Part shown: piece after piece, positions 1 to 64,000 of the stretch | How positions within the stretch are numbered: position 1 is the first letter of the stretch | Layout: the number at the start of each line of letters is the position of its first letter | Virus record (IMG/VR): IMGVR_UViG_3300011116_001007 | From: a virus | Lineage: Duplodnaviria; Caudoviricetes | Direction: 5' to 3' (one strand) | Length of the DNA stretch: 64,000 bases | Made by a program: the position numbers and the translations under genes | Notes under the pieces: generated by a model | Told to the model about the DNA's origin: nothing | Database searches by the model: none | The model's input: only the letters and a program-made list of their open reading frames with translations

Positions 1-561
1 CTCTCCGCTGCATGGTAATTTGGCACTCACACTAAATGTAACGTCTCTACAAAAGTCAATATCATCATGATATTTCCATGTATGCAGGTATTGTTTGAAT
101 TCAGTTGTTAGTTTTTGAGTGCCATTTGTCTCAAATGTAATTTCTTTAAGACCTTTCATCTTGGGATGTTTCAGCAAGTCTGGAAATTGTTTCTGCCATC
201 CCAGCAATGGTTCGCCTCCGGTGATAACCAAATGCTCATCGCGCCACTCGCCATGCGGAAGTATTTCTATAATACGTTCTACAATGGCATCTGTAGTCAG
301 CATTGGACTTAGGTCTTTGAAACGTGGATCCCAGCTGGCGTAACTGTCACAGCCTGTGCTTACTAATGGCAATTCATTGTATGTACGAAATTTTGTAGGA
401 TCAATGAATTCTGCTTCATCACTCAATTTTCCGCGTGGCATTCCAAAGCCTGCACATTTAAAGTTGCAGCCAAATGTACGTAAGAACACACTGGGCACAC
501 CCATGTAGCGGCCTTCGCCTTGTATGCTGTAGAATAGTTCTGCTATTTTAATTTTGCTCAT
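1..561 (-). CDS. queE: 7-carboxy-7-deazaguanine synthase QueE (radical SAM), 3' end runs off window
   Basis: Absent from the ORF track; manual translation from ATG 561 gives MSKIKIAELFYSIQGEGRYMGVPSVFLRTFGCNFKCAGF...VITGGEP...FETNGT...SVSAKLP, the QueE signature motifs. Confidence 0.93.
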   Translation of the reverse strand, partial: MSKIKIAELFYSIQGEGRYMGVPSVFLRTFGCNFKCAGFGMPRGKLSDEAEFIDPTKFRTYNELPLVSTGCDSYASWDPRFKDLSPMLTTDAIVERIIEILPHGEWRDEHLVITGGEPLLGWQKQFPDLLKHPKMKGLKEITFETNGTQKLTTEFKQYLHTWKYHDDIDFCRDVTFSVSAKLPCSGE

Positions 562-1265
562 AATCTTGTTACCTTGGTCATTCCTGAGTAGTTTGGATCT
601 TTATTTAGATTGATACTGACTTTGTGCATTTTAACACGAGTTTCAGATTTTGTCACCCATCCTGGTAACACTGCATCTAAGTAAGCCAAATGTTCTTCAG
701 GACTGGGGTGCGGATCAGGTCCGGGTTTGGGCCAGTTGTTTTTAAAAACTGTTTTATCGTATCCGGGTAAAATGCAATCTAGCACATTGCTGTAAAGTCG
801 CATGACATCACGATATTGACTCACATCATCGTCGTCATTGGGTCTTGCCATGAGTTCAACCATGCTTAAAAATTTCCAGTCAACTCCTGGACGTGATTCT
901 AACAATGTTTTAACAGCTTTGATATATGCTAAATCTCGTATTAAAAATCCTCGCTCATCAATATGTGAACGAATATATTCTGGATGATACACCGTTTTGG
1001 CAAAATATGCATTTCCCGGTGTATGCCAGCGATTGTCTACATATCTATCTTCACGATCTATACTGGTCCAACACACAACCACAGTGTCACCTGGACCAAA
1101 AGTATTGCGTTGATCACATTCCATTACTGAATTGAATATGTAGTGATTGCCGCCACCGGCCTGTCCCCAATTTTGTGTGTGATCAAACTCAGGCTCTAAA
1201 CAATCCACCCAAGTAGGCCAACGATAGTTGGTAAAACTACAACCAAATGCAAATAATCGGCTCAT
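558..1265 (-). CDS. SGNH/GDSL-like hypothetical protein
   Basis: FAFGCSFT block I and NWGQAGGGN block II; start at 1265 overlaps the upstream stop (ATGA). Confidence 0.55.
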   Translation of the reverse strand: MSRLFAFGCSFTNYRWPTWVDCLEPEFDHTQNWGQAGGGNHYIFNSVMECDQRNTFGPGDTVVVCWTSIDREDRYVDNRWHTPGNAYFAKTVYHPEYIRSHIDERGFLIRDLAYIKAVKTLLESRPGVDWKFLSMVELMARPNDDDDVSQYRDVMRLYSNVLDCILPGYDKTVFKNNWPKPGPDPHPSPEEHLAYLDAVLPGWVTKSETRVKMHKVSINLNKDPNYSGMTKVTRL

Positions 1266-2044
1266 GTTTTCCGAGCTTTGACCAGAAGGTGCCACCCAAG
1301 ATATTCTTTGATGGCATCTCGCATGTCAGCCGGCATGGCCTCAAACCAAGGTTCCAATTCATATCTACCTTGTTTGTAAGCCGGCACATCGTACATGAAA
1401 CAATGTGCCTGGCGCAAACGCTCAATATGAAAACGGTCGCCCAACAATGCATACACTTCTTCATTGGTGTAGGCCTTGGCATACGGGCAACCATTTTGTG
1501 CTTCAAATTGATCGAGACCTTTACGAATCATGCTGTACTTCCAGCTGTTTTTGGCGTATACCAAAAATCTAAATTCGCCGTGAGGCACCAACACGTCATA
1601 TGCATTTTGTATCATATCATCAATCCGTGGAAAGTGATGCATGACTCCGCAACTGTAAACCAAATCAAACTGGCCCAGGCCTTGGTATACCGCAGCATCA
1701 CTGGCATCGCCGCACACAAAGTTTCCATCCAGCCCTTCAACTTTGAATCGTTCTTGAGCTAATTTTACCGTGCGCGGGCTAATGTCAATAGCAGTATAAT
1801 CTGCACCGTATCGGGCAAATTCAGCAGCATCTGTTCCTATGCCACAGCCAATCTCTAACACACGTTTGCCTTGCCAAAGATGAAAGCTGGCAAATTCTCT
1901 TATGTGTGACTCCACTCGATATCTGCGTTCAGATACCTGTTGATAAAATTCCAATGTTCCTACTTCGCTGGTGCCATGTAAAATATTACAAGGTTGATTG
2001 TCCCAGTAGCGTATGATACGCTGTTCAAGTGTTTGGTCGTTCAT
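1262..2044 (-). CDS. Class I SAM-dependent methyltransferase
   Basis: VLEIGCGIGTD motif I, AIDIS, FDLVYSCGVMHH. Confidence 0.88.
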   Translation of the reverse strand: MNDQTLEQRIIRYWDNQPCNILHGTSEVGTLEFYQQVSERRYRVESHIREFASFHLWQGKRVLEIGCGIGTDAAEFARYGADYTAIDISPRTVKLAQERFKVEGLDGNFVCGDASDAAVYQGLGQFDLVYSCGVMHHFPRIDDMIQNAYDVLVPHGEFRFLVYAKNSWKYSMIRKGLDQFEAQNGCPYAKAYTNEEVYALLGDRFHIERLRQAHCFMYDVPAYKQGRYELEPWFEAMPADMRDAIKEYLGWHLLVKARKT

Positions 2045-2047
2045 TGA

Positions 2048-2893
2048 TTATCCTTCCATGATAGATCGTTTGATCTCCATGCTCCATTGTGATTGTTGAT
2101 GATTTACGTCATTGATCTTGAGTTTTTCCCAGGGGTCTTGTGTGCCTCTAAGTACGTTTTTAAAAAACTCAGTGCTCATTCCTATACTTTCCATGTATGC
2201 AGCAATTTTCCTACAATCGCTATATCGTAGTTCTATCACATCCGCGTATAAAAAATCTCTAGGGTCTTTGGGATTGCCTTCCAGCATGGGTCTGTTGTTG
2301 AAAGTAGCGTCTTGATTTTTTCCAGTGAGATCGTAACGTTCATGTGCCACATCAACAGGTATGCGTTCAAACACATCTAGTATGTAGGCCTGTTGACTCA
2401 GCCATGCATCAGAAATTTGATGCGGGCAAAGATATCCCAACAATTCCAGCCACTTGCGTGGCACAATGGGAAAAATACTGTAAGGATGTAAATTGTGTGT
2501 GCAGAATGCCAACAGTTTGAATTTACCTTCATGTTTCATAATTTCACTATCCCATGCAGGCGTCTGCATCACAGCATCGTCATTCCAAATGATATACCAA
2601 CGAGATTTGACCATGCGTGCCATTGCATTCACATATTCGTTCAGTCGAATATACCCCATGGGTTCAAATTTCATTGCGGTGTAGTTGGCTTTGATAGAAT
2701 CCAACCAGGGTTTCAAACTGGTATAAAAATAGTCTGTGCCCACAGCATCGTCCTGATCAAAACCCAGCATTAAGTATATTGACTTTGGGTCAGCTGCATT
2801 GTCGTACAGTGATTGTACACTTCGTCTCAGTGCAGTAGTACGCCCTCGTGTGGGCAACAGCACACTGATATCATACTTGAATTCAGTATCCAT
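2048..2893 (-). CDS. GT-A fold (GT2-like) glycosyltransferase, paralog 1
   Basis: ISVLLPTRGR start, IWNDDA DxD-like motif; start moved to ATG 2893 behind a GAGAG SD. Confidence 0.7.
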   Translation of the reverse strand: MDTEFKYDISVLLPTRGRTTALRRSVQSLYDNAADPKSIYLMLGFDQDDAVGTDYFYTSLKPWLDSIKANYTAMKFEPMGYIRLNEYVNAMARMVKSRWYIIWNDDAVMQTPAWDSEIMKHEGKFKLLAFCTHNLHPYSIFPIVPRKWLELLGYLCPHQISDAWLSQQAYILDVFERIPVDVAHERYDLTGKNQDATFNNRPMLEGNPKDPRDFLYADVIELRYSDCRKIAAYMESIGMSTEFFKNVLRGTQDPWEKLKINDVNHQQSQWSMEIKRSIMEG

Positions 2894-2920
2894 AAATTCT
2901 CTCACAATTATTTTATACAG

Positions 2921-4921
2921 TTAATACGTTTTTTTAATAGAAAAAGTACCTTGTGCTTTGGCAGCACCAGCACCGCGATGTGTACCTTTGAGATTTTCAA
3001 CTCCTACCAAATCCACTGTGGCTTTGCCAAAATTTCTGCGTCTTGCAAAATAAAACAACTCCAAAAATCGATTGCGGCTCATGGTTTTGTCTTCTGGAAA
3101 GTCCAAGCGATATGTTGTGGCAGTCTTCTGTAGAGCTTGGTTGAAACTCAAATAATCCCAAATATTATAGTCCAATTCAAGATTCATTGGATATTGATTT
3201 CTGTCGTTGTATTTGATGTAGTAACCTCTTTGCAGCTTCATCAAACTGGCCAACAAATCTTTGGGTAAGTCGTAACGTTGTAAAAATATTTCCAAGAAAT
3301 CATACAGTTCATCCACACGATCTTCTTGATGCATGTTCATACTGGTTCTATGAATGATATTCCAACCGTGTATCTCCACACCAATCTTGGGATGGTTAAT
3401 TCGACCAGTGGTCATCCAGTTGGAGAAATATTGCCTTGCCTCAGCTTCTTCCTTTTTTAACCAATCGTTGGTCAGAAAGTACGCAAATAAATCTTCATAG
3501 TAGTCGTTGTAACTTAGGCCTTTGTACTTGTTGATGAATCTAGCAACCAGAGTAGCAAATCCATTGATATGGAATGTGGTCTGGAACCACGAAAAGATCT
3601 GTGCATCCAACATCACTGGGGTAGGCATATCTTTGGTGCCTGTTATGACATCAATGCTTTCTTCAATGTGTTCCACACTGTAACTGCCGGCAAAGTAATC
3701 AGTAACAGGTTGACTGGTGATCTTGAACAGTTTCTTTTGCAACAAGTTCATTTCGGCGTTTTCCAACAACTGTGCCTGGAACACAGTGATACCAGTGTGC
3801 TGATTCAAATCATACAATGCATAGAAGTTTTTCTTCCATGATTCCAGTGACTCTCCGGGCAAACCAAGTATGAGTTCTGTGTAGGCAGGAATGTTGCGCT
3901 GGTCGCACAGCTCAAACACTTCTTCTAACTTGTTCATCTCCATGTTTTTTCGACGAATGTTTTCCAGCACATCCAAATCTAAACTTTGTACACTCAGTGT
4001 CAGGCCTTGGTTGAAGCCACGTGCGTCCAACAATTTCTTCACAATGTCTATGACTTCTTTCTTTTGATTTTTAGCCCAGGCCACACTGAATGTTCTCGGA
4101 GATCCGTACTTTTCTTGCATCTCAATGATCTTGTCTGCAATCATGCCATCACGTTCGGGGAACATACCAAAGTTGGCATCTGTAATTGAGATCCAGTCAA
4201 AGTTGTGTTTGGCCATCCATTCCAGTTCCTCAAACACACGTTCTAGTTCGAACTTCTTGACCTTGTTATAGGTCAGACTGCCCCAGTCACAAAATGTGCA
4301 AGCAAATGGGCATCCACGATTGGTTTCCAAAGTACCTTGCCATGTCACGTCAGGATGTTCGGCTATCATTTGATCAAAGATGCCTGCCAAGTACGGACTT
4401 GGCACTTCTTCTAATGATTCAATGCGTTTGGCATCTTGTGTCTTTACTGCTCGACCATCTCTGTTGATCAACACACCGGATACATTTTCCCAATCTTTGG
4501 TTTCAAAATGCTGTAGCACATTTTTGAAAGTTATTTCTCCTTCGTAGCAGATCACGAGATCTATAAAAGGTTCTTTCACAAACAAGTCAGGATCGGTAAT
4601 TGCAACTTCGGGGCCACCAAACACAGTCAACACAGCAGGATTTATTTCTTTGATTCGTTTGGCCAGTGCATAATTGTACCGATGATTCCATACGTAGGTG
4701 CTGAAAGTCACAATTTGATTTTGTGCTAGACGCTGTGCCAATGGTTCTATGGCATCTCTGCGCCAGATCCAATCAGTGGCTTCAAATCGTTCGCGGATCT
4801 CTGGGTCAGCTAGACTGTAACTCCATACTACACCAGCTGAGTAGGGCAGGTAATACGCATTGAACTCTTTGGGACCTTGTTGGAAATTGGGTTGGACCCA
4901 GGCAATTTTATGTTTCATCAT
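2921..4921 (-). CDS. Cobalamin-binding (class B) radical SAM protein
   Basis: N-terminal B12-binding-like domain (FSTYVWN...VFGGPE), RGCPFACTFC CxxxCxxC motif, ELILGLPGES. Confidence 0.88.
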   Translation of the reverse strand: MMKHKIAWVQPNFQQGPKEFNAYYLPYSAGVVWSYSLADPEIRERFEATDWIWRRDAIEPLAQRLAQNQIVTFSTYVWNHRYNYALAKRIKEINPAVLTVFGGPEVAITDPDLFVKEPFIDLVICYEGEITFKNVLQHFETKDWENVSGVLINRDGRAVKTQDAKRIESLEEVPSPYLAGIFDQMIAEHPDVTWQGTLETNRGCPFACTFCDWGSLTYNKVKKFELERVFEELEWMAKHNFDWISITDANFGMFPERDGMIADKIIEMQEKYGSPRTFSVAWAKNQKKEVIDIVKKLLDARGFNQGLTLSVQSLDLDVLENIRRKNMEMNKLEEVFELCDQRNIPAYTELILGLPGESLESWKKNFYALYDLNQHTGITVFQAQLLENAEMNLLQKKLFKITSQPVTDYFAGSYSVEHIEESIDVITGTKDMPTPVMLDAQIFSWFQTTFHINGFATLVARFINKYKGLSYNDYYEDLFAYFLTNDWLKKEEAEARQYFSNWMTTGRINHPKIGVEIHGWNIIHRTSMNMHQEDRVDELYDFLEIFLQRYDLPKDLLASLMKLQRGYYIKYNDRNQYPMNLELDYNIWDYLSFNQALQKTATTYRLDFPEDKTMSRNRFLELFYFARRRNFGKATVDLVGVENLKGTHRGAGAAKAQGTFSIKKTY

Positions 4922-5778
4922 GTACTTATTGATTCTGCAGTCGCCGGTTTGCCAAAGTGTGGATTGTTAAATTGTTTCATTTGATTGTTAGGGTCGTTTT
5001 CTAGCAGTCGCTGCCACGGCTCTTGAGTACCTTTAAACACATTTTCGAAATATTCAGTACTCTGCCCATGCTCTTGCATGTACATGGCCAATTTGGCACA
5101 GTCACCTTGACGTATTTGAAGATTTGGTAAACTATGGAAATCATTTGGATCCAGTGGTTTGCCTTCTAAAATATGTCGGTCCAAGAAAGTGGCATCCCCG
5201 TTGTTGCCAGTAAGATCAAATCGATCGTGTAACACATCAACTGGAATTCTGTGATAGATATCCAACAGGTATGCTTGTTGACTCACCCACCCATCTTGTG
5301 TGCTGTGCGGAGAGATATAACCCAACAAATCAAACCAAGCACGAGGTATAGTGGGAAAGATGCTGTAAGGATGCATGTTATGAGTACAGAAGCCCAACAA
5401 TTTCAAATGCGGATCTGTGTAGCTCATGATCACACTGTCCCATCCTTTGGTTTGCATCACAGCATCATCATTCCAGATCATCAACCATTCGCTGTCAGAC
5501 AGCTTGGCCAATGCATTGTTGTATTTGTGCAGATTCACATAGCCTAACCGATCAAACCGCATGGCCACGTAGGTGACTGATTGAGAATCTAACCAAGGCT
5601 GCAATGTTTCTTTAAAAAAACTTGTGCCTATTTCATCGTCCTTGTCAAATGCAAACATCAATTGCAATTTTTTAGGATCATCTGCCAGTTCTACTAGACT
5701 GCGTATGCTGCGGTCTAGACTGGCAGTGCGGCCACGAGTGGCCAATAGCATGGCTATGTTATAACGATGTTCAGTCAT
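4918..5778 (-). CDS. GT-A fold (GT2-like) glycosyltransferase, paralog 2
   Basis: LLATRGR, IWNDDAVMQT, HPYSIFP blocks shared with 2048-2893. Confidence 0.7.
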   Translation of the reverse strand: MTEHRYNIAMLLATRGRTASLDRSIRSLVELADDPKKLQLMFAFDKDDEIGTSFFKETLQPWLDSQSVTYVAMRFDRLGYVNLHKYNNALAKLSDSEWLMIWNDDAVMQTKGWDSVIMSYTDPHLKLLGFCTHNMHPYSIFPTIPRAWFDLLGYISPHSTQDGWVSQQAYLLDIYHRIPVDVLHDRFDLTGNNGDATFLDRHILEGKPLDPNDFHSLPNLQIRQGDCAKLAMYMQEHGQSTEYFENVFKGTQEPWQRLLENDPNNQMKQFNNPHFGKPATAESIST

Positions 5779-6253
5779 TGAATTCATGGTCCTCTCTGTG
5801 TCCTTGACGTCCTGCCATGTTTGAATCTGTTTCACGAACTTCTACTCTGGTACACCACACACGTCGGGCTTCTTCGCTGCCGCAGTTGGGCAAGAAGATA
5901 GTGTTAATGTATTCATACAAAAAGTCAGCAATGCCTTCACAACCAGTGCGTTCTACTTCAGTAATCTTGGCCAGTTTCAAGCGACCCAGTTCCAACAGGT
6001 GCTCACGCATGGGATCATCTTGTGCCACTAACAAAGTATGGTCAAACCATTCTTCTAGTTTTTCTTTGAGCGGTTTCAGTCCACCAAAGTCAGTGACCCA
6101 GTTACGTGCGTCCAGGGTGTCTGCTTCAAATTCGAAGTGAAAGCTCATTGCGTAACCATGTATGAGATTGCAATGACTATCCGCACGCCATTGACGATAG
6201 GCCACAGGGCCAATTTGCCTGTAAGTTTTTGTTGAAAAATATTTCTTTGCCAT
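5771..6253 (-). CDS. queD: 6-carboxy-5,6,7,8-tetrahydropterin synthase QueD
   Basis: CNLIHGY (CxxxHGH-like), DFGGLK, FDHTLL, EVRET T-fold motifs; deazaguanine gene context. Confidence 0.9.
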   Translation of the reverse strand: MAKKYFSTKTYRQIGPVAYRQWRADSHCNLIHGYAMSFHFEFEADTLDARNWVTDFGGLKPLKEKLEEWFDHTLLVAQDDPMREHLLELGRLKLAKITEVERTGCEGIADFLYEYINTIFLPNCGSEEARRVWCTRVEVRETDSNMAGRQGHREDHEFND

Positions 6254-6330
6254 GATTTTCTCCTATGTTAGATTATAGCATAGGCGGCGGAGTTTGTATA
6301 GCGGGACGATGCCGATAGGCCGCTGTATGG
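6254..6330 (-). promoter_or_regulatory. Structured 5' leader of queD (riboswitch candidate)
   Basis: GC-rich stem AGCGG/CCGCU and SD-sequestering stem CCUAUG/CAUAGG; ATAAATA late-promoter motif just upstream (6332-6338). Confidence 0.5.
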
Positions 6331-6334
6331 ATAT

Positions 6335-6727
6335 TTATGCTGGCTGTTTATAGCCATCTGTTTTGTAGTTGGCCTGCCCAGGTATGACCCCACGCACACC
6401 ACCTATTGGATCAGTACAATCACCGTGCCGCCGAGGGATCAAATGTATGTGTGGATACATCACAGTCTGACCAGCAGCGGTGCCAGAATTAAAACCAATA
6501 TTGTATCCATCATATTCTCCCTGTCTCACCATTCTTTCGCCATATCGTAATGCACTTTCAAATGCATCATTGATCACTGTGAGAGTATTGTAGTTTGGTA
6601 CGAACAGCAAATGTCCCGGTGCGACTGGATAACGATCTTGAAACACGGTGACGTGAAAATCACTGAGGTCTTTAAGATGTTGATCCCACGGTGCTATGCC
6701 TGTTTGTTGTGCTTCTGCTAAATCCAT
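6335..6727 (-). CDS. HIT family nucleotide hydrolase
   Basis: YPVAPGHLLFVP and GQTVMYPHIHLIPR histidine-triad motif. Confidence 0.9.
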   Translation of the reverse strand: MDLAEAQQTGIAPWDQHLKDLSDFHVTVFQDRYPVAPGHLLFVPNYNTLTVINDAFESALRYGERMVRQGEYDGYNIGFNSGTAAGQTVMYPHIHLIPRRHGDCTDPIGGVRGVIPGQANYKTDGYKQPA

Positions 6728-8007
6728 TATAAATCTTTCGTATAAAAAGTGTATTGACCCAGGATGAGATTTTCGTACATTAGCACTTTGTAACTATTGT
6801 TACGGGTTTTGTACAATGTCAAATATTGCATTGATAAATCAGTTGATGTTTTACTAAATGATACAGTATCTTGCTTCCATAATATTGCTGCTGGCGCAGC
6901 CTTACCATCGCCAACGATTAGAGATATTTTTGAACCAGCATCAACCACACGAGAATACATTGCAAAAGCAAAATCATTTGTTTGTGAAGGAAAGTATGTG
7001 TTGGTTTGATCAACAAAGTTAAAATTGCCCTGATTGACCAACACCGTAAATTTACCAGTTGGAGTTGTGGATCTAAAATTGCCATTGTCAAGCAATACCA
7101 CATCCTGGTCACCATCTTTATCTATGTCAACAATCACTACACTAACTATATCGTGAGTGAGATTCATATTGTCTCGTTCTTCACTGCCGGGTAATCCACG
7201 AGTGGTAATATAATTCATGTTTGAATCAAACACTCTCACATAAGCACTGTAATTCCCTTCGGTGGCAACATCGGTTGTGATAATACCAATGTTTCCGGTA
7301 GTTGAATCTTTGACAATGCTGCATGCACCGGCGCTGCTGATGGGTGTGTTGGTAAGCGAGTGATTTACCGTGAATGACCTTGACCCGTTGTTTACCAAAA
7401 TGGTATTGGGGCTGGTTCCATTTGCGCCCATCACAATATCTTTGCGGCCAGTGCCTCGCAAATCTCCTGCACATGCTGCATGTGCCCATACAGATTCTGT
7501 AAAGTCCTGTCGAGTCCATGTTGATCCATTGTTCCAAAACATCACACTGGTGGCCGACCGGCTGGGCACATCCTGAAACCCACCAACAAAAATATCCGGT
7601 CGGCCATCATTATCAAAATCCTCAATGAGAATTCGTTGTGCGCCAGCAATCATATTATTTGATCCCAGCAGTGCATCCGTGCGATCTAATAACGTGCCAT
7701 TTTCTTGTTGTATGAGAATTTTTACAGGCACGTTAGCATTACGAACACCAGACCAACCTGCAGGCATCACCGCCCATCCAGTGACCACAACATCCTCTAA
7801 TCCATCTCCGTTCAAATCAGCCACTGCAACATTGAATGAATGGCTCACACTGTTTTCGTTTTGATAAGCCATCACTTTGTTAGCAGTATTGATCACAGCA
7901 GTTTGGCTAGGCACTGGACTAGGAATTGAGTTATTGCTTGCTGTTCCGTCACCGCCGCCACCACACGCGGATAACAGTATAGTTAACAAAATAAAAATCT
8001 GTTTCAT
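6727..8007 (-). CDS. Lipoprotein with FG-GAP/VCBS repeats (beta-propeller)
   Basis: Signal peptide with lipobox LSAC-GGGG; repeats ADLNGDGLEDVVV, DFDNDGRPDIFV, DIDKDGDQDVVL. Confidence 0.8.
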   Translation of the reverse strand: MKQIFILLTILLSACGGGGDGTASNNSIPSPVPSQTAVINTANKVMAYQNENSVSHSFNVAVADLNGDGLEDVVVTGWAVMPAGWSGVRNANVPVKILIQQENGTLLDRTDALLGSNNMIAGAQRILIEDFDNDGRPDIFVGGFQDVPSRSATSVMFWNNGSTWTRQDFTESVWAHAACAGDLRGTGRKDIVMGANGTSPNTILVNNGSRSFTVNHSLTNTPISSAGACSIVKDSTTGNIGIITTDVATEGNYSAYVRVFDSNMNYITTRGLPGSEERDNMNLTHDIVSVVIVDIDKDGDQDVVLLDNGNFRSTTPTGKFTVLVNQGNFNFVDQTNTYFPSQTNDFAFAMYSRVVDAGSKISLIVGDGKAAPAAILWKQDTVSFSKTSTDLSMQYLTLYKTRNNSYKVLMYENLILGQYTFYTKDL

Positions 8008-8039
8008 AATGTAATCTAAATTGATTAGTGATACTAGAC

Positions 8040-8068
8040 ATTATAACTGAAACATAATTTTGAGTCAA
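8040..8068 (-). promoter_or_regulatory. sigma70 promoter for lipoprotein gene
   Basis: TTGACT-17 bp-TATAAT. Confidence 0.75.
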
Positions 8069-8097
8069 CCTACCAATTTTGTCTCTTTTGAAAAGAT

Positions 8098-8886
8098 TTA
8101 TCTTGGTGCAAATTCTTGTTGTAGTTTGATATTGTCAAAGAACTCTTTCTTTGTGCTTTGATCAGTCTGGAATGCACCTTTGAGCACAGTGGTCTGTGTG
8201 AGACTTGAATGTGCCATGATACCACGATTCTCACAGCAGCCATGAATGGCTTGTACATACACGGCCACATCTTCTGCGTCAGTTGCCTTCATTATTTCTC
8301 TGGCAATGTCGTTGCAGAGTTCTTCCTGCAAAGTACCGCGCCTAGCGCACCACTGAGCAATACGAGTATACTTAGACAACCCAATAAGTTTTTGTGCAGC
8401 GATAATTCCAATGTAGGCAACACCACTAACAGGCTGATGATGGTGACTGCACATACTACGTAACTCGCTACGCACCACCAACATGCCTTCATATCGGTCC
8501 TGCGAATCGTTTGGAAATGCTGTTGCGTCTGGTGCTGGTTCATATCGTCCTGCCATTATCTCGTTGTAATACATCTTGGCCAAACGTCGAGCAGTGCCCT
8601 TACTGTTTGGATCATTTTCACGATCAATCAGCAGTGCGTCCAGCACTTTTTCAAATGCTTCTGCGGCTTCATTGATCAAGTGTTCCTTAGCTGATTCACT
8701 TACGTAGTCTGAGATGTTATCGCCGGCCCAGAATCTCTTGCCATCTGTTTTCATTCGATCGCGCAATGCGGCACTGAGATATTTGCCAGTGGTACCTGGT
8801 TCTTTTTTTACATATAGTTTTTGTTCCATAGGAACGAATTCTTGGTCTTGAGGAGTCAGTAGTGGATCAGGTACAAAGTCGGTCAT
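8098..8886 (-). CDS. folE: GTP cyclohydrolase I
   Basis: SMCSHHHQP, IGLSKYTRI, LQEELC, HGCCENRG motifs. Confidence 0.95.
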   Translation of the reverse strand: MTDFVPDPLLTPQDQEFVPMEQKLYVKKEPGTTGKYLSAALRDRMKTDGKRFWAGDNISDYVSESAKEHLINEAAEAFEKVLDALLIDRENDPNSKGTARRLAKMYYNEIMAGRYEPAPDATAFPNDSQDRYEGMLVVRSELRSMCSHHHQPVSGVAYIGIIAAQKLIGLSKYTRIAQWCARRGTLQEELCNDIAREIMKATDAEDVAVYVQAIHGCCENRGIMAHSSLTQTTVLKGAFQTDQSTKKEFFDNIKLQQEFAPR

Positions 8887-8887
8887 G

Positions 8888-9478
8888 TTATAGTTCGATG
8901 GTTATGGTTCTTAAATCTGGATACGGCACAAACACAGGCTCTTGAGATTGATATTGTTCCAACAATTCCAATCCACGTACTGCATCTTCAATTGAAGGTT
9001 TGTAATGATATCCTATCTGGAAAGTTTTTTGTGACTGCCAGGGCACAGTATTTAGATCGCGACCATCATAACGTTGTTTTATCATGGTATTGTATGCTTT
9101 CTTGTTATCTAACAGTATAGCACCGCCATGGCCTATTTGTAAAGGTTTTGTATGTCCGAAACTCACGCATTGCATCTGTCCAGCTTGATACATGCCAGCT
9201 TCCAAGCGCCTGGCGCTGTCCCATACTCTGGTATACACAAAGTTATATTCGCCTGTCCAAGTTTGTTCAGGTTCGTCCATGTACACATAGTCAATGCCCA
9301 ATTTGTGCATGGTCATTGGTATGCTGAGATAGGTGTAAGGAGTCATTTTAAGACCGCGTACCCGATCATAACGCAAGCACAGTTCAATTGCATGGGTGCA
9401 GCAATCAGTCATGATTGCATAAGGTGCACCAGTGAATTTGGCCAGTGCTTTTTCAAACTCAAAAATTTTATCGAACAT
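8888..9478 (-). CDS. Short DegT/DnrJ/EryC1/StrS-type PLP aminotransferase
   Basis: FEKALAKFTGAPYAIMTDCCTHAI, WDSA, SFGHTK PLP-lysine, GGAIL; only 196 aa. Confidence 0.75.
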   Translation of the reverse strand: MFDKIFEFEKALAKFTGAPYAIMTDCCTHAIELCLRYDRVRGLKMTPYTYLSIPMTMHKLGIDYVYMDEPEQTWTGEYNFVYTRVWDSARRLEAGMYQAGQMQCVSFGHTKPLQIGHGGAILLDNKKAYNTMIKQRYDGRDLNTVPWQSQKTFQIGYHYKPSIEDAVRGLELLEQYQSQEPVFVPYPDLRTITIEL

Positions 9479-10412
9479 ACCAGTTCCAAGAATGTTGTAT
9501 CATATTATCCAATGTGTATTTTTGCCAATGACCGTACTGATCAAATTTATCTGAACTTGCTGTCAACACAGCTGGATCTCCGGCACGTTTAGGCCCTGAT
9601 CTAAAATTCAAAATTTGTTTTGTGATTCGTTGTGCAGCGTCAATAATTTCTAAATTACTCACACCTTGGTTGCTGCCAAGATTATACACACCAGCAGATA
9701 CCTTGGCATCCAATGCTGCAACATGTGCAGCAGCAATGTCTTCCACATGCACATAGTCTCGCACACAAGTACCATCATTGGTAGGATAGTCAATACCGTT
9801 GAGCACAAATTCTTGTCGATCTCTAATGCTTTCTAACACCCGCGAAATGATATGTGTACCACCAGGTTCACTGCCATGGCGTGCCTGGCTGTCGGCACCG
9901 CAGGCATTGAAATATCGAAATGCTACATAGTCTAGTTTATACGCCCGATGATAACTGGCCAGCACCTGTTCAATCATGCGCTTGCTTTCACCGTACGGAC
10001 TCAACGGTTCGCAAGGATCCGTTTCAGCACACGGAGTCATAGTGGGCTCACCATATACTGCTGCACTTGAACTGAAGATAAATCTGGTCTTGGGCAAAGC
10101 AGCAAGTACAAGATCCAACATGTGGATGGTCTTAATAACATTATTGTGATAGTAGTCAGATGGATATCTAATACTGGGGCCTACTAGGCTTGTGCCAGCA
10201 CAATGGATAATGGCATCAGGAACAAATTGTATCAATTTTTTACCAGCTGTGTCACTGTCAAAGTCGGCCAGCACAAACTGATTGAATACTTCTTTGAGAT
10301 GCGACGGGCACGGTCTGCGATCAATACCCAGGACCTCGTGCCCGGCATCTTTCAATGCCAGTGCAATTTGCCCACCGATGTAACCGGCCGAACCAGTGAC
10401 CACTACTTTCAT
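9468..10412 (-). CDS. galE: UDP-glucose 4-epimerase / NAD-dependent sugar epimerase
   Basis: TGSAGYIG, FSSSAAVYG, YGESK, FRYFNACGAD, RDYVHVED, RAGDP. Confidence 0.92.
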   Translation of the reverse strand: MKVVVTGSAGYIGGQIALALKDAGHEVLGIDRRPCPSHLKEVFNQFVLADFDSDTAGKKLIQFVPDAIIHCAGTSLVGPSIRYPSDYYHNNVIKTIHMLDLVLAALPKTRFIFSSSAAVYGEPTMTPCAETDPCEPLSPYGESKRMIEQVLASYHRAYKLDYVAFRYFNACGADSQARHGSEPGGTHIISRVLESIRDRQEFVLNGIDYPTNDGTCVRDYVHVEDIAAAHVAALDAKVSAGVYNLGSNQGVSNLEIIDAAQRITKQILNFRSGPKRAGDPAVLTASSDKFDQYGHWQKYTLDNMIQHSWNWYVR

Positions 10413-11611
10413 GATTCAATCTTTACCACTTGATATTTTTCGTGGGCCACATGATCACGATATCTGTTGCCAGCACGATTCCATTGTTCTCCTGTGCCCT
10501 GCAATATGTCCACCACACGATCCACTGTGCCGTTGTTCCAGTCACTGATCAATCCCATGTTGTGATGCGGATCACGCAAGAGATTTTGCAGTTTGTGATA
10601 GGCATCATCTATTGACCAAGGAACGTAAAGCCTGTTGGGATCGTTTGAGAAAGTTTCGGGGAAACTACGATAGGCAGGATAAAGCACATTACAGCCAAGA
10701 GTGTCAGCCTCGGAAACTGTGTTAGAGACCCAGTCTTGTAAAGCACAATTAAACAACACACGAGTGTTATTGAGGTGAGCGTAGTAATCATTTTTTGTAA
10801 TGTTGTCGTAAATTTTCAACTGTCCGGCTGCTTCCATCCTGCGAGCACGAGTCACATACTCTGGGTTGTTGCTGCGTAACTCACCACCGCTGTAGATCAC
10901 AAACTCACATGGTTCGCTTGTGAGTTCGCCATACATGTCAATCAGATCCATAAAAAAGCCCGGTTGCTTTTCTTGATCAAATCTTGCTGCAAAACCCACA
11001 CGTCTTGGGCGCGCCCCAAATGGTCGAACGTTGCCTGCGCCACCAATGCGTTCCAGCACTTCTTCTTTGCCAAACGCAAGACCGGAGATGTTGTAGATAG
11101 GAGCGGTCCATCCCGCAATACGCATGTGAGCAACCATTTCTTCGTTGGTAGCCAACACGCCTGTCACAAACTGGTTGACCATTTTTTCGTATGTGCTCAT
11201 CCAACCTGCCATGCCCCAAACATGTACAAAGTCGTCAGGATCAATGGCTTGTGCCAGGCAACGTACCCATACCTGTGGACGTAATTCTGCAGGCACCTGG
11301 TCCATGATATATGGCAAACTTTCAATACCTGGCTGGAACATGTCTTCAAAATAGATTACATCTTCGCTGGTGACTTCGCCTTGTTGCATGAGTCTCACCA
11401 GATTCATCATTTGACTCATACCAAAGTAACTGCGGCCGTGTGCATCCAGTACTTGACCAACCACAATCTTTTGGCTGTTGTCTAGGGTGAGTCCAGGCAC
11501 ATATACCACGTCAAGTCCTCGACGGTCAAACACACGCCGGTTCCACTCAGTGAGTTGTAATGTATACCGAGCCTCGTAGCTTTCCAAACCCATGTAAAAT
11601 AATTTTCTCAT
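10409..11611 (-). CDS. GT-B fold glycosyltransferase
   Basis: C-terminal GT-B features: RFDQEKQP, LFNCALQDWVSNTVSEADTLGCNVLYP. Confidence 0.7.
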   Translation of the reverse strand: MRKLFYMGLESYEARYTLQLTEWNRRVFDRRGLDVVYVPGLTLDNSQKIVVGQVLDAHGRSYFGMSQMMNLVRLMQQGEVTSEDVIYFEDMFQPGIESLPYIMDQVPAELRPQVWVRCLAQAIDPDDFVHVWGMAGWMSTYEKMVNQFVTGVLATNEEMVAHMRIAGWTAPIYNISGLAFGKEEVLERIGGAGNVRPFGARPRRVGFAARFDQEKQPGFFMDLIDMYGELTSEPCEFVIYSGGELRSNNPEYVTRARRMEAAGQLKIYDNITKNDYYAHLNNTRVLFNCALQDWVSNTVSEADTLGCNVLYPAYRSFPETFSNDPNRLYVPWSIDDAYHKLQNLLRDPHHNMGLISDWNNGTVDRVVDILQGTGEQWNRAGNRYRDHVAHEKYQVVKIES

Positions 11612-11633
11612 TGTAACAATCCTTTGTTGAAGT

Positions 11634-12506
11634 TTAACATTTTTCTAGTAAGTTGTAAAGAGTTTTAGAATCTGTTGGAAAGATATTTAACCTATCACAG
11701 CGTATCTCATACCCATGTGTTCGCAGTCGTTGTTGAACTATGGCCTCAGCTATGACATGGATGGATTGCCAAGAAAATTCTTGTTGATTGATTGTTGATT
11801 CAACAATCTGATCTAACAAGTTGAATTCATCCAGAATATATTGTTGGGCCAGTTGCCATTTTGTGGCAAAGGACCCAAGATTGCCATCTAATGTAAGACC
11901 GCAATGGTCAATCATTTTAATAAATGTTGACTCTGTATCATACAACAGGTCTGTGTTGACAATTTTCAGAAAGTCGCCGGATACCTGATTTTGTGATTGT
12001 ATCCATTCTTGCACCCATTCTGCATAAAACAAACTGAACCATTCTCGGAGTTCCCAAGGCTGCATTTCCTTCCAGCTTTTGTACGCCGGGTTCCACTGGA
12101 TTATGTTATGAGTGTTGCTGTCACAAAAAATTCCCAGGCCGCACTCTAATCCCACACAAATTTTATAGTATTGAAATAATATATTAAGTTCTGCGGATCT
12201 TAAATTGCTGGCATGAATCAAAATTGATCGACTTTGTTTGTCAATGTACAACTTGTAATAATCTAATATTTCAGGTAGGTGCAGAGTTTTAAAAGGATAT
12301 ATAGGAGTGGTTATCGAATCATGTTGTATTTTTTTTAAATTGTCCAACAAGTTTTGTTGGTAGATATGCAGTTCTTTAGAATAGCTGTGCATGCTCCCGT
12401 CGGCAAGAATGACTCCATTGATAGAATCATGCTCTTTGGTAAATGTTCTTAGTACATATTCTATTGTAGTTCCAAACATTCCGGGAACAAAAAACACATG
12501 AATCAT
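11634..12506 (-). CDS. Hypothetical protein (P-loop/sulfotransferase-like N-terminus)
   Basis: 292-codon ORF; VFFVPGMFGTTI N-terminal loop; AT-richer than neighbours by eye. Confidence 0.45.
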   Translation of the reverse strand: MIHVFFVPGMFGTTIEYVLRTFTKEHDSINGVILADGSMHSYSKELHIYQQNLLDNLKKIQHDSITTPIYPFKTLHLPEILDYYKLYIDKQSRSILIHASNLRSAELNILFQYYKICVGLECGLGIFCDSNTHNIIQWNPAYKSWKEMQPWELREWFSLFYAEWVQEWIQSQNQVSGDFLKIVNTDLLYDTESTFIKMIDHCGLTLDGNLGSFATKWQLAQQYILDEFNLLDQIVESTINQQEFSWQSIHVIAEAIVQQRLRTHGYEIRCDRLNIFPTDSKTLYNLLEKC

Positions 12507-12727
12507 GCACGATGCCCGGCCAATCTACGTGCATCTTCCCACCACATGTTCTTGGCATTCTTGCCTTGGGCATACTTGGTGAACTGTTGCCAAGCATAAC
12601 TTTTGAAGTTGTATAGATCCGCTTCGTTGTAGCGATATCCATAGTCTTTGCAAAACTCTTCGTATTGTTCAAGGTGGTTGAAGATCTCAGCAACGTGAGG
12701 GTTGGTACGGAATGCAATTTTTGCCAT
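12503..12727 (-). CDS. Small hypothetical protein
   Basis: 74 aa ORF with SD, stop overlaps next start. Confidence 0.6.
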   Translation of the reverse strand: MAKIAFRTNPHVAEIFNHLEQYEEFCKDYGYRYNEADLYNFKSYAWQQFTKYAQGKNAKNMWWEDARRLAGHRA

Positions 12728-12738
12728 GTTATTTCCTA

Positions 12739-13191
12739 TTAGATTTTAATTGATTGAGCAGGATAAGTGAGATTGTATTGTATTACAGCGCCGTTCTCAC
12801 CATCTTCGGATACGTTGATCCATACAGCACGGTCTGGATATCTTGCAGCGATTTGATCGTAAAGTTCATCGCTGATCATTTCACAACTCTTGTAATTGAG
12901 TTCAAGTGTGCCGCCAGCATAGAGATTTTCTAGCCAGCGTTTGAACTGAATGAATTCAATGTCACGATCGTTGTGGAATACTTGTATGGTCACTTCAAAG
13001 TGAAATATGTGTCTGTGTGGACTGGCCAAAAAGCTCACATCATACTCATCACCTGTGGCCAATGCAGGATCTGTGGCTGCTGCTGGATAACAATGAATGC
13101 CTTCTTTTTGGAACCGTACAAAAATTGTGCGTACAGCACGATCCTTGATACGTTGTCGTGTTTCTACAAGTGCATGATCGCGTTCGTTCAT
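12739..13191 (-). CDS. QueD-like T-fold protein, DpdL-like (putative CDG decarboxylase)
   Basis: FLASPHRHIFHF (LxxxHRHxF), DIEFI, SCEMI, VSEDGENGA; sits two genes from dpdA. Confidence 0.6.
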   Translation of the reverse strand: MNERDHALVETRQRIKDRAVRTIFVRFQKEGIHCYPAAATDPALATGDEYDVSFLASPHRHIFHFEVTIQVFHNDRDIEFIQFKRWLENLYAGGTLELNYKSCEMISDELYDQIAARYPDRAVWINVSEDGENGAVIQYNLTYPAQSIKI

Positions 13192-13694
13192 AATGTTTCG
13201 TCCTTGGTATATTTAGACCAGTCAGTGAAATGGTCTCGGTTTTGTAAATCATGTATGCTGTGACACCAAACACCTGGATTGGTTGCAGCAAAATCTCGGT
13301 CGTCTAGTTTGAGTGTGGCATTGTAGCCCAACAATTTGATATATGGTAGCTTGACTGATATCATTGGAATAAAGTTGTGATCTTCAGTCAGGCAGGATTC
13401 CAACAAGCCTTCTACGCATTTGACATCAATATCTAACGTACACAGATATCCTTTTTGTAAAAAGGGTAAAATCATATTTTCCCATTGTGTCCACTTCACA
13501 TAGTCGTTAGTGTCAATGTTTGGAAAACTCTGGTTGGCACCAAAGTAAATGTGCTCGCAACCTTGTATATAAGCAGCGATATCATCCTCTGATTGAACGC
13601 CTACCACAAACAATGTTTTTTTGCCCAATGCAGGTGTGTGTTCTACTTCTGTGCCGGTAAAGAATGCAGTATTCTCGTGACCTTCTCGGTTCAT
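13188..13694 (-). CDS. Hypothetical protein of dpd cluster (possible cysteine-less QueE-like barrel)
   Basis: 168 aa; FFTGTEVE..GKKTLFVVG, HIYFGAN, ISVKLP. Confidence 0.45.
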   Translation of the reverse strand: MNREGHENTAFFTGTEVEHTPALGKKTLFVVGVQSEDDIAAYIQGCEHIYFGANQSFPNIDTNDYVKWTQWENMILPFLQKGYLCTLDIDVKCVEGLLESCLTEDHNFIPMISVKLPYIKLLGYNATLKLDDRDFAATNPGVWCHSIHDLQNRDHFTDWSKYTKDETL

Positions 13695-13754
13695 ATCTGA
13701 TCCTGTTCAAGTTGTTGTAATGCTTGTAAGTTTAACTGATCTTGGTAGTCTGTG

Positions 13755-14462
13755 TCAACCTTGATTGTGTTGTATTTCTTGATGTTGGTTGTCTCTTTCA
13801 AAATCGTCAACTATTTTTCTAAAAATTTTAGCAGCTCTATTTCTTTTTTCTTCGAACTCAGGTCCTTGCAACACCGTTTTCTGCCATTCCTCATACAAAA
13901 TATGCAACGCAATTTCTATATCTTGAGTTACTGTTCTATCTATGAATGCGGCCAACTTAATAAATTCTGGTAAGAATTTTTGGTAACCGTTGATAATACT
14001 AGCAAGACTAATTTTATAAACTGATGGATCATTCTTCAAATCAAAACCGTTTTCGAAATTTTTGAAAGTTTGGAAAGAATGTTTGTACTCCCCATTCAAT
14101 ATGACCCAATCTAAATTATTTTCATGATCTATAAAAATGTTAACTGCGGTGTCATCTTTACCGGTAATATTTTTAATATTATTCGCTGGGGCAGGATGCT
14201 TGATCGAAACCCCATTGCCATTGGGGCCTATGTCCCAGTGTGGTTTCACAACATCGTACTCCTTGATCGCACCCTCAAAATCAATCCAGGTAATATACCT
14301 GGATTGATCTTTATAAGTCAATAGGTCCAGTTTTTCTTCCAACGTGTTTGGTATATTTTTTCCGTTAGACCACACATAAGTGTCGTCTAGTAAATTTATG
14401 CACCGGGAAAGAAAATTCCCCGCTGCCCCTGGTATAAAATGCAAAGCAATAAATCGTTTCAA
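13755..14462 (-). CDS. AT-rich accessory protein (P-loop/sulfotransferase-like N-terminus)
   Basis: 235 aa; IALHFIPGAAGNFL; visibly AT-rich; start overlaps dpdA stop. Confidence 0.5.
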   Translation of the reverse strand: MKRFIALHFIPGAAGNFLSRCINLLDDTYVWSNGKNIPNTLEEKLDLLTYKDQSRYITWIDFEGAIKEYDVVKPHWDIGPNGNGVSIKHPAPANNIKNITGKDDTAVNIFIDHENNLDWVILNGEYKHSFQTFKNFENGFDLKNDPSVYKISLASIINGYQKFLPEFIKLAAFIDRTVTQDIEIALHILYEEWQKTVLQGPEFEEKRNRAAKIFRKIVDDFERDNQHQEIQHNQG

Positions 14463-16018
14463 ACTGATTGCTCCAGTTGTTCCAATTTTGTTGTGCCGAG
14501 ATCGTCAGGGTCAGTGTCAACCTCTACCATGTCAAACAATGCATTGAATTGAGTTCTTGCATTCATGGCCTTTTTGCCTTTGAAGCCGCGTGTGCCCACC
14601 ACATCCATCCAGTAGTTGCTGTAGTGCTCGATGATGTCCATGCTGTCTTGCTTGGTCGGCGCAGCAAAGATAGCTTCCACAATGTCATGGAATCGAGCAT
14701 GATCACCCTTTTCATTCCACAGCATGCGCGGCCATTTGGTGCCAGAATCATATTCACGATTGGCACGTTGTACTGACTCCAAGTGTGTCCACACATTGTG
14801 ACCCATCAGCAGTGCATATGAGAAACTATCCCACGATGTCTTGCCTTCTTTGCCAATCTTGTTTAGATCACCAGGCTTGTAGATACAGATGTCCTTCATG
14901 GTCAGGTGGCGACTGATAGGGCTCTCATCAAAGTGATTGACCAATCCATCTGCCACCACAGCCTGTCCATACGGGCGTGTGTCTGTGCTGTATTTCTTGT
15001 CGTCAGCAATGGGACTCATCCTATAAGACCATTTGCTGTTGTGTGTGGTATCAATTTCATGATACACCTGCCCATTGGCAGTGGCCAAGAACGGACTGGC
15101 GCAATCAAAGCTGATGGTAAAAGCAGGATTCACATGCTTTCTTACTGCACGTTGGATGGCAGTCAACAGCACAGCCCATTCCAATTTGCTTGTGCCCAAG
15201 AAGTGCATCCAATCATGCACGCCTTCTTGCAAGAGATTGTCATAGCGCAAAGTGACTAGACGTCGGAGCACAAGATGTACATCGCACATGTTCTGCCCGC
15301 CCATACTCCACCCATCAAAGTGTGTGTCAGGATACACAGCAGGATCACAAAAGTGTTTCATCTCCTCATACCAAGCATCGGCACTGGTATGATTGTCGCC
15401 TTGCAACACATTCAAAATCTTGGTGCCACCATTGCGAACACCTTTGCGATGCCGCATGAAGTATTCGTTGTTGAACTTGGTTGCATCCACTGCTTCTTGC
15501 AGCGTGGTGATCTGGCAGGCCCGGCTGGCTTTTTTATCGTGTATGACCCAGGTTGGAATATCAAGTGTCATGCAATAATCAGAAACATTGTCTAGCCAAT
15601 TGAGAATTGCCTCACGTTTCTTTTGTGCTTTGGCACAGCCCGAGTTGGCTTTCCAGTCACCTTCCCACAGACCCTTGGCGATCTGGAATCCACCTGAGTC
15701 GCCCAGCATGAACGTGCCTGGCTCACGACTGCGAACCATGTCTTCTGACCAGTCTTGCTTGTTGAGATCCAGGTTAGCATGCCCACCTGAATACAGGCTC
15801 CACTTGTAGGGAAACAATGCTTTTTGACTGTTGAGCCAGTTCAGTTGTTCCATGTCTGGTATTCCTGCGGGCATACGTGCAGGATCCACATAAGGTCCAT
15901 TTACTGGATCTCGTTGCTTGCCCACAAAGGTGGCGTAAAAGCCGGATATGGCCGGCAAGAACACAGCATAGTCATTCTGTTTGGCAGTGAGATTGTCTTG
16001 GATTAGATCTTGAGTCAT
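14459..16018 (-). CDS. dpdA: DNA guanine transglycosylase (TGT-fold), DpdA/DpdA2-like
   Basis: GDSGGFQ, CMTLDIP, VLQG, WSMGG, HFLG, SFDCASP TGT motifs; folE/queD/queE context. Confidence 0.85.
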   Translation of the reverse strand: MTQDLIQDNLTAKQNDYAVFLPAISGFYATFVGKQRDPVNGPYVDPARMPAGIPDMEQLNWLNSQKALFPYKWSLYSGGHANLDLNKQDWSEDMVRSREPGTFMLGDSGGFQIAKGLWEGDWKANSGCAKAQKKREAILNWLDNVSDYCMTLDIPTWVIHDKKASRACQITTLQEAVDATKFNNEYFMRHRKGVRNGGTKILNVLQGDNHTSADAWYEEMKHFCDPAVYPDTHFDGWSMGGQNMCDVHLVLRRLVTLRYDNLLQEGVHDWMHFLGTSKLEWAVLLTAIQRAVRKHVNPAFTISFDCASPFLATANGQVYHEIDTTHNSKWSYRMSPIADDKKYSTDTRPYGQAVVADGLVNHFDESPISRHLTMKDICIYKPGDLNKIGKEGKTSWDSFSYALLMGHNVWTHLESVQRANREYDSGTKWPRMLWNEKGDHARFHDIVEAIFAAPTKQDSMDIIEHYSNYWMDVVGTRGFKGKKAMNARTQFNALFDMVEVDTDPDDLGTTKLEQLEQSV

Positions 16019-16362
16019 GACACCAATTCTGTAATTATTTTTAAGTTTGTCTTTGCCTGCTCAACCGCACCAACAGCATCAGCTACAGTGGGATGTTTTT
16101 CAGCTAGTGTTTTCAGTCTCGATTCTTCATCACGTTTTTGCCGTGCCCAGTTGATCAATTCTTCAGCGTCAGGAGTCAATTTCACAGTGGCATAACTTGA
16201 TAATAACGGCTTCCAACTAGAACCGTCATAAACCTGCATCTCCGTACCCCATACACGGATTATACCTTGCATGGGAGTTTCCGTCCGCATATCGATATAC
16301 GGCACAATAGTATCGCCGCCACTGACCATTACTGCGCCAGTGCCCATTAAGCCTTTGATCAT
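16015..16362 (-). CDS. Hypothetical protein
   Basis: 115 aa ORF translationally coupled on both sides. Confidence 0.6.
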   Translation of the reverse strand: MIKGLMGTGAVMVSGGDTIVPYIDMRTETPMQGIIRVWGTEMQVYDGSSWKPLLSSYATVKLTPDAEELINWARQKRDEESRLKTLAEKHPTVADAVGAVEQAKTNLKIITELVS

Positions 16363-17081
16363 TTTGATTGTGCTGGCAAGATGTAGTTGTAAACTGCAAT
16401 GCCTGAATCCACAGTGATCTGTGCAGCACCGTCATCGCTGATACGCATGATCTTGTCTCCGGTCAAGCTCAAGATACTGTGTACCTGTGCAGCAGGCCAA
16501 GCCCATGCACGTTTGAGTGTGCCTTTGACTCCAGGATGGAACACAAAGTTACCAGCATGCGTGGAGTGATCACCAAAGAACAATTTCAAATCACCGTTTT
16601 CAATCTTCACCGTGAAGTTGGGTTCTTCAGCATTGGCAGTCATCTGCCATTTCAATCGCTGTATAGCAGCATTGGTAGGTTCAAATTCCACATGCCATGT
16701 TGCACCTTTGAACTTGGCAGTTTTGAGTTTGTCATTCACAATTGTACTGGCCATAAAGCGATAGGTATTGCGGAAGTCACCAGCTTTGTTTTCAAAGTTG
16801 ATGCCATCTGGTTCGCCATCGGCTCGCTTGGTAATGGCCAATGTGGCATCTTCACGGTATTCCTGCAAGTTGATCAAAGTTTTGAGTTTGCCAAGATTGG
16901 GCATGCCAAACGTGCCAATAAAGTCGGCCACAGGATTTTTAAAATCCGCTTGCACAACCACGCTTAAATCCTCAGCCAATCCACTCATGCTGGTAGCAGC
17001 ATCGGTACCAACGATCTTGACCAAGCTGATACAGCCCAGGTCATATGTGTGTTCAACTAAATCTAACAAATAATCTTTCAT
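16359..17081 (-). CDS. DNA polymerase sliding clamp (gp45-like)
   Basis: 240 aa, two-domain size; FGMPNLGKL, YNYILPA C-terminus; near DNA polymerase. Confidence 0.7.
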   Translation of the reverse strand: MKDYLLDLVEHTYDLGCISLVKIVGTDAATSMSGLAEDLSVVVQADFKNPVADFIGTFGMPNLGKLKTLINLQEYREDATLAITKRADGEPDGINFENKAGDFRNTYRFMASTIVNDKLKTAKFKGATWHVEFEPTNAAIQRLKWQMTANAEEPNFTVKIENGDLKLFFGDHSTHAGNFVFHPGVKGTLKRAWAWPAAQVHSILSLTGDKIMRISDDGAAQITVDSGIAVYNYILPAQSK

Positions 17082-17104
17082 ACTAATCTCCTTGTATTGT
17101 GTAT

Positions 17105-17133
17105 AGTATATAGGTTTTTTTACTATCCTGCAA
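17105..17133 (-). promoter_or_regulatory. sigma70 promoter for clamp gene
   Basis: TTGCAG-17 bp-TATACT, AAGGAG SD downstream. Confidence 0.6.
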
Positions 17134-18064
17134 CTATTTTGGCCAACGACTGGCCGCCTTTTATACTGGTCAAGTGGCCAGGCTTTCGTAATTCTATCCA
17201 GCTGGCATCCAGCAATCCGTTGTGTTCAAAGTTCACTGTGTATCCTTGCTCACGTGCTAGACTGCATACTCGTATTCCGGGTGTGTAACACATGTAGTTC
17301 TTTTCAGCAAACGATACACTGTGCCATCGGTCACAGTTGTTGTAGGTAAAAATCAATATGCCGCCAGGCCGCAACAATTGAAACAGCTCGGCCAAGTAGT
17401 CATTGATAACCGATAATGGTTTAAAGTTAAAGTAATTGTAAGCAAAAATCACACCAAATTGGCCTTTGGGGAAATTTTTAAATATAGGGCGCTGGGCATA
17501 ATCGTTTATGGTGTATGCACGTAATCGTCGCTGGTACTCAGGAAGATACTGTTCCATTGATGGTCTAAGCAGTTCCATGTCATGATCCACCAGATACAAT
17601 GGATCCAATGCTACCATATCATTGATATAGTCTTCTGTTCTGGGTCTTATGATCATGCCGGGCAGTCGCCAATCCCCACAATTTTTTAATCTGGCTCGCA
17701 TTATGGTCTCACTCTCAGTATCAATCAACAGCTTGCGATCCAGTATGTGAGCCACTGTATCTTGTGAAAATTCTTCCTGGTATACTCGCATGCTGTGATT
17801 GTACATGCTTTGATCTTGAGATTCAATCAGTTGCTGTAGCGACTTAGATAGGTTGGCAAAGGATTGCCTAAAAGACTTGACAGATTGTTGTATTGATCCA
17901 AAATCGTTCTCAAGATTCTTGATGTCAGATTCTATTCGAAGTTCTATATTACTGCTGGCATGATACAACAGATTTTCAAAATGCCGTACAGCGTCAGTGC
18001 CTGCAGGATCAGGCTTTAGACTGTCTATCAAATTTTTAAATTGGACTATCTGGCTGAGATTCAT
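17123..18064 (-). CDS. Hypothetical protein, coiled-coil N-terminus plus methyltransferase-like C-terminus
   Basis: FGVIFAYNYFNF, LLRPGGILIFTYN resemble class I MTase C-terminal strands. Confidence 0.5.
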   Translation of the reverse strand: MNLSQIVQFKNLIDSLKPDPAGTDAVRHFENLLYHASSNIELRIESDIKNLENDFGSIQQSVKSFRQSFANLSKSLQQLIESQDQSMYNHSMRVYQEEFSQDTVAHILDRKLLIDTESETIMRARLKNCGDWRLPGMIIRPRTEDYINDMVALDPLYLVDHDMELLRPSMEQYLPEYQRRLRAYTINDYAQRPIFKNFPKGQFGVIFAYNYFNFKPLSVINDYLAELFQLLRPGGILIFTYNNCDRWHSVSFAEKNYMCYTPGIRVCSLAREQGYTVNFEHNGLLDASWIELRKPGHLTSIKGGQSLAKIVAG

Positions 18065-20721
18065 TCGAAAGAAAATAAACTAGTAAATGTGTTTTCTGTG
18101 TTGGTAGCACTGGCAAGATTCCAATTCAACACACCCAACAGGTTGTCAATTTTTTGATCCACCACAGTGGCCTCCATCACTCCGTCGTCAAATGGCAAGT
18201 CTTTAAACCACTGTGGCAAGTGCATTTCATCTGTGGGATAACCAATGCTAGTCCATCCAAGTGCATTGCTTTTTAGTTTGCACACAATGGTCTTCATGCC
18301 ATCTACAATTTGCATACTGTAATTGTCTGAGTTCATCCTGCGTAGATTATTCCAGTTCAATGCAGCTCGCACATGTCCAGGCATGTTGGCTTTGCCCTGC
18401 CGTTCTTCTTCTTTGCCGTACTTGGTCAAGTTGTTCACACGTTTGGGAGATCCTTTTTCCCAGCCTGGCCGCTCTTTGAAAATATATTTGAATTCGCGAA
18501 TCTTTTCAATTATTTGATCACGATCTGCACCTGCCAGTACCTCAGTCAAGATGTTACTGAGAAAGTCTTGGATGACTTTGGGAGTGTCTGATCTTTTGAG
18601 ATCCAGACCAGTGGCTTTGATCTTGCCAGTTTTGCCATTGACATCCAGTCGTTTGCCTTCCAGGTCAATGATGTTTACAGCATAGCGTTTCTTTGTGATA
18701 AACAAAGTGCGGTCTGCTACCATTTCTCTACCGGCTTTGATTAGGCCGCCCATGTCTCGTGGGCAATGGAATGACTGTTCCATAAAGCCAGGAAAACTTT
18801 CATTCACTTGTTCAGCCACGCTGTCATACAATGCAATGGCAGTTTCTTTGCTCCACTCCATGCGACCGTCTGCAACTTCTTTTTCCAACACAGGCCAAGC
18901 ACTGAAATAACAACTGTCAGTGTCGCCGTATATGATTGCCGCACCCATGTGATCGTACTCACCAGTGATGCATTCATTGATATATGCATCCATGTGCTTG
19001 GCAATGCTTCTACCTGTCAGCGTGGTGCTCTGTCCAATGCGTTTGTCAAAGAATCTGCAATGCGGATTGAGAATAGCACCGTACAAACTGTTCAAGTTGA
19101 TCTTCTTGACCAACTGACGCTTGTCCCAGAATGCAATTTCTTTGGCATCTTTTGCTTGTTTCTTCTTGGCCTGCATTTCTTGCCGTTCACTGTACCAACG
19201 TTCTAGCAAGCCTGGAATGATACCTTTCTTCTCATATGTGAGAATAGTACCATTAGCAGTGAGTATCCATGGACGATTGCTGTTGAAGATCATGTGCCAA
19301 ACTTCTGCTGCACCATGCACAGTTTCCTCACCAGTTTCCCATTCAATGGTGATCTCAGTGCCGGGTTTTTGTTCCATCACTGCGGTGTATTCCAAGCTGG
19401 CAAACAAACCTTCCCATGCTGCTGCAAAACTATCACCCTTGGCCATGCGTTCTTTGATGATACGATCGGTCATGTGTTGTTTCAATTGCCCTACCACAGT
19501 TTCTGGACCCATGTTCATGGCACGAATAGCAGTGGGATACAAACTGTTTATGTCCACAGATGCCACCCACTTGTGTATGCCTTTTTTGGGATATGCAACA
19601 TAAGCACCTGCTGCTTGGGTATCTTCATCTACCAGTCGTTGTTTGCGATTGGGCACAACCATGCCACGCTCGTGTGCTTCGTTGATGATGGCCTGTTCGG
19701 TCACGGCCACTGCACCCATTGTGGTCTGCAACAGCACAGTATTGGCATGTGCCAGCTCGCTGGCCAATTCCAAGAATCGCAACTTTTTGTCCAGTTTATT
19801 GACCAGCATGGTATCTTGACGATTGTATTCAATAAACTTTTTAAAATGTTGATTGTACAACTGATCCAAGGTGCCTTCAAACTGTGTTTTGCGTTCACCC
19901 AGTTCGTGTTCGCCAATGGCATCCAAGCTGTAGCTGTGTCGTTCTTCATAGGTGTACTTGCGATACAGTTGCATATAGTCCATATGCACACGGCCGATCA
20001 AATCATAAGTTTGATTCTCTGCACCATATCGTTCAAACATTCTGGGCTTGGGAAACTGTCCCCACAAACAAAACTTGCGTGTGTCATCTTTGCTGAGCAC
20101 ACGAGTGCAACGATTAACAGTGTATGGTATGTCATAGCCTTCACTGTTCCAGCCAGTGAGCACATCCGCATCGTCAATCACATCCAGGAATGTTTTGATC
20201 ATGTCAGCTTCGTTGTCAAACAATATGGTGTTTTCAAAATCAGCCACAAGTTCATGTGCAGTAGCCCAGCTTAGTCCTGCTGGTGGTACTGCTAGTGTGA
20301 TCAGTTGATCCATCCAGTCCAGGTACACAGATATAGCTGTGATAGGGTTGAACGGATCGTCCACTGGGGAGAATCCGCGATCTTTGTCAAATGCAACTTC
20401 AATGTCAAAGAATGCTGTGTGCAGTTCAGGAGCGTCTTGGTCTTTGTAATTTTCTTCAAGGCATCTAAAAATAGGATTGATATCACTTTCGTAAAGATGC
20501 TTGCCTGATTGCACACGTACTTCCTTGCGGAATTCTTTGTTGTTCCTTGTGCTGAATCTGCTCACAGGTGTGCCGTATATGCTACGGAACTTGCCGCGAG
20601 GATCATCGTAGTAAAATATGTAATTGGCAGGATACTCTCGGTATTGCCTTTGACCATTGCGGCGTTCAACCACATGTATGCGATCGTGCTCACGATCAAA
20701 TAACGCATCAATATAACTCAT
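18061..20721 (-). CDS. Family B DNA polymerase (gp43-like)
   Basis: FFDIEV and GWNSEGYDIPY exonuclease motifs; SVDINSLYP, KINLNSLYG, YGDTDS, KKRY; start set at ATG 20721 after GGAG SD; no intein seen. Confidence 0.96.
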   Translation of the reverse strand: MSYIDALFDREHDRIHVVERRNGQRQYREYPANYIFYYDDPRGKFRSIYGTPVSRFSTRNNKEFRKEVRVQSGKHLYESDINPIFRCLEENYKDQDAPELHTAFFDIEVAFDKDRGFSPVDDPFNPITAISVYLDWMDQLITLAVPPAGLSWATAHELVADFENTILFDNEADMIKTFLDVIDDADVLTGWNSEGYDIPYTVNRCTRVLSKDDTRKFCLWGQFPKPRMFERYGAENQTYDLIGRVHMDYMQLYRKYTYEERHSYSLDAIGEHELGERKTQFEGTLDQLYNQHFKKFIEYNRQDTMLVNKLDKKLRFLELASELAHANTVLLQTTMGAVAVTEQAIINEAHERGMVVPNRKQRLVDEDTQAAGAYVAYPKKGIHKWVASVDINSLYPTAIRAMNMGPETVVGQLKQHMTDRIIKERMAKGDSFAAAWEGLFASLEYTAVMEQKPGTEITIEWETGEETVHGAAEVWHMIFNSNRPWILTANGTILTYEKKGIIPGLLERWYSERQEMQAKKKQAKDAKEIAFWDKRQLVKKINLNSLYGAILNPHCRFFDKRIGQSTTLTGRSIAKHMDAYINECITGEYDHMGAAIIYGDTDSCYFSAWPVLEKEVADGRMEWSKETAIALYDSVAEQVNESFPGFMEQSFHCPRDMGGLIKAGREMVADRTLFITKKRYAVNIIDLEGKRLDVNGKTGKIKATGLDLKRSDTPKVIQDFLSNILTEVLAGADRDQIIEKIREFKYIFKERPGWEKGSPKRVNNLTKYGKEEERQGKANMPGHVRAALNWNNLRRMNSDNYSMQIVDGMKTIVCKLKSNALGWTSIGYPTDEMHLPQWFKDLPFDDGVMEATVVDQKIDNLLGVLNWNLASATNTENTFTSLFSFE

Positions 20722-20781
20722 TGTTCTCCGTTTATGGCCGGTGGGCCGTGATTCATGCTCGTGATGTGAGCGACTCAACCT
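20722..20781 (-). promoter_or_regulatory. Two-hairpin 5' leader of DNA polymerase (candidate translational operator)
   Basis: GCUC-ACAUCAC-GAGC and GGCC-CACC-GGCC hairpins directly before CGGAG SD. Confidence 0.45.
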
Positions 20782-20810
20782 AGTATAACAAGTATGTGCC
20801 TGAAAGTCAA
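20782..20810 (-). promoter_or_regulatory. sigma70 promoter for DNA polymerase
   Basis: TTGACT-17 bp-TATACT. Confidence 0.75.
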
Positions 20811-21385
20811 CTGACTTTTCGGGCTGGTGCTCCAACATAGTGTCCGGGCAGTAAAATATTTTTTGTTATCAGCGCACCAGCACCCAGCTGGACATCATCA
20901 CATATATTGACGTTGTCGATGATACTGCTACGCAATCCTAAAATACAAAATTTACCAACGGTGGTTGAACCAGCAATCATTGATCCAGGCATCAACATGG
21001 TTCCTTGCCCGACTACAGATTTATGTGCTATCATACAATATGGAGCAATCAAACAATCCTTACCTATTGTTGATTGATATAGTACTGATACAAATTGAGA
21101 CATAATAGTGCCATCCCCAATTGTTGAGTTAGGATCAACTACGCAACTTTTGTGTATGAATGTAGCTCTTTGTAAATTATCTTGATCAAATTTATTAATA
21201 ATTTGTTTTCGTAAGAGTATATCTCTAGTCACAGTGACAGCAAATTTATCTGTTTTTTCAAATTCGTCATTTAAAAATTTATCAGGATGCAGTATAGTGA
21301 CATTGAGATTGTCATTACAAATCAAATTAAAAATATCATTGGTTATAGTTGCTTCCGGAAACCCTACTAAAACTATTTTACTCAT
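20807..21385 (-). CDS. Hexapeptide-repeat sugar acetyltransferase (PglD/NeuD-like)
   Basis: FIHKSCVVD, IGDGT, IGKDC, VGKFC, IGAGAL-like repeats, GAPARK end. Confidence 0.8.
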   Translation of the reverse strand: MSKIVLVGFPEATITNDIFNLICNDNLNVTILHPDKFLNDEFEKTDKFAVTVTRDILLRKQIINKFDQDNLQRATFIHKSCVVDPNSTIGDGTIMSQFVSVLYQSTIGKDCLIAPYCMIAHKSVVGQGTMLMPGSMIAGSTTVGKFCILGLRSSIIDNVNICDDVQLGAGALITKNILLPGHYVGAPARKVS

Positions 21386-21621
21386 GATTGATTTTGATCT
21401 TCGTTTTCGATAAGTCGTCGAACATGTGGCAAACGCCTCATATTTTTATAAATTTTATAAATTGCAATAGGGCCTTTATTTGCCCAGAACCAAGGAAACA
21501 ATCCATGGATATACCCCATGAATGCTGTATGGATCAGTTTATTGCCAATCTCAACAGAATGCCTAAGATGTTGCCAATAACTCCAATTTGTTTCCTCTAA
21601 ATGCTTTTTTAATCGGCTCAT
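21382..21621 (-). CDS. Small hypothetical protein (DUF6356-like)
   Basis: HLEETNWSYWQHL...IHGLFPW pattern. Confidence 0.5.
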   Translation of the reverse strand: MSRLKKHLEETNWSYWQHLRHSVEIGNKLIHTAFMGYIHGLFPWFWANKGPIAIYKIYKNMRRLPHVRRLIENEDQNQS

Positions 21622-22589
21622 AACGTTAATAACTTTTCGTATGCAATATCAAAGTCAGTCTGAATATTTATCAACCAGTTTTTTTTCATAGATTCTAGTA
21701 GAGATTTGTTCTGATCAGCAGCCTGTTGTGTGCGTTGTAGATTCAATGGTTGGTTAACTAATAATTTACACTGGTCTATTATGGCCAGTTGCCGTTGAAC
21801 AGTGTCGGCAATACAGTCATAGCTGTGGTCTACCAAATCATCCAGCACATCAAACCCTAATGTACGCAGGTTGTCTATTGCAAATTGGCTAGAAAAAAGA
21901 ACCCAGGGCCGGGGCAGTTGCAAACATCTAAATGTTTTTTCACTGTAGGTAATAATTTTATTATCATGAAAAAATGTTTCTAATACAATACTAAATTTTG
22001 AAGCCAAAACTACATTGGTCAAATCACCTGTGTCATTGAAATTTTTGTATGGTATTTGATTCTTAATAATGTTGTGTTCTTTCTCAAATATTGAATTGTA
22101 TTTTTGAAATCCTAACTCAAATCCTTGCGATGGTGATAATCCTACAAACTCCTGGCTGGGAACTCTGTTGTTGTTCATTTCACCGTTAAACGATATGAAT
22201 CCTCGATCAAACAACTCATGTCGAATCAATTGATAAATCCAGCTTTGTCGGAAAATGTCATATCTATTAACAAAACAATTGAAGTCTTTTTCTATCTTTA
22301 CTGAACTGTCGGGAAAATTAAAAAAATACATTCCATAAAAGACAGGATTAACAGTGTGTATATGTTTTTGTTGTTCAGGCAAACATTTAACAACATTATT
22401 GGTTATTATCAGTTTCTTAGAGTAGTCACTATTAAAAAACTTGTCAAGTTCAAGACCGTCACCTCCCCATACATATAATAATTTTCTATCATTATGTGAT
22501 GCACTTAATTTTTTATTTATTTGATCAGCTATTGTAAACAATGACCGACCAACTACTAGATATGAAAAAATAGGATCGGGAGTTATCAT
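21618..22589 (-). CDS. Putative glycosyltransferase-like protein (FSIVLET/SEKT family)
   Basis: FNCFVNR, KFSIVLET, SEKTFRCL, LGFDVLDDLVDHSYD; paralog of 29850-30911. Confidence 0.45.
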   Translation of the reverse strand: MITPDPIFSYLVVGRSLFTIADQINKKLSASHNDRKLLYVWGGDGLELDKFFNSDYSKKLIITNNVVKCLPEQQKHIHTVNPVFYGMYFFNFPDSSVKIEKDFNCFVNRYDIFRQSWIYQLIRHELFDRGFISFNGEMNNNRVPSQEFVGLSPSQGFELGFQKYNSIFEKEHNIIKNQIPYKNFNDTGDLTNVVLASKFSIVLETFFHDNKIITYSEKTFRCLQLPRPWVLFSSQFAIDNLRTLGFDVLDDLVDHSYDCIADTVQRQLAIIDQCKLLVNQPLNLQRTQQAADQNKSLLESMKKNWLINIQTDFDIAYEKLLTL

Positions 22590-22600
22590 ACCGAGTATAA

Positions 22601-22861
22601 TTAAAGAGTTTTGCCTACTGTTTCCAAAATAGTTTCCAGCAGTTCGTGATCTTGTTTGGCCTTGCCAAATTCAGCTTTGTGTGCCAGTTTGATAGCTTTC
22701 TTTAGTACCGCTGGTTTGATTTCCAATTCTTCAGCAATGGCCTTGATGGTGTCGTTGAGGCCGCCTTGCAAGGTATCAATTTCGTGCATGACCTGCATGC
22801 CTTCGTTGATGATTTGTACAAGTTTGATTTTTTGATCGCCGTTGAAAGATTTGTCTGACAT
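22601..22861 (-). CDS. dsDNA-binding protein (T4 DsbA/DUF2312-like)
   Basis: 86 aa helical protein, LNDTIKAIAEELEIKPAVLKKAIKLAHK; AGGAG SD. Confidence 0.6.
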   Translation of the reverse strand: MSDKSFNGDQKIKLVQIINEGMQVMHEIDTLQGGLNDTIKAIAEELEIKPAVLKKAIKLAHKAEFGKAKQDHELLETILETVGKTL

Positions 22862-22882
22862 AATGTCTCCTAATAAAATGCA

Positions 22883-22911
22883 AGTATAGTTGATGTTGCA
22901 GGCAAAGTCAA
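22883..22911 (-). promoter_or_regulatory. sigma70 promoter for dsbA-like gene
   Basis: TTGACT-17 bp-TATACT. Confidence 0.75.
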
Positions 22912-22917
22912 TTGAAA

Positions 22918-23012
22918 TGTGCTCACTTTGGAGAGTTGCCGTAGCGAATGGCTCTTCTCCGGGCAGCAGCCGCCCCACACTTCGGTAACAAGGTACCGGT
23001 CCTAAGGTGTGT
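22918..23012 (-). ncRNA. Candidate structured ncRNA (three stems, possible pseudoknot)
   Basis: CGGUA/UACCG within CACAC-CUU/AAG-UGUG; GGGCGG/CUGCCC; GGAGA/UCUCC enclosing GCC/GGC; GC-rich in an AT-rich context. Confidence 0.5.
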
Positions 23013-24470
23013 TCATTTGGACAATAGTCGGCGTTGGTCGGTAATCTCAATCACTCGTTCTACCAAGTGACTGCGTTGAGCAAATGCCACTTCGTCCAGC
23101 ATGCCATGACGTGTGTATTGACGATCAATGTAGTTCCGAATGTGTCGCACGTCGTCTGCTGTGCTGGCTGTTTTTAACATGGTGTTGACAGTGTTCACAG
23201 TTTCTTTGACTCGTTGTTTCTTTTGTTTTTCTAGTGCAGCAAGGGAATCTTTGGTACGTTGTGCAATAATTTTTTTAACACCTTCTTCACCGCCATTGGC
23301 ATCCATGGTATCTTGATTGAACTTGCCAGTTTTGTAATATTTTGCTGCACCGTCGGCTCCTAGAAATATAGCAATACTTGGTGCTTCGGGGTGTTTATTG
23401 ATGTCTACCCCCAATTGATCCATGCGTTTTAAATTTTTATCATTGACAATATTAAATGCACGGTCCTGGTCTTCAGGTGTCCATTGTTTCAGTGGCTTTT
23501 GCAAGGTGGCATCTTCGCCACGTGCAGCTAAGATTGCAGCATTGGTCAACCCGTATGCACCCCATGCTGTGGTTTTTCTATTGTCTGGCCCTGCCGATCC
23601 AGTACCGGGAGCATAATGATGCCCGATGTCATAATCATCACCTGATTCACGTTTTTTTACTAAACCTGCTAGCCAATTACCTACCTGACCGGCTTTGTCT
23701 GCAGCACCTTTTTCTATACGTTGTATAACGTTAGGCTGCGATGGTGTGGGGGTGACCACATGCTTGGGCAGCACCACCGGGGGTTTTGGTTTTTTGGCAG
23801 TGACAATCTCTTCGCCGGGTGCCATAGAATCTGCAGCAGGCACCATTTCCGGCGCTGCTGCCGCTGATCGTGCCGCCGGTGCTGGGCTGCTGGGCATAAC
23901 AGATGGAGGCACAGCCCGACTACCTTTGGGAGTTAGTTCAGGAAATACATTAGAAACAAACTCGCCCGATGCAACTCGTTTTAATTTATCTACTAAAGAT
24001 GGTGCAGCAACCGGAGCAACAGCTGGCGGTAGATTTCCAGCATTTGGCCAAACTTGTACTTTGGGGTTTGCAATAGGATTTGGATCTTTCCAATTAGGCG
24101 ATCCAGACACCGGATCTCTGTCAGTACTGTGGGTGCCCATTGGTACTTGAGCAGGCACAGCAACTACTGGAGCAACAGACGGCGTTTGTATTTTTTTAGC
24201 TATTTTGGATAAATTATCACCGCGTTGTACTGCATAACTTGAGCCATCGGGCAAACTCAAAACTTGTCCGGGTTTGATAAGATTTGGATTGTTACCAATT
24301 ATGTCTTGATTGTTGAGATAGATTTGATTTACCAAATCTGGATCTATAGACCGATCTTCTTCTTCTAATGTGGGTGCTGCTGGTGCTTGTGGTGCCTTGG
24401 GTAATGCCAATGCAGGTGACCTAGGTGACATTGATGTTTCATTCACTGCAAAGAAATTTTCTAAGATCAT
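23013..24470 (-). CDS. LysM plus Pro/Ala linker plus lysozyme-like domain protein (probable virion protein)
   Basis: NPNLIKPGQVLSLP..YAVQRGDNLSKIA; RESGDDY..AWGAYGL..DQDRAF transglycosylase-like region. Confidence 0.6.
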   Translation of the reverse strand: MILENFFAVNETSMSPRSPALALPKAPQAPAAPTLEEEDRSIDPDLVNQIYLNNQDIIGNNPNLIKPGQVLSLPDGSSYAVQRGDNLSKIAKKIQTPSVAPVVAVPAQVPMGTHSTDRDPVSGSPNWKDPNPIANPKVQVWPNAGNLPPAVAPVAAPSLVDKLKRVASGEFVSNVFPELTPKGSRAVPPSVMPSSPAPAARSAAAAPEMVPAADSMAPGEEIVTAKKPKPPVVLPKHVVTPTPSQPNVIQRIEKGAADKAGQVGNWLAGLVKKRESGDDYDIGHHYAPGTGSAGPDNRKTTAWGAYGLTNAAILAARGEDATLQKPLKQWTPEDQDRAFNIVNDKNLKRMDQLGVDINKHPEAPSIAIFLGADGAAKYYKTGKFNQDTMDANGGEEGVKKIIAQRTKDSLAALEKQKKQRVKETVNTVNTMLKTASTADDVRHIRNYIDRQYTRHGMLDEVAFAQRSHLVERVIEITDQRRLLSK

Positions 24471-24471
24471 T

Positions 24472-25359
24472 TTATTTTTCTTCTAAGTAATCTTGATTTG
24501 AATCCGCAGGTTGACGATTCTGAAACAGTCTCACTGCTATATCAGCATGTTCAAGGTTTGGGAACCGTGTGGGCAAGCTGCGACCCGCATGACGTATTTC
24601 AAATCCGTTTTGTTCGTCACCCCAGCATTCCAATGTTTTGCCATTTTCCATAGCGTAGGTTCTAACTGGTGCATTTTCTTTTACTGGCAATAACGTATTG
24701 GGATTGATCCCTGCTTTTTTTGACTGCTCAGCTGCTTGCAACTCTGCAGGTGACGGCGGCGCCGGAATACCTTTTGCAGCGTTTGTAATTTGTTCATCGT
24801 CGGGCAACCAACTGCCAGTTTTGTACTTGTCTCTTGCGGCCTGCACAGCCATGCTAGGAAAACTCAACGGTGGATATATTCCTGCACCAGAAATACCTGC
24901 ACCAACGTAGTCGCCTAGATTTGCTCTGTTTATAGCATCTTGTGCTTGTAATCCAGCACCAATCACTGGCAGACTTTTTCCAAGTGCTTTGGCACCAACA
25001 GACATTGCACCAGCTTCTTCAACTTCGCCGTGCTCTATTGCGTCCAAGGCTTTGTTTTTTAGTTCGTTGCTGACACGACCTTTCTTTTCCAAGTGGTCAA
25101 GATATTGTGTGAGATCTTTTTTGACTCGACTGACCATGTCTTCTTCAATCTCAGCCATGGCTTCTTCCAAAGCAGTGCCGCGTCGCTCGCCCACCATGTA
25201 TCCATCCATGGGATCAGCAGGATCTGTTTGGCTGCCCAACACACGAATATGCTTGGGTTTGAACAATGCAGGCAGTTGCGGAACTTTCTGTTGTGCAGGG
25301 GACAGGCGTCCTTCCACAGTGGCCAGCCGGTCCAGTATGTGTCTTATGTCGTTGCTCAT
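24472..25359 (-). CDS. Modular hypothetical protein (probable virion internal protein)
   Basis: 295 aa; acidic xxE motifs; Gly/Ala-rich middle insert. Confidence 0.55.
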   Translation of the reverse strand: MSNDIRHILDRLATVEGRLSPAQQKVPQLPALFKPKHIRVLGSQTDPADPMDGYMVGERRGTALEEAMAEIEEDMVSRVKKDLTQYLDHLEKKGRVSNELKNKALDAIEHGEVEEAGAMSVGAKALGKSLPVIGAGLQAQDAINRANLGDYVGAGISGAGIYPPLSFPSMAVQAARDKYKTGSWLPDDEQITNAAKGIPAPPSPAELQAAEQSKKAGINPNTLLPVKENAPVRTYAMENGKTLECWGDEQNGFEIRHAGRSLPTRFPNLEHADIAVRLFQNRQPADSNQDYLEEK

Positions 25360-25796
25360 GCCCGTTCAACTTTTAAATAACTTAACAATTGCCAACGATA
25401 CTTGCCGTGAGCACTGAGTCGTTCTGCTATAAAGTTGGCGATACCTTGCTCGTTTTCTTCGGTGGCAGCAGCAAAGCAACTGTTGAGAATATCAAGCATC
25501 TGATCATTGTTGGCATGCAGTTCCTCCAGCATGAGTCGAGCACGTGGAATTTTTGTCTGTCCTGCAATCTGTGTGAGTTCTGTGAAACGTTCAAAACTGG
25601 CTGGAGAGTATTCGCCCAGGTAGCGTATGTATTCTGCAGTGGGATCAATGGCCGAATAAGCATCTTCGTAAATGCCCTGAAAGAATGTATGCAGCTCTCC
25701 AAAGTCTGGCCCTTCCACATTCCAGTGAAAACCGTGGGCCTTGATGTAGTAAGCAAAATTACTTGCTAGGAGAATTTTTAAACTGTCTGCGAGCAT
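25356..25796 (-). CDS. dps: Dps/ferritin-like DNA-protection protein
   Basis: HGFHWNVEGPDFGELHTFF..YED..D..AEYIR, HGKYRWQL. Confidence 0.88.
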   Translation of the reverse strand: MLADSLKILLASNFAYYIKAHGFHWNVEGPDFGELHTFFQGIYEDAYSAIDPTAEYIRYLGEYSPASFERFTELTQIAGQTKIPRARLMLEELHANNDQMLDILNSCFAAATEENEQGIANFIAERLSAHGKYRWQLLSYLKVERA

Positions 25797-25983
25797 GCTG
25801 GGTCCTTTTGTATTCTTTTGGAGTATTCGGAGTAGGGTCCGAGTCCGTGATATATTTACCAGAAAGCATGGATCCACCTGATCTTGTTTGCATGCCCATG
25901 CCCATGCTTACTGGTGCTATACTGCCACTTGAAGTGCCGCCTGCACTGGCACCATCTTCCATTATGAATTCTTTGGCTCTCAT
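25759..25983 (-). CDS. Small CTS-motif protein (MRAKEFIME)
   Basis: Start at second Met; Gly/Ser-rich. Confidence 0.55.
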   Translation of the reverse strand: MRAKEFIMEDGASAGGTSSGSIAPVSMGMGMQTRSGGSMLSGKYITDSDPTPNTPKEYKRTQHARRQFKNSPSK

Positions 25984-26459
25984 GGTTTGATCAAAACAGG
26001 TGACCATTCACCTGTTTCCTTATTAAAAACTTCAGCATGGCCGGCATTGACTGCTGTGTCGCTGGGTACTTTATCTACAGGCACACGTACTTTGGCATTA
26101 TCGCTTGCATTTTTCCAGTCTCGTCCAAAATGTCCTTCAGCATCTCCTGAAGACCAAAATTTCTGATCTGGAGACCAACCCGGTGTTTTTCCAGGATTGG
26201 GATTGGCTTGAAAATACCCAGTTGTCTGTGCATGTTGTAGCTCTGCAGGGCTCATGTTTCTGTAAGCATGAGTTATATCCTCAGGTTTTGCAGGCACTCG
26301 TCCAGTAAGCATTGATGAGCTAGTAGGCGGCGTCACAACAATATTTTTAACAGCAGGTTCTATCCTGGTTGCTGCCTTGGCCACAGCCGGTTCACCTGCT
26401 TTAAATGCTTTTGCTAAAAAAGAAGTCAATCCTTCACGGACAAATTCTTGGGCTCGCAT
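25980..26459 (-). CDS. CTS-motif protein (MRAQEFVRE)
   Basis: ORF track; coupled starts/stops. Confidence 0.55.
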   Translation of the reverse strand: MRAQEFVREGLTSFLAKAFKAGEPAVAKAATRIEPAVKNIVVTPPTSSSMLTGRVPAKPEDITHAYRNMSPAELQHAQTTGYFQANPNPGKTPGWSPDQKFWSSGDAEGHFGRDWKNASDNAKVRVPVDKVPSDTAVNAGHAEVFNKETGEWSPVLIKP

Positions 26460-27577
26460 CAGCAGTTCCACTTCCTCAGTGCCAGCGCCTTGCGTGTGGG
26501 TTTGCCATTGGGTTTCTTCATTGGACCGTCCACACCACTCATTCTAGCGCAGAAACTCTTGCGACGTTTGGCTGCTTTTGATCCAGGCTTGAGTTTTGAA
26601 GGCTTGGTGGTCACTGCCATCTGCAAATGACTGCCGGGATGTTCTCTGCGATAGCTGGCAACACCTTTGCGATTCAATCCGCCCTTGGCGCTCTTGCCTG
26701 CTTTGCGTCGCCAAGCAGCAGTTTCGCGAACAATCTGTTCATCTGTCACTGTGTCAAATGCATCTTCGGTAAGTCCACGTTCGGCCATGGCCTGTTCAAA
26801 ATCATCAAATATCTCATGAGCTTCCTCCAAGCTGCAGATGCTTTCTGCAGGATTGATGCTTCTGTAACCCAGTGAGTATTGTTCTACTTCTTCGGGATGT
26901 CGTGCTTGCTTGTCTTGCATGGTTTTCAACTGTGTGCGTGGGTTGAGTGTTTTAACTTTTCTGTTGGGATTTTGTTTGACATCACGGCGAGCATCCGCCA
27001 CACCGGCCGCATGCCAATGATTGTTTTCCGCCACACCTTGCTCTTCCACTCGGCCAGCATTGTGTGCTTTCCATGCTGTGGCAAAAGCAATAGATTTTTC
27101 TTGAGGAGTCAGCTTGCCATCCCGGGCATAACCCTGTTTAATGTGTTTGACCATGCGTTCGGCTTTGGCGCCTGGAGGGGCAACTTCAGCCACATCGCGC
27201 ATCAAATGATTGGCATCGCCGGACTTTTTCCATGCATCCCACATGGCTCGGCCGGCTGGCAATTGATTTCTGCTTGGCACAATGGTGTTGCCCAGGGCTC
27301 GCACATAGGCATAGATGTTACGTGCTAGACCTTGACCTTGATATTCAGGACGGAAACTGGTGATCAAGGATACCACGCCTGCTTTGCTTGGTTTGAATTT
27401 GGCAAGACCTGCTTGTTGAAAGTTGTCATCCAGCACTTTGACTGTGAGCACTGGCTTGCCGTATTCTTCTTCCACCGTGGCCCGATATGTCAACCCGTCA
27501 AAAATTTGTGTGTCATTAAATGCTGGATTAAAACAATCTGGATTGATTGCTTCTGTAATAAATTCTTTTGATCTCAT
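26459..27577 (-). CDS. CTS-motif modular protein: GNAT-like domain plus basic C-terminal (DUF6321-like) module
   Basis: MRSKEFITE; PEYQGQGLARNIY..QLPAGRAMW GNAT-like motif; AAWRRKAGK..GGLN..RRKSFCARM..KWNC. Confidence 0.6.
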   Translation of the reverse strand: MRSKEFITEAINPDCFNPAFNDTQIFDGLTYRATVEEEYGKPVLTVKVLDDNFQQAGLAKFKPSKAGVVSLITSFRPEYQGQGLARNIYAYVRALGNTIVPSRNQLPAGRAMWDAWKKSGDANHLMRDVAEVAPPGAKAERMVKHIKQGYARDGKLTPQEKSIAFATAWKAHNAGRVEEQGVAENNHWHAAGVADARRDVKQNPNRKVKTLNPRTQLKTMQDKQARHPEEVEQYSLGYRSINPAESICSLEEAHEIFDDFEQAMAERGLTEDAFDTVTDEQIVRETAAWRRKAGKSAKGGLNRKGVASYRREHPGSHLQMAVTTKPSKLKPGSKAAKRRKSFCARMSGVDGPMKKPNGKPTRKALALRKWNC

Positions 27578-27876
27578 TAAAATATCCTCAACGAAACTTC
27601 GTCACTGCCCACACCAACGATGACACCTGGACCGTCAATCACACGAAAATTGGTCACACGTATGCGCCCTGCTTCTCGGTCCACTGTTTCGTAACGTATG
27701 GGATATGTGCCCGTGGGTGCCATGATCTGATGTGTTTCTTCAAGATAAGTGTCAGTCCAGATCCAATTGCGCTCAGTGAACAATTCGTCATTGACGTATG
27801 CTCGATATCGCAGATTAGCACCCGGATACCGTTTGGCACTGACATCAACAGTAAATTGTATGAATTTAGGCTCCAT
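27577..27876 (-). CDS. Hypothetical late protein
   Basis: 99 aa; TAAATA at 27881-27886 upstream. Confidence 0.55.
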   Translation of the reverse strand: MEPKFIQFTVDVSAKRYPGANLRYRAYVNDELFTERNWIWTDTYLEETHQIMAPTGTYPIRYETVDREAGRIRVTNFRVIDGPGVIVGVGSDEVSLRIF

Positions 27877-27880
27877 AATT

Positions 27881-27908
27881 TATTTAGCAAAATATGCACC
27901 TATAAATA
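27881..27908. promoter_or_regulatory. Divergent T4-type late promoters (TAAATA minus 27881-27886; TATAAATA plus 27901-27908)
   Basis: Exact T4 late consensus TATAAATA 5 nt before ATG 27914; the same hexamer precedes many other ORFs (e.g. 35093, 36174, 37669, 38874, 43309, 44266, 45068, 46051, 52133, 60875, 60986, 61806). Confidence 0.7.
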
Positions 27909-27913
27909 TCTAT

Positions 27914-28954
27914 ATGCTTAAATTAGTTGACGTGCGGCAGATTCAAATTGAACTCACCACAAGATGCAACGCTCGTTGCCCCATGTGCATGCGAAACTAT
28001 CGAGGTATTGACTACAATTCGGGATATCCTGTGTGCGAACTCGGCCTTGCTGATTTCAAAAAAATACTCACACCTGCAATATTGACTGGAATCATGAGAT
28101 CAGACCCGCCAGTGAATGGAAGAGTTCCGATCAACTACAACTTTCAAGGCATCAATTTCAATGGCAATCTTGGCGATTTTTCCAACGCAAAAGATGGTGC
28201 AGAGATTGTGGAGTATCTGGTAGAGCACGGAGTTAATGTTCGTATCAATACCAATGGCAGTACCAGAACTCCAGATTGGTGGGCAAGATTGGCCCGTCCC
28301 GGAGTCTCAATAGGATTTGCATTAGATGGCCTGGCTGACACCCATCATCTGTACAGGCAGGACACAGACTGGCACAAAATAATAGCAAATGCCCAGGCGT
28401 TTATCAACGCAGGTGGGCATGCAGAATGGAGATTTGCGCCATTTGATCACAATCGCCATCAACAAGATGCATGCGAGAAATTATCTCGCGTGATGGGATT
28501 TGCTAGATTTGAAAACATATATGATGGCCGTGATCGCGGGCCAGTGTTCAATCGAGATCAAACATTCAGCCATCATATCGGCGAACCTGTTGGTCCAGCT
28601 CCGGATGTGCAGCCCATGTTGGAAAGTCATATCACATGGTATGATTCACGCACATTCCGCAGCGAAAAAGATTCCACCACATTGAATTTGCAATGCACAC
28701 ACAAAATGAACAGAGAGATATACATAGCAGCAGATGGATCTGTGTATCCTTGTTGCTATTTGGGGTTCTATCCAAAAACGATGAATTATCCAGGCAACAA
28801 AGAACTGGCACCCATGGTGCAACAAAACAATGCATTGGAACACACACTGGAGCATTGCCTGGAATGGTTTGAATCCATTGAACAGTCCTGGGCCAAAGAC
28901 AGTATCAGTCAAGGCCGAACATATCAATGCATAACTACATGTAATCGTGTATGA
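27914..28954 (+). CDS. Radical SAM/SPASM-twitch protein
   Basis: CNARCPMC, NGNLGD, NTNGS, YIAADGSVYPCCY; start moved to ATG 27914. Confidence 0.82.
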   Translation: MLKLVDVRQIQIELTTRCNARCPMCMRNYRGIDYNSGYPVCELGLADFKKILTPAILTGIMRSDPPVNGRVPINYNFQGINFNGNLGDFSNAKDGAEIVEYLVEHGVNVRINTNGSTRTPDWWARLARPGVSIGFALDGLADTHHLYRQDTDWHKIIANAQAFINAGGHAEWRFAPFDHNRHQQDACEKLSRVMGFARFENIYDGRDRGPVFNRDQTFSHHIGEPVGPAPDVQPMLESHITWYDSRTFRSEKDSTTLNLQCTHKMNREIYIAADGSVYPCCYLGFYPKTMNYPGNKELAPMVQQNNALEHTLEHCLEWFESIEQSWAKDSISQGRTYQCITTCNRV

Positions 28955-28990
28955 ATGCATGGCCTTATCATATCAATTTAGGAACATATT

Positions 28991-29869
28991 ATGACATCAG
29001 CAAAAATTTTATATCTAGCACGCTATCGCGTGCCACACGCAATCATGAGTTTGCAACCAGAGTTTACCCGGCACCTTATTGGTGTGGATAGAACCTGTAT
29101 TGCCAGCCCTGTGCCCAAAGATGAACTTTGGACTGTGTTCGAACAGTACGGCGTAGATACATCAAAATTTGACTACGCACCAGATTCAGAAATTTATAGA
29201 CTATACCCCGAAGTCAACAACTGGGTGTTTGACGGGGACTACAGAACATACTGGTTGCGCCAGCAGGCCATCAAGTTTGCTTTTTTAGACATGTTGGATT
29301 ATGATCTCATGATCATGCATGACTGCGATTGCTTGTTGATCAAAGACTATGAACCCTTTAAAGATGGCCGGCTCAACTTCATGGTGTTGGAAAATGAACG
29401 CCACAGTTGGGGCTATTACGAAAGTATCAAAAATGCACTGGGCTTTGAACGACTGACACCGCATTGCTTTATCAGTGAGTTTGTGCCTGTGCTCAAGAAA
29501 GACTTCAACGACCTTGTGAAATTTCTAGAAGACAAACACAAAAAGAAATGGCTGGATGCCATGATTGATTCATGTCCACCTGAGCCCACCGTACCGCCCT
29601 GGGGCAACGGCGAGCTCATACGCTGGTTCTCGGAGTACGAGTTCATTGGCAACTGGGCCATGAGTCGCAATGACATCACCATGGAATTCCAACGACGCTA
29701 TCACTACGATAGCATGGAAAAGATTGGCGACTTTGATCCCACATATCATACTGCTGTGTGTGATGCTGTGCCTGACCTTAGATTTAGTTTGCAATATGAC
29801 TGGGATAAAAAAGAGATTCCCCAGTTTGAATACTACATGGACAAGATACGTGAGCGCCTGGCCCGATAA
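28991..29869 (+). CDS. DUF6492-like putative glycosyltransferase
   Basis: WLRQQAIKF, HDCDCLL, FSEYEFIG; resembles 32223-33071. Confidence 0.45.
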   Translation: MTSAKILYLARYRVPHAIMSLQPEFTRHLIGVDRTCIASPVPKDELWTVFEQYGVDTSKFDYAPDSEIYRLYPEVNNWVFDGDYRTYWLRQQAIKFAFLDMLDYDLMIMHDCDCLLIKDYEPFKDGRLNFMVLENERHSWGYYESIKNALGFERLTPHCFISEFVPVLKKDFNDLVKFLEDKHKKKWLDAMIDSCPPEPTVPPWGNGELIRWFSEYEFIGNWAMSRNDITMEFQRRYHYDSMEKIGDFDPTYHTAVCDAVPDLRFSLQYDWDKKEIPQFEYYMDKIRERLAR

Positions 29870-30911
29870 ACTTCAAGTATTCTCTCCAGGATATCAAGCC
29901 ATTGAATGGGGGTTTGGGTATGATCAAATTGTAGACCTTGACACAGCATTGAGCCAGCCTCACAAAATAGCTGTGATGCCAGTTTTTTACAGTTTACCCA
30001 ACAAGTTTGATTATCGACCCGAGTACATGCAATTTCCGTTGCACAAATTTGACCTGGTGTTGTTTACTGACATTGAATGGCATTCAAAAACTGAACTGAT
30101 TGCTTGGATAGAAACTACAGGTATCAGCAACTGGTTGTTGCACACAGCAGGTGTATGGTTGGATGAGCCACATGACCCAAGAGTGATCTATCGACCAGCC
30201 TGGAGTTTTAATTTCTTGCGATGGAATCCGCCCCGAGAAGATTTCCCCCTAGAACGTCCATTTGCATTTGAATGTTTGTTGGGAGCCCGACGTGAACACA
30301 GAGATTTTGTCATGCTGAGCTTGCAAAAATCTAACCTGTTGGAACAGAACATCGTGACCTATCGTGATTTATTTGTGGGTCACTGGATTGATCAGACTCC
30401 TGAACGTGTGGCTCGACTGTTTGACAACACTGTTTTACAGTATCCTTACGTGAGCGCCAATCTTGACCCTGCGTGGGAAGTCAAAAAAGACATGGACAAT
30501 TCAGTCAGTGGGCTGGTGCCCTGGGAGATCTACAATAGAACTTGGTTTAGTGTGGTATGCGAAACACTGGCACAAGGTCGTGTGTTTTTGTCAGCAGAAA
30601 AAATTGCCAAATGCCTACAGGCACGTAGATTGTTTGTGGTGTTTGGCATACAGGGATTTTTGCAGCACTATAGAGACTGGGGTTTTGAAACATTTGGCGA
30701 TGTAATAGATGAAACCTACGACTCAGAGCCCGATGATATAACACGTTGGGGCTGTGCATTTGAACAGGTAAAATCATTGTGCAATCAAGACTTACCGGTT
30801 CTGCTGAAAAAACTGCAACCCAGGCTGGATCACAACCACCACAGACTGTATGCTCTTGAACAAGAAAAACGTCAAGAGCTACAGAATTTTGTGGTTGATC
30901 ACTTGAAGTGA
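29850..30911 (+). CDS. Putative glycosyltransferase-like protein (FSVVCET/AEK family)
   Basis: FECLLGARREHR, WFSVVCET, AEKIAKCL, GFETFGDVIDETYD; probable GTG start 29850. Confidence 0.45.
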   Translation: MSAWPDKLQVFSPGYQAIEWGFGYDQIVDLDTALSQPHKIAVMPVFYSLPNKFDYRPEYMQFPLHKFDLVLFTDIEWHSKTELIAWIETTGISNWLLHTAGVWLDEPHDPRVIYRPAWSFNFLRWNPPREDFPLERPFAFECLLGARREHRDFVMLSLQKSNLLEQNIVTYRDLFVGHWIDQTPERVARLFDNTVLQYPYVSANLDPAWEVKKDMDNSVSGLVPWEIYNRTWFSVVCETLAQGRVFLSAEKIAKCLQARRLFVVFGIQGFLQHYRDWGFETFGDVIDETYDSEPDDITRWGCAFEQVKSLCNQDLPVLLKKLQPRLDHNHHRLYALEQEKRQELQNFVVDHLK

Positions 30912-31699
30912 GTGATCCAGTGCTGATAGAAATTGTCAGCTATGATCTGTTGCCCAGCCGGGCTGGAATGATAACCTGGATCCTCACCTTCAAACGGATT
31001 GTTACCGCAGATGGCCTGCAGTGATTCGTTCAAGTTGATATAATGATCGGGTATGATAGCAGGAAATGCATCTCGCCATAGCGACTGATTGTCTGGGTCA
31101 AATGGCCACAACAAGTTTGGTAGCACTATGAACTTTATGCCATCCAGGAACATCATGAGTATGCCTTCCCGTATGATCCATTCATCTTGTTGTTTTTTCC
31201 ACGCATTGTCATAAATGCTGTCAATCCAATGTCTGATACCTATTTGAGCTTGCTTGGTTATGCGACCCATTCGATACGGATGCTCGTAATTTTCGGCCAA
31301 GGTGAATATGGTTTCACATATCATGTTTGACGATTCTGTGCCGTAGTTGACATTGCGTATGCCATCTTCTCTACGATAGCCATTGCCTAGTTTTCTATTT
31401 TGAAGATGTTGCTCCAATGGAGGATTTTCTCCTGTGCTTGGTGCTCGGTTCCAGTCATACGGTGCAGAGTCAGCAGGTATTTCCATACGGTCCCAGAACG
31501 TGGGGCCAATGATGGCTAGATCTGGCCGTTGCCGACGAATCTCATCTATCTGTATGCGTATGCCGCCGTTGCTGCAACCTTGGCGTGCTAGATTTACTAG
31601 ATCCCATCCTAGTTTCTGCGCCAATCGTTCGCTCCAGGCTGTGCCTGGTAATGTTTTACTCACAGCACTGAAGCTGCATCCTGCTACCATTAGTTTCAT
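30899..31699 (-). CDS. SGNH/GDSL-like protein
   Basis: VAGCSFS, NLARQGCSN, C-terminal GYHSS. Confidence 0.6.
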   Translation of the reverse strand: MKLMVAGCSFSAVSKTLPGTAWSERLAQKLGWDLVNLARQGCSNGGIRIQIDEIRRQRPDLAIIGPTFWDRMEIPADSAPYDWNRAPSTGENPPLEQHLQNRKLGNGYRREDGIRNVNYGTESSNMICETIFTLAENYEHPYRMGRITKQAQIGIRHWIDSIYDNAWKKQQDEWIIREGILMMFLDGIKFIVLPNLLWPFDPDNQSLWRDAFPAIIPDHYINLNESLQAICGNNPFEGEDPGYHSSPAGQQIIADNFYQHWITHFK

Positions 31700-32226
31700 G
31701 GTGATATCTCCTGTTGTGGTTCTGTGTAACTGTTTTTGTGCTCGGCCACGTGAAAGCCTGCAATAATGTTGCCATGACATGGCAATTCGTCTAGACTGTA
31801 TGTTCCTGGTGCCACTCTCAATGTTGTTGTGCCTTGCCCGTGCGGCGCAAATGTCACTAGATTGCAATGGCGTCGAACGCTGTCATGCACCAGTTGGTGA
31901 TGTATGTGACCATAGTCACCGTGTTGATCATGTGTGAGAACCAGCGCATATTGTTTGGCCAGTTCCCAACATTTGACCAGGGCCGATTGGTGATCCCACC
32001 GAGTAAACTGTTGTTGTTCCTGATCGTGCCAGTGATCTTCAAAGCCAAGAAACACAGTGTCAATGCCCCGACGACGCCAAAATGCTGACATCTCTGCGCC
32101 ACGTGGATCTGATTCTGTATAAGTTAAATATGCAATGGTCCAAGCATGTTCAGGATGGTTGTGAATATAACTGTAGGCAAATATCACACAGTCGTCTGGA
32201 TGAGCAACCAAGCAAAGTGCTTTCAT
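31696..32226 (-). CDS. PIG-L/LmbE family deacetylase
   Basis: VAHPDDC and THDQHGDYGHIHH zinc motifs. Confidence 0.8.
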   Translation of the reverse strand: MKALCLVAHPDDCVIFAYSYIHNHPEHAWTIAYLTYTESDPRGAEMSAFWRRRGIDTVFLGFEDHWHDQEQQQFTRWDHQSALVKCWELAKQYALVLTHDQHGDYGHIHHQLVHDSVRRHCNLVTFAPHGQGTTTLRVAPGTYSLDELPCHGNIIAGFHVAEHKNSYTEPQQEISP

Positions 32227-33071
32227 AAAGTAATACCTCGCTGGCTAAGGAATGACTGATATTGTTGTTGTTGATCAGGCAACAGCCTGGACCAGGCATT
32301 GCGATGTATGCTTACTGTCGAACTGTGTGACATTTCAATAAATTTTCTATCAAATGCTGCAACTTCGCTGTGACATAGATTGCACGGTTGCAGGCCAACT
32401 TGATCAGTGTTGTACAACACATCCATCATGTGCTTGGATTCCAAGTATCCTGAATACAAGATGAATTCAGTCACTGAGCCTTGTTGTTGAAACCATGCAG
32501 GGAATGACTGATTGGTACGGTGTTCTATATCAACAATCATGGCGCGAGTCATTTGTGTATTGAACAGAAATGGCACGCCGCCGGGACCTAATTGTGTTGT
32601 CACATCAACTTCAAACAACTTGCTTACTTTGATTCTACTGGATTCAAACACTGGGTATATTTCTAACTTACCAGTACGTGGACGGCCTTGACTGTCCATG
32701 ACATCAGTCAATTTTAATGATTTTACAAACAGTGTTTTGGCATCCAGTGCCATGCACCAGGTGTTGTAACTTGTGGCAGCGCCCAATATTTTGAGCACTT
32801 GTTGGCTGACCCAGCCATTGTCAACCAACTCAGCAGAGAATGCTCTGCATGGCAACACAGTCACACAATGTTGGAGACTGCCCCACCAGGCAGTATCAAT
32901 CTGACTGGCCACTGTGTCTGAGTCATTGACTATGACATAGATATTCTTTATTCCTATGTCTTGGCAGTAGAGATCAATGCTGTGTGCCTGGGCTTGCAGA
33001 ACTGACAGTTCTGGCTCAAATACCACTGTAACAATATCAATCATGATTGGGTCATAAAAAACGGCATACAT
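32223..33071 (-). CDS. DUF6492-like putative glycosyltransferase
   Basis: GWVSQQVLKI, ALDAKT, TEFILY; start may be 33044. Confidence 0.5.
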   Translation of the reverse strand: MYAVFYDPIMIDIVTVVFEPELSVLQAQAHSIDLYCQDIGIKNIYVIVNDSDTVASQIDTAWWGSLQHCVTVLPCRAFSAELVDNGWVSQQVLKILGAATSYNTWCMALDAKTLFVKSLKLTDVMDSQGRPRTGKLEIYPVFESSRIKVSKLFEVDVTTQLGPGGVPFLFNTQMTRAMIVDIEHRTNQSFPAWFQQQGSVTEFILYSGYLESKHMMDVLYNTDQVGLQPCNLCHSEVAAFDRKFIEMSHSSTVSIHRNAWSRLLPDQQQQYQSFLSQRGITL

Positions 33072-33099
33072 TATGTATGCCGCGTGGATTGAGTGGTTT

Positions 33100-35085
33100 T
33101 TATTTTTTGCGGATGCCAGCTAAATTTTGCATGCGATTGATATCTTCGTTAAAATGCTGTGATTGCATTTTGGCCAGTTCGGCTGCAGGGACATTCTTTT
33201 GAAATGTTGTTGTGGGTGTACCATTCACATCCTGCTTGTGCATGTAATCTCCGGTGCCGGTCGCAGGATTTGTCGCTATAGTAACATCGCTGTAGTTACG
33301 GTTGGCCTGACCGTTTTTGGCTGCGGTGGTATCACGTGAGATTGTGCTTATGTTTGTGTTTAGATCTGGGCGAGTAGGCGGCGTTGCCTGTTTGTAAGAA
33401 TTGGTTGGTGCATGGTATTGCATCGTGGAGCCATCCTGCATGGGCATGGTTGCACTGCCCCATTTGAATCCGTCATCCATGGTGTCACCCGTGTCAGTTT
33501 CTTTTACTGAAGTTTTCCTTGGCTGACTGGCAGGTGTTCCGGCATTATATCCACCTTGACGATATCGATTCGCAATACCTGACAAGGTATCTCCTTTGTC
33601 AACCACAGCAAAAGTACCATTGGGCAGTTTGATTTGCTGCCCAGGATAGATACGATCAGGATTGGCTATTTTATTTGCTTGAGCTATGTCTTGCCACAAT
33701 GGTGCTGTTGTTTTTGATGCGGTTGTACCACCGGCCGCCGGTGCATTTTGTTTTGCTGCCCATGCTCTAGCACGATCTATTGTGGCTTGATCAATGCGAC
33801 CTTTACTTCCACCAGTGATTTCGCCATTATCACCGGCACCGTTGCCCATGGTCATGCTCATACGCACTGGCTGTGTTTTACCAGTGGATGATACTGCGTT
33901 GCCTGCTGGCACTGAGTTAGCTGCTGGTTCAGACTGGCGGTACGCTGGATTTATTACATATTGCCACGTAGTGCCGGCAGGCAGTCTGTTAGGATTGCTT
34001 GGGTCAGCTGCTGCACCAGATGCACCATCTCCAGCTTTTTTGCTATACTCGCCATTGACTTGCCCTGCTGGCAATATCACACTTGGCGGTGGGTATTCTG
34101 TGTTACTATTACTGCCGCCTGTGTTGGGTACTGAAAATTCTTCGCCATTGGCACCCTTATAAACGGTTGGCGCCGCAAATGGGTCTGGTAGATTGTTCAT
34201 CTTTGTTTGCCAACGGTTGATGTGGTTTCTTACGGCTGCTTCTTCTTCACTGTCCAGCGGTTTTATTTCCTGACCAGGCTTGAGGTTTTTGCCAAAGCGG
34301 TCCCAATTTTTCATGATATCCGGGCCATCATCGGTGTTGTTGGACATCGACCCAGCAACATCAGCAGGAGAAGGATAAGCATCGGCGGTTTCCATGGGCT
34401 GCATCATGTTATCATAATTGGCATTGGGGTTGGCTGTTGCTGGGCGTGTGTCTAGTCTAGGAGTTTCTTTGCCAGTTCCTGTCGCTGGCCTGCTGTCTAA
34501 GTAATTGGGTTTTTGTGTCAACGGTGTTGTGTGCATTTGGGGCGTTTCATTGCCTGTTCCTGTTGCCACTGGATGATTGATATAATCAGTTTCTGCTCGA
34601 CCTACCAGCTTTGTGAGTGCGTTGAGATTTTTTGTAAGTTCAGGATTTTGAAATGCTTTCATGCCTTTGTTAAAAGTTCCAGACACATCCACATCGCCTT
34701 TGGGATTCAAAGCCATTGAATTTTTAACTGCGGCCGGATCAGGAGCAGCCATGCCGCGTTCAGCAGCAGTTGAATACATGTTCTTGACATAATCTGTAGT
34801 GGGCATTGATCCTAGACTGCCAGGTGGCAACTCATTGGCGTCTTCCGCTAAATTCTGCTGACCATACATGTCAAGAATTTGATCAACGTAAAAACTATAA
34901 AAGCCGCGGCGGCCGTTGTATTCTCTGTCTCCCAACACTCGCTTTAGTGCCAGCACAGCGTCACTCACTGTTGGACCTTGCATCACTCGTAATGCGTCAG
35001 TGACAAGTGAGTCAACTCTTTGCGAGTTTTCTGTCACATTGCGTGCAGATCTTTTGGGGTTGGTAAAAAAATCGTTGATGATCAT
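33100..35085 (-). CDS. Modular LysM-containing probable virion protein
   Basis: IANPDRIYPGQQIKLP..VVDKGDTLSGIA; low-complexity linkers; C-terminal RMQNLAGI; late promoter upstream. Confidence 0.6.
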   Translation of the reverse strand: MIINDFFTNPKRSARNVTENSQRVDSLVTDALRVMQGPTVSDAVLALKRVLGDREYNGRRGFYSFYVDQILDMYGQQNLAEDANELPPGSLGSMPTTDYVKNMYSTAAERGMAAPDPAAVKNSMALNPKGDVDVSGTFNKGMKAFQNPELTKNLNALTKLVGRAETDYINHPVATGTGNETPQMHTTPLTQKPNYLDSRPATGTGKETPRLDTRPATANPNANYDNMMQPMETADAYPSPADVAGSMSNNTDDGPDIMKNWDRFGKNLKPGQEIKPLDSEEEAAVRNHINRWQTKMNNLPDPFAAPTVYKGANGEEFSVPNTGGSNSNTEYPPPSVILPAGQVNGEYSKKAGDGASGAAADPSNPNRLPAGTTWQYVINPAYRQSEPAANSVPAGNAVSSTGKTQPVRMSMTMGNGAGDNGEITGGSKGRIDQATIDRARAWAAKQNAPAAGGTTASKTTAPLWQDIAQANKIANPDRIYPGQQIKLPNGTFAVVDKGDTLSGIANRYRQGGYNAGTPASQPRKTSVKETDTGDTMDDGFKWGSATMPMQDGSTMQYHAPTNSYKQATPPTRPDLNTNISTISRDTTAAKNGQANRNYSDVTIATNPATGTGDYMHKQDVNGTPTTTFQKNVPAAELAKMQSQHFNEDINRMQNLAGIRKK

Positions 35086-35100
35086 GATGTTTTATTTACC

Positions 35101-35124
35101 AAAAAAAAGAGCCTTGCGGCTCTT
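35101..35124 (-). terminator. Intrinsic terminator
   Basis: AAGAGCC-GCAA-GGCUCUU followed by a U6 run. Confidence 0.85.
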
Positions 35125-35193
35125 AGTGCTGGTTACGAGTTCCAGCAGCCTCTCAATCTTGAGGTCGGTTTAAATGGGGTTTTACCCAGACAA

Positions 35194-36126
35194 TCACTTG
35201 CCCAATAGGCCGTTAACCTTGATTTCAACAGCATCTAGACGAGCTTCAATGGCATCCAGTTCTGGGTCAGCAGATGTGGCAATTGCTTCTTCGACTTGTT
35301 GAACCACTTCGGCAGCAACTTGTTCAACACCTGTTGCAGCAGCAATAATATCAATAACTGCGTCAACCACTTGCTGTACCACTTCTGGTGCTGGCGCAGC
35401 AGCTGGTGGATAGAAAGTGTATACTTTGCCCGAAGCTGGAATAACAGCGGTACCACCTGCATCAGCCACACTAATGTGATAGATTCCATCGTGACTGTCA
35501 CCACTGGTAACAATGCCAGAAGTCACGTCTGCTTCTGGAGCAAACCAGGTGTAACCACTAGTGATCAACAGCGTATCTTCCCACTGTGCAGCACTCATGT
35601 TGCCTTGATACAACCATACTCGCTCATTGCCTGGCGCACAGATATTTTGATTTGCTACAACATGTCCTACGGACACAGGCAGCGGTGCGTCAGCAACTGC
35701 GGCTATGATAGCTTCAGTGATGGCCACTGGGTCAATAACAACTTCTGGCTGTGCGGTAACAACTGCGGCAACTGCGGCAGCAATAATGTCAGCAACTTCT
35801 GGGTGATCCACTGGATCTGCTTCCACGTGTGCTGCAACAACATCAGTCACAATGTCGGCTGCTGCTGGCACTTCTGCGCTGGGCGATAGTGCAACCACTT
35901 GTTCAACTGTGACAGGGGCAGCATCGGCTGGTGCTGCAACAATAGCTTCAATGTGGCTTTGAGTCTTTTCAGCAATCATTTGGTTGACCTGGGATTCAAC
36001 AGCAGTCAATCTCATGTCAAGTTGGTCAATGGTAGCAGGTGCTACTGTGTCAATTGTGGTGCCGGTCAGTGTGGCCAATTTGGCTTCAACTGCTTGCAGG
36101 CGTAAGGCTAGGTCTTCAAATCTCAT
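35194..36126 (-). CDS. Acidic Ala/Val-rich protein with terminal coiled coils and central globular insert
   Basis: Start after AAGGAG SD at 36126; LQAVEAKL and LDAIEARLDAVE heptads. Confidence 0.6.
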   Translation of the reverse strand: MRFEDLALRLQAVEAKLATLTGTTIDTVAPATIDQLDMRLTAVESQVNQMIAEKTQSHIEAIVAAPADAAPVTVEQVVALSPSAEVPAAADIVTDVVAAHVEADPVDHPEVADIIAAAVAAVVTAQPEVVIDPVAITEAIIAAVADAPLPVSVGHVVANQNICAPGNERVWLYQGNMSAAQWEDTLLITSGYTWFAPEADVTSGIVTSGDSHDGIYHISVADAGGTAVIPASGKVYTFYPPAAAPAPEVVQQVVDAVIDIIAAATGVEQVAAEVVQQVEEAIATSADPELDAIEARLDAVEIKVNGLLGK

Positions 36127-36179
36127 GGGTTGCTCCTTTGGGTTATTGGGTTTGTGCCACCATGGCACACAAGTATTTA

Positions 36180-36208
36180 AAGACATTACCGTTACACTAA
36201 TATTACGT
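36180..36208 (-). promoter_or_regulatory. Possible Pho-box-like triple 11-bp direct repeat
   Basis: ACGTAAT-ATTA-GTGTAAC-GGTA-ATGTCTT, overlapping a TAAATA motif. Confidence 0.3.
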
Positions 36209-36913
36209 CCAATATTTGCTATTATCTAAACTGTCCCAGTATGTTTTATTATTGCGATTGATAAAATTCTTAACCAAGTATCGGGCCATGCCCATGTAGC
36301 CCATTTTTTTAAACCTGCGTGAATCTTGGCCAAGATGATGTCGGACAATTCTAAACTTTCTTGGACTGTACTTTCTAGACAAAAAGTAGTCTTCGCTTGT
36401 GGTCAGCTGTTCGGGAAATCCGCCATATTCTTCAAATCGATCCCTACGTGTGAGCATAAAAGCACCAACGGCAAATGGTGAGAAATATTTCAATGTGTGA
36501 TTTATAGTGTTAAAAATAGTAAACCCAAACTTTGCTCTTATGTCATTGTCATAGCACTTGATGTTCAATCCAACAAGATCAAGGTTCATTGATTCAATTT
36601 TATTGACAGCATCATGGATCACATCGTATTTAAAAAAACGAACATCAGCGTCAATGAATAAGATGTAGGGAGTAGTAACTAATCTTGCCCCATTGTTCTT
36701 GGCCACTGAAACAGGTCCTCCCTCAATGATCTCAACATTCAATTCCCAACTGTTATCACGTATAACTTGTCTGGTGTTATCCGTAGAACAATCAGCAATA
36801 ATGACTCTAGTATCACCTATGTTTTGTGAGCGTAATGAATCTAACAAATGATGAATATAATTTTCTTCATTCTTGCAAGGCACAACTATGGTAATTTTAT
36901 CACTTAATTTCAT
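36203..36913 (-). CDS. GT2 family glycosyltransferase
   Basis: ITIVVPCKNEE, IIADCS, KNNGA, LFIDADV, FPEQLTTSED. Confidence 0.88.
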   Translation of the reverse strand: MKLSDKITIVVPCKNEENYIHHLLDSLRSQNIGDTRVIIADCSTDNTRQVIRDNSWELNVEIIEGGPVSVAKNNGARLVTTPYILFIDADVRFFKYDVIHDAVNKIESMNLDLVGLNIKCYDNDIRAKFGFTIFNTINHTLKYFSPFAVGAFMLTRRDRFEEYGGFPEQLTTSEDYFLSRKYSPRKFRIVRHHLGQDSRRFKKMGYMGMARYLVKNFINRNNKTYWDSLDNSKYWT

Positions 36914-37664
36914 TGTCCTTCTCCCGGGTCCATGTGATGATTTCCCAACGACCGTCGTGATGTTCAACCAGTGCTGTGCATGATTCCACCCAGTCGCCGT
37001 CGTTCATGTATCGAACACCATCTATATCTTTGATCTCGGCATGGTGTATGTGGCCGCAGATAACCCCATCATATCCGCGTTTCTTACAGTAAGCGGCAAG
37101 ATTCTTTTCAAAGTGGAATATAAAATCTACTGCTTTCTTTACTCTTGCTTTGAGATATTGACTAAGACTAAAGTACCCAAAACCCATGCGATGGCGTAGC
37201 CAATTGAATTTGCTATTAACTGATAAAATGACATCATATGCTTTGTCTCCTAAAAAACTTATCCAAGGTGCCAATCTAGTTATACCGTCAAACAAGTCTC
37301 CGTGTACCACAAGATAATGTCGACCGTCTGCACCTATATGTTCCGTTTGATTGTGTATCTCAACCAGGCCAAAACTGAACCCATATGGAATCATGGGTCT
37401 TAAAAATTCGTCGTGATTACCTGCAATATAAACAACACGAGTGCCGCGTTTAGCATGACCGAGAACACGACGGACCACATTAGTGTGGCTTTGTTTCCAG
37501 CGCCATTTGTTTTGTTGGATTCTCCAGGCATCAATTATATCTCCCACAAGGTATAAAGTGTCACAGGTGTTGTGTTTGAGGAAATTGTTGAGTCGGTCTG
37601 CTTGACAATCCCTTGTGCCAAGATGCACATCGGAGATAAAGATACTGCGATATGTTTTCTCCAT
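36900..37664 (-). CDS. LpxH-like metallophosphoesterase, PlcP-type phospholipase C candidate
   Basis: SIFISDVHLG, LVGDIID, GNHDE, VHGDLFD, CGHIHH, YMNDGDWVESCTALVE. Confidence 0.8.
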   Translation of the reverse strand: MEKTYRSIFISDVHLGTRDCQADRLNNFLKHNTCDTLYLVGDIIDAWRIQQNKWRWKQSHTNVVRRVLGHAKRGTRVVYIAGNHDEFLRPMIPYGFSFGLVEIHNQTEHIGADGRHYLVVHGDLFDGITRLAPWISFLGDKAYDVILSVNSKFNWLRHRMGFGYFSLSQYLKARVKKAVDFIFHFEKNLAAYCKKRGYDGVICGHIHHAEIKDIDGVRYMNDGDWVESCTALVEHHDGRWEIITWTREKDNEIK

Positions 37665-37685
37665 GCTGTATTTACAAAGATGATT

Positions 37686-37703
37686 GTTACAACAGCATTA
37701 CAG
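37686..37703 (-). promoter_or_regulatory. Pho-box-like site upstream of PlcP-like gene
   Basis: CTGTAAT-GCTG-TTGTAAC versus PhoB consensus CTGTCAT-n4-CTGTCA(C/T); 11-bp period. Confidence 0.5.
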
Positions 37704-37705
37704 TA

Positions 37706-38365
37706 TCAATACACAGGTTGTTTGACCAGTTGATTCACAAAGCTCAGCAGCAATTGATGATGGCGCCGTTCATGCCAGTGCGGTTTCATCCAACTCCAGC
37801 CGTTGTACCAGAACTTTTCACTTTCGGGGTGACAGCCTATCAGGCCTATGCGGCCCTGCATGATGGCCATGGCATCGCCATTGGCGTATGTGGCAACAGT
37901 TTTGAATCGTTTTGGATTGCCTACCAACGCACACCCGTCATAAAAAAACATCTTTTCTTCGCGGCCGCGCCAGGTCACATCAAGTCCTTTGGCATGCGGC
38001 CGTCGAGTGTCTGTGCCGGGACGCCGGATGTATTGTGCGGCATCCACACCGTCAAGTATATCAAAGTAATGACTGCCGGCCCAGTAAGCACCCATGCAGA
38101 TGCCCAGATAGTAACCGCCTTTTTGCACGAAGTCTATCACTCGATCGCCATTGTTGCGGAACAAGCGATAGAAGCTGTCTGAGTCTCCTATGCCGCCAGG
38201 AAACGCCACGATGTCCACGTCATCAAAGAAACAATCTTCCAAGACATTTTTTCCAAACATCTTGAAGTTATACTGTGGTGACAACGCCTGCATCATACCA
38301 TTGACACTTTGCACTGAACATTTGGGATCGGCTACAAAAAGTGCTATGGTTTTGCGGACTGTCAT
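37706..38365 (-). CDS. BPL-N / class I glutamine amidotransferase-like protein
   Basis: FPGGIGDS, GGYYLGICMGAY nucleophile elbow, GCHPE. Confidence 0.75.
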   Translation of the reverse strand: MTVRKTIALFVADPKCSVQSVNGMMQALSPQYNFKMFGKNVLEDCFFDDVDIVAFPGGIGDSDSFYRLFRNNGDRVIDFVQKGGYYLGICMGAYWAGSHYFDILDGVDAAQYIRRPGTDTRRPHAKGLDVTWRGREEKMFFYDGCALVGNPKRFKTVATYANGDAMAIMQGRIGLIGCHPESEKFWYNGWSWMKPHWHERRHHQLLLSFVNQLVKQPVY

Positions 38366-38868
38366 GATAGGTCAATGATAGGAATTGGGCCGTCAAATGG
38401 CCTACTGTTTACCACAGTTTTGAGTTTGAACAACATGTTCTGGCTGCTGATACGTCGCATGCCCAAGCCCAGTTGTGTTTCGGGATCATAAGCCCATACT
38501 TGTGTGTTGGGTTCTACCTGTGCCAGCTGATCAGCAATGCCGTTTAATTTCTTTAGACTTTGATCTATGGCATGTGGATTGATACCACGTGTGCGTGTGC
38601 GATCCACAGCATGATCGTCTATTGCCACAGTCAGCTGAGGAAAGTGTAGATTGCCAATTATGGTTTCGTTGGTCTTTTTGCGCTTGCCACTTTTCATGTT
38701 GGCCATCCAGTGGGCTAGTTGTGCTGCCCTGCCCGAGTGATTTTTAGCAAATTTGCGTAAGTTGCTCACACTGGATTTAGTGGGCACATGATGGCGTTTT
38801 GAATCACCTTTGTCTTCAGGATGTCGACCATCAGCAAAGTTTTCGGTAATAAATTCTCTTGCTCGCAT
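38362..38868 (-). CDS. CTS-motif two-module protein (MRAREFITE)
   Basis: ENFADG..WMANMKSGK basic module, then TNE junction and a second domain; TAAATA upstream. Confidence 0.6.
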   Translation of the reverse strand: MRAREFITENFADGRHPEDKGDSKRHHVPTKSSVSNLRKFAKNHSGRAAQLAHWMANMKSGKRKKTNETIIGNLHFPQLTVAIDDHAVDRTRTRGINPHAIDQSLKKLNGIADQLAQVEPNTQVWAYDPETQLGLGMRRISSQNMLFKLKTVVNSRPFDGPIPIIDLS

Positions 38869-38911
38869 ATGGGTATTTAGCGTGTGGTCAATCAGCCGAA
38901 TTAGAGCTATT

Positions 38912-41900
38912 TTACTGGGCTTGACGCACACTGTAGTCAGCAGGGTTGAGTGTTATGCCAGTGTCGTTGCTGGTTTGTTGTACCCATTGACGACCTTCTG
39001 CCCAGGCCGCAGCTTGTGTGGCAGCATCCAACGGGAACATGCTCACTCCATCACTACGTCGATACACTTCCCACTGGGGCGCGGCTGCTGGCTGCGATGT
39101 ATACTGTGCAACATCTGGCTCAATGTCTTGCACTCCAGGAATTGGAGTAGGTGTCCGACGGTTAGCAGCATGTTCTGCATCAGCGGCCATGCTGGCTGCT
39201 GCTATTGCATTATAGCGTTGACGAGCTAGATCCAAGGTGCTGCCTGGGATGGGTGCTCGACGAACACCAAACGCTGCTGTGGCCTGCTGCGAATTTAATG
39301 TATGCGGACCCATGCTTCTATATTGATTCAAGAATTCTAAAGCTGCTGCATCATTGGCCGCTTGGAATGTTTCTAAGGGGCTGCTGTCCTCTCGGTCGTA
39401 AATCTCGTAAGTGACTGTGTCTGCATCAGCGGGTACTTCAGCAGGCACAGGAACCACTTCAAACGGTCCGCGAGCAGCCATATTAAGTGGCGGTAGCCAA
39501 TGGGCTTGCACCCATGCTAGTGCTGCTGCGTTGGCATCTGCTTGCACATTTCTATTCCAGAAAGTATGCACAACATCTCCGTCGTCGGCAACAATGTTCC
39601 ATTGCACACTACCGGCTTCGGGTGCTGATGCAGGTGCTGCAAACTGCGTGGTATCCACAATCATGTAATCAGCAGCATTTGCATTTTCTCGAGCAGCCCA
39701 GGCCGACATCACAGAACGAAGTTGGGCTTGGCTATAGCCGTCCCCTAGGGTAAATCTAAACAAGTAGTCTGGTGCAGGTCCTGATGTTCCGCTGCCGTAG
39801 CTGTAGACTCGAGGATCATCACGTCGCACTATGGCCAGTTGACCGTTGGGGTCATTGGGTCTGCCACGGCCTTGGGGATGTGATGCTGTGGTACTGGCTC
39901 CTGCTGCGGGCTCATCCAGTCTGGTCACAGTCAGTGCATCATCATGAAATCTCCAGTTGGGCTGCTGTTTTATGGCCTGCTTCTTGGCATCTACAGGGTC
40001 AGCGGCAATCACTTCTACCACGCCGCCACCCAATTCAGGCTTCAATGACACTCTCCATCGATGACCATTCACAATGTCCTCACCAGACTTCTTGGCCTTG
40101 CGGTCGGCTTGTGCTTGCCGCACAAAACTCTTTAGCGCAGCAGCAGGTAGTTCGCCTGCGGCATACTTGGCAAATACAGCCAGGGGATCTTTTTCATCTT
40201 TGGGTGCCAATATCTTGTATAGTTTTTTCAGATACTCTTGTCTATACGCTTCAGGATCTAATGCAGCACTCATGGCCACTGTGAATCTCATGAGAGTGTT
40301 TTCAATCTTGTCAAAGTTGTCGTCCAACCAGTCTCCGCCGGGGCTACGAAACTCAATGTGCCCATCCTTGGTGTTGATACTGGTGTATTTTTCTGTTGAG
40401 CCCGAGTGTATGGCTTTACTAGCCAAAGCACCCATGTGCCCTTTCATCTTGTCCAACAAATATTTTGCTTCATAAGGCCGTTGACGCACATGATCACGCA
40501 CTTTGCCCATGGCACTCTTGGCGTAGGAGTTACCTGCCCGCCCAAACTGCTCTAACACATATTCGTCGCCCATCAGCAGGGCCAGCTTTACAAAATCCAG
40601 TCGATTCTGGCTGTAATTGGGCACTGAGATATTGATGTGTAGCCCAGTAGAATCATTGGTGTAGCAGCCCATGCGATTGGCCCAGGCTTTGACCTTGTTC
40701 AAGTCACTCATGATGTCATCTATAGGCAATGGTGGGCTCACAAACTCCAGGCCTGAATCTTGTGGGTCATCCGGTTCCAAACTGCCATCGGGTTCTACCA
40801 CATAGAAGTTTTTGCCCGGCGCAGGACGCTCCACACTGCTGGAATGATACCCTGAAGATGCCTTTACAGGACGACCCACCGCCCGACTGAAATCGTCTGC
40901 TATATCTTCAACGCTGGTGCCACCAGCAAGACTGCTGGTATAGTGTGGCCAATGTATAATTCCATTATAACGATGATAGATATCACTCATGTGGCCCAGG
41001 CCAGAGTCACCCAACCATTCTTCAAAATTGTCATTTTCGTAGAACTCATCGCGGGACTGTTCCAATGCATCATCATAGAAAGGTTGTAGTTGTTCAGTAA
41101 CAATCATGTCCGCAGCCAGTTGATATTCTTTTTTACCAAGCTCGTCCTCTGATTCTAGATCCAACAACTCTCTGATGCTATCTTCGTCAACATTTTCTCG
41201 GATGTAATCGTAGATGAATGTTTTAGCATCTGAATCCCAGCGAGTATCAAACTGTTCCACTTGCCAGTCGCCGTAATCATCCAGCATGCGATCAACCAAC
41301 TCCTGGGCATTTCTGCGACCGTTGTAGTCACCATCATAGAAAAAATCTTGAATATCTCTAGGGCTGCTGGCACGTTCATCAGAATCAAAGTCGGGTTCTA
41401 GTTCATCATCTTCGGATGAAGTGTTGGGCACAATCATTTCAAATTCCATACCAGCCAGGGCACCTGTCTTGGCTGCTTCTCGACGCAGATTCTTGCCACC
41501 CATGTTGATTTCAAACAGATCCTGATCTTCAAACAATCTCAATTCTTGTCGCAGGCTTGCTACCAATTTATTTTCAGCCACATTGTAGGTAGGGTCAGTT
41601 TTTTGACGCTTCATGCCTTTGGGCTGGTTAGGATCAACAGGATCAATGTCAGTGGTTGATAACCCTAATTTTTCTAACTTATTGATGTACTTGTGTTCAG
41701 TATCTTCGTCACCAAAGCTCACAATAGTGCTGGGTGGCCCTTTGCCAAATTCGCTGGGATCAGCACGATCCAGATTGGCAATGTGCTTGCCCAACTTGTA
41801 CCAGTCATACACGTCACTCACATCTACTCGTACTGTGCCTTTGGGCATGGTGGGTTTGAATTCAGGCCCCAATGGCTCATTGAGGTCACGATACTTGCCC

Positions 41901-43300
41901 TGACCCTGCGACGGTTGCGGCATAGAACTTTCACGTAGATTCACAGACTTGATCAACAACTTGGGCTCTCCGTTGGGCCCTGTTTGCAATGCCATCTTGT
42001 TGGCTTCTCGGCCTGTTTGTCCCGGACGCACATCCACACTCAAGGCCATGGCATACTGTGGCATGGCCGCTTCCTTTTTGTTCTTGGGAATGTATCCTGA
42101 CGCACCTTCGCCCAGGGATTCTGCGGCAAAGTATTCAGGATGTGACGCAGCAAAATCTCGCATGATGATGCCAGCTCTGGCATTGGCATCATTTTCGTAT
42201 TCACTGCCAGTTTCTCCAGCATCCAGTGGCAGGCCACCTTGCGTCTGATGTTGATCACAATGCACCAGTTCATGTGCTATGGTGCGGAACACATCCAGGA
42301 TATGGCGATTGGGCAAGCTCACATTGAGAGTGTTTGATTCTGGCTCATAACGTCCAAAGCTGTGATTGCCTTCACTCCATTCAGGATCTGTGTGTATGAC
42401 TATTTTGGGAGCAGGATCAATGCCCAGTTCCGTGACCACATGCTGGATAAAATCATTCACTGCCTGATTGTCCTCGTCGCCTTTTTCACTCAAGAACATT
42501 CGGGTACTGGCACTGACCCCATCTGGAGTTATTGTGACATCTTCTGCGATGCGATGGCCAAACCCATAGGTCACACGACCTTTTTCTCTGTTCTTTTCCA
42601 CTAGACTCATGGCATGATCTTGTGCTGCCACGTGAGCATCTTTCAGCAGTCGGATGCAGCCTTGATCGCGCAGCACTTTGAACGTGATGTTTTCGCAACC
42701 AAATTCCCCATGCTGTTCCAGCCCAATTTGGCGCATGGCTTTGATCTTGTTCCACAGGGTGGACATCATATCAGCATTGCCAGACTCAACAGCAGCGTGT
42801 ATTCTAGCGTCTAGATCAGCTGCTTTGTCACGCACACATGAGTCATCAATCTGTGCTCGTCGGCGGCGCGGCACTTGTATCCATTTGCCATCCTTGACTG
42901 AATAAATGCCCTGACTCACATGCGGCTGGCCTGCAGGTTGCACATACAATTCCACATCAGCACCGCCAATGGTCAAATTGTGTTCGTCGTTGTATTGGTA
43001 TTTTTTAGCGTTGAACAGTTCCTGATACACAGGATCATCAGGCATGTCCACTATCAAATGTAGATCAATGTCGCTGTGGTCAGTATAGTTGTATGCTGCA
43101 TTTGACCCCGACAGTGTGATGTCTTGCACTCGGAGATTGTCCACTCCCAAGAATTCACGGAAGTCTTCTGCAATTGCCAGCAGTTTGTCACGAACATCTG
43201 GCAGCAGATGTTCATTTGAACCCCACAACCGACGGTTAAGTCGATTATGGTATTTTACAGTGTCGCTCAGGCGGAATTGATCTAGTTCATTGAAGTTCAT
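38912..43300 (-). CDS. 1462-aa polyvalent protein: Pol-beta-type nucleotidyltransferase, HExxH zincin, amidoligase (COOH-NH2 ligase), C-terminal repeats
   Basis: GSNAAYNYTDHSDIDLH; AHELVH; GMEFEM..EPDGSL..GLEFVSPP..STGLHINIS..IEFRSPGG. Confidence 0.75.
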   Translation of the reverse strand: MNFNELDQFRLSDTVKYHNRLNRRLWGSNEHLLPDVRDKLLAIAEDFREFLGVDNLRVQDITLSGSNAAYNYTDHSDIDLHLIVDMPDDPVYQELFNAKKYQYNDEHNLTIGGADVELYVQPAGQPHVSQGIYSVKDGKWIQVPRRRRAQIDDSCVRDKAADLDARIHAAVESGNADMMSTLWNKIKAMRQIGLEQHGEFGCENITFKVLRDQGCIRLLKDAHVAAQDHAMSLVEKNREKGRVTYGFGHRIAEDVTITPDGVSASTRMFLSEKGDEDNQAVNDFIQHVVTELGIDPAPKIVIHTDPEWSEGNHSFGRYEPESNTLNVSLPNRHILDVFRTIAHELVHCDQHQTQGGLPLDAGETGSEYENDANARAGIIMRDFAASHPEYFAAESLGEGASGYIPKNKKEAAMPQYAMALSVDVRPGQTGREANKMALQTGPNGEPKLLIKSVNLRESSMPQPSQGQGKYRDLNEPLGPEFKPTMPKGTVRVDVSDVYDWYKLGKHIANLDRADPSEFGKGPPSTIVSFGDEDTEHKYINKLEKLGLSTTDIDPVDPNQPKGMKRQKTDPTYNVAENKLVASLRQELRLFEDQDLFEINMGGKNLRREAAKTGALAGMEFEMIVPNTSSEDDELEPDFDSDERASSPRDIQDFFYDGDYNGRRNAQELVDRMLDDYGDWQVEQFDTRWDSDAKTFIYDYIRENVDEDSIRELLDLESEDELGKKEYQLAADMIVTEQLQPFYDDALEQSRDEFYENDNFEEWLGDSGLGHMSDIYHRYNGIIHWPHYTSSLAGGTSVEDIADDFSRAVGRPVKASSGYHSSSVERPAPGKNFYVVEPDGSLEPDDPQDSGLEFVSPPLPIDDIMSDLNKVKAWANRMGCYTNDSTGLHINISVPNYSQNRLDFVKLALLMGDEYVLEQFGRAGNSYAKSAMGKVRDHVRQRPYEAKYLLDKMKGHMGALASKAIHSGSTEKYTSINTKDGHIEFRSPGGDWLDDNFDKIENTLMRFTVAMSAALDPEAYRQEYLKKLYKILAPKDEKDPLAVFAKYAAGELPAAALKSFVRQAQADRKAKKSGEDIVNGHRWRVSLKPELGGGVVEVIAADPVDAKKQAIKQQPNWRFHDDALTVTRLDEPAAGASTTASHPQGRGRPNDPNGQLAIVRRDDPRVYSYGSGTSGPAPDYLFRFTLGDGYSQAQLRSVMSAWAARENANAADYMIVDTTQFAAPASAPEAGSVQWNIVADDGDVVHTFWNRNVQADANAAALAWVQAHWLPPLNMAARGPFEVVPVPAEVPADADTVTYEIYDREDSSPLETFQAANDAAALEFLNQYRSMGPHTLNSQQATAAFGVRRAPIPGSTLDLARQRYNAIAAASMAADAEHAANRRTPTPIPGVQDIEPDVAQYTSQPAAAPQWEVYRRSDGVSMFPLDAATQAAAWAEGRQWVQQTSNDTGITLNPADYSVRQAQ

Positions 43301-43324
43301 ACGAACTATATTTACCGCAAACCT

Positions 43325-44251
43325 TTAGGCTTGAGTTTCTGCTGCTTCTTCAACTACAGCTTCCACAGGCTCGCTAGACGCCATGATTTCAGCCACGGGT
43401 TCTGCTGCCATCAGCTCAGGAGTGACTGCATGTGCCAGCGACGGTGCAGGTTCCGCAGCAGGTGCTGGTTGAATAGCTTTGAGATCCTGATACAACTTGT
43501 CCTGTGTGGTAAAATCAAATGTGTATGTGCCTGTGTGCTTGAGCAACACACGATTGTCTACAAAGATCTGACCGCCTAGATCGCGCCAGTTTTCACAGAA
43601 TGTCCAGTCTTCGGAGTAGTAGCGACCTTCGCGAACTGCTGTGTCAAAGTAGGTTTTCATGTAAGGATCCAGTTCAGCAGGCATGCCAATGTCGTTGGCA
43701 AAGTTACGTACCGCAGGATGTGCATTCAGCTTGTCAAACACATCGCGCTTGATCAGCATGAATCCTGTGCCAGTTTTGCTAACTTCGGTAAGATGACCCA
43801 CTGGTTCCATTCCAGGAATACCGTTGACACACCATTTCACAGGCAGGCTTTTCATTGGGTACAAACCGCCAATCACATCTTTCTGGCTGTCTAGCAACAC
43901 CAACAGGTGCCAAGGTTCCCAGCCAATGTCGGCGTCAATAAACATCAAGTGGGTGGATTCTTTTGTGTGCAAGAACTTGGCAGTGAGTGTGTTTCTGGCT
44001 CTGCTGATCAAGCTCTCATTGGTCATGGTTTCCACAGTCCATTCAAGACCCAATTGTCTTGCGGTGTTGGCCCATTTGATATAACTCATGAATGTGCTTT
44101 CGGTCAACTGACCGCCATAGCAAGGCATCATGATGTGTACTCTTGTGGTACGCAGATAATCTATGTTGACTTGAACAGTTTGTTGTGCAGTTGCAGCGGG
44201 ATCGCTAGGTGGGGTTGTGGTGGGTTGGGCGTCAGCCATTGGGTTCTCCAT
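43325..44251 (-). CDS. GT-A fold glycosyltransferase-like protein
   Basis: HIMMPCYGG, ESLISRARN, HLMFIDADIGW, GTGFMLI, SEDWTFC. Confidence 0.7.
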   Translation of the reverse strand: MENPMADAQPTTTPPSDPAATAQQTVQVNIDYLRTTRVHIMMPCYGGQLTESTFMSYIKWANTARQLGLEWTVETMTNESLISRARNTLTAKFLHTKESTHLMFIDADIGWEPWHLLVLLDSQKDVIGGLYPMKSLPVKWCVNGIPGMEPVGHLTEVSKTGTGFMLIKRDVFDKLNAHPAVRNFANDIGMPAELDPYMKTYFDTAVREGRYYSEDWTFCENWRDLGGQIFVDNRVLLKHTGTYTFDFTTQDKLYQDLKAIQPAPAAEPAPSLAHAVTPELMAAEPVAEIMASSEPVEAVVEEAAETQA

Positions 44252-44308
44252 TAAAAGTATGCTGTTATTTACAGAGTATAACAGGTCAGCAGATTTTTTG
44301 CAACCAGT

Positions 44309-45061
44309 TTAGACAGATGTCTTTTCCTGAACGTAGTCTTCGTTGACAGGTTGATTTTCACGGGCTTGGTAACTGGCCGTCATGCCGCCTACAAAATTCT
44401 GTGCGGCAGTTTCGGCTATGGTTCCCATTGCGGTGTTCAGCATCCCGGCTACATTTTTAGCCAAGGCCGGGTTGGTCTGTGTAGCAGGATACAAACTCAT
44501 AACCAGAGCTACCTTACGTTTTTCGTTCAATTGCGGCCACGCTGTGCGTATTTCAGTGGCAGATTGCATGCCTGGCCCAAATTCCTCAGTGGGCAAGTAG
44601 GCCATGTAAGCATGTTGGGTCATGGGCTGTATGTTGTCCTCGTTGCCAGCAAGATATTGCAGATAATCACTCACTGGCTGGCCTTTGTTTGGGCCACGTT
44701 TGGCCCTGGGCAATTGTCCTGTGGCAGGATCCAGTGCAGCAGGCAATGGCGGTTGATTCTGATCCTTGTCGCTTCTGACAAAAATCAACACAGTATCATT
44801 GGGATTTTTAATCCTTCTGGCAATTGCCGGTTCCATAGCATTGAATTGTCTAGACACTTCGACAAAATCTCTAGGTGGCACTCCAGATACTTGTGCTAAT
44901 TTTTGTTTTATTTTGAATGGAAACGGTCTTGAACTGGTGTCGTTGGTAGCTGCCACAACCACATCGGCACCAGGGAATGTTGCCTTTGCGGCTTGATAAA
45001 GTGATAAGTGCCCTGGGTGAAAAGGGTGGAAGCCGCCAGAAATTAGTACTAACTGTTTCAT
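44309..45061 (-). CDS. HIGH-superfamily cytidylyl/nucleotidyltransferase
   Basis: GGFHPFHPGH, SATEIR. Confidence 0.75.
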   Translation of the reverse strand: MKQLVLISGGFHPFHPGHLSLYQAAKATFPGADVVVAATNDTSSRPFPFKIKQKLAQVSGVPPRDFVEVSRQFNAMEPAIARRIKNPNDTVLIFVRSDKDQNQPPLPAALDPATGQLPRAKRGPNKGQPVSDYLQYLAGNEDNIQPMTQHAYMAYLPTEEFGPGMQSATEIRTAWPQLNEKRKVALVMSLYPATQTNPALAKNVAGMLNTAMGTIAETAAQNFVGGMTASYQARENQPVNEDYVQEKTSV

Positions 45062-45075
45062 AGCTAGTATTTAGT

Positions 45076-45513
45076 TTACGTATGCTCCAGCAGCCACAGG
45101 TAACTGGGAGTGGTAAATTCAAGTACTACCGAACCATTGCAGCCCATGTTTCCAAAAAATTTATCCAAAAACTGGGGTTGGGTGCCATTGAAGTCATGTT
45201 GGTACGTTGCAAGTGTATGAACTATGTTGTCAATGTTTATGCCGCCTAGTGCAATGCCACGTATGTTCAACATGGCATCTTTTGTAATATTTCCATCATC
45301 ATCCAGTTGTGTATGTTTTTCAGTTTTTCCGGTCAGCACAATCTTTAATCGATGTGATTTCTCTTCATCATCGTCAATTTCGTGTCGAAATTGATAAGTC
45401 TCAGCCACATGGCTGTGTTGATGTATACAAAGATCATCAACCCATACTTGGATTCCTAATTTGGCAGCAGTATCAGTTGAGCTGATTTCAAATTCAATGG
45501 GTAAAAGGTTCAT
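45076..45513 (-). CDS. Hypothetical protein
   Basis: 145 aa ORF. Confidence 0.55.
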   Translation of the reverse strand: MNLLPIEFEISSTDTAAKLGIQVWVDDLCIHQHSHVAETYQFRHEIDDDEEKSHRLKIVLTGKTEKHTQLDDDGNITKDAMLNIRGIALGGINIDNIVHTLATYQHDFNGTQPQFLDKFFGNMGCNGSVVLEFTTPSYLWLLEHT

Positions 45514-45516
45514 GTG

Positions 45517-45879
45517 TTAATAAGTGATTGTGATGTTGTTGATAGTGCCGCCGCTGAACCCCACCACACGTATACGCATCCAGGTGAAATTTCCAGTCAC
45601 AGTTGCTGGATAGTAGTCGGTCAGCGGAACTGAAGATCCATCGCCGTACACCAGCGTTTCAAACCAAGCAGCTGATTCGGGATCTGTGTCCAAAGTAGCA
45701 TCCAGGTGCATGACACCTTCAAATGCGTCCACGCTGAACTGTATGGTTTGTACACTGCCGCGCCCGCGATAGTAATTGGCAGCTTGTACTGCATCTCCTG
45801 CCCAATCTTGACTGGACCCATCATAGTTGCCCGATGGTGTACCGTAAGTTGTGGCTGGTAAGAGTACCGCGGTGGCCAT
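45517..45879 (-). CDS. Hypothetical beta-rich (probable structural) protein
   Basis: 120 aa, Thr/Gly rich. Confidence 0.55.
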   Translation of the reverse strand: MATAVLLPATTYGTPSGNYDGSSQDWAGDAVQAANYYRGRGSVQTIQFSVDAFEGVMHLDATLDTDPESAAWFETLVYGDGSSVPLTDYYPATVTGNFTWMRIRVVGFSGGTINNITITY

Positions 45880-46043
45880 TATGCTCGTTCCGCTTCCACT
45901 ACCACGCCTGCGCCAGCCAGTTCTTCAGCCACTTGCTGTAGCGCAGTGATAATGTCGTCGCTGGCAATGGGTTCTGCTGCGGCGTCTTCTCGGATCAATT
46001 TTGATAGTTTGATCACAACTATTTCTTCGTGTATTTTTGCCAT
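45879..46043 (-). CDS. Small acidic protein (54 aa, below ORF-track cutoff)
   Basis: MAKIHEEIVVIKLSKLIREDAAAEPIASDDIITALQQVAEELAGAGVVVEAERA; TAAATA at 46051-46056. Confidence 0.6.
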   Translation of the reverse strand: MAKIHEEIVVIKLSKLIREDAAAEPIASDDIITALQQVAEELAGAGVVVEAERA

Positions 46044-46049
46044 GGTGTA

Positions 46050-46691
46050 TTATTTAGCCTGTATTGGCACAGTCTTGCGAACAATTCCCGGCAGAACGAG
46101 ATTCAACATCAGCGCATCATTGATGTCATGATGATCGATAAAATTCCAGTCATTGGTGTAAAAATGCTTGTAATGAAACATCCGCCCGTCATCGCCAATC
46201 AATCGAGACTGCAAGCCCGGCGTGATCCTAAAATAGTCCGGGCGGTTGGCAAAAAATTGTATAAATCTATCGCGCTCAATGTCGTTGAAATATTTGCCTC
46301 TGAGATAAGTTCTGTATTGATGTTGTGTTTTTTCAAGCACAACCACATCCTTTGCTCGATCAACCACACATTGATTGTACTTGGCTGTTCTTGTTATGTA
46401 GGACAAGGCCGCCAAGTCTTTTAACAGTGTTAAATTATTGGTGTAAACATATACCCAACTGCCGTAGATGATAGATTTATGTGCATCTTTGTCGGCTGCC
46501 AACAGCATGGCCACTTCGCCCACATCAGAATACTCGGGCATACGCTCCACAAAGTCTTTTATATCTTTTGTATTGGAATATTTGAATAATCTACGCCATC
46601 TGCCAACTTCTTCCAATCTAAAATCTATGGCATACTCGTACTGATCATAGTACAAACTGCCTCGGGACACGTATTTGAAGTCAATCATCAA
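46050..46691 (-). CDS. Hypothetical protein
   Basis: 213 aa, coupled to clpA stop. Confidence 0.55.
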   Translation of the reverse strand: MMIDFKYVSRGSLYYDQYEYAIDFRLEEVGRWRRLFKYSNTKDIKDFVERMPEYSDVGEVAMLLAADKDAHKSIIYGSWVYVYTNNLTLLKDLAALSYITRTAKYNQCVVDRAKDVVVLEKTQHQYRTYLRGKYFNDIERDRFIQFFANRPDYFRITPGLQSRLIGDDGRMFHYKHFYTNDWNFIDHHDINDALMLNLVLPGIVRKTVPIQAK

Positions 46692-48949
46692 GTGCCTGCT
46701 GCTGGGAATCTAATGATGCCATCTACATCTACCACAGGAATCACATGTGCTTGAGTTTCAAAATGCACTTGATCATCCACTAGTGTTGCAGTGATATCAC
46801 AATCGGTCAGTCGATCAAACAGGATCCGCTTGCTCAATGGCACACGGATCAACTGATCAATCTTGCGGCTTAGGGGTCTTGCACCCATTTTGTTATCATA
46901 GCCTTTTTCAGCCAGGTAATCAATCACGGGCTCTGTCAACACCAAGCGTATGCGTTTGCTTTCCAAACTGGTCTTGAGCTCATCCACAAATTTAAGCACA
47001 ATCTTTTTAATGGCCAAAGTATCCAGTTTCACAAACTTACACACTTGATCAATACGATTACGCATTTCGGGCTTGAAGAACTCTTTCATGGCACGGTCTT
47101 CTTCTCCGGTCTTTTCTTGTGAGCCAAAGCCGATGGCATTGCTTTCGCTGTCCCTGGAACCCAGATTTGAAGTCATGATAATGATGCAGTTCTTCACATT
47201 GGCCTTTTTGCCATTGCTGCTGGTCAACACACCTTCGTCCAGCATCTGCAGCAAGATGTTGCTGACATCTGGATGTGCCTTTTCAATTTCGTCAAACAAG
47301 ATCACAGAAAAGGGATTCTTGCTGATGTCGGCGATCAACTTGCCGCCGCCTATGTTGCCGTCCTCAAATCCCACATAGCCTGGAGGTGCACCAATCAAGC
47401 CTGACACACTGTGACGTTCTTGATACTCACTCATGTCGTATTTCAACAATGGCATGTCCAGGTGCTGGCTCAACAGTCTGGCCAATTCAGTTTTGCCTGT
47501 GCCAGTGGGCCCCGTAAACAAGAAACTGGCCATGGGCCGTCGTTCGTTGCCAATACCTGAGAAGTTGATGTACACACGATCCAACACAGCATCCACCGCA
47601 GCGTCTTGCCCGTAGAGATGTTGTTTGATATTGCTTTCAAGATCCACAATCTTGGCTGATCGCTCATTCTGCAATCGATCTGTGGGCACACCTGTCACAC
47701 GGGCCACTTGTGCTTCAATCAATTCTTTAGTGATGGTCGCGGTGCCTGCATCTCGAACACGTTCTCGGGCACAGGCTGCATCCAACAGATCAATACACTT
47801 GTCAGGATTCTTTCGATCGTGAATGTATCGATTGCCCAGTTCCACAGCAGTGGTCATTGCCGCTGTGTCGATCATGACATTGTGGAATGCTTCCAGTCTG
47901 GGTGAGAGCCCGATCAGGATCTTTTCAGTGGTCGCAGTGTCCGGTTCGTCAATCGACAACCTGTAGAAACGGCGCATGAGAGCACGATCCTTTTCGAAGC
48001 TCTCGTAAAATTCTTCCCAGGTGGTACTGGCCACAACCTTGAGTGTGCCACGTGTGATGGCTGGTTTCAGCATGTTGGCAAAGTCTAGACTGCTTCCCGA
48101 ACTGCCTGCACCTGCACCTTTCATGGTGTGTGCTTCGTCCACAAACAAGATGCAGTTCTTTTTGGCTTCCAAGGCTGCCAGTACCACCTTGAGTTTTTCT
48201 TCAAACTCGCCGCGGTATTTGCTTCCGGCCAGCAAACTACCAATTTCCAAACTCCATACTTCGTAGCCTTTGAGGAACTCAGGCACACGCCCTGCATTGA
48301 TTTCCTGTGCTAGTCCTTCCACAATGCAGGTCTTGCCCACACCAGGATCGCCTACCATGAGCACGTTGGCTTTGAAACGACGTGCCAGCACAGCAATCAT
48401 TTCTTCCAGTTCAGTTGCACGACCAATCAGCGGTTCCAATTGATTGGCAGCGGCCTGTGCAGTGAGACTGGTACAGTATTCGGTCAGTACTTCGTCTGCT
48501 TGATTGGATGTCATTTTGCTGTCTACCTGTGTGTGATTTTTCTGATAGAATTCCACAAACTCAGACTTCTTCATCCCGTACTTGAGCAAAAAGTAGTGTG
48601 CATGGCTGTTGGTTTCGGCCATGATGCTGAGATACACATCCAACAGGTTCATGGCTCTGCGGCCAGTGAACATGACCTGCACGTTGGCTCGATTGAACAC
48701 ACGTTCCAGGCTTTGTGTTTTTTTGGGCTGTACATCACCTGTCTTGACCAGGTTCATCAGACTGTTCAAGTATGCATCCAGCTCTTGATCCAGCATGTCT
48801 ATTTCCACGCCAAACTGTTCAACCAGTCTACGGAAGTGTCCTTGGCGCAGCATGGCCAATAACAAGTGTTCGGTCATCACATATTCGTGACTTTTTTCTT
48901 TAGCTATTTTTACAGCGTTGTCAACAATGCTTTCGATTTCGTGTGCCAT
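46688..48949 (-). CDS. clpA: ClpA-like AAA+ unfoldase
   Basis: Clp-N domain, GDPGVGKT, FVDEAH, GPTGTGKT, FDEIEKAHP, IGF ClpP-docking loop (NAIGFG). Confidence 0.9.
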   Translation of the reverse strand: MAHEIESIVDNAVKIAKEKSHEYVMTEHLLLAMLRQGHFRRLVEQFGVEIDMLDQELDAYLNSLMNLVKTGDVQPKKTQSLERVFNRANVQVMFTGRRAMNLLDVYLSIMAETNSHAHYFLLKYGMKKSEFVEFYQKNHTQVDSKMTSNQADEVLTEYCTSLTAQAAANQLEPLIGRATELEEMIAVLARRFKANVLMVGDPGVGKTCIVEGLAQEINAGRVPEFLKGYEVWSLEIGSLLAGSKYRGEFEEKLKVVLAALEAKKNCILFVDEAHTMKGAGAGSSGSSLDFANMLKPAITRGTLKVVASTTWEEFYESFEKDRALMRRFYRLSIDEPDTATTEKILIGLSPRLEAFHNVMIDTAAMTTAVELGNRYIHDRKNPDKCIDLLDAACARERVRDAGTATITKELIEAQVARVTGVPTDRLQNERSAKIVDLESNIKQHLYGQDAAVDAVLDRVYINFSGIGNERRPMASFLFTGPTGTGKTELARLLSQHLDMPLLKYDMSEYQERHSVSGLIGAPPGYVGFEDGNIGGGKLIADISKNPFSVILFDEIEKAHPDVSNILLQMLDEGVLTSSNGKKANVKNCIIIMTSNLGSRDSESNAIGFGSQEKTGEEDRAMKEFFKPEMRNRIDQVCKFVKLDTLAIKKIVLKFVDELKTSLESKRIRLVLTEPVIDYLAEKGYDNKMGARPLSRKIDQLIRVPLSKRILFDRLTDCDITATLVDDQVHFETQAHVIPVVDVDGIIRFPAAGT

Positions 48950-48978
48950 TAATGGTCCTTGTGTGGATAACAGTTTGT

Positions 48979-49007
48979 ATTATACTACTTAACTTGAATT
49001 GACGCAA
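48979..49007 (-). promoter_or_regulatory. sigma70 promoter for clpA
   Basis: TTGCGT-17 bp-TATAAT. Confidence 0.55.
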
Positions 49008-49021
49008 TCATTCTGGTAGTA

Positions 49022-49807
49022 TTATTGGTGTTGTTGGATGGCATCTAACAATGCATCGGGAATGGCATCAGGAATTCGAGCCTGCATGCGTACCAAAATG
49101 TCGCCAGGCGGTCCATCTTTGCTGACCAAGCCCTGACCTTTCAATCGCATGATCGAACCTGGTTGTGTGCGCGGTGGCACAGTCATGCTCAGTGTACTGC
49201 CAGTGGGTGTGTGTATTTCAACATCTGAGCCCAGGATCAGTTTCCAAATGTCCACTTTGCGTTCGCAATGCAGGTTGAATCCATCTCTATGCCAAACTGG
49301 ATCAGGATTGATTCTAAACTGCACAATCAGATCCATACCGCCAGGTGCTATGCCACCGTATTGCACATTGTCGCCGTCTTGAATGGATCGAGGAATGTCA
49401 ATCTGCACAGTGGTAGTGCCCACAGCAGTGCTCACGCTCACAGTTTTTGCACCACCGCGTATGGCATCGGCTAGCGATATCCACAAGTTCATGGTGACCT
49501 GACGGCGCTGTTGCTGTTGTTGGGCATGCATCTGCTGGCCAAACATTTGGCTGAATATGTTGTTGAGATCAAACGGATTGCCCGGAAATCCACCACCAAA
49601 ATGCTGTGTGTGTTGCTGCGGATTGTTGTAGGCTGCTCGCTTTTGATCGTCGCTGAGTGTTTCGTAAGCAGCTTGGATTTGTTGGAATTTGGCAGTGTCA
49701 CCACCTTTGTCAGGATGATGCTGACTGGCCAACCGACGATAGGCCTTTTTTATGTCATCAGCAGATGCTGTGCGCGGTACACCCAGGGTGTCATAATAAT
49801 CACTCAT
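49022..49807 (-). CDS. DnaJ/CbpA-like co-chaperone (no zinc finger)
   Basis: [23 protein letters not shown] domain, G/F region, DnaJ-C. Confidence 0.9.
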
Positions 49808-49815
49808 AGTATGTA

Positions 49816-49844
49816 ATTATACACACTCTTGAACAGTTGAGCAA
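49816..49844 (-). promoter_or_regulatory. sigma70 promoter for dnaJ-like gene (near-leaderless)
   Basis: TTGCTC-17 bp-TATAAT ending 8 nt before ATG. Confidence 0.5.
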
Positions 49845-49855
49845 TTAATGTTGAC

Positions 49856-50050
49856 TCATTTCTTTTCAGGAACTGGGGTGCCTTCGAGTTTCTTGTGCTT
49901 CTTTATGGTTCGGCAGTTTTGTCTGACCTTGCCTGTTTTGTCTTTGACTGGCACACCTGCTTTGTCTTTGACATCCACGCACACCTGCGTGGTTTCGGCG
50001 TGAACCAGACCGAATATAGTGAGTGCAATTAGTACAAATGGTTTTTTCAT
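49856..50050 (-). CDS. Small secreted basic peptide
   Basis: Signal peptide ending VHA, two Cys, VKDKxG repeat. Confidence 0.55.
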   Translation of the reverse strand: MKKPFVLIALTIFGLVHAETTQVCVDVKDKAGVPVKDKTGKVRQNCRTIKKHKKLEGTPVPEKK

Positions 50051-50059
50051 ATATTGTCC

Positions 50060-50644
50060 TTAAATTTCTGGGAAGTCAGGTTGTGGGGGTGCTTTTTTTC
50101 CTCCCCATCCTGTGGTAACCGTTCCTGCTCCAAAGCCTGGATTGCCACCAAAGCCTGTTGGTGCTGGTGAATTAAAGCCACTGGCGTTGCCGAAGCCTCC
50201 TGTTGCTGGTGTTGTTGTGTTGCCATATGCATTTCCTCCAAATCCTCCTCCAACTAAGTTGGGTTGGTTACTCACATTAACTGTATTTTGTGCGCCTGGC
50301 GGTACGTATGTGGTACCTGCATTGGCCGGCAGTTGTATGCCACCATTGTTGGCTCCGCCTAGTTTTTCCTGTGTGCGGCCATATGCAGCAATGCCCAACA
50401 CAGCACCCATGGCAATATGGAACAGTCCTGCACCTTGCAGTGTGAGTGGTTGCCATTGGCTATTGATTGCGCCGTGACTGAGACTTTGCAACAGACTCCA
50501 TAGTACAGGAAACAGCATGAAATCACATGTGCAAACAGCCATGTACATCCAACCCATCATTGGGCGCCATTTTGAATTCATCCAATCTTCTTTTTTCTTT
50601 TCGCTCTCACTTGCGACCGGTTCTTGCCAATTTTGATCAGCCAT
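50060..50644 (-). CDS. 3TM holin-like protein
   Basis: KWRPMMGWMY..DF, hydrophobic helices, Gly-rich tail; in lysis cassette. Confidence 0.65.
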   Translation of the reverse strand: MADQNWQEPVASESEKKKEDWMNSKWRPMMGWMYMAVCTCDFMLFPVLWSLLQSLSHGAINSQWQPLTLQGAGLFHIAMGAVLGIAAYGRTQEKLGGANNGGIQLPANAGTTYVPPGAQNTVNVSNQPNLVGGGFGGNAYGNTTTPATGGFGNASGFNSPAPTGFGGNPGFGAGTVTTGWGGKKAPPQPDFPEI

Positions 50645-50646
50645 GA

Positions 50647-50775
50647 TTATTCTCCTTTTTGTTTTTTGGCAAATGCCGCTTGTATTTTTTCTTGAACAAT
50701 TTTAGCCCAAAATGGTTGTGGAAAATTCCACCCTACGAATGCCCCCAGTGCGATCCAGATCAGTGTGTCTAACAT
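50647..50775 (-). CDS. Small single-TM protein (42 aa)
   Basis: MLDTLIWIALGAFVGWNFPQPFWAK...; between endolysin and holin. Confidence 0.55.
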   Translation of the reverse strand: MLDTLIWIALGAFVGWNFPQPFWAKIVQEKIQAAFAKKQKGE

Positions 50776-50776
50776 A

Positions 50777-51397
50777 TCAAACTCCCATCACATGTAATGC
50801 ATGTTCATAATGGCTGATACGGTCTTCCAGGCCAATGTAGCCACCGTTGATGGCCCGAGTCAGCCCTTTGATGTCTCCTGAATCAGCATAACGATTCAAG
50901 TTGTTGGTTTCCCAAAACCAGCAGGCGCTTTGTGCTGCACCTTCAAATGTGCTCAAGTAATCGCTGGCTTCTTCTACATCAATACCCAAACTGCCGGCAA
51001 AGAATGTGTAGTTGTCACGCCCTGTGAGTTGTATCAGTCCGCGGCCACAAAAACGATAACCATCACCTGACGCTTCGTCGCCGTTGCCCATTCTGCTGGC
51101 ATATACTCTGTTGGCAATCTTTTCTGGACGATTGGCATATTGCTGGGCCAATTCCATTGTGGGGAAATACTTGCCAAATGTTTTCATCAGGCTGGCAGCC
51201 CGGTAGTTGAGATTTTCCTTGATGAACACAAAACTGCCCGACTCGTGAGCGCACTGTGCAACGAATGCTGCCACTCGTGCAGGTGTGTTGATTTCATAAT
51301 CAGGCAACAATTGATCAATGGCTTCGTACCAGTGGTCAATGTGCGGATTACGAACCATTTGTTTTAGTTGATTCAATTGCAGTATTGAATTGCTCAT
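50777..51397 (-). CDS. GH19 chitinase-like endolysin
   Basis: AAFVAQCAHESG, ENLNY, GRGLIQLTGRDNY, SACWFW, INGGYIGLEDR. Confidence 0.92.
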   Translation of the reverse strand: MSNSILQLNQLKQMVRNPHIDHWYEAIDQLLPDYEINTPARVAAFVAQCAHESGSFVFIKENLNYRAASLMKTFGKYFPTMELAQQYANRPEKIANRVYASRMGNGDEASGDGYRFCGRGLIQLTGRDNYTFFAGSLGIDVEEASDYLSTFEGAAQSACWFWETNNLNRYADSGDIKGLTRAINGGYIGLEDRISHYEHALHVMGV

Positions 51398-51657
51398 TTT
51401 ACTTCCTCCCATATTTGTTTTTGTCGTGTGTACCATTCTTGCCAGGCTTCTGTTTGTGCTGCACATTCATGGTATGTGGTGTAATTTTGTGTCACAGTTC
51501 GGGTGAAATCCACAATCGTGACCCGGTCACCTGTGATGGTTTTTAATTCAGGACACTTGACCATTAATACATCAGGTGCTGCGGGAAATGCTGTTGTGAC
51601 AGGTACTGTGGTACAGGCTGACAGAAACAATACAAATACAAAGATTAGATATTTCAT
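51394..51657 (-). CDS. o-spanin (Rz1-like lipoprotein)
   Basis: Lipobox LSAC, Pro-rich, C..C. Confidence 0.75.
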   Translation of the reverse strand: MKYLIFVFVLFLSACTTVPVTTAFPAAPDVLMVKCPELKTITGDRVTIVDFTRTVTQNYTTYHECAAQTEAWQEWYTRQKQIWEEVK

Positions 51658-52127
51658 TTCTTTTCTCCCACGGGCCGATTGGCCGCTGCGGCATTGTGTG
51701 TGTTCACAATGACTTCGGGAATGGGACAGTTTTCTACAAACCGGATCACTTCTTGATTTTTAACAACTTCGCGGTCCAGGTACTGCACAATGTCATTGCC
51801 GCGTTCTTTAATTACCTTGGTCTTGGTAACTATTTTGGTCACAATTTCAGTGTTGACTTGGGCACTTTGTTTTTCAGCCTCGGCCAATTTGAGTTCTAGT
51901 TCAGCCACTCGCTCGCGCCATTCTGATTCCACAGCATAACCGCCGCGCCAGTATACCCCGATCACCAGCAGAGCGATGCCCAGGACCTGTGCAGGCAACC
52001 GATATTGGTTCAGTAGCGGTACGGTTTGTATAAAAAAAGCAGCCACGGTGAGCAAGAAGCCTGCTGCTAGTAAACTGTTACAGATCCATAAGATCAAAGT
52101 GTCGGGCAATAAATGTAATATCCACAT
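51654..52127 (-). CDS. i-spanin (Rz-like)
   Basis: N-terminal TM helices, coiled coil, C-terminal CPIP. Confidence 0.7.
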   Translation of the reverse strand: MWILHLLPDTLILWICNSLLAAGFLLTVAAFFIQTVPLLNQYRLPAQVLGIALLVIGVYWRGGYAVESEWRERVAELELKLAEAEKQSAQVNTEIVTKIVTKTKVIKERGNDIVQYLDREVVKNQEVIRFVENCPIPEVIVNTHNAAAANRPVGEKK

Positions 52128-52151
52128 GTAGATATTTATCTACTAGTATTA

Positions 52152-53009
52152 TTATTCTAACCCCATGCTTTTGCGTATGTTTGTGGCACTGATACTGTGT
52201 GTTTTTTCGTCAAATGTTTCTTGCTCAATGCGGTAACCTACATCACGTCCGTAAGTGATATTTACAATGTTGGGCACAACTTGTATTTCGTATTGCCCTT
52301 GATACACAGGGTCTAGATCTCTGCGTATATTATTCTTCACTTGATCAATTGCAAAAGGATTGGACCCTTGCCAGCCTTGACAATCTCTCACCTGGATTAC
52401 AACCTGCCCAGTTTTGGCTATGGCACGGTCAAACAAGGCACGATGTCCTGCATGCCATGGTTGCCAGCGACCCAGCATCTGCACAGTTTCTTTTTGCCAA
52501 TCAAACACAGGGCGTCGGCGATTGTCCAGGATGTGTTGCCCAACAAACTCAGCCCACTTGTCGGCGTTTTGCTCTGTGATACGGAAGTCGTATACTTCAG
52601 GTGGCACAAACGCTTGGTTGGTATCTTCAAAGCGTCCACGATCAATTGTGTCCATCCAAATGGTCCAGTCTGCCTTGAAGTTGTTGCGTTGTTCTGTTAA
52701 TGGTGCCACAAAGTCGCAGATCACATAGTCGCCTGAACATTTTAATGCAAATTCAGCCATGCGTAAACTTTGACGGATACGGCCTTCCCGACTGAAATCC
52801 CAGTCGTTGTAACGTTTGCGTATCTCGTCGGCATTGAACCAATCCACTTGAGAATGATATGCTGTGGGCACGGATTCCATGTTCACGGTTCTATACATGG
52901 GCATGGTCTTTATGCTGCTGTTATCTTCCAGGTATTTTTTTAGTGCTGTGGCCAGATAAGTTTTGCCTGAGCCGGGCAGGCCCATGATCAAGATTTTTTG
53001 TGGACTCAT
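52152..53009 (-). CDS. Adenylylsulfate kinase-like domain fused to HxGH nucleotidyltransferase domain
   Basis: GLPGSGKT, NADEIRK..DFSREGR, CDFVAP; C-terminal GRWQPWHAGH..ISATNIR. Confidence 0.75.
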   Translation of the reverse strand: MSPQKILIMGLPGSGKTYLATALKKYLEDNSSIKTMPMYRTVNMESVPTAYHSQVDWFNADEIRKRYNDWDFSREGRIRQSLRMAEFALKCSGDYVICDFVAPLTEQRNNFKADWTIWMDTIDRGRFEDTNQAFVPPEVYDFRITEQNADKWAEFVGQHILDNRRRPVFDWQKETVQMLGRWQPWHAGHRALFDRAIAKTGQVVIQVRDCQGWQGSNPFAIDQVKNNIRRDLDPVYQGQYEIQVVPNIVNITYGRDVGYRIEQETFDEKTHSISATNIRKSMGLE

Positions 53010-53058
53010 GTTATTTCTATTTGTTTGAAGTGTGGTGTGCTATTATTTACCGAGCATG

Positions 53059-53979
53059 TTATACTAACTGTGTAATTTTGCTCACAAAATAACCAGCAGT
53101 TTTAACACCATAATGACTCATGTCACGACCCCAATCCATAGTCGCAAATGCCGGCACAAATTTAGCACCTATTTGCACTAGATGTTTTTCAATTACCGGT
53201 ATTTGATCCCCGGGAGCAAACTCAGGAACAAAACTGTGTATCACAGTGATATTGTGTTGCTGTGCCAGTTGTTCAACGCAATTAATACAGTCAATTGTAT
53301 TTTGTGTGTCATCTTGTGTTGTGGCGTTTTCTGAATAATGAAGAAACCGTTCCTCGTCGTACATACCATTGGTGCAATCAAAGTTAAATCTTTCTTTCTC
53401 AGCATCATAATGTATTTCTTTTATTTCTTTTTGCACATGCAGGGGCAGGGTGTGAAAATCCTCAAATTTTACGTCACTTGGCCAGGTTGCATCTTTGATA
53501 TTCTTGTAGAATTTTTTCCAATCAGAATTAATTAAATCGATTAAAATGGAATCTGGTTTTTCTCGACGGTGCGTGTAACTCCAGTGTATTACAATAGTAG
53601 GAGGGGTAATTTCAGTCAACAGATTTTGAATTTTTCTAGTGATCCATTCATTGCTTTGCCCGGCCATACTTACGTTGATACAACGTTGATCTAGTGCTTG
53701 TTCTAGTAGATAAACCCAGTTGTGTGATATTGGGTTACCAATGCCCACAGTCTGACTGTCGCCAAAGCACCAAACGCACTGCTGCAATTGTTCAACAGTG
53801 TCAGGCCATTCGTGATCTCTGAATCCTCTGCTGTTGTGATGGTAGGTAATTGGGTACAAGAACGCATTGTAATGATCAATGTCATGGCACTTTGTTGGCG
53901 AATCAATTTGAAGTTCTGTTGATCGTGCATTGCGTAAACTCCACCAGAGAAAATTAGGTAATATCTTTGCCATGGCCAT
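53059..53979 (-). CDS. SGNH-like protein
   Basis: CFGDSQTVG, NVSMAGQSN, DMSHYG. Confidence 0.55.
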   Translation of the reverse strand: MAMAKILPNFLWWSLRNARSTELQIDSPTKCHDIDHYNAFLYPITYHHNSRGFRDHEWPDTVEQLQQCVWCFGDSQTVGIGNPISHNWVYLLEQALDQRCINVSMAGQSNEWITRKIQNLLTEITPPTIVIHWSYTHRREKPDSILIDLINSDWKKFYKNIKDATWPSDVKFEDFHTLPLHVQKEIKEIHYDAEKERFNFDCTNGMYDEERFLHYSENATTQDDTQNTIDCINCVEQLAQQHNITVIHSFVPEFAPGDQIPVIEKHLVQIGAKFVPAFATMDWGRDMSHYGVKTAGYFVSKITQLV

Positions 53980-54571
53980 TTCTTTGAATCTTTTCCACAA
54001 TCAAATCGTAAATTATCTTGTTGCCACGGTCAGTATAGTGATTCATAAAGCCGTTGTGTTTTTTAAATACCCATTCAAAGTTCATCATATTATCAAATTG
54101 ATGTAAATTGTCCCAGGGAGAGTGTACAACATGCAAAATTTTTCCCGTCGCAGTGGTCAATAAATTTTGTATTTTTTCACAGGTCATTGAATGCACAAAT
54201 TTTGCATATTCTAAATCAAAATAGTTTTCATAATAATCAACTATAGAACTCAATGATTTATCATTTTTTGCGTGTGCCAGGATGTCTGTGTAAATTAAAT
54301 CACTATTTTTATGCAGTACATCGTTGTGATGCACAGGATGAGTTCGAACATATATACGATTGGGGCTGGTATGTGATACCAAGATTGTATTAAATTTGTT
54401 TATGTCAACAGATAGCAACTGCTGATATATTTTGTATTCGCCGCAGCCGGGCTGTGCAAGATTAGTTACATCAAAACATTCGGCCAATTTATTAGGCCAA
54501 CCCCACCCAGGATATTTAACTGTCCAATCTGCGGCAAAACTATCGCCGCAGATCAAAAGTTTGTCAGACAT
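53954..54571 (-). CDS. SGNH-like protein
   Basis: ICGDSFA, NLAQPGCGE, NHYT. Confidence 0.55.
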   Translation of the reverse strand: MSDKLLICGDSFAADWTVKYPGWGWPNKLAECFDVTNLAQPGCGEYKIYQQLLSVDINKFNTILVSHTSPNRIYVRTHPVHHNDVLHKNSDLIYTDILAHAKNDKSLSSIVDYYENYFDLEYAKFVHSMTCEKIQNLLTTATGKILHVVHSPWDNLHQFDNMMNFEWVFKKHNGFMNHYTDRGNKIIYDLIVEKIQRNGHGKDIT

Positions 54572-54574
54572 AAC

Positions 54575-55234
54575 TTAGATTCTTCCCAATTTAATTTGCT
54601 GTAGGAATTGTTCAGTTTGAGCAGTGCGAATTCCAGTGATTTGCAGTGTGGCTCTGGGCACATGACCAGCATTGGCTGTGGCATGTGGCACATTGATCCA
54701 GTCAAATGTGGTCACACTTCCGGCTGACCAGCCAGACCACATGTAGTTGCCGTAACTCCAAAAATGACCCTGCTGCCAGTCTGTGAGTTGTACAAAATAA
54801 CGCACCACTTGACTGGGATCAGCAGGCATCCATTTTTCCAATTTGTCCAGGTGTAAATTCCACACTTGCCCGGGGTGCTGTACATGTATACGGGCCATGA
54901 CCGAGTCCAATGCAAATTGATTTGCAATTTGCTGAAACACCGGAGCAAGCTCATAGTTCAAATTGCTCACAACATAATCTTTGCTCATGCCGTATGATTC
55001 TAAATCGTATTCTTCACGGTCGTGTTCTTCGCTGCTGCGAACCTTGGCATCATTGGGCTGGCCTCTTGTGCGCCATGTCACAGGTCGACTGGTTTCTATT
55101 GCTGTGGCCAGTTCTTGATCCCAGTTGGGTGTTATGTGTCCCAGGCGTTCAACTCTGTCCCATTTGGGATTCCAGCGTTCTGTGTCAAAATGATATTGAC
55201 TGCGTTGTTTTGTCAATTCCCAATTTGAGTTCAT
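54575..55234 (-). CDS. 2OG-Fe(II)/cupin oxygenase (aspartyl beta-hydroxylase-like)
   Basis: HLD (HxD) motif and distal PHATANAG..R..LQITG. Confidence 0.65.
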   Translation of the reverse strand: MNSNWELTKQRSQYHFDTERWNPKWDRVERLGHITPNWDQELATAIETSRPVTWRTRGQPNDAKVRSSEEHDREEYDLESYGMSKDYVVSNLNYELAPVFQQIANQFALDSVMARIHVQHPGQVWNLHLDKLEKWMPADPSQVVRYFVQLTDWQQGHFWSYGNYMWSGWSAGSVTTFDWINVPHATANAGHVPRATLQITGIRTAQTEQFLQQIKLGRI

Positions 55235-55848
55235 ATCACTGTTACCCTTACGTCTGACATTGCGTAATTTTGTTTATATTCTGCTGGCGGCGGTTGTAGA
55301 TTTAGCATGTTGCACAGCATGATATTGTCCAATGGATTGCGCCCGGGATATTTCATTGCAGCATTGACTATGCCGCTATTCTGTTGTTTGATGATGGTGG
55401 CCATTGTTTTTAAATTTTTGTAGTGGCCGTGATACAGTGGATAAGTGATGTCAAAATGCCCGCACTTGACCCACCAGCCCAAACACGCATCGTCGGGTCG
55501 ATGTACCAGTACAACAGGACAATCAGGCCAACATGCCCGTAAAAAATCAATGTTGTTGGCAAATATATGACTTTTGATAATACGCACACCAGTACCAGTG
55601 AATGCACTGTTGAATATATCCTCCAGTGCATCTTTACTCAGTGCAAACAAGTCAGGAGGCAAATCAAACTCCATGCCAGGATCAAAGTATGCACCCAAGT
55701 GCATTAACTCCGTCTGCCCACTGGCATCGTGATGATAAGTCCTGGCATCACTGTAATCACTGTGATCCAGGCTGGGGCTGTAATAGATGTTCTTAACTAC
55801 GCTGCTCCATTTTGAGCCAGGAGCGCCGGCTACAAAGATATATTTCAT
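55231..55848 (-). CDS. P-loop/sulfotransferase-like protein
   Basis: FVAGAPGSKWS, IIKSH, VLVHRP. Confidence 0.5.
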   Translation of the reverse strand: MKYIFVAGAPGSKWSSVVKNIYYSPSLDHSDYSDARTYHHDASGQTELMHLGAYFDPGMEFDLPPDLFALSKDALEDIFNSAFTGTGVRIIKSHIFANNIDFLRACWPDCPVVLVHRPDDACLGWWVKCGHFDITYPLYHGHYKNLKTMATIIKQQNSGIVNAAMKYPGRNPLDNIMLCNMLNLQPPPAEYKQNYAMSDVRVTVI

Positions 55849-56804
55849 TCAGGTTTGAATCGTTGTGCTATGGGTTGCCATTCTTTGCGTAATTTAATCA
55901 TACTGTTATTTAATCCCTCAGCTGTGTGCTCTTTGGGATTTGTGAACATCATGTTTTCATCAAACTTTTGTTTGGCTTCTCGACTGTTGATGGCAGGTAT
56001 GAAGTTGGCGCGATACCAGTCTTGTATGTCTTTTGGCGTGCCTTTTGGCAGTATAAGATTCCAACAACCATAAATGTTTAGTCCCGGTGCGTAATCTTTC
56101 ATCAATGGTGTTTTTTCCAATCCGTGAATAGGTACTTCACTTGCTAGTCCAATCAACTTCAATTTGCCCGCCGGTACATAAGGATATCCCACTGCCACCG
56201 GAGTCACTCCAAACTCCACATGCCCGCCCATTACATCTAATAGTGCTTGTGCCGGACCTTTGTACATCACAGTTTCTACTCGATCTCCTGACACATTCAA
56301 TTTGCTGGTCAAGTATTCTACTGCTAGTTTGTGTCCGCCGCCACCAATGGCAAAATTGATAGGTCTTTGTTTGGATCGAATTTCATTTATCAATTCTTCA
56401 GGTGTGTTTACTCGGCTACTGGGATGAGCCCAGAACGCCAGCGGGCTTTTGGCAATGTTAGCAATTGGTTCAAATTCAAAAATATTGTATTTGATCAGCT
56501 GTGGATACCATATTTCGGCTGTGACCCATTGACTGTTACAAGCAGGCACCGACACAGTGTGCCCGTCATTGGCCACTGTGTTGAAATAATTAGTGGCGAG
56601 ATTACCGTCAGCACCTGGCCGATAGTCAGATACAAATTTTGCGCCGGTGTTGCGTTCCACGATATCTGCTGCAATTTTAAAACTTATTTCATTGCCCGCA
56701 CCCGGACCGTTTGGATATATCACAGTAATTTGTTTAGTGGGTTCCCAGGCCAATGCCATTGCTGGTAACAAAATCAAAACAGCCAGTATTTTTTTGATGT
56801 GCAT
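55845..56804 (-). CDS. Tripartite tricarboxylate transporter substrate-binding protein (Bug/TctC)
   Basis: Signal peptide, PGAG, RPGADG, YKGPAQALLDVMGGHV, GKLKLIG. Confidence 0.85.
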   Translation of the reverse strand: MHIKKILAVLILLPAMALAWEPTKQITVIYPNGPGAGNEISFKIAADIVERNTGAKFVSDYRPGADGNLATNYFNTVANDGHTVSVPACNSQWVTAEIWYPQLIKYNIFEFEPIANIAKSPLAFWAHPSSRVNTPEELINEIRSKQRPINFAIGGGGHKLAVEYLTSKLNVSGDRVETVMYKGPAQALLDVMGGHVEFGVTPVAVGYPYVPAGKLKLIGLASEVPIHGLEKTPLMKDYAPGLNIYGCWNLILPKGTPKDIQDWYRANFIPAINSREAKQKFDENMMFTNPKEHTAEGLNNSMIKLRKEWQPIAQRFKPE

Positions 56805-56855
56805 AACTTCTCCTTAAATATGTTTGAAATCAAAGTTATTTACCAAAAATTTTAT

Positions 56856-57590
56856 ATGAACACAAAAATTTTCTCCTTAATCACAAAAAATTTGCAGAGT
56901 GCGTTTATTTTGCCCAAGTATAGCAAAATTTCTATTACTGAACATACAGTGGTAGATCAGTTGCCCTGGACACCAGCACGCTACAGCAAGTTCAAAGATG
57001 CTGTGGAAGCTGAACTGGGCTTGAGTTGTGAATATCGCGGCACCTTGAAAGAAATTGTAGCAGACTTGTCAGAACGTTACACACACAGATTCTTTGCTGA
57101 AATTTGGCGGCCGCGCACAGGCGAATATGATCATTCAGGCTGGGCCTTGGTAGACGAAATCAATCAGTTAAATCCACAAAAGGTCCTGGACGTGGGCTGT
57201 GGATATCATCCGTTTAAGGGTCGCATACACAACATCGTCGGCATTGATCCGTACAACGATGCAGCTGATTATGAAGTGGATATCCTGGACTATCGAGTCA
57301 AACCCGAAAGTCACGACGTGATCATTGCACTGGGTTCGATCAACTTCAACTCCAAGGACGAAATTGAACAGCGGTTTGCACACTGCGTGAGTTTGTTAAA
57401 GCCCGGTGGTCGATTCTTTTTGCGGGCCAATCCTGGACTGCTGCACAAAACAGGTCCTTATGTGGATATATTTCCTTGGACATTCGAAATAGTAAATGAA
57501 TTTGCCGAAAAGTACAATCTAAGTCTAGATACCTTTAAGAAAGAACCCACCGAACTGGGGCGTCTTTATTTTGTGTATACCAAAAAGTAA
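56856..57590 (+). CDS. Class I SAM methyltransferase with small helical (ACP-like?) N-terminal domain
   Basis: VLDVGCG, GIDPY, LLKPGG; start at ATG 56856. Confidence 0.7.
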   Translation: MNTKIFSLITKNLQSAFILPKYSKISITEHTVVDQLPWTPARYSKFKDAVEAELGLSCEYRGTLKEIVADLSERYTHRFFAEIWRPRTGEYDHSGWALVDEINQLNPQKVLDVGCGYHPFKGRIHNIVGIDPYNDAADYEVDILDYRVKPESHDVIIALGSINFNSKDEIEQRFAHCVSLLKPGGRFFLRANPGLLHKTGPYVDIFPWTFEIVNEFAEKYNLSLDTFKKEPTELGRLYFVYTKK

Positions 57591-57592
57591 CG

Positions 57593-58228
57593 TTATCTGC
57601 CGGCCGCAGCCAACGCTGCACCGCGGTTGAAACTGTCAGACCAGCTGGCAGCATGAACGTTGCCGCGGGCCTTGGACCAACGATATCCGGCTCTGTGTCC
57701 CGAACAATCTTTGGTGCAAGGGCTTCCTAAGAAACTCAATTCATCCAGTTGCTGTGTGGGCTCCAAGAATGTGGCAGCAAACTGATGGCACAGTTCATGC
57801 AGTTTGCGATTTCTTGTGCATTCGGTGTGAAATCGCTTGTGGCCGACTCGTTGTGTGGGATCTTGATAGCCGCAGTACACTTTGTGTATGCCGTGTTCAT
57901 GCAAGAGATCGGTACAAGGAGCGCCGTCACGTTCGTCCATGTGTTCGCTGCAAGGACTCAGCGTGGTGATCACTATGCTGCCCCTGGGCACAGCGCCAAA
58001 CTGCTGAGTGTAAGCATTGATAGCAGCACGTTCAGCATGCACACGATGACCAGTGTCACTGGGATGATTGATGCTGGCTATGCATTGATTGTCAGGATCC
58101 AGCACCGCAGCAGCCACCATGCCCAGATCAGGATTCTGTTGTTGGCCGCGAATGACCATTTCGCATAACTGTGCAAGTATGCGATCTAGTTTGTCGTGGT
58201 CGTGTATTTGGAAATCTTCAGCTCTCAT
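57593..58228 (-). CDS. Zn-dependent deaminase (RibD/CDA-like) with extra C-terminal Cys module
   Basis: HAE and TLSPC-x11-C; then LDELSFLGSPCTKDCSGHRAGY. Confidence 0.75.
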   Translation of the reverse strand: MRAEDFQIHDHDKLDRILAQLCEMVIRGQQQNPDLGMVAAAVLDPDNQCIASINHPSDTGHRVHAERAAINAYTQQFGAVPRGSIVITTLSPCSEHMDERDGAPCTDLLHEHGIHKVYCGYQDPTQRVGHKRFHTECTRNRKLHELCHQFAATFLEPTQQLDELSFLGSPCTKDCSGHRAGYRWSKARGNVHAASWSDSFNRGAALAAAGR

Positions 58229-58392
58229 TGCATTCGAAATGACATACTGATAGGGATCATTCTGGTGGATCTACGCACTTTGCGTTGTTGACGTTCAGAT
58301 GTTTGCGGCGTTTCAGGACCTGCTGGTGCATCAAGTCGGATGGGCGCACCGGGCAGTGGACGTATAGGGCGGCCATTGGCAGTGCGTTTCAT
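58225..58392 (-). CDS. Possible small basic protein (55 aa)
   Basis: Fills the gap with ATGA overlaps on both sides; no recognisable motif. Confidence 0.35.
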   Translation of the reverse strand: MKRTANGRPIRPLPGAPIRLDAPAGPETPQTSERQQRKVRRSTRMIPISMSFRMQ

Positions 58393-59762
58393 CGTGGTTG
58401 CACCGCTGTGGGCATGTGACGATACTGACGTGGACCATTAGGTGCGGCTGCAGGCGGCGTTGTGACACCGGCCAGTCGACGCATGGCCGCAAGTGAATCT
58501 TCTGCTAATCCTGCTTGTCTCTCGTCTGTGGTGTCGCCGGTGACCTGATATGTTTTTCCATGTACTACAAATGTGTCTTGGTCGGCTTTGATAGCATTCA
58601 TTCTAGCATCAGTGAATACATTGGATTCCGCCATGCCCTGTTGTCCGTATGCAGGATCTTTGTATTTGTCCAGGGCTCGAGGTATATCACGGTTAACTAT
58701 TCGCGCGGCTTTTTTGTTATTGGTTGTGGCCAATCCAGCAGGGCCTTTTATTCTAGCGGGTTGTGCTCGAACGTAATTTCTTAATGTGTCTTTTGAAAGT
58801 TCGTCCAGTTGATCTTCATCCACTTGCTCTGCAGCTTTTCTGAATCCTTTGTTGGGAATCCATCCTGCAATGGGCTTGCACTTGCAACTATCACCAGGGC
58901 ACTTGCAGTTGATCATGCCACATTGGCGACAGCGGTTTTCTTCGCTTTCCTCTATGCTTTCGTTGGGCACACAGTTGCGAACTTGCCCACCATTTTTGCC
59001 TGTTTTGGTGCCTTCGGCATGCTTGCCTGGCCAGCAACGAGTGTAGCCATTGCTGTCTTTCTCGCCCTTTTTAATTTCGTTTAGACTGCCGTGTGTTTGA
59101 CACATGCCACAGTCTTCACACACCATTTCCATTTCAATTGATTCATTGTGCTTCTGTTTACCGGCACAGTGCGCCTTTTGGCTGAAACCTTTGGGGTGGC
59201 TGCAATTGATTGAATTCTTGTACTTTTGACTCCACTCCTCCGCCACACCTTTGACTGGTTTGATGTCAATGATGTCTAGATCATATTCGTTGGCCAATTT
59301 CCATGCTGCTTCAAAGTCAGGAGCGTCAATAGTCATCTTGCCACCTTCACCATGTGATCCACTATGAATCACCAGCCACTTTCGCATGCCTTCCGCCACA
59401 CTTTGTTTGTTGATATCTTTTTGACGCAGACTGTTTTTCATTGTGTCAATCTTCTTGCCTGCACCCACTTGGTCAGCATTGGCATCTTTAGCAGCCTGGT
59501 TGTAGGCACGTTTTCGTTTCTTGAGTTCTGCGTTCTCCGCCACACCTTGCTTGTTTAGATCTTTCAATTTAGCTAGTTTGGCATCATTATCAAACTGTTT
59601 TATGGTAGCAGCATTTATGCCTTTAAAACGTTTGTGACCGCGAGCAAAATTGCCCGCTGCGTCTGCTGCTGCGGCGTCGGCACCTGCGTCAGTTTTGTAT
59701 TTTGTTAATTTTTCGTTGGCTTTTAATAGCCGTTCTTTTTCATCAAATTCTCGTAGTCTCAT
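58389..59762 (-). CDS. CTS-motif multi-module polyprotein
   Basis: MRLREF; short modules separated by GVAE/SVAE/GMAE/GLAE; several Cys-rich modules; C-terminal MRRLAGV. Confidence 0.65.
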   Translation of the reverse strand: MRLREFDEKERLLKANEKLTKYKTDAGADAAAADAAGNFARGHKRFKGINAATIKQFDNDAKLAKLKDLNKQGVAENAELKKRKRAYNQAAKDANADQVGAGKKIDTMKNSLRQKDINKQSVAEGMRKWLVIHSGSHGEGGKMTIDAPDFEAAWKLANEYDLDIIDIKPVKGVAEEWSQKYKNSINCSHPKGFSQKAHCAGKQKHNESIEMEMVCEDCGMCQTHGSLNEIKKGEKDSNGYTRCWPGKHAEGTKTGKNGGQVRNCVPNESIEESEENRCRQCGMINCKCPGDSCKCKPIAGWIPNKGFRKAAEQVDEDQLDELSKDTLRNYVRAQPARIKGPAGLATTNNKKAARIVNRDIPRALDKYKDPAYGQQGMAESNVFTDARMNAIKADQDTFVVHGKTYQVTGDTTDERQAGLAEDSLAAMRRLAGVTTPPAAAPNGPRQYRHMPTAVQPR

Positions 59763-60289
59763 ATCAACCCCGCAATAGATTGTAATGCACGAACATCATC
59801 CTGCACTTCGTGTATGCGCTTGGGAGAAATCCCAGCAGCAATACGCCATTCGTTAAGGTCGCCATTGGTAGTGCGACGATATTCATTTGGCGTCATTGGC
59901 ACTGTTTTTGCAAAAGCTTCTTCTGACCAAGGCCAGTGACGATTTTTGTAGTGTACTGTCCAGTCTTCAGGATCAAATTCTGTTAAGGTGCTGAGATCGT
60001 CCAACAAGATCTGTATGTTCTGTGCTGCTGTGCTGCGTCTGCGTATTTCCACATACACCAAATAGCGTGACGGTTTGATTTCGCCGGGGCTGCGGTCAGC
60101 GTCAATCACAAAGTCGTAGCCCTTTTCAAACCAACCCATCAGGTCCTTGGCAGCTTGTAGATCACGCACAAAGAAGCTGAGCACAATGATGTCTTCATCG
60201 TCGCCCATTTTGCTGGAAAATTCGTCCACATGCATGGTGGGCTTCATGATGCCGTCTAGGTCTTTGTATTGCAGGCCTTCAGCCAGCAT
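59759..60289 (-). CDS. Hypothetical protein
   Basis: Start MLAEGL directly after upstream TAA; C-terminal ALQSIAGLI. Confidence 0.55.
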   Translation of the reverse strand: MLAEGLQYKDLDGIMKPTMHVDEFSSKMGDDEDIIVLSFFVRDLQAAKDLMGWFEKGYDFVIDADRSPGEIKPSRYLVYVEIRRRSTAAQNIQILLDDLSTLTEFDPEDWTVHYKNRHWPWSEEAFAKTVPMTPNEYRRTTNGDLNEWRIAAGISPKRIHEVQDDVRALQSIAGLI

Positions 60290-60290
60290 T

Positions 60291-60869
60291 TTATTGTGGT
60301 TGTGGTTCATTGGAGTTGAGTTCATCTTGTGCTTTCTGACTTTCCTGGTCACTTTGTACAGCATCTTTGTCTAGATCCTCGTCATAAGCAGCATCCAGTT
60401 CGTCCAGATCAATGTCCTGATCTTCCATTTCAATTGAGCCAGTGCGTATGTCATTCATCAAGGCCTTGGGCATGGTGATTGACACCAGCCATACATCTTT
60501 GGTCATTAGTTTGGCTTTGTGTGTGCCTGGAATGTAATCTGAAGGATCAGTGATCTTCACCGGGATCTTTATTTCTTTGCGTTGATATTCCACTTTGCAA
60601 TCAAACGGCAGCAGCCGCCTGGCACCACGTGGATCAGGCATGAGTTTTTCGGGCCACATGAATGTGCATTCCACACGATATTTGCCAATTTCTGGACCAG
60701 CCACAAGTTCGCCGATTTCCCAGTTTTTGAATGCGTACAAATCCACTTCGTCCAGCACACGCTCAAAGTCCAACAGTGTGGTCAAACTGCCGTCGCTCAT
60801 GTAGATGTCGCGGATGTTGTCGGCCACTTGCCAGTAGTCGGTGTGGTCTTTGAAGAGTTCTTTGTCCAT
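60291..60869 (-). CDS. Hypothetical acidic late protein
   Basis: 192 aa; TAAATA at 60875-60880. Confidence 0.6.
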   Translation of the reverse strand: MDKELFKDHTDYWQVADNIRDIYMSDGSLTTLLDFERVLDEVDLYAFKNWEIGELVAGPEIGKYRVECTFMWPEKLMPDPRGARRLLPFDCKVEYQRKEIKIPVKITDPSDYIPGTHKAKLMTKDVWLVSITMPKALMNDIRTGSIEMEDQDIDLDELDAAYDEDLDKDAVQSDQESQKAQDELNSNEPQPQ

Positions 60870-61028
60870 GTGATTATTTATGTGATTAGGATCATAGCTT
60901 GTGATCTCTAGAAACAGTAGCCTGGTCTGTATTTAGTGCCCATATTTCCAATATCACTCAGCACATTTATTAAAATTTGCGGCCGTAAATAGGTTGGTCC
61001 GAGAGGACATTTACTAGGAGAATTTGAT

Positions 61029-61766
61029 TTGAGTAGAAACCGCGCCGTCAAAGCACAAAACAAACGTATGATTCAATCTGTAGAAAACACCATCAGTTTT
61101 AACCCAGTATCTAAGGCGACACCACGTCGCATAGACTTGATCCCTCGCACACGAAATCAAGAACGCTTGGTGTTGGCACTACAAGATAACGATCAACATA
61201 TTGTGGTCACTGCAGGACCTGCAGGCACAGGTAAAACATACTTGGCCATGCAGGCAGCAGTAAAAGCACTTAGAGAAGGAGCATGTGATCGATTGGTAAT
61301 GACTCGCCCAGCAGTGGGAGTAGAAGGGGAACAACACGGTTTCCTCCCCGGCAACCTAGTGGCCAAAATGGAACCATGGACCCGTCCTTTGTTAGACGTC
61401 ATGCGTGAATATTATCGCGCCCAGGACATCGTAGCCATGATAGAAGATCAGGTTGTGGAAATTGCGCCTCTGGCATTCATGCGCGGCCGCACCTTTAAAA
61501 ACTCGTGGATAATAGCAGACGAAATGCAAAATGCAACTCCTGCCCAGGTGAAGATGTTGATGACCCGCATTGGACAAAATTCCAAAATCGTCATAACCGG
61601 CGATGTAGAACAAGCTGATCGAGCAACTGGAGACAACGGTCTATTGGACCTGTGTGAACGATTGCAAAAACGACCAGTGGAGGGAATAGCTGTGTGTGCC
61701 TTAGAAGCTCGTGACGTTCAACGTCACAAGATCATAGGGTCGGTACTAAAATTATACACAAATTAG
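61029..61766 (+). CDS. phoH: PhoH-like ATPase
   Basis: GPAGTGKT, GFLPG, AFMRGRT, DEMQN, GDVEQ; TTG start with AGGAG SD. Confidence 0.95.
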   Translation: MSRNRAVKAQNKRMIQSVENTISFNPVSKATPRRIDLIPRTRNQERLVLALQDNDQHIVVTAGPAGTGKTYLAMQAAVKALREGACDRLVMTRPAVGVEGEQHGFLPGNLVAKMEPWTRPLLDVMREYYRAQDIVAMIEDQVVEIAPLAFMRGRTFKNSWIIADEMQNATPAQVKMLMTRIGQNSKIVITGDVEQADRATGDNGLLDLCERLQKRPVEGIAVCALEARDVQRHKIIGSVLKLYTN

Positions 61767-61817
61767 TAGGCATCTTTAGATATTTTGCAATCAAAATGGG
61801 GCAAGTAAATAGTCATT

Positions 61818-62071
61818 ATGAATTTACTTGCTTCATTTCCTAGAATTGTTGTGGCCTCCTGGGGAAGATCTGGATCTGCCCTGTTGAGTGAAAAAATTGG
61901 GCTTGCACTAGATACACACCCAATGTTTCCAATTCAGAATTAATTAAAAACTACGATGAAGTAAAGAAAGCAATTGAAGTCTATCAACCGGCAATGCAAA
62001 TGGCCACGGAACCATTTAGAAAATTTCAAAACAGCGTTGATATTTCTGAATGCATCAAGCACCGCCAGTGA
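61818..62071 (+). pseudogene. Internally deleted sulfotransferase-like gene remnant
   Basis: 41-aa ORF MNLLASFPRIVVASWGRSGSALLSEK (PAPS-loop-like) joined out of frame to IKNYDEVKKAIEVYQP...HRQ*. Confidence 0.45.
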
Positions 62072-62654
62072 CCAACTGGTAAAATTCTTGCCAGTTTTGT
62101 ACCACGGGTATGCGGGGATTGTGATAATTCTTGTTGTATCCGTGGTACATCAGTACTGAATTCAATCCAAACGTCAATCCAACTTCGGCATTTTCGGCCT
62201 TGTCCTCAAACCACCAACAGCCTGAGTTTTGATATTCTACCAAAGCTTCGTGTTTGTCTGCACCTGTGCCCAAGAACACAAAACGACTGAATGCTGTGTG
62301 GCCAAACAGATTTTGCATGTTGTATTCTCTAGCACGGCCGGCATAAACATCTTGGCTCAAACTGGTGATCAAGTGAAATGTATATCCATGTTGTTCATGC
62401 AATTGCTGTACATATTGTTGAGCATCACGCAATGGATCTAGGTAGCCAATGGCTGCGGATTCATTGAATTGCTTGATACAAGCACGGCCATGATTGAAAC
62501 TCACATCAAAACGTTCGTCTATTAGATATGCGTCAATATTTAATAATCGATGACCATTAACAATCATCCATTGGTCAAATCTTGCAGCCCAGTCCAACAG
62601 CACGCCGTCGGCGTCAACCAGGATCAAGTTGTGTTTGTTCAGGTTTGAATTCAA
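62055..62654 (-). CDS. HAD-superfamily 5'(3')-nucleotidase-like protein
   Basis: DADGVLLDW motif I, LITS, WFEDK; TTG start after GGAG. Confidence 0.7.
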   Translation of the reverse strand: MNSNLNKHNLILVDADGVLLDWAARFDQWMIVNGHRLLNIDAYLIDERFDVSFNHGRACIKQFNESAAIGYLDPLRDAQQYVQQLHEQHGYTFHLITSLSQDVYAGRAREYNMQNLFGHTAFSRFVFLGTGADKHEALVEYQNSGCWWFEDKAENAEVGLTFGLNSVLMYHGYNKNYHNPRIPVVQNWQEFYQLVTGGA

Positions 62655-62655
62655 T

Positions 62656-63555
62656 TTATTCTCCACAATTGTATTGACAAGCTGACTGCTCAATCAAGTT
62701 ATTATAAAATCCAACCACTGCGGATTTTTCTAGTATCTTACTTAATGTAGTATCTTCAATGGCATACTGTTTTTTATTCTTACCAAATTGTGTTTTATAA
62801 TAAAATCGGTGATCCCCTACATAACAGCATGGCGTGTAATGGCCATCAGCTGAAACATAATGTGCATGCCCATTATGACATTTGGGGGTTAATTTGTTTA
62901 TTGTTTGAGACTGTTTCCAATTTTGTTGATTGTGCCATCTTATTCCAATTTGGTTCTCTGCAGGTTTCAGATGCATGGTGACTTCATCAAATCGATCGCT
63001 GTTGGAAATTTGGAATTGATCTATTCCCAAGTCTCGGCTTAGTTGTTTTGCCTGTTCTATATTGTGTTCGTTAAAGGAAAAAGGAATGTATTTCCATTTG
63101 GTTTGGCAAGATGCTGCTGCACAGATTTCAACAGCCGCCTGGATTGTTTCCCAATCACCATTTATCCTGTATTGTGTAAAATTTTCTGGAATACCATCTA
63201 TAGAGAATGTCACACAATCAGCTGCCGAAAGCTCATTCACCAGATTTTCCCACCAACTTTGTTTTCGGTGACTGCCATTTGTAGTGATTGATATGACTGC
63301 GCCGCGGGCTTTAAGATCCTGCACCATTCCTGCCAGGTCCTGGTGATAGATTGGATCACCATAATTACCACACATGTTTATTTCTACATTCTCTAAATCA
63401 AGATCTAGAAACTGCATTAACACTGATCTATCTAGACTGTGATTTTTCCAATGTTTCGGCCATTGATCGATAAATCTAGTTCTGGCACAACCGGGACATT
63501 TTAATGTGCATATATTGGTCGGCTCAAGATGGATACCTTTAACTTGCGGGATCAT
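62656..63555 (-). CDS. Radical SAM/SPASM-twitch protein, paralog of 27914-28954
   Basis: CTLKCPGC, GNYGDP, TTNGS, FSIDG, YVSADGHYTPCCY. Confidence 0.82.
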   Translation of the reverse strand: MIPQVKGIHLEPTNICTLKCPGCARTRFIDQWPKHWKNHSLDRSVLMQFLDLDLENVEINMCGNYGDPIYHQDLAGMVQDLKARGAVISITTNGSHRKQSWWENLVNELSAADCVTFSIDGIPENFTQYRINGDWETIQAAVEICAAASCQTKWKYIPFSFNEHNIEQAKQLSRDLGIDQFQISNSDRFDEVTMHLKPAENQIGIRWHNQQNWKQSQTINKLTPKCHNGHAHYVSADGHYTPCCYVGDHRFYYKTQFGKNKKQYAIEDTTLSKILEKSAVVGFYNNLIEQSACQYNCGE

Positions 63556-63841
63556 TCGCTGCTTTGAGAGAAGTCTCTTTGTAGTCAATCTCATAGCCAT
63601 TTTCTTTGAACAATCGCTCAATGGTACTTTTGTAATGCTGCAGATAATATTCAACAATCCGGTTGAAATCCTTTGGCACAGTGGTACCATTTAGATGTGC
63701 TTTTACCACTTGTAGTTTTTTGAAATCCAATATCACACTGGCTGTTTGAATGTCTCGAGCTCTAATACTGCTGGACACAGCCATGCTCTCGTCCATTTTG
63801 CCATCAGCTTTGGCGTAGTAAGTCAGTATTAGATATCTCAT
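63539..63841 (-). CDS. Hypothetical protein
   Basis: 100 aa, coupled to upstream stop. Confidence 0.55.
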   Translation of the reverse strand: MRYLILTYYAKADGKMDESMAVSSSIRARDIQTASVILDFKKLQVVKAHLNGTTVPKDFNRIVEYYLQHYKSTIERLFKENGYEIDYKETSLKAANDPAS

Positions 63842-64000
63842 GCGATGTTACTTAATTCAATCAGTGTGGCCGATAAATTGATTTCGGCATCTGCCACAGC
63901 ATTGTGTTTGACCAGGCCGTCACGGATGATCACTATGGCTTGATCTTGCTTTTCGACAGTATTGCCCCACAATTCAAGATTGTCGTACATCCAACGAAAT
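63838..64000 (-). CDS. Clamp-loader (gp44/RFC-like) subunit, C-terminal fragment
   Basis: Manual translation FRWMYDNLELWG..AIVIIRDGLVKHNAVADAEINLSATLIEL; this C-terminus resembles clamp loaders. Confidence 0.65.
   Translation of the reverse strand, partial: FRWMYDNLELWGNTVEKQDQAIVIIRDGLVKHNAVADAEINLSATLIELSNIA

Follow-up and report, generated by a model that had tools for sequence, protein, structure and literature searches.

Gene content and organization of the locus

Phages are known to swap guanine in their DNA for 7-deazaguanines, but does the locus at 1-16018 of this uncultured freshwater jumbo phage encode a pathway that adds a sugar to such a base? We examined this within a window of 64,000 nucleotides, in which an earlier note had described queE, queD, folE and a TGT-fold dpdA as co-oriented and interleaved with a second T-fold gene, one GT-B and two GT-A glycosyltransferases, GalE, a DegT-type aminotransferase, a class B radical SAM enzyme, a methyltransferase and a HIT hydrolase. 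This description was confirmed: all named genes lie in the interval, which contains 19 minus-strand genes, and most start and stop codons overlap by 1-11 nt.

Genes for deazaguanine synthesis were recognized by profile searches. QueE (7-carboxy-7-deazaguanine synthase; 1-561) runs off the left edge of the window, leaving the N-terminal 187 aa, and matched phrog_2076 (8.8e-36) and QueE equivalogs (1e-14 to 1e-11). A QueD-like 6-carboxytetrahydropterin synthase (5771-6253; PF01242, 4.7e-16; phrog_2389, 5e-43) carries the variant motif CxxxHGY, which is conserved in 17 relatives. GTP cyclohydrolase I FolE is encoded at 8098-8886 (PF01227, 1.2e-40). The second T-fold gene (12739-13191) is a homologue of DpdL, a QueD-like protein proposed to be a CDG decarboxylase, with 37% identity by BLASTP to gp040/DpdL of Cellulophaga phage phiST (E = 4e-17); its motif L-ASP-HRH-I-F equals the LxxxHRHxF motif reported for DpdL (PMC10516641).

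The 519-aa "dpdA" (14459-16018), called DpdA* herein, had no hit in Pfam, PHROG, NCBIfam or PADLOC, and is a TGT fold by structure prediction and comparison only. Its AF2 model (pLDDT 89.8) retrieved tRNA-guanine transglycosylases as all of the top 50 Foldseek matches in the PDB (E about 1e-7). The top five matches by VIA-align were ArcTGT (Z 17.3), TGT (16.1), QTRT2 (16.1), the solved DNA preQ0 insertase DpdA 7ui4 (14.9) and Cap10 (13.4), against 11.4 or less for generic TIM barrels, and phage DpdA-type proteins were matched in BFVD. D107-S-G-G-F-Q and D305 are invariant in 48 homologues, but the TGT zinc site is absent, and the substrate (DNA, tRNA or protein) is therefore inferred. DpdA* is best considered a large, divergent candidate DNA deazaguanine transglycosylase.

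The sugar-related genes include a GT4-like GT-B glycosyltransferase (10409-11611), the core of the module, which was weak by Pfam (0.006) but confirmed by fold: its AF2 model (pLDDT 76.8) gave BshA (3.9e-11), PimA, MshA and glycogen synthase as top Foldseek hits, and all 22 clade members hit Pfam Glyco_trans_1_2. UDP-glucose 4-epimerase GalE (9468-10412) scored 291 bits against TIGR01179 (8.9e-87), above the cut-off of 262. The DegT/PLP aminotransferase-like protein (8888-9478) is only 196 aa long, with PF01041 (8e-14) covering only the N-terminal part, and is similarly short (192-205 aa) in 29 distinct relatives. The two GT-A genes (2048-2905 and 4918-5835; phrog_14945, 2e-11 and 1.6e-8, respectively) are 53% identical to each other, are GT2-like in the Atlas (0.97-0.98) and have an invariant N-D-D motif (N108-D109-D110 in the former). 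We also identified a HIT-family protein (6335-6727; PF01230, 1.4e-10), a cobalamin-dependent (class B) radical SAM enzyme (2921-4921) with B12-binding and Radical_SAM domains and a KedN5 family match (3e-80 over residues 14-392), and a class I SAM methyltransferase (1262-2044; Methyltransf_25, 3e-20).

The earlier note had not listed an FG-GAP repeat protein (6727-8007; PF13517, 1e-19) and unknown genes at 558-1295 (245 aa), 11634-12506 (290 aa), 12503-12727 (74 aa), 13188-13694 (168 aa) and 13755-14462 (235 aa). The unknowns other than the 168-aa protein had no family hit. The 168-aa protein has many invariant His/Asp/Glu/Cys residues, was not QueE-like by hhalign (probability 0.1%) and had no PDB hit, but a homologue (5e-21) lies directly upstream of the DpdA-like gene in Acidovorax phage ACP17. 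Upstream of the locus, also on the minus strand, are a clamp-like gene (16359-17081), an unknown gene (17123-18064) and a family B DNA polymerase (18061-20838), a stretch supported by a match to phrog_262 (7.8e-196). The order polymerase, clamp-like gene, DpdA-like gene is kept in Pseudomonas phage PA5oct and in 78 related loci.

Conservation of the sugar genes with dpdA

A synteny survey of these genes with dpdA across related phages had been proposed as a test by the earlier note. We surveyed synteny in 80 related viral contigs, scoring each gene wherever flanking genes allowed a check, and the outcome favored linkage. Always present were DpdA, DpdL (60/60 loci), the 168-aa (68/68) and 74-aa (60/60) unknowns, GT-B (47/47), GalE (41/41), FolE (23/23), QueD (12/12) and a GT-A following QueD (9/9). 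The half-length DegT (32/35) and HIT (15/17) were nearly always there. In contrast, the B12 radical SAM enzyme (7/12), the methyltransferase (1 of 2, seen in only one related locus) and FG-GAP (4/19) were variable, the 290-aa (5 of 59) and 235-aa (1 of 75) unknowns were variable inserts, and the 245-aa unknown had no hit in the 80 loci. The linked genes stay together although unrelated genes are inserted between them in many loci, with gaps of over 300 nt in 7 to 43 loci per junction.

Homologues of the GT-B were also found inside deazaguanine clusters of six other cultured phage lineages, next to DpdL and/or a large TGT-like gene and in shuffled gene orders: PA5oct (1.7e-12), ACP17 (1e-14), BCSR5 (3e-18), BUDD/X1 (1e-23), Synechococcus phage BUCT-ZZ01 (65% identity) and Sinorhizobium phage Phosso (1.2e-8). 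Every detectable GT-B homologue in a collection of 50,697 phages sits in such a cluster. A TGT-fold enzyme is always close to the GT-B, except in Phosso. DpdL phages of the phiST type (phiST and Vibrio phage D479) have a small DpdA3 and no GT-B.

The earlier note had suggested that queC and queF, not visible in the window, could lie to its left. For queC, absence is more probable: none was found in five related contigs, including a 317-kb contig estimated to be 89% complete. Together with the DpdL homologue, this points to the 7-deazaguanine (dDG) branch known from phiST.

Comparison with characterized pathways

The dDG system of phiST (FolE, QueD, QueE, DpdL, DpdA3; Cui, Hutinet et al., NAR 2023, PMC10516641), whose DNA holds plain dDG, likewise has FolE, QueD and QueE without QueC, and a divergent TGT-like gene close to DpdL and next to the replicative polymerase. 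However, its transglycosylase has 259 aa rather than 519 aa and is only marginally similar to DpdA* (hhalign probability 75%), and phiST has no GT-B, GalE, DegT, HIT, GT-A or B12 radical SAM gene. The locus studied here additionally carries two conserved unknown genes and the CxxxHGY variant of QueD.

PA5oct (Arenbergviridae), to which this phage is distantly related, has an orthologous polymerase, clamp-like gene and DpdA* (32% identity), plus a GT-B-family gene, DpdL and QueE, in the same region. It lacks GalE, half-DegT, HIT, GT-A and B12 radical SAM there, having only a short SDR-like gene; its FolE and QueD were not found in the 31.6-kb region read, although a PTPS (gp230) is named in PMC12191111. 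PA5oct DNA resists five restriction enzymes, which was read as a modified G of unknown structure (PMC12191111), and Iyer et al. 2021 (PMC7824862) list the phage as having a deazaguanine incorporation system.

Glycosylated bases are established for 5-hydroxymethylpyrimidines (and 5-hydroxycytosine) of phage DNA, including glucosyl and arabinosyl forms, and the earlier note drew an analogy to T4. Nucleotide-sugar glycosyltransferases encoded with base-modification genes, and sugar diversification between related phages, are shared, as is the GT-B fold of T4 alpha-glucosyltransferase (1ya6), but that enzyme ranked only 49th among the fold matches and no specific similarity to the T4 enzymes was seen. 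The analogy does not extend to the acceptor: the base would be a purine analogue, no ThyA-type hydroxymethylase was found in the five related contigs, and 7-deazaguanine has no obvious hydroxyl. In animal tRNA, QTMAN/GTDC1 and QTGAL add mannose and galactose to queuosine, a 7-deazaguanine derivative. QTMAN clusters appeared among language-model neighbors of the GT-B (score 0.97), but there was no PF12038 (QTMAN_N) hit in 30 homologues, no such protein was among the top 30 Swiss-Prot fold matches, and the acceptor cyclopentenediol cannot be made by this pathway. Huimycin and dapiramicin clusters combine deazapurine core genes with a GT4-type glycosyltransferase, extra glycosyltransferases, methyltransferases and sugar-tailoring SDR enzymes, showing that N2-glycosylation of a 7-deazapurine is enzymatically feasible; GT4-type enzymes N-glycosylate 7-deazapurines in the biosynthesis of both (bioRxiv 10.64898/2026.04.15.718813). 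Those are actinomycete secondary metabolites built on preQ0 (QueC present) and lack any TGT/DpdA, whereas here QueC is absent and a TGT-fold enzyme lies in a phage replication module.

A possible glycosylated deazaguanine and its alternatives

The proposal of the earlier note, that an amino-sugar or methylated glycan is added to a deazaguanine, is supported only in part. The synteny survey it proposed came out in favor, but no chemical data exist for this phage or any relative, and neither the acceptor atom nor the sugar is known. The amino-sugar idea rests on a half-length DegT, and the methylated glycan on a B12 radical SAM enzyme and a methyltransferase that are accessory.

We consider it about as likely as not that the locus is a replication-linked operon producing a glycosylated 7-deazaguanine in DNA. 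What the analysis itself establishes is the gene identities, the TGT fold of DpdA* by two independent aligners, the DpdL homology, the lack of QueC and of a ThyA-type hydroxymethylase in the five related contigs, the tight coupling of reading frames, and the linkage within and across lineages. In this view, FolE, the QueD-like protein and QueE make 7-carboxy-7-deazaguanine (CDG) from GTP, following established pathway knowledge, and in the absence of QueC the DpdL homologue would decarboxylate CDG to 7-deazaguanine, as proposed but not proven for phiST; DpdL activity has never been shown. DpdA* would then exchange guanine in phage DNA for the deazaguanine, as inferred from fold, catalytic Asp motifs and gene context. 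The new part is that the GT-B, supplied with UDP-galactose-type donors by the phage's own GalE, would put a sugar on the deazaguanine, most likely after insertion into DNA. One or two GT-A enzymes would extend the sugar, and half-DegT, HIT and, in some strains, the B12 radical SAM methylase and SAM methyltransferase would tailor it. These sugar-related steps rest on gene linkage only. 7-Deazaguanine and CDG have no hydroxyl of the kind used by known DNA glycosyltransferases, and no oxygenase was recognized in this window; candidate acceptors are the exocyclic N2 as in huimycin, a C7 substituent, or the pyrrole carbon. The GT-B fold match is generic GT4, and queuosine mannosyltransferase was not recovered. 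Assembly of the DNA from ordinary metagenome libraries shows that it is sequenceable, but says nothing either way about modification.

Alternatively, the deazaguanine genes could make plain dDG (or dCDG) DNA, as in phiST, while the sugar genes serve host surface polysaccharide or LPS (superinfection exclusion) or virion protein glycosylation and merely share an early or middle operon. Iyer et al. (PMC7824862) read glycosyltransferase and NDP-sugar clusters of jumbo phages as host-surface polysaccharide modification, and GalE, DegT, GT-A and methyltransferases are typical polysaccharide genes. Moreover, GalE, half-DegT, HIT and GT-A are tied to dpdA only inside one clade, where shared ancestry alone could keep them together, and no acceptor hydroxyl is evident. 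We regard this reading as unlikely. Against it, the GT-B recurs beside DpdL and the TGT-like gene in six further lineages with rearranged orders and nowhere else in the phage collection, the sugar genes lie between que genes (DpdL ... FolE ... QueD ... QueE) rather than beside them and stay there despite frequent insertions, and no flippase, polymerase, lipid-carrier transferase or signal-bearing protein was recognized in the interval.

Less likely still, the glycosyltransferase may act on a free 7-deazapurine base (huimycin- or dapiramicin-like N-glycoside) or a pterin (biopterin-glucoside-like), yielding a metabolite or a glycosylated base that is only then used. Huimycin and dapiramicin clusters combine preQ0 genes with GT4-type glycosyltransferases, methyltransferases and 6-deoxy-sugar genes, a pterin glucosyltransferase (5ze7) ranked 34th among the fold matches, BUCT-ZZ01 has a phosphoribosyltransferase in its cluster, and DpdA*, being far larger than DpdA3, could have a wider base pocket. 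Yet the fold matches are generic, the GT-B is accompanied by a TGT-fold enzyme outside Phosso, and PA5oct DNA itself behaves as modified at G (PMC12191111). The least probable alternative is that DpdA* modifies tRNA, or a protein as the TGT-like Cap10 does in type IV CBASS, and that the cluster serves translation or anti-defence rather than genome protection. ArcTGT, TGT and QTRT2 do score slightly above DpdA, Cap10 is fifth, no DpdA sequence model matches and the zinc site is missing. However, the position directly after the DNA polymerase and clamp-like genes is conserved, phage DpdA subfamilies are very divergent (PMC10516641), and PA5oct, which has the orthologue, shows restriction-resistant DNA (PMC12191111) and is listed with a deazaguanine incorporation system (PMC7824862).

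Taken together, the known genes for exchanging guanine for 7-deazaguanine are interleaved in this phage with glycosyltransferase and sugar-supply genes that travel with them, the GT-B in many phage lineages, which suggests a sugar-bearing purine in DNA that has not yet been shown chemically. Such a product would shield G-containing sites from restriction enzymes and from nucleases that sense plain deazaguanine.

Genomic context and gene content of the deazaguanine operon

The window is phage DNA, in which a family B DNA polymerase (18061-20838; phrog_262, 7.8e-196) is followed on the minus strand by a run of co-oriented genes down to position 1, most of them with overlapping start and stop codons. 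Megablast of the 16 kb against the 50,697 phage records of the INPHARED collection gave no match, and the stretch was observed in viral, riverine, and lake metagenomes. The protein encoded at 14459-16018 was recorded on contigs of up to 308 kb and its close relatives on contigs of up to 348 kb, and the source is therefore an uncultured freshwater jumbo phage. The gene at 16359-17081 (minus strand), which matches phrog_12062 of unknown function, is homologous to the annotated sliding clamp of Phosso and to the 'structural protein' EST35_0314 of PA5oct; it always sits between the polymerase and the DpdA-like gene and is probably the sliding clamp. An Rfam search of 1-21000 returned no riboswitch or other known RNA. 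A near-consensus sigma-70-like promoter (TTGACT, 17-nt spacer, TATAAT; 11/12) was observed at 8040-8068 (minus strand), in the 90-nt gap between FolE and the FG-GAP gene, and is the best match in 18 kb.

Searches of Pfam, PHROGs, and NCBIfam confirmed a QueE cut by the window edge, a class I SAM methyltransferase, a cobalamin-type radical SAM enzyme, a QueD-like T-fold protein, a HIT protein, FolE, a DegT-type protein of only 196 aa, and a UDP-glucose 4-epimerase (GalE) that scored above its equivalog cut-off (TIGR01179, 291 bits against 262.3). In the QueE N terminus (1-561, minus strand), as in seven QueEs of other carrier phages, only two Cys of the usual radical-SAM triad are invariant (C32 and C36, then F39); a third Cys may be that of the conserved GCDS about 35 residues further on, which suggests an unusual spacing of the cluster-binding residues. 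The radical SAM enzyme (2921-4921, minus strand) has the class B arrangement of an N-terminal B12-binding domain (PF02310, 1.7e-8, residues 60-135) followed by a radical SAM domain (PF04055, 9e-11, residues 200-363). Its N-terminal 390 aa are KedN5-like (3e-80, below the family cut-off), the C-terminal 270 aa or so have no assignment, and the protein also matches the PADLOC candidate-defence family PDC-M51A (6.8e-30).

The two GT-A genes are paralogues (53% identity) with a PHROG glycosyltransferase hit, an invariant NDD motif, and GT2-like Atlas neighbours. The GT-B protein is weak by Pfam, but its predicted structure (pLDDT 76.8) is a GT4-like enzyme with two Rossmann domains, for which the top matches were BshA, PimA, MshA, and glycogen synthase (E 4e-11 to 1e-8, TM 0.56-0.68). 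D293-x7-E301 is invariant in 22 sequences, and we infer that it is a variant of the EX7E catalytic motif in the C-terminal domain. Against models of the Glycos_transf_1 clan, the window protein reached only 0.006-0.05 and all 22 clade members hit Glyco_trans_1_2 below its cut-off, while the BUDD and BCSR5 homologues passed PF00534 at 45.7 and 42 bits against 26.4, a mixed outcome that does not place the window protein in the clan by sequence model one way or the other. A relationship to the tRNA-queuosine mannosyltransferase QTMAN, suggested only by a language-model neighbourhood in the Atlas (0.97), was not supported: QTMAN_N (PF12038) gave no hit at E up to 5 in 22 clade members or up to 1 in eight homologues from other lineages, and the fold ranking did not support it either. 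The GT-B is hence not demonstrably QTMAN-like.

A large DpdA-like protein with a predicted TGT fold

The gene at 14459-16018, which the earlier note had called dpdA, could not be identified by any sequence model. Pfam (E up to 10), PHROGs, NCBIfam, PADLOC (whose models of defence proteins are taken here to include bacterial Dpd), and searches of the PDB by sequence and by profile returned nothing for the window protein, and only one of 48 homologues hit PF01702, at 0.088. Only structure resolved it. A model built on 48 diverse homologues (pLDDT 89.8, pTM 0.91) matched only tRNA-guanine transglycosylases in Foldseek, where they made up all of the top 50 PDB hits, and exhaustive alignment with VIA-align placed ArcTGT (17.3), TGT (16.1), QTRT2 (16.1), the solved DNA preQ0 insertase DpdA (7ui4, 14.9), and Cap10 well above all other TIM barrels (11.4 or less). 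The protein carries the motifs GDSGGFQ, with D107, S108, and G110 invariant, and ISFDC, with D305 invariant, in 48 homologues of 26-45% identity; the two Asp are taken as equivalent to the catalytic Asp102 and the nucleophile Asp280 of the Z. mobilis TGT, without a residue-level superposition. The zinc site (CxCxxC...H) of tRNA TGTs is absent, as the homologue alignment contained no invariant or nearly invariant Cys. We refer to this protein as DpdA*.

By hhalign, DpdA* matched DpdA3 of Cellulophaga phage phiST with a probability of 75% (E 2.6e-5 over 83 columns) and the large TGT-like proteins of BUDD and BUCT-ZZ01 with probabilities of 96% and 93%. These values neither assign it to one of the named phage subfamilies (DpdA1-4) nor exclude it from them, and DpdA1, DpdA2, and DpdA4 were not compared directly. 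Exchange of guanine in DNA for a 7-deazaguanine was not assayed, and the support for it is indirect, namely that PA5oct, which has the orthologue, has restriction-resistant DNA (PMC12191111). Overall, the observation made in the earlier note is confirmed, with the TGT fold resting on structure only.

The gene set matches the phiST-type route

The second T-fold gene is a homologue of phiST DpdL (37% identity, E 4e-17), a QueD-like paralogue and proposed CDG decarboxylase, and carries the published LxxxHRHxF motif in place of CxxxHGH (L-ASP-HRH-I-F at residues 55-63). FolE, QueD, QueE, and the DpdA-like gene are all present in the window. QueC was not found in five related viral contigs, one of them 317 kb and estimated to be 89% complete, in a search whose control was positive in all 14 reference genomes; the left flank of the window itself was not read, and QueC and ThyA were sought in the related contigs instead. 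The gene set therefore matches the phiST-type route, in which FolE, QueD, and QueE lead to CDG, DpdL then leads to 7-deazaguanine, and a transglycosylase follows (PMC10516641), whereas the preQ0 routes are not indicated. Decarboxylase activity was not measured here and is unproven even for phiST (PMC10516641).

The QueD-like gene (5771-6253, minus strand) has a PTPS/T-fold domain (PF01242, 4.7e-16; phrog_2389, 5e-43) but deviates from the textbook signature. It and all 17 clade homologues carry SHCxLxHGY (C-NLI-HGY here), that is, CxxxHGY in place of CxxxHGH, so that a zinc-ligand His is replaced by Tyr, while solved QueDs aligned by HMMER show HGH. TIGR03367 scored 38 bits, below its cut-off of 89. 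The clade holds two sequence types of this gene, with 41-46% and 85-98% identity to the window.

Sugar genes are retained with the DpdA-like gene within the clade

The earlier note had named a synteny survey as a way to test whether the sugar genes belong with dpdA. We examined 80 IMG/VR loci whose DpdA-like protein is 76-98% identical, mapped every window gene onto them, and counted only loci in which a gene was flanked by anchors on both sides. The 168-aa unknown was present in 68/68 assessable loci, DpdL in 60/60, the 74-aa unknown in 60/60, GT-B in 47/47, GalE in 41/41, half-DegT in 32/35, FolE in 23/23, HIT in 15/17, QueD in 12/12, and a GT-A in 9/9. By contrast, the B12 radical SAM gene was present in 7/12, FG-GAP in 4/19, the variable unknown at 11634-12506 in 5/59, and the variable unknown at 13755-14462 in 1/75, and the methyltransferase and the 245-aa gene were rare. 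Unrelated genes are often inserted between the core genes, so the region is plastic, yet the core set is kept. These loci form one clade, so shared ancestry contributes to the pattern. The tailoring set of the window comprises GalE, half-DegT, HIT, two GT-A genes, a B12 radical SAM enzyme, and a methyltransferase.

The 168-aa protein has many invariant His, Asp, Glu, and Cys residues. The idea that it is a cysteine-less QueE, raised by the first reading of the sequence, was rejected by hhalign (probability 0.1%), and an Atlas hint of a small nucleotide-sugar transferase (0.93, 120 shared features) is too weak to use. The two variable unknowns (both minus strand) begin with similar glycine-rich N termini (VPGMFGTT and IPGAAGNF) reminiscent of nucleotide- or PAPS-binding loops, but they are not detectable paralogues and hit no family.

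GT-B recurs in deazaguanine clusters of other cultured lineages

Stronger evidence came from cultured phages of other groups, in which a profile of the GT-B found one gene per genome, always inside the deazaguanine cluster. The orders were DpdA*, GT-B, DpdL ... QueE, directly after the polymerase, in PA5oct; FolE, 168-aa homologue, DpdA*, GT-B, DpdL, QueE in ACP17; FolE ... GT-B, TGT-like, DpdL, QueE in BUDD and X1; GT-B, TGT-like, then QueE in BCSR5; QueE ... QueD, FolE, a second GT, TGT-like, DpdL, GT-B (65% identity) in the cyanophage BUCT-ZZ01; and DpdL, GT-B, FolE ... QueE in Phosso. The orders differ but the proximity is kept. In the Synechococcus phage BUCT-ZZ01 a phosphoribosyltransferase (7093-7554 of the region L083; PF00156, 3e-13) sits between QueE and QueD, which hints that the free base may be converted to a nucleotide there. 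In Xanthomonas phage BUDD a PAPS-reductase/PP-loop family protein (10380-10874 of the region L084; PF01507, 8e-13) lies between FolE and the GT-B and could activate the CDG carboxylate in a QueC-like way.

By contrast, phiST and Vibrio phage D479 pair DpdL with a small DpdA3 and have no GT-B, and phiST DNA contains plain dDG (PMC10516641). Three further DpdL phages (RHph_I1_18, Ahp1, and Bakedbeans) have no GT-B, but their transglycosylase was not detected, so they are uninformative; in Vibrio phage Bakedbeans the DpdL homologue is the C-terminal third of a 383-aa protein (gp176; 7215-8366 of the region L091), which may be a fusion with an unknown N-terminal domain. The GT-B thus goes with the large TGT-like enzyme rather than with DpdL alone.

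PA5oct is targeted by nucleases that sense hypermodified G, and the authors inferred a modified G but gave no structure and named only QueE and a PTPS (PMC12191111). Iyer et al. (2021) listed PA5oct as having a deazaguanine synthesis and incorporation system, and read phage glycosyltransferase clusters as host-surface modification (PMC7824862). In the literature examined we found no report of a glycosylated 7-deazaguanine in DNA, and nothing on a 'DpdA5' or on mass spectrometry of MIJ3 or PA5oct. A chemical precedent exists in natural products, as huimycin- and dapiramicin-type clusters use GT4-type glycosyltransferases, methyltransferases, and sugar-tailoring enzymes to N-glycosylate 7-deazapurines.

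A possible glycosylated deazaguanine and its alternatives

We think the most likely reading is that the operon makes 7-deazaguanine, inserts it into phage DNA through the large DpdA-like enzyme, and then decorates it with sugar. In this view the GT-B would act first, using UDP-galactose-type donors from the phage GalE, the GT-A enzymes would extend the sugar, and half-DegT, HIT, the B12 radical SAM enzyme, and the methyltransferase would be tailoring or strain-variable functions. Our analysis demonstrates the gene identities, the folds, the linkage, and the absence of QueC and of a ThyA-type hydroxymethylase in relatives, whereas every enzymatic step after CDG, the DNA target, the order of insertion and glycosylation, and the acceptor atom are inferences. 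The weakest point is chemical, because DG and CDG offer no ordinary hydroxyl; the acceptor would have to be N2, the carboxylate, a carbon of the pyrrole ring, or a group installed by one of the conserved unknown proteins. Read-level signals of modification were not examined, since only assembled contigs were considered. The earlier note's interpretation, that the locus may add an amino-sugar or methylated glycan to a deazaguanine, is partly supported: a glycosylated deazaguanine in DNA is plausible, at best about as likely as not, but it is unproven.

Other explanations compete with this reading. The sugar genes may serve surface or virion glycosylation and merely share the operon, the product may be a glycosylated free deazapurine or pterin, or the TGT-like enzyme may have a non-DNA target.

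What is already known here is phage 7-deazaguanine DNA modification of the dDG branch; what differs is a new large DpdA-like subfamily, two new partner genes, and the embedded glycosylation genes. A bolder reading, somewhat less likely than not, is that these phages, and through the shared DpdA*/DpdL/GT-B core at least six other cultured lineages, carry the first glycosylated purine analogue known in any DNA, a 7-deazaguanine bearing a galactose-type sugar. In this clade the GT-A enzymes would extend it to an oligosaccharide and strain-specific tailoring (amino group, C- or O-methylation) would vary it, and it would be inserted and built by a new subfamily of large zinc-less DpdA enzymes plus two new partner proteins.

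The family is not rare. DpdA* has more than 7,600 close relatives (word-index search at 90% clustering) and falls into 952 clusters at 50% identity in public metagenomes, on contigs of up to about 350 kb. PA5oct, ACP17, BUCT-ZZ01, BUDD, X1, BCSR5, and Phosso are in culture, so the question is open to direct and inexpensive testing, and PA5oct already shows an unexplained modified G. The question bears on the sequencing and cloning of the DNA of such phages, on a supply of new enzymes for DNA glycosylation, and on how these phages evade restriction enzymes and modification-sensing nucleases. All known sugar-bearing DNA bases are pyrimidines, and all nine known DNA 7-deazaguanines (eight listed in PMC10516641, plus dDG among them) carry only small C7 groups; a glycosylated deazaguanine would be a new class of natural DNA base.

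Follow-up and report, generated by a model that had tools for sequence, protein, structure and literature searches.

A conserved pseudoknot leader ahead of phage queD genes is a candidate ON-type translational switch with a preQ1-I-like layout

The window, the whole 64,000-nucleotide stretch of virus DNA analysed here (Caudoviricetes; IMG/VR record IMGVR_UViG_3300011116_001007), comes from a large phage, as it encodes a family-B DNA polymerase and a Lon-like protease. On its minus strand lies queD, a gene for a 160-amino-acid T-fold enzyme of the PTPS/QueD family, the product of which matches Pfam PF01242 (E = 4.7e-16) and PHROG 2389, "QueD-like" (E = 5e-43). Together with the HIT-family open reading frame (ORF) that precedes it, queD belongs to a long co-directional array that also holds a FolE gene, a partial QueE-like gene, glycosyltransferase-like genes and a B12-radical-SAM gene. 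The genes and the gap of interest are as follows.

1-561, same strand as queD: partial QueE-like radical SAM gene at the window edge
5771-6253, minus strand: queD, with its AUG at 6253-6251
6334-6254, minus strand: queD leader, the 81-nt gap between the HIT-family ORF and queD
6335-6727, minus strand: HIT-family ORF, with its TAA stop at 6337-6335
8098-8886, same strand as queD: FolE gene

The preceding genes run in the same direction and no terminator was found upstream of the leader on the queD strand, so that read-through into the leader is plausible. Contigs from freshwater metatranscriptome libraries in three studies span the end of the HIT-family ORF, the leader and the start of queD. 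These contigs are small shares of their runs, which cannot give transcript starts, strand or expression level, and they may come from contaminating DNA.

Within and just ahead of the gap, a series of short, partly overlapping elements can be laid out in the order of transcription. Here P1 and P2 are the two helices of a pseudoknot, L1 to L3 are its loops, and the sequestrator is the hairpin that covers the SD.

6332-6338, minus strand: ATAAATA box, overlapping the TAA stop (6337-6335) of the HIT-family ORF
6320-6324, minus strand: P1 5ʹ strand AGCGG, paired with CCGCU at 6304-6300
6314-6319, minus strand: L1, CCUAUC, for which the family consensus has N-C-U and then 0-8 variable nt
6307-6313, minus strand: P2 5ʹ strand, with GGC(A) at 6313-6310, a mismatched U6309, and C6308 and G6307 extending P2
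6305-6306, minus strand: L2, U6306 and C6305, the latter being the invariant unpaired C directly 5ʹ of the P1 3ʹ strand
6300-6304, minus strand: P1 3ʹ strand CCGCU, covarying with the P1 5ʹ strand
6300-6295, minus strand: -35-like hexamer TATACA, overlapping L3
6290-6299, minus strand: L3, AUACAAACUC; consensus N-U-A-N-A-N-A-Y-U-C
6283-6289, minus strand: P2 3ʹ strand, with C6289 and G6288 paired to G6307 and C6308, C6287 unpaired, and CGCC (6286-6283) paired to GGC(A)
6279-6284, minus strand: anti-SD strand CCUAUG, of which C6284 and C6283 are common to the P2 3ʹ strand
6272-6280, minus strand: extended -10 element TGcTATAAT, within the sequestrator loop and 17 nt downstream of TATACA
6267-6262, minus strand: sequestrator 3ʹ arm CAUAGG, overlapping the SD AGGAG (6264-6260) and paired with CCUAUG at 6284-6279

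An initial annotation of positions 6254-6338 had listed the ATAAATA box, the AGCGG/CCGCU and CCUAUG/CAUAGG stems, the SD and the AUG on the minus strand, and all of these are present. In the window's own copy, P2 in the family register contains an A.C mismatch, A6310 facing C6286; another possible register pairs CGGC (6314-6311) with GCCG (6288-6285). Folding of this single sequence gave a minimum free energy (MFE) of -15.4 kcal/mol, no better than shuffled sequences (z = 0.06), a value that is uninformative because the key helix is a pseudoknot and lies outside that folding model.

The leader recurs widely. The motif was found at more than 260 loci of uncultured phages, once per phage genome, ahead of a gene of the PTPS/QueD family. 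A protein search of IMG/VR with QueD returned 309 relatives, and the same leader was recognized by eye at 79 of the 80 loci that were kept, the exception being L068; a DNA-pattern scan supplied a further 120 loci. Among 181 parsed instances, 177 precede an ORF of the PTPS family (PF01242), while at L085, L144 and L157 the PTPS gene lies one gene further on. The linked PTPS genes fall into at least four subfamilies that are 38-58% identical and stand in otherwise different neighbourhoods. Moreover, when loci were retrieved blind to the motif, the query being a QueD from another subfamily, 77 of 80 carried it. A covariance model made from 106 distinct aptamers scores 55.9 bits at its single site in the 64-kb window, where the runner-up reaches 12.7. 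Five phage records of 214-353 kb likewise contain one copy apiece, every time directly upstream of the sole PF01242 gene. Across 185,579 species genomes the search gave only three matches, all of them the same phage-type cassette, on phage-like contigs in two metagenome-assembled genomes (MAGs). The leader and its surrounding region matched nothing among 50,697 phage records by megablast or blastn, and no cultured phage with the motif was found there; the closest cultured QueD homologues, those of Acidovorax phage ACP17 (70%) and Xanthomonas phages X1 and BUDD (about 62%), have no space for a leader. Nor was a description of the motif found in the searchable literature. Judged by this distribution, the leader is a gene-specific, single-copy element and not a repeated promoter/terminator cassette. 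The initial view of a structured, gene-specific cis element with an SD-hiding hairpin is supported.

The evidence for a function of the leader is comparative and far beyond chance. In the protein-retrieved loci, P1 is a helix of 5 bp with 99.1% of its cells paired, and four of its five pairs vary on both sides (AGCGG/CCGCU, UGCGG/CCGCA, AGAGG/CCUCU, AGUGG/CCACU, AGUCG/CGACU and AUCGG/CCGAU), while ACCGG/CCGGU is a further form of P1; only the closing G-C pair is invariant, with the closing G in 45 of 45 distinct aptamers. The second helix, P2, forms between the 3ʹ portion of the P1 loop and the nucleotides that immediately follow the invariant UCYGC, which makes the fold an H-type pseudoknot. 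It comprises four to seven variable pairs plus a C-G and an R-Y pair beyond a U.C mismatch. P2 is paired in 82-93% of cells and every variable pair is altered on both sides, as in GGCG/CGCC, GGUG/CACC, GGCU/AGCC, GACGC/GUGUC and GGCAA/UUGCU or, among the longer forms, AUGGCAU/AUGUCAU, AUGACUU/AAGUCAU and AUGACGC/GUGUCAU. In the extension, the C-G pair is kept in 105 of 106 sequences, while at the R-Y pair 101 sequences have A-U and four, including the window, have G-C, with one unpaired cell in a shifted row (L105). This loop-to-tail P2 is the best supported of all the pairings, and it does not figure in the initial annotation.

Several controls were applied to these pairings. With the register fixed, cognate tails pair at 3.43 nt, compared with 2.70 ± 0.12 for permuted tails, and none of 2000 permutations was as high; a register-free search for the best helix between loop and tail was barely above its permuted value (3.90 vs 3.79). 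In a MAFFT alignment of the 106 distinct aptamers that was made without fitting to the structure, 92.1% of P1 and P2 cells are paired, against 75.7% after shuffling (0 of 500 as high) and 34-52% in slid controls of the same alignment. The filter applied biased one P1 pair in that alignment, a bias of which the protein-retrieved set is free; in the latter set, 95.6% of cells across the whole pseudoknot are paired vs 73.1% when shuffled, 10 of 12 pairs vary on both sides, and the covariation score is 0.466 vs 0.132. One alignment (A1), in which P2 is out of register, was left out of the pair counts. All motif sequences come from related uncultured freshwater phages, so that shared ancestry inflates the shuffle statistics; against an artefact speak the results of the slid controls and the number of independent pair types. 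A pseudoknotted RNA almost certainly exists.

Covariation across homologous queD leaders had been proposed as a check on the element and proved strong over hundreds of loci. In place of the competing stems that had been described, the aptamer is an H-type pseudoknot built of P1 and the loop-to-tail P2. The pairing GCGGC/GCCGC, which had been taken to compete with P1, is specific to the clade of the window: where P1 becomes AGAGG, AGUGG, UGCGG or another variant, CYGC does not change to match. Equally clade-specific is the 5ʹ copy of GCCUAU, in place of which other leaders have an L1 that begins UCU, CCU or ACU.

While the helices vary freely, the invariant positions are mainly unpaired (45 distinct protein-retrieved aptamers). 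They comprise the U of the mismatch, the C that directly precedes the P1 3ʹ strand, the C that follows the fixed pairs and, in L3, three alternating A residues and the final U-C. In L1, the first nucleotide may be U, C or A, and the conserved part is the C-U that follows. All 45 distinct aptamers have C ahead of the P1 3ʹ strand, and a search across IMG/VR for any other base at this position gave 0 matches, compared with 156 collected loci that carry C. This invariant C occupies the position of the specificity base in preQ1-I riboswitches, and it suggests a ligand with a guanine-like face.

In the expression platform, the P2 3ʹ strand can pair instead with the SD or the AUG, as the MFE fold of the isolated platform shows for 130 of 134 distinct leaders. 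The means differ between lineages. At least four sequestering solutions occur, including CCUAUG/CAUAGG over the SD in the window, UGUCGUC/GAUGGCA and GYCAUUG/CAAUGGC over the AUG, and CUCUAUU/AAUAGAG; the P2 loop strand often mimics the AUGGCA start region. The two rival helices are nearly isoenergetic, with medians of -6.0 and -7.3 kcal/mol. As the P2 3ʹ strand doubles as the sequestrator 5ʹ strand, P2 and the sequestrator are mutually exclusive, and formation of the pseudoknot should therefore expose the start site. A translational switch between the pseudoknot and the start-hiding helix is highly probable, and the pairing scheme predicts that it should turn queD ON. preQ1 riboswitches work by occluding or burying the SD (PMC11625349); the wiring of this leader implies ON control, and not burial of the SD when a ligand binds.

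The reading somewhat favoured here takes the leader for a translational switch that acts in cis on queD, is based on an H-type pseudoknot and is most probably a riboswitch. On transcripts that contain the aptamer, which could arise by read-through from upstream or from the TAAATA box, the sequestering helix would silence queD unless the pseudoknot forms. A small molecule with a guanine-like face would probably stabilize the pseudoknot and turn queD ON; candidates from the FolE-QueD-QueE context would be CDG, 7-deazaguanine, preQ0 or preQ1, guanine, and the pterin substrate H2NTP. Transcripts begun at the sigma70-type promoter within the hairpin would start after the anti-SD strand, within the 3ʹ arm, and so escape control. 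The general features of a riboswitch are present, namely a covarying aptamer, invariant unpaired nucleotides and a mutually exclusive platform. ON control of a biosynthetic gene by a purine of its own pathway would be unusual and is a counterpoint to the riboswitch reading. That the effector is a small molecule, a candidate assignment, is modestly favoured.

The same arrangement of pseudoknot and sequestrator could instead be worked by a macromolecule, either an RNA-binding protein, such as QueD itself or a phage translational regulator, or a ribosome terminating on the upstream ORF. The invariant unpaired nucleotides could equally well form a protein site or a ligand pocket, and the stop codon of the upstream ORF often lies 4-13 nt before P1, within reach of a terminating ribosome. 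Additionally, a weak local alternative pairing of G-N-C with G-N'-C (z = 3.4) gives an attenuator-like 1:2, 2:3, 3:4 layout. Coupling to the ribosome is not a conserved feature, though, because P1 follows the stop codon at anything from -1 to 48 nt, and in 22 of 134 leaders no upstream ORF ends close by. This reading also has to contend with the company the element keeps, four divergent PTPS subfamilies in differing neighbourhoods, and with a 46-nt pseudoknot that has an invariant C stacked on an invariant G-C together with an A-rich L3, the layout of the preQ1-I ligand pocket (PMC11625349). Control by a macromolecule is considered unlikely.

Promoter-like elements lie both just upstream of P1 and inside the sequestering hairpin. 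In the window, TATACA, a 17-nt spacer and TGcTATAAT occupy 6300-6272 of the minus strand in the layout of a sigma70-type promoter, for which the expected spacing is 16-18 nt. In 100 type-A leaders, the -10 element has T1 and A2 in 100% and T6 in 95%, reads TATAAT in 70%, and is followed by variable nucleotides; the spacer is 17 nt in 86 and 18 nt in 14. The pattern TGnTAnnnT occurs in 100 of 134 platforms, compared with about 3 expected, and canonical sigma70 promoters are also present in other intergenic gaps of the window. The predicted extended -10 promoter embedded in the leader is probably real, and many queD mRNAs may bypass the aptamer by this route. Further upstream, 104 of 134 distinct leaders have TAA[AG]TA in the 30 nt ahead of P1 (vs 1.9% of random 30-nt windows), mostly ending 5-9 nt before the helix, and GTAAATA precedes other genes in the window too. 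The box may be a phage promoter of late type, as in T4 late promoters, or the 5ʹ boundary of the cassette.

These elements could be read as two-promoter temporal control with no effector at all, as in T4 gene e and I-TevI: the hairpin would silence read-through transcripts, the internal promoter would supply translatable mRNA, and the pseudoknot would be a constitutive element of structure, stability or tuning. The strong conservation of the -10 in the hairpin loop, with its 17-18 nt spacer to a -35-like hexamer, fits this account, as does the use of sigma70 promoters elsewhere in the window. What it leaves unexplained is a helix that is maintained by covariation and competes exactly with the sequestrator in every lineage, together with the invariant unpaired nucleotides. 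The aptamer is also kept where the -10 is weak or absent, as in type B leaders, only 11 of 29 of which have the element, and in L181. Temporal control without an effector is considered rather improbable. The initial annotation had feared that transcription starting just after the embedded extended -10 would leave the stems out of the RNA. The promoter is indeed conserved, but it does not remove the RNA element, given a co-directional array with no terminator upstream and metatranscriptome contigs that cross the leader.

A further possibility is an ordinary, if divergent, preQ1-I riboswitch that binds preQ1 or preQ0 and turns queD off. Its appeal lies in the que-pathway context and in the fold, since preQ1-I riboswitches are H-type pseudoknots in which a 5-bp P1 stands on a G-C floor, a conserved C precedes the P1 3ʹ strand and L3 is A-rich (PMC11625349). 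The leader shares the 5-bp P1 closed by a conserved G-C, the floor of the pocket, and a strict C 5ʹ of the P1 3ʹ strand, mostly within "UC" as in type I, for which a role in binding is putative. Its L3 is A-rich, with three invariant A residues. At 10 nt, and with an invariant U-C as its last two bases, it differs from the short A-rich L3 of preQ1-I, which runs straight into the P2 3ʹ strand; here two fixed pairs and a mismatch come first, and only then the variable part of P2. L1 is N-C-U plus a variable insert, in contrast to the U(U)C of preQ1-I, and so has no conserved U(U), the residues through which L1 of preQ1-I contacts the ligand. P2 is longer, with 4-7 variable pairs and two fixed pairs across a U.C mismatch (7-10 layers). 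In the leader, the anti-SD or anti-AUG role falls to the P2 3ʹ strand, whereas that of preQ1-I includes the SD and gives OFF control, so the wiring is opposite.

When Rfam was searched by E-value with 2.2 kb and with 111 nt from the window, and also with the divergent variant L213, only chance matches came up, to snoRNA and miRNA models. RF00522, the preQ1-I family, has a gathering score of 39 bits; at E <= 10 it matched neither the 111 nt of the window nor 106 nt of L213 (P1 AGAGG/CCUCU), and in the MAG with two motif copies it gave nothing at the motif sites and at most 22 bits, below threshold, elsewhere. An apparent preQ1-II hit in Rfam was dismissed, as it was composed solely of the unpaired ends of the model. 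The proposed Rfam check therefore places the leader in no family, preQ1-I, -II and -III included, and the initial statement that it matches none of these three holds for sequence models, while the architecture (5-bp P1, invariant C, A-rich L3) does resemble preQ1-I. In the five large motif-bearing phage records, a Pfam search for TGT gave no match and no full QueC was found; the QueC-like matches were partial and weak. The lack of a full QueC is weak evidence against a preQ1-I riboswitch. An ordinary preQ1-I riboswitch is very unlikely. Because the leader is not scored by RF00522 and has no conserved U in L1, a longer L3 and P2, and opposite wiring, it is classed here as a candidate riboswitch class with a preQ1-I-like pocket, outside RF00522. 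As for a cassette acting at the DNA level alone, a terminator-like hairpin and promoter of PeSL type with no RNA function, the order of stem-loop and sigma70-like promoter is right, but one copy per genome, always at PTPS, no U-tract after P1 and a loop-to-promoter-spacer covariation (P2) with no rationale in DNA make it barely credible.

In its fullest form, the riboswitch reading holds that the leader represents a new class, confined to phages, that combines a preQ1-I-like pocket with ON wiring and would sense a guanine-faced intermediate of the FolE-QueD-QueE pathway (CDG, 7-deazaguanine or the pterin substrate), govern DNA hypermodification, and permit early expression by way of the promoter in the hairpin. 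This whole is advanced tentatively, with somewhat less assurance than the riboswitch assignment itself. To our knowledge, phage-encoded riboswitches are rare, and no description was found of a phage riboswitch controlling a DNA-modification pathway; if true, this would be the first riboswitch known to govern DNA hypermodification. If a metabolite is bound, the leader would represent a new class or sub-class of the smallest known riboswitch fold, with inverted logic. It would also show which pathway intermediate large lake phages monitor while replacing guanine in their DNA, and provide an ON-type aptamer of roughly 46 nt usable for engineering. The layered design, consisting of the upstream TAAATA box, the aptamer, the sequestrator and the embedded sigma70 promoter, would combine temporal and metabolic control over one cistron compactly within a long operon.

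In T4, the genes for the gene e lysozyme and I-TevI have a hairpin that hides the ribosome-binding site on read-through transcripts and itself contains a promoter, the transcripts of which lack the 5ʹ arm and are translatable. The leader likewise carries its promoter inside a hairpin that hides the ribosome-binding site. However, that promoter is sigma70-like (early type) whereas those of T4 are late, and the leader adds a covarying upstream pseudoknot as a competitor for the 5ʹ arm. In T4-type phages, PeSL cassettes consist of a stem-loop followed by a sigma70-like promoter and are multi-copy and not gene-specific. The leader is also an intergenic stem-loop followed by such a promoter, but it is single-copy per window or record and tied to PTPS. 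Like the candidate element described here, preQ1-II, preQ1-III and THF-II (the folE motif) are cis-regulators of que or pterin genes that read a guanine-like ligand face; their folds, in contrast, are HLout pseudoknots or a long hairpin, with no Rfam match to the leader. A likeness also exists to preQ1-I (RF00522, types I-III), which is a small H-type pseudoknot, with translational control, upstream of a gene of the queuosine/7-deazaguanine pathway, and from which the leader further differs in being found only in phage-type DNA, namely IMG/VR contigs and the three phage-like contigs in two MAGs.

The pseudoknot leader of queD does not always abut the PTPS (PF01242-family) gene that it precedes. 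In three of the retrieved loci, an extra small gene lies between the two, and at each of these loci a two-gene unit would be under the control of the switch:

L144, 6409-6750, minus strand, cupin gene
L085, 6345-6602, minus strand, 85-aa ORF
L157, 4432-5163, plus strand, 243-aa ORF

The motif-associated PTPS proteins themselves also vary, with N-terminal extensions of 10-70 residues before the conserved T-fold core at loci L084, L092, L124, L128, L130 and L195. These reflect either start codons that differ from those called or real lineage-specific extensions.

The motif is absent at the loci of a few close QueD homologues. At one of them (L068), unrelated sequence containing two TATAAT boxes stands in place of the leader, and at the others (L215, L218 and L223), an upstream ORF is directly followed by queD. 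These four loci serve as natural "deletion" controls, useful in comparative work. Two different leaders were found on a single 524-kb viral contig (IMGVR_UViG_3300027749_002876), which carries queD loci at 26.6-33.1 kb (L053) and 496.6-503.0 kb (L054); two related phages may have been joined in its assembly, as a chimera or a concatenate.

Within window positions 1-16018, FolE, QueD and the QueE-like gene are interspersed with B12-radical-SAM, methyltransferase, glycosyltransferase-like, DegT aminotransferase and epimerase genes. No DpdA was confirmed in this region, and several ORFs at 11634-16018 matched no Pfam, PHROG or NCBIfam model.

Near-consensus sigma70 promoters are also present on the minus strand in window gaps 8008-8097 (TTGACT-17-TATAAT, upstream of an FG-GAP gene) and 44252-44308 (TTGCAA-17-TATACT). 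These promoters suggest that parts of the gene array are read by host RNA polymerase. In addition, GTAAATA(A) shortly precedes gene starts in gaps 35086-35193, 44252-44308, 53010-53058 and 60912-61028, and one copy in the window lies directly 3ʹ of a terminator-like hairpin with a T-run. It is possible that GTAAATA(A) is a promoter box specific to the phage and related to the TAAATA found 5ʹ of the aptamer.

The phage-type leader–PTPS cassette also occurs on contigs binned as bacteria, namely two from a Haliscomenobacter MAG (L206, NZ_JBBAKG010000001.1, 183 kb; L207, NZ_JBBAKG010000058.1, 39 kb) and one from a Chitinophagales MAG (L208). Either these contigs are from phage and were binned with a bacterium, or they point to the host. 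Proteobacteria are a better fit for the sigma70-type promoters and strong SDs. The closest cultured QueD is that of Acidovorax phage ACP17.

Follow-up and report, generated by a model that had tools for sequence, protein, structure and literature searches.

The RNA element on the minus strand of the 64,000-nucleotide stretch of viral DNA analyzed here (the window) belongs to a large, apparently undescribed family of structured RNAs of giant freshwater phages. Three covarying hairpins and a tail carry short invariant sequences that are antisense to segments of 23S and 16S rRNA. On the strength of these matches, we put the probability that the RNA acts by pairing with host rRNA at roughly 40%. 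We infer a discrete RNA species, pairing with rRNA in vivo, and an effect of that pairing.

Position and fold of the element in the window

The element, about 95 nt in length, was located on the minus strand at about 23012-22921, directly 3' of the UGA stop codon (23015-23013) of a LysM-domain open reading frame (ORF) of 485 aa (23013-24470, minus strand). The LysM match of this ORF was weak and partial (Pfam E = 3.4e-5). The GA of its stop codon overlaps the family 5' consensus (G)AAC. A sequence with three stems right after this UGA had been quoted in an earlier, sequence-only reading of the window; it was present on the minus strand, and RNAfold gave the same stems, here termed P1, P2, and P3. 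The full RNA (22921-23012, minus strand) comprises P1 with loop L1 and an additional hairpin P1a, P2, P3 with loop L3, and a 3' tail. In the P1 domain (22976-23011), CACAC (23011-23007) pairs with GUGUG (22980-22976), extended by UU/AA, and encloses L1 and the optional P1a, a CGGUA/UACCG hairpin predicted by RNAfold at 22998-22983. The L1 block ACCUUAGGACCG, with the family core CCUUAGGAC, occupies 22997-23008. P2 (22961-22975, GGGCGG/CUGCCC) contains three covarying pairs and an invariant C-G pair that closes the invariant loop GGCUGCU. P3 (22930-22960) is formed by GGAGA (22960-22956) with UCUCC (22934-22930), a 3x3 internal loop, and GCC/GGC, and carries the loop L3, AUUCGCUAC (22949-22941). 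The unpaired 3' tail AAAGUGAGC (22921-22929) contains the family-invariant core AGUGAGC (22927-22921). All of these features are on the minus strand.

The minimum free energy of the window element was -29.4 kcal/mol (z = -0.52), and 54 of 200 shuffled sequences folded equally well. Because this z-score is unremarkable, the structure of the window element rests on covariation in its homologues, not on energy. The earlier description of the RNA as highly structured was thus borne out for the stems, which covary strongly, but not for the folding energy, which is within chance. The covariance model R1 matched 22976-22921 with a score of 61.2 bits (E = 1.3e-15), and this was the sole copy in the 64-kb window. 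An alternative pairing of L3 with the tail (UUCGCU/AGUGAG), which the sequence-only reading had proposed as a pseudoknot, is possible but weak, with a predicted energy of -4.3 kcal/mol; both sides are invariant and show no covariation.

Downstream of the element, a sigma70-like promoter (TTGACT-17-TATACT; 22883-22911, minus strand) lies outside the RNA and marks its 3' limit. This promoter belongs to the next gene, which encodes an 86-aa DsbA-like DNA-binding or late-transcription regulator (22601-22861, minus strand) and has an AGGAG Shine-Dalgarno sequence. The arrangement of a promoter before a DsbA-like gene was also found in about 20 related contexts. The window further contains genes for a T4-type DNA polymerase, several radical-SAM enzymes, a ClpB-like ATPase, a TctC-family protein, and other accessory proteins. 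Polymerases with 41-50% identity to this one are encoded by Sinorhizobium phage Phosso, Agrobacterium phage Atu_ph07, Vibrio phage 2.275.O, and Serratia phage BF.

Family members, covariation, and genomic context

Homologues were collected by pooling three pattern scans of viral contigs, of which scan 2 left L3 and the tail free and scan 3 left L1 and P2 free; counts refer to the matches listed and are lower bounds. At least 244 distinct homologues, 63-116 nt long, were found in at least 287 loci, and the element is therefore not the orphan it had been called. IMG/VR relatives of the window's LysM protein carried the same element downstream, and in these relatives the element was much better conserved than the LysM coding region or the flanks. 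Stem changes among relatives were compensated: CGGUA/UACCG of P1a was replaced by CGCAA/UUGCG (locus L001), GGGCGG/CUGCCC by AGGCGG/CUGCCU, and GGAGA/UCUCC by GGGAA/UUCCC. P1 was kept in every listed member with differing sequences, such as ACUCG/CGAGU, UUUGG/CCAGA, CAUCC/GGAUG, and CACACUA/UAGUGUG. Its sequence, register, and architecture varied, from a plain hairpin to one with the extra P1a, which is absent in short forms of the family, or one with part of L1 inside the stem; register and architecture were too variable for one fixed-register alignment.

Covariation was measured on alignment A3, a gap-free alignment of 39 members that covers P2, P3, and the tail. The P2/P3 cells of A3 were paired in 86.5% of cases, compared with 59.2% in shuffles. 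The P2/P3 covariation score was 0.722, compared with 0.246 after shuffling (none of 500 shuffles reached the observed score) and at most 0.154 with slid partners. Double changes were present in 11 of the 12 P2/P3 pairs, including all eight pairs of P3. Homologue collection, which the sequence-only reading had named as a check, thus returned relatives with compensatory stem changes. Among the matches listed, the three variable P2 pairs of 244 sequences comprised 710 Watson-Crick, 17 G-U, and 0 A-C combinations, and P2 and P3 together gave 28 G-U versus 10 A-C. The presence of 17 G-U and absence of A-C in P2 indicate that the RNA is the gene-sense strand. A coding or read-through C-terminal extension of the upstream ORF was ruled out, since homologues differed by 1- and 2-nt indels, which are not multiples of three, and by compensatory stem substitutions.

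The genomic setting was analyzed in 104 non-redundant contexts. A same-strand ORF ended near the element in 85 of them, at -12 to +7 nt except for four at +16/+49, and in 18 of those 85 the UAG inside L1 was the stop codon of the upstream ORF. The same-strand downstream ORF began at a median distance of 26 nt, with spacings to the next start from 1 to >200 nt, and the element was co-oriented with the flanking genes throughout the contexts examined. The flanking proteins fell into 64 clusters, the commonest being a LysM-domain protein upstream (15) and a DsbA-like protein downstream (15), and the element recurred at the junction of the LysM-protein gene, the DsbA-like gene, and the DNA polymerase gene. 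Two forms of sequence followed the tail: a TTGACA-17-TATAAT promoter with a Shine-Dalgarno sequence and the DsbA-like gene, or a T4-late-like motif, (G)ATAAATAC/TAATTAC, and then an ATG within a few nucleotides. In at least 39 of the 104 contexts, a promoter-like sequence, either ATAAATA (T4-late-like) or TTGACA-17-TATAAT, intervened before the next gene. Only 13 of 255 contexts had a late-like ATAAATA motif immediately 5' of the element that could serve as its own promoter, indicating that the RNA is mostly co-transcribed with the upstream gene.

Among near-complete records of about 350 kb, one of 354 kb (98% complete) held a single copy of the element and one of 352 kb with terminal repeats held two, of which the second was degenerate; genome fragments held one copy. 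The DNA was present in river, freshwater, and viral metagenomes, and the sequencing runs listed for it included no RNA run. The single match in a bacterial genome was a phage-like contig binned into a Haliscomenobacter metagenome-assembled genome (MAG) that had no 23S gene. The RNA was not found in the nearest cultured jumbo phages, Phosso, Atu_ph07, Vibrio 2.275.O, and Serratia BF (E > 0.4). The family is thus a mostly single-copy, rarely two-copy, component of freshwater jumbo phages of about 350 kb that are distant kin of Atu_ph07, Phosso, and Serratia BF. The 64 flanking clusters and the single copy speak more for a gene that acts in trans than for a cis regulator of a single neighbor.

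Neither 801 nt nor a 95-nt consensus-like member gave a BLASTN match among 50,697 phage records. The motif was not described in the searchable literature, and the text of large surveys of structured or non-coding RNAs contained no mention of it. Searches of Rfam 15 with the window and 10 related loci (97 kb) gave no match at the gathering threshold, and at E ≤ 10 none overlapped the element on its strand; ARAGORN found no tRNA or tmRNA genes in the 64-kb window. These results agree with the earlier assignment of the element to an unrecognized RNA class. The family has at least 244 variants, covaries cleanly, and occurs once per genome of about 350 kb; it is among the larger unannotated structured-RNA families in viral metagenomes. 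Whatever its mechanism, it is well suited to inclusion in Rfam, to structure determination, and to use as a marker of an uncultured jumbo-phage clade.

Known classes of element were also considered. An intrinsic (Rho-independent) terminator was rejected, as the sequence-only reading had done: the tail continues as AAAGUGAGC-ACA without a U-tract, a terminator scan found no site at the element, and no U-run followed the tail in the listed family members. The view that the RNA is not the leader of the DsbA-like gene also stood. A riboswitch or 5' leader of the downstream gene is incompatible with the intervening promoter and with downstream genes in many unrelated clusters, and the DNA past AAAGUGAGC in loci L001-L003 was unrelated to that of the window. 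A C/D-box guide RNA was excluded by the lack of invariant C (RUGAUGA) and D (CUGA) boxes in the conserved columns of alignments A2 and A3. CUGA occurred sporadically in the family, within the covarying P3 stem only, and a sub-threshold Rfam C/D match lay elsewhere, on the opposite strand. An IS110-type bridge RNA or transposon guide was rejected because no recurrent recombinase was present among the neighbors (LysM and DsbA-like here, 64 clusters elsewhere). The only resemblance to bridge RNAs was the 2-nt overlap between the two 23S guide blocks described below.

Complementarity of the invariant blocks to rRNA

The invariant blocks were compared with the rrnH operon of E. coli MG1655. L1, as (A)CCUUAGGACCG, was the exact reverse complement of 23S rRNA 1920-1930(31), and the block of the window is antisense to 1920-1931. 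L3 of the window contains UUCGCUAC, antisense to 23S 1930-1937; with the usual closing C, UUCGCUAC(C), the resulting UUCGCUACC was the reverse complement of 1929-1937. The targets of L3 and L1 are therefore adjacent in 23S rRNA and share 2 nt. The P2 loop, (G)CGGCUGCUG, was the reverse complement of 16S rRNA 519-527(8), and GCGGCUGCUG in the P2 hairpin of the window (22973-22964) is antisense to 519-528. The tail core AGUGAGC was the reverse complement of 23S 1099-1105. No sense-orientation copies of the blocks were found in E. coli rrnH. In 23S rRNA, 1920-1931 is the 3' strand of H69 with its junction to H70, and 1099-1105 lies in the region of the GTPase-associated center; 16S 519-528 is the 530 loop. 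All are universally conserved functional centers of bacterial rRNA, concerned with decoding (530 loop), an inter-subunit bridge (H69/H70), and factor binding.

For the element as a whole, antisense matching to rRNA was not significant: 1392 of 2000 shuffles had a 9-mer match and 120 of 2000 an 11-mer match. Because a 99-nt sequence often has a chance antisense match of 9-11 nt to 4.5 kb of rRNA, significance was computed on the family-invariant blocks only, and the rRNA argument rests on the coincidence of the matches with these blocks. Composition-preserving shuffles of the four invariant cores gave per-block probabilities of 0.022, 0.020, 0.133, and 0.174, with a product of about 1e-5, before the contiguity of the L1 and L3 targets was counted. 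The 7-nt match of the tail by itself was at chance level (P about 0.17). The predicted energies of the block-rRNA duplexes were -19.2, -16.8, -13.5, and -9.7 kcal/mol. An 11-nt antisense match of the window's P1a loop to 16S 1497-1507 was treated as chance because it is not conserved in the family. Phage mRNAs encoded in the window offered no convincing targets on the transcribed strand. Of 81 genomes from a distant phylum, 36 contained an exact copy of the 18-mer target in 23S rRNA and 0 matched a control pattern, and the 16S motif and GCUCACU were also found in two Bacteroidota operons.

Variation of the loops was then compared with the rRNA targets. When the tail was left free (scan 2), AGUGAGC alone was invariant among the matches listed, and the preceding AA varied. 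The invariant part of the tail is thus exactly the 7 nt that match 23S rRNA, which we count in favor of selection on the target. When L1 and P2 were left free (scan 3), CGGCUGCUG was present in 105 of 105 true members among the matches listed, and L1 was CCUUAGGAC(C/G) or CCUUAGGAAC. UA, usually CUA, preceded L1 in 95 of the 244 members among the matches listed. L1 extended in this way gives CUACCUUAGGAC(C), with 12-13 contiguous nucleotides antisense to 23S 1921/2-1933, and so unites what the canonical form divides between L3 and L1. In the complete genome with two copies, the degenerate one has lost L1, and its L3, UCGCUACCUU, was antisense to 23S 1927-1936. An A-to-G change in L1 recurred in three distinct forms, in each of which a G-U pair with U1923 would be kept. 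These patterns support the view that selection may act on the rRNA target and not on a particular loop.

Some conserved loops do not fit pairing with rRNA. L3 is modular, and its second commonest form, type iv (GGG-AGUCGUG-CCC; 93 of 244 members among the matches listed), had, like type v, no rRNA complement of ≥8 nt in E. coli or in two Bacteroidota operons. L3 type vi, ACGCCAUUC, was antisense to E. coli 23S 1968-1976; this evidence is weak because the target is absent from both Bacteroidota operons. Rare single variants (G to A, G to U, and C to A) in the loop of P2 would mismatch 16S rRNA, and part of L1 (CCUUAG) lies inside the stem in several P1 variants.

Candidate mechanisms and comparison with known RNAs

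Under the preferred reading, P1, P2, and P3 would serve as a scaffold that presents the short invariant sequences. The RNA would mostly be the 3' end of the upstream gene's transcript, between the stop codon and the next promoter, and its loops would base-pair with 23S 1920-1937 (split over L1 and L3), 16S 519-527/8, and 23S 1099-1105. The target segments are base-paired or buried in the mature 70S ribosome, and the likeliest partners would therefore be nascent or unassembled host rRNA or free subunits. The same fact speaks against pairing with rRNA, which would need nascent rRNA or helix invasion. As a result of pairing, ribosomes or their assembly might be bound, sequestered, inhibited, or remodeled during infection. 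More tentatively, judging from the blocks and their targets, giant freshwater phages may encode a multivalent anti-rRNA RNA that captures nascent rRNA or free subunits, or that guides an rRNA-modifying or -cleaving activity. If true, this RNA would target sequences that no host can mutate and would so block, redirect, or mark the assembly or function of host ribosomes. It would then be the first phage or bacterial non-coding RNA to act directly on rRNA at three functional centers, and a new viral route to take over or shut down translation. Because E. coli has the predicted rRNA targets in identical form, the idea is open to direct testing in a laboratory strain, with no need to culture the phage.

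It is possible, though unlikely, that the element is a novel self-cleaving ribozyme, or a site for RNase processing or 3'-end stabilization, and that its rRNA complementarity is incidental. The invariant loop nucleotides would then provide tertiary contacts or an active site, for example through the L3-tail pseudoknot, and the RNA would cut or protect the mRNA after the stop codon. Small ribozymes typically have compact multi-stem folds with invariant unpaired nucleotides, and phage DNA commonly carries orphan classes such as pistol, hatchet, and twister-sister. The position at the 3' end of an ORF, ahead of the next promoter, would suit such a role, and L3 variants keep, by inspection, at least four potential pairs with AGUGA of the tail. 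However, the element showed no likeness to any Rfam ribozyme even at E ≤ 10, the pseudoknot is weak and does not covary, and one copy per 350 kb would be odd for a general mRNA-processing signal. Four blocks antisense to rRNA, two of them contiguous (joint P about 1e-5 or lower), would also be left unexplained; these loops point to a mechanism other than that of a ribozyme. The same antisense coincidence is unexplained if the element is a factor-dependent terminator or insulator, or a protein-binding RNP scaffold, that marks a transcription-unit boundary, for instance between structural and replication/DsbA modules. Its placement between stop codon and promoter and its recurrence at the junction of the LysM-protein, DsbA-like, and DNA polymerase genes would agree with such a function. 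We consider this quite improbable, given the lack of a U-tract, a location that is not fixed among 64 flanking clusters, and only one or two copies in genomes with hundreds of such boundaries.

The complementarity itself would also fit a cis-acting ribosome tether resembling TURBS or a 3' CITE, which would hold terminating ribosomes or subunits on the mRNA for re-initiation at the next ORF or for efficient reuse on the upstream ORF. The element starts 0-12 nt from the stop codon, and many loci have the next ATG 10-30 nt further on, without an obvious Shine-Dalgarno sequence. Such tethering is nevertheless improbable, in view of the variable spacing to the next start (1 to >200 nt), the promoter-like sequences that intervene in at least 39 of 104 contexts, the widely varying flanking gene families, and the single copy per genome. 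The commonest neighbor, the DsbA-like gene, moreover has its own promoter and a strong Shine-Dalgarno sequence, as in the window. The blocks on the plus strand read as true rRNA (CGGTCCTAAGGT, CAGCAGCCGC, GTAGCGAA, and GCTCACT), as would be expected of a DNA-level element or of an opposite-strand RNA decoy for rRNA-binding proteins, modification enzymes, or ribotoxins. This explanation is very improbable: the wobble statistics of P2 and of P2 and P3 together fit the gene-sense strand only, the element is co-oriented with its flanking genes, and the blocks are short, permuted, and separated and mimic no contiguous rRNA site.

Several known systems share features with the element. Phage T7 RNase III hairpins are likewise structured RNAs placed right after stop codons in a polycistronic transcript, where they define or stabilize 3' ends; each of them is one long irregular duplex, and T7 has about ten such sites, whereas the element has three short hairpins with invariant loops and one copy. 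The pistol, hatchet, twister-sister, and hammerhead ribozymes are alike in their size of 50-100 nt, multi-stem fold, invariant unpaired nucleotides, possible pseudoknot, and intergenic location in phages, but the element matched none of them in sequence or structure in Rfam 15, and complementarity to rRNA is not known for any of these ribozymes. Bacterial antisense sRNAs that act in trans, among them sRNAs derived from 3' UTRs, also carry conserved seeds on a stem-loop scaffold and are co-transcribed with an upstream ORF. Conserved seeds complementary to a conserved target, the hallmark of such RNAs, are present in the sequence of the element, and the pairing is predicted. The element differs from them in lacking a Rho-independent terminator or U-tail and in having rRNAs, not mRNAs, as predicted targets.

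Closer parallels are found among RNAs that pair with rRNA. In calicivirus TURBS motif 1 and BYDV-type 3' CITEs, a viral element near a stop codon or in a 3' UTR has a loop complementary to small-subunit rRNA. These elements act in cis in eukaryotic translation with one 18S site each, whereas the predicted targets of the family are three to four sites in both subunits, and its members occur at one copy per 350 kb with variable neighbors and often an intervening promoter. U3 and the C/D-box snoRNAs and sRNAs are also small structured RNAs that present several short antisense elements to highly conserved rRNA, and snoRNA targets in eukaryotes include the counterparts of the 530 loop and of the H69-H71 region. 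Compared with snoRNAs, the element comes from a bacterial virus, has no C/D or H/ACA boxes or known partner proteins, and holds its antisense blocks in hairpin loops, with the two 23S blocks in permuted order. To our knowledge, no such anti-rRNA RNA is known in phages or bacteria. By analogy, the element would in function most resemble rRNA-pairing RNAs known only outside bacteria, namely U3, the C/D snoRNAs, TURBS, and BYDV-like 3' elements.

Downstream gene and late-promoter-like motifs

The gene downstream of the RNA element is DsbA-like (phrog_639/phrog_12534; 22601-22861, minus strand) and encodes 85-88 aa in the window and at about 20 related loci, where it is always accompanied by a strong AGGAG as well as a sigma70 promoter close to consensus (TTGACA-17-TATAAT). 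A 149-aa TTG-initiated frame called by the ORF finder (22601-23050, minus strand) runs through the RNA element into this gene; it was rejected as spurious because the ATG at 22861, which lies behind the promoter and Shine-Dalgarno sequence, is the true start. The cultured relatives Phosso, Vibrio 2.275.O, and Serratia BF harbor a small gene at the equivalent position, directly upstream of DNA polymerase, annotated as 'DNA binding protein' in Phosso only.

At many loci, including L005, L008, L013, L017, L025, L044, L064, L066, and others, a T4-late-promoter-like motif (ATAAATAC/TAATTAC/TATATAC) was present 0-20 nt after the RNA element. Many downstream genes begin 3-8 nt past this motif and lack a Shine-Dalgarno sequence, which suggests that the jumbo-phage clade carrying the RNA element produces leaderless late mRNAs.

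Variant modules and rRNA matches

Type iv, the second commonest form of the P3 loop L3, accounted for approximately 38% of the family among the members listed (e.g., the P3 regions of L140, L211, and L266). In these members, L3 is swapped for a longer conserved module, UAUG-GGAGUCGUGCCC-CGGAAUGG, borne on a covarying outer stem; no rRNA complement of the module was found. Within the optional P1a hairpin of the window (22983-22998, minus strand), UACCUUGUUAC is an exact 11-nt antisense of 16S 1497-1507, the '1492R' primer region. This match is probably due to chance, since the P1a loop is ACUUGUUAC or another sequence in most of the family members listed and P1a is missing from the short forms.

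Further copies and look-alikes

The sequence of the P2 hairpin, GGCGGCUGCUGCC, recurs unchanged within a coding region of the window (60607-60619, minus strand; covariance model score 11.8 bits, E = 0.12). No other block of the RNA element was found nearby, and this occurrence is therefore likely coincidental. The complete 352-kb jumbo-phage genome contains a degenerate second copy on the plus strand (L130:1470-1560 = G001:C1:76963-77015), in which the tail and P2 are intact, CCUUAAACUAC replaces the loop block L1, and the L3 region is UCGCUACCUU, with 23S complementarity extended to 1927-1936. One canonical copy, followed by a T4-type DNA polymerase (phrog_262, E = 2.8e-197), was located on a 183-kb contig of a Haliscomenobacter MAG (L131, NZ_JBBAKG010000001.1). 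The contig looks like a jumbo-phage sequence binned into a bacterial MAG, and its placement possibly hints at the host or else reflects mis-binning.

Accessory genes in the window

The window encodes three radical-SAM proteins, one with a B12-binding domain (2921-4921), one with SPASM (27749-28954), and a third at 62656-63690. It also encodes an NAD-dependent epimerase (9468-10412), a 173-aa candidate ferritin/Dps-like protein, judged by eye (25356-25877), another LysM protein in addition to the one upstream of the RNA element (33100-35085), a protein of 1462 aa with an amidoligase domain (38912-43300), a ClpB-like AAA+ protein (46688-48949), and a TctC-family receptor (55845-56804). This accessory gene load is typical of huge phages.

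Follow-up and report, generated by a model that had tools for sequence, protein, structure and literature searches.

A T4-like N-terminal leader marks candidate modular head cargo in an uncultured jumbo phage and its relatives

Results

A shared protein start in unrelated genes of the window

The window, that is, the whole 64-kb (64,000-nucleotide) stretch of DNA analyzed here, belongs to an uncultured freshwater phage of 215 kb from a lake metagenome. Its source contig is Ga0151514_10001 (JGI 3300011115; 215,674 bp). This is a jumbo phage with only distant kinship to T4. Its DNA polymerase is nearest to those of Agrobacterium phage Atu_ph07 and Sinorhizobium phage Phosso, and both the polymerase and the head genes are of the T4/Atu_ph07 type. 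A megablast search with 15 kb of the window returned no match among cultured phages, and an exact 50-mer was absent from IMG/VR. Four minus-strand genes begin with M-R-(A/S)-x-E-F-(I/V)-x-E, namely MRAKEFIME (start 25983), MRAQEFVRE (26459), MRSKEFITE (27577) and MRAREFITE (38868), and four more carry looser variants, namely MRLREFDEKE (59762), MRAEDF (58228), MILENFFAVNE (24470) and MIINDFF (35085). All eight N-termini had been listed by an earlier sequence-only reading and were recovered where it had placed them, each coordinate marking the first base of a minus-strand start codon. A six-frame scan of the window for MR..[ED]F yielded six matches, every one of which was the start of a minus-strand ORF. 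A degenerate DNA pattern for M-R-x-x-E-F-x-x-E matched four times against 0.01 expected from 100 dinucleotide shuffles, ruling out a chance origin of the shared starts. Because the copies use different synonymous codons and have no upstream DNA in common, the leader is conserved at the protein level, and a DNA repeat was likewise ruled out as its source. [ILVM]-x-E occupied positions 7-9 in all four strict leaders; the start at 58228 lacks Glu at position 9, and that at 59762 lacks I-x-E at positions 7-9.

Three of the strict leader genes (27577, 26459 and 25983) are translationally coupled within a minus-strand operon that runs towards position 23013 and opens with a 99-aa gene starting at 27876 (27577..27886, including a TAAATA at 27886-27881). 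As the earlier reading had noted, TAAATA lies upstream of several genes, 4-8 nt before the ATG of 38868, 35085, 43300 and 27876, with spacings of 5, 7 and 8 nt for the first three, respectively. The hexamer is T4-late-like and was also found before genes with no obvious role in the virion. Initiation contexts of the leader genes vary, some being coupled through ATGA overlaps, one having GAGGA and some possibly being leaderless.

Within the operon, the 372-aa protein (26459..27577, minus strand) consists, in order, of a GNAT-like module, a QGVAE junction (E184), an acidic linker, an IVRE junction (E285) and a C-terminal, very basic DUF6321 module (pI 11.9). The 159-aa protein (25980..26459, minus strand) has a domain of unknown function that, in a relative (G003), lies inside a 2547-aa protein, and that, in unrelated 60-kb phages, forms a leaderless 200-aa gene of the structural module. 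Foldseek found no PDB match to this domain at E <= 0.001, its AlphaFold model being poor (pLDDT 56), and assignment as an ADP-ribosyltransferase from the conserved THAYRN motif was dropped with nothing in its support. The 74-aa protein (25759..25983, minus strand) has a Gly/Ser-rich, basic predicted mature part (pI 10.1), which opens with residues similar to the maturation junction predicted for the major capsid protein in relatives. The same operon encodes a 295-aa protein (24472..25359, minus strand) with a Glu-ended N-terminus, MSNDIRHILDRLATVE-G, the homologues of which begin MRI(N/K)xL(L/I)E; this start possibly represents a second leader class, an assignment that we regard as uncertain.

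The fourth strict leader protein, of 168 aa (38362..38868, minus strand), comprises a basic NFADG module (residues 10-68), a KTNE junction (E68) and a 100-aa C-terminal module. Neither this protein nor the 159-aa protein nor the commonest leader family, of 126 aa, matched PHROGs or Pfam. The window also encodes a 1462-aa giant protein of polyvalent type (38912..43300, minus strand), which has an NTase-like N-terminus, an HExxH stretch and Amidoligase_2, and does not bear such a leader. It ends at the point where its G003 homologue continues with PVTE, a deaminase, the domain of the 159-aa protein and the modules of the 168-aa protein.

Among the proteins with variant starts, the 457-aa protein (58389..59762, minus strand) contains five (G/S)(V/M/L)AE junctions (E76, E124, E175, E379 and E421). 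A Cys-rich WSQKY module follows E175 of this protein, and its tail bears an RRLAGV motif. The 211-aa protein (57593..58228, minus strand), with the degenerate leader, is a deaminase (PF00383) followed by an LDE junction (E163) and a basic Cys-rich mini-module; the relatives' deaminase occurs either within giant proteins or behind MR(L/F)xEFD leaders. The 485-aa protein (23013..24470, minus strand) couples LysM to a lysozyme-like C-terminal half, and the 661-aa LysM protein (33100..35085, minus strand) ends in NLAGIRKK, which resembles the RRLAGLKV tail of the scaffold protein. The domain calls of the earlier reading were upheld by the PF00383, LysM and DUF6321 matches, with the GNAT part of the 372-aa protein and the SLT/destabilase-like part of the 485-aa protein standing as leads. 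Its inclusion of the MILENFF type also gained ground: the relatives' prohead-core gene at the gp67 position begins M(I/L)L(R/N/K)E(L/F)(F/Y)Y, resembling the start of the 485-aa protein. At that position, the ORF starts with MILRELFY in relatives and MRYNEFSKE in Phosso.

The leader recurs on unrelated proteins of relatives

The strict leader pattern was present on at least 120 IMG/VR contigs. Of the 88 unique matches to M[RK]xxEF in the fetched loci as a whole, 85 were ORF starts, and 61 of these 85 had [ILVM]-x-E at positions 7-9; reversed-pattern controls in 15 scanned IMG/VR relatives gave no matches. The 234 unique leader ORFs fell into 31 groups with no module common between groups, and tagged proteins reached 596 residues, with folded enzyme domains among them. 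The leader was absent from the relatives' capsid, scaffold and protease genes. Searches of cultured phages by tblastn found no carrier with the 168-aa and 126-aa proteins, and with the 457-aa protein recovered a short module in cyanophages only.

Modules are joined at prohead-protease-type sites

In relatives, the modules that follow the leader here sit inside larger proteins such as the 2547-residue polyvalent protein of G003. The homology between that protein and the 168-aa protein begins exactly after the leader Glu (ITE|NFADG versus SVQE|NFADG), and Glu precedes every internal copy of the NFADG module that was found, although this invariant residue could in principle be part of the module's own fold. 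A systematic junction test in relatives, covering at least five module families, placed Glu at P1 in 28 of 35 contexts (p about 3e-27); at these 28 Glu junctions, P3 was V, I, L or M in 23, against a background of 29% (p about 9e-9). P2 and P4-P6 vary freely, and the combination of P1 Glu and hydrophobic P3 amid such variation constitutes a protease-type signature, not a DNA block. As read from these residues, the junction rule matches the gp21 motif (L/I-x-E). In the window proteome, six of the eight [GS][VLIM]AE sites fall in two of the tagged proteins. Furthermore, SATAGATSAGN comes directly after L-x-E in the capsid protein of relatives, and (T/N)ASAGATSxGS comes directly after the leader Glu in small leader proteins. 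Since modules interchange between leader-tagged solo genes and segments of giant proteins, the putative protease site would be their common delimiter.

The leader accompanies a gp21-type protease in relatives

No gp21-type protease gene was found within the 64-kb window. Among large leader-bearing relatives, nine of ten encode a T4 gp21-type prohead protease. PF03420 (Peptidase_S77) was detected in Phosso and Atu_ph07, in four of five large relatives and in all five of a further set, which includes three 99-100% complete genomes of ~340-350 kb with 3-7 leaders each. The relatives' protease conserves the catalytic His and the GVSSRG block of T4 gp21. A metagenome scan with a protease profile confirmed at least 578 relatives among at least 600 stretches; the source contig was not among the best 80 loci of these at least 578. 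Conversely, the leader was absent from five complete ~60-kb phages bearing the domain of the 159-aa protein, and PF03420 was absent from the two of these five that were tested (G004 and G005). Atu_ph07 has the protease and lacks a leader of this form. Over these genomes, the leader follows the gp21-type head module, not the cargo domain.

Discussion

The earlier reading had proposed that a leader resembling the T4 capsid-targeting sequence (CTS) and trimmed after xxE marks proteins packaged in the head. The core of this idea gained support from comparison, given the strictly N-terminal position of the leader, the many unrelated proteins bearing it, the co-occurrence of a gp21-type protease, and the coincidence of the leader Glu with the (V/I/L)-x-Glu junctions of modules fused within larger proteins; the proteins starting at 58228 and 59762 depart from the consensus. 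We consider it probable that MRAxEF(I/V/L)xE serves as a propeptide for capsid targeting, like the T4 CTS, and that its bearers are modular head cargo delimited by a protease. Late in infection, tagged proteins would attach to the scaffolding core while the prohead assembles, and the gp21-type (Peptidase_S77) prohead protease would then cut after the last Glu of the leader as well as behind the Glu of internal (V/I/L/M)-x-Glu linkers, QGVAE among them. The modules thereby freed in the head would comprise a GNAT acetyltransferase, a deaminase, LysM/lysozyme-like proteins and very basic modules of 50-90 residues (NFADG, DUF6321 and Cys-rich WSQKY). The basic modules would probably remain on the DNA, and the enzymes would probably be ejected along with it. 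Core binding, cleavage, packaging, ejection and a function in the host are what we infer for the tagged proteins from sequence comparison. The leader motif alone can mislead, because T4 gene 61.1, an early gene that adjoins the primase gene and is annotated only as hypothetical, starts with MKTFKEFIKE.

The same leader could deliver a different kind of cargo to the prohead, namely assembly-core, scaffold or DNA-condensing parts that are degraded, expelled or kept instead of injected as effectors. T4 gp67, gp68, gp22 and gp21 likewise have short Glu-ended N-termini, the small modules are very basic (pI 10-12), two tagged proteins share the RLAG(L/I/V) tail motif of the scaffold, and the 74-aa protein mimics the capsid maturation junction. 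We nevertheless judge this assignment unlikely, as the GNAT, deaminase, amidoligase and lysozyme-like modules have no obvious assembly role, and the modules are also found in polyvalent proteins, for which delivery together with the DNA has been proposed (PMC5512222). The heavy reshuffling of modules between solo genes and giant proteins could also mean that leader and Glu-ended linkers serve chiefly as joints for recombination, with no proteolysis involved; the synonymous variation of the leader codons, the restriction of constraint to P1 Glu and a hydrophobic P3, and the tracking of the gp21-type head module by the leader make this improbable.

Slimmer still is the prospect that the nonapeptide enhances translation starts on poorly led or leaderless late mRNAs, or tags proteins for a phage ClpA-like ATPase or DnaJ chaperone. 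Its codons are A/T-rich, some of the genes lack a Shine-Dalgarno sequence and start 4-8 nt after TAAATA, and a ClpA-like ATPase and a DnaJ-like protein are encoded in the window. However, the differing initiation contexts and the absence of the leader from the relatives' capsid, scaffold and protease genes speak against such a role, which would also leave the internal Glu junctions and the correlation with the protease unexplained. A RiPP-type leader peptide read by the radical-SAM/SPASM-like gene that adjoins the operon (27914-28954, plus strand) would suit a tagged protein of only 74 residues, but tagged proteins extend to 596 residues with folded enzyme domains and many leader genes have no radical-SAM neighbor; on these grounds, we rejected this explanation, the probability of which we put close to nil.

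Beyond the capsid-targeting propeptide itself, we tentatively suggest, at somewhat below even chances, that a large clade of aquatic uncultured jumbo phages carries a combinatorial cargo in which dozens of modules, effector as well as DNA-binding, are swapped between tagged solo genes and giant polyproteins. Because prohead-protease sites would delimit all modules, the capsid protease would work as a decoder, setting free an injected arsenal specific to the strain. Proteins injected together with phage DNA act first during infection, T4 examples including anti-restriction factors, and such proteins are very hard to spot from sequence. If the combinatorial reading is true, the nine-residue leader would be a portable "zip code" by which injected proteins could be listed straight from metagenomes. 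Together with the junction rule, it would let candidates be listed in hundreds of uncultured jumbo phages, tie Aravind's "polyvalent proteins" to capsid-protease processing and supply a short tag by which foreign proteins could be brought into large capsids. The orphan family DUF6321 and the NFADG module would gain a testable role as head-internal basic proteins.

Comparison with known systems

The same WSxKY and DUF6321 modules occur in the T4-like cyanophage proteins S-SM2 gp108 and P-TIM68 gp111 and in DUF6321 proteins (T4-GC 119), which are encoded in structural regions, have CTS-like N-termini (MKTLKQFLKE, MMKSFIDFSE), and carry the modules after x-x-Glu. They differ in having a ten-residue T4-type leader, in belonging to cultured marine phages and in being annotated only as hypothetical. 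We found no published link of these proteins to the CTS, and the relevant ORF is not mentioned by name in the text of the paper on the S-SCSM2R virion proteome.

In the phiKZ-like giant phages 201phi2-1, phiKZ and SPN3US, a diverged gp21 homologue cuts many proteins of the head interior after Glu, and the propeptides of these proteins are regarded as targeting signals (PMC5694885, PMC7411985, PMC10052503). The cutting after Glu by a gp21-type protease and the use of propeptides as targeting signals that are predicted here are alike. In contrast, the cleavage motif there is S/A/G-x-E, as opposed to the V/I/L/M preference at P3 described above, the phage lineage is unrelated, and the cargo shares no single N-terminal nonapeptide. 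The phiKZ-type inner-body combination of S/A/G-x-E sites with a phiKZ-like head gene set was not found, the head genes being of the T4/Atu_ph07 type.

For the polyvalent proteins found in phages and conjugative elements, packaging and delivery together with the DNA have been predicted, and autoproteolysis by embedded metallopeptidases was proposed instead of cutting by a capsid protease (Iyer et al. 2017, PMC5512222). The giants of 1462 aa here and 2547 aa in G003 resemble them in their NTase-like, metallopeptidase-like, amidoligase and deaminase domains, solo versions of which also occur; the 1462-aa protein holds several unrelated effector-type domains in a portal-terminase phage, and its G003 homologue has an added deaminase and a faint metallopeptidase match. 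Unlike the proteins of Iyer et al. 2017, the modules here are separated by (V/I/L)-x-Glu sites of the prohead-protease type, and the solo versions bear a dedicated, putative targeting leader.

A close likeness is seen with the T4 CTS on IPI, IPII and IPIII (Mullaney and Black 1996; reviewed in PMC9026906 and PMC3012670), where ipII and ipIII start with MKTYQEFIAE and ipI with MKTFKEF. The gp21 protease cleaves behind L/I-x-E, and positions 7, 8 and 10 of the CTS are important both for targeting and for processing (PMC9026906); in the aligned starts, these correspond to F6, I7 and E9 of the window leader. The leader here has nine residues instead of ten and MRA in place of MKTY, so that T4 Tyr4 has no counterpart; its carrier is a distantly related jumbo phage known from sequence alone, and its cargo includes multi-module proteins with internal cleavage-type linkers. 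As in T4, a short conserved N-terminal leader, with E-F-I-x-E as its core and the gp21 motif (I/L)-x-E at its end, precedes otherwise unrelated and often basic proteins, the genes of which are scattered over variable regions behind putative late-type promoters, and a gp21-type protease is encoded, here in the relatives.

A strictly N-terminal leader on unrelated proteins

A six-frame scan of the window, where coding in the region lies almost wholly on the minus strand, found six matches to MR..[ED]F, each at the first or near-first ATG of a minus-strand ORF: MRAKEFIME (start 25983, 74 aa), MRAQEFVRE (26459, 159 aa), MRSKEFITE (27577, 372 aa), MRAREFITE (38868, 168 aa), MRLREFDEKE (59762, 457 aa) and MRAEDF (58228, 211 aa). 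Together with two minus-strand starts of a looser type, MILENFFAVNE (24470) and MIINDFF (35085), which open LysM proteins of 485 and 661 aa, respectively, these confirmed the eight N-termini listed by the sequence-only reading. At the DNA level, M-R-x-x-E-F-x-x-E matched four times in the window against 0.01 expected. Because the copies use differing synonymous codons and have no upstream DNA in common, selection on the leader peptide is indicated. The genes starting at 27577, 26459 and 25983 are translationally coupled. A Dps/ferritin-like gene without a leader (PF00210; 25356-25799, minus) lies within this cargo operon and overlaps the 3' end of the 74-aa gene, and genes for a ClpA/ClpB-like AAA+ ATPase (phrog_4871; 46688-48949, minus) and a DnaJ-like protein (49022-49807, minus) lie between two groups of tagged genes.

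Across all fetched loci, M[RK]xxEF stood at an ORF start in 85 of 88 unique six-frame matches, 61 of these 85 continuing with [ILVM]-x-E, and the consensus was M-R-A-x-E-F-I-T-E. The strict pattern occurred in at least 120 IMG/VR contigs; in G003, a 36.5-kb IMG/VR contig, nine matches fell inside 7 kb, in tandem tagged genes behind a gene for a 2547-aa protein. Reversed-pattern controls gave no matches in the 15 IMG/VR relatives scanned, and single reversed matches appeared only in Sinorhizobium phage Phosso and Agrobacterium phage Atu_ph07, under a separate ten-residue pattern. Among the matches listed, 234 complete tagged ORFs of 51-596 aa fell into 31 groups without a common module. The leader is a family-wide tag, and it is strictly N-terminal. 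The commonest tagged family among the matches listed (107 of the 234 ORFs, about 126 aa; loci L200-L319, e.g. L245 11806-12186, minus) had no match in Pfam or PHROG, carries a conserved SP(V/L)xxF(K/Q)GY tail and is frequently found in tandem pairs.

Leader occurrence and the prohead protease

The window belongs to a 215,674-bp contig, Ga0151514_10001, of JGI metagenome 3300011115. No cultured phage matched the window at the DNA level. Its family-B DNA polymerase was nearest to those of Phosso (49.5%) and Atu_ph07 (46.0%), both jumbo myoviruses. The gp21-type prohead protease PF03420 was present in both, with one leader match in Phosso and none in Atu_ph07. Among five IMG/VR relatives of 170-210 kb, protease and leader were each found in four; all five relatives of 245-353 kb, three of them 99-100% complete, encoded PF03420 together with 2-8 leaders per genome. 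In the relatives' proteases, the T4 gp21 catalytic His and GVSSRG block are conserved. Conversely, five phages of about 60 kb, at least 92% complete, carry the domain of the 159-aa protein without any leader, and PF03420 was absent from G004 and G005, the two of them tested. On this distribution, the leader appears to track the T4-type head protease rather than the cargo, with the caveat that Atu_ph07 lacks a window-type leader despite encoding PF03420.

One ~60-kb phage has the gene for this domain in its structural module, at a distance of 2.7 kb from the gene for the major head protein. The domain in these phages (L006-L024, e.g. L014 5848-6450) has different N-termini, MKKRKKFDDGGSVMD..., and ends in a basic tail, SRADGIAQRGKTRG; this may serve as the signal for packaging in another head system.

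Module boundaries at predicted cleavage sites

The 2547-aa protein of G003 is collinear with a 1462-aa protein of the window over approximately the first 1434 residues, and beyond that point holds three separate window tagged proteins as internal segments, namely the deaminase, the 159-aa protein's domain and the 168-aa protein with both its modules. Homology to the last of these starts one residue past the leader Glu (ITE|NFADG in the window, SVQE|NFADG in G003), and the giant window protein ends at the point where G003 continues via PVTE|S into the deaminase. In IMG/VR, 62 loci carried the NFADG module, a basic segment of 57 residues. Its copies either follow the leader immediately or form the C-terminal end of a larger protein, and every copy of the latter kind comes after x-x-Glu.

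Aligning the first 70 mature residues of each tagged ORF with other ORFs at internal positions then yielded 35 distinct contexts. The residue directly before the predicted cut (P1) was Glu in 28 of the 35 (background 6.5%, p ~3e-27), and P3 was V, I, L or M in 23 of those 28 (background 29%, p ~9e-9). These contexts span at least five module families, four of which are NFADG, WSQKY, GNAT and the 168-aa protein's C-terminal module. Of eight [GS][VLIM]AE sites in 20,407 window residues, six lie within the 372-aa and 457-aa proteins; the latter has five, one immediately preceding its WSQKY module.

Profile matches among the window cargo comprised the PF00383 deaminase, LysM and DUF6321, with GNAT and SLT/destabilase-like domains as leads and Amidoligase_2 within the giant protein. 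The GNAT-like, deaminase and lysozyme-like modules proposed from sequence were thus borne out by matches or leads, and several of the predicted products are very basic (pI 10.1-11.9). No Glu occupies position 9 of the deaminase start (58228); taking the T4 Asp10 result as an analogy, we speculate that this protein might be targeted yet uncut.

Parallels in the head genes

The relatives' head loci encode, in order, a small gp67-position ORF, an acidic core protein, the protease, the scaffold and the capsid protein. In the capsid protein, SATAGATSAGNVATLNRVI comes after ...RKYL-x-E, and this L-x-E site matches in position the T4 gp23 cut after FLTE. In small tagged proteins, including the window 74-aa protein, the leader Glu is followed by (T/N/D)(A/G)SAG(A/G)TSxGS(I/V)A, and they therefore copy the P' side of the presumed capsid cleavage site. 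Such proteins may be decoy or competitor substrates, or mimics of the capsid N-arm. They measure 51-78 aa (window 25759-25983, minus; L091, L094, L109), and MCP starts were compared in L111-L114.

In dozens of head loci, the gp67-position ORF opens with M(I/L)L(R/N/K)E(L/F)(F/Y)Y, which supports reading the MILENFF type as a second kind of N-terminus associated with the core; the Phosso counterpart of this ORF, 80 aa long and directly 3' of the portal gene, begins MRYNEFSKE. The scaffold C-terminus of relatives (L111-L198) is always (R/K)(R/K)LAGL(K/N)(V/I), with I or L ahead of the first basic residue. Near-C-terminal NLAGIRKK in the 661-aa protein (33100-33120) and RRLAGV in the 457-aa protein (~58470-58490) are suggestive of a second, scaffold-like capsid-binding tag in these two candidate cargo proteins.

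Putative late expression signals

TAAATA is the core of the T4 late promoter TATAAATA. In the window, it lies 4-8 nt 5' of the ATG in about a dozen genes, eleven on the minus strand, with motifs at 60880, 52138, 46056, 45073, 43314, 38879, 37674, 35098 and 27886 (minus) and 27903 (plus). This spacing, which leaves no room for a Shine-Dalgarno sequence, suggests T4-type late promoters and leaderless or near-leaderless mRNAs. Genes preceded by the motif include 38868, 35085 and 43300 and the operon heads 27876 and 60869, the latter leading to 59762 and 58228. The motif fits late expression of several tagged genes and operon heads, but TAAATA also precedes genes without an obvious virion role.

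Comparison with T4 internal proteins and polyvalent proteins

In the T4 record, ipII and ipIII begin MKTYQEFIAE and ipI begins MKTFKEF; short Glu-ended N-termini are also found on gp24, gp22, gp21 and gp67. T4 gp21 cleaves after L/I-x-E, residues 1-10 of IPIII are enough for packaging, and residues 4 and 7 matter most for targeting, as do residues 8 and 10 for processing (PMC9026906). Since the window leader is one residue shorter with E-F-I-x-E kept, its F6, I7 and E9 correspond to T4 F7, I8 and E10, whereas T4 Tyr4 has no equivalent. A caveat to this reading is the small early T4 gene 61.1 (NC_000866 18966-19130), annotated only as hypothetical, which starts with a near-perfect CTS containing I-x-E, MKTFKEFIKE.

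Cultured T4-like cyanophages have WSxKY and DUF6321 modules too, placed after CTS-like starts of ten residues and after x-x-Glu junctions, so that the leader system seems to extend over the aquatic T4 superfamily. In marine T4-like phages, three proteins with a hypothetical annotation, gp108 of Synechococcus phage S-SM2 (L321 1174-1602), gp111 of Prochlorococcus phage P-TIM68 (L320 979-2100) and a protein of marine virus AG-345-E15 (L002 2221-3585), begin MKTLKQFLKE, MMKSFIDFSE and MKTFEQFTE, respectively, and carry WSxKY and/or DUF6321 after x-x-Glu.

Collectively, a mechanism in which the leader would target proteins to the capsid and be trimmed by the head protease is well supported by these comparisons, from which we infer that the leader is bound and cleaved and that the tagged proteins are packaged and ejected. 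The giant protein agrees with the concept of polyvalent proteins (PMC5512222). The leader system appears to be of the T4 CTS/internal-protein kind, and what it would add to that kind is protease-delimited modular cargo and a tie to polyvalent proteins.
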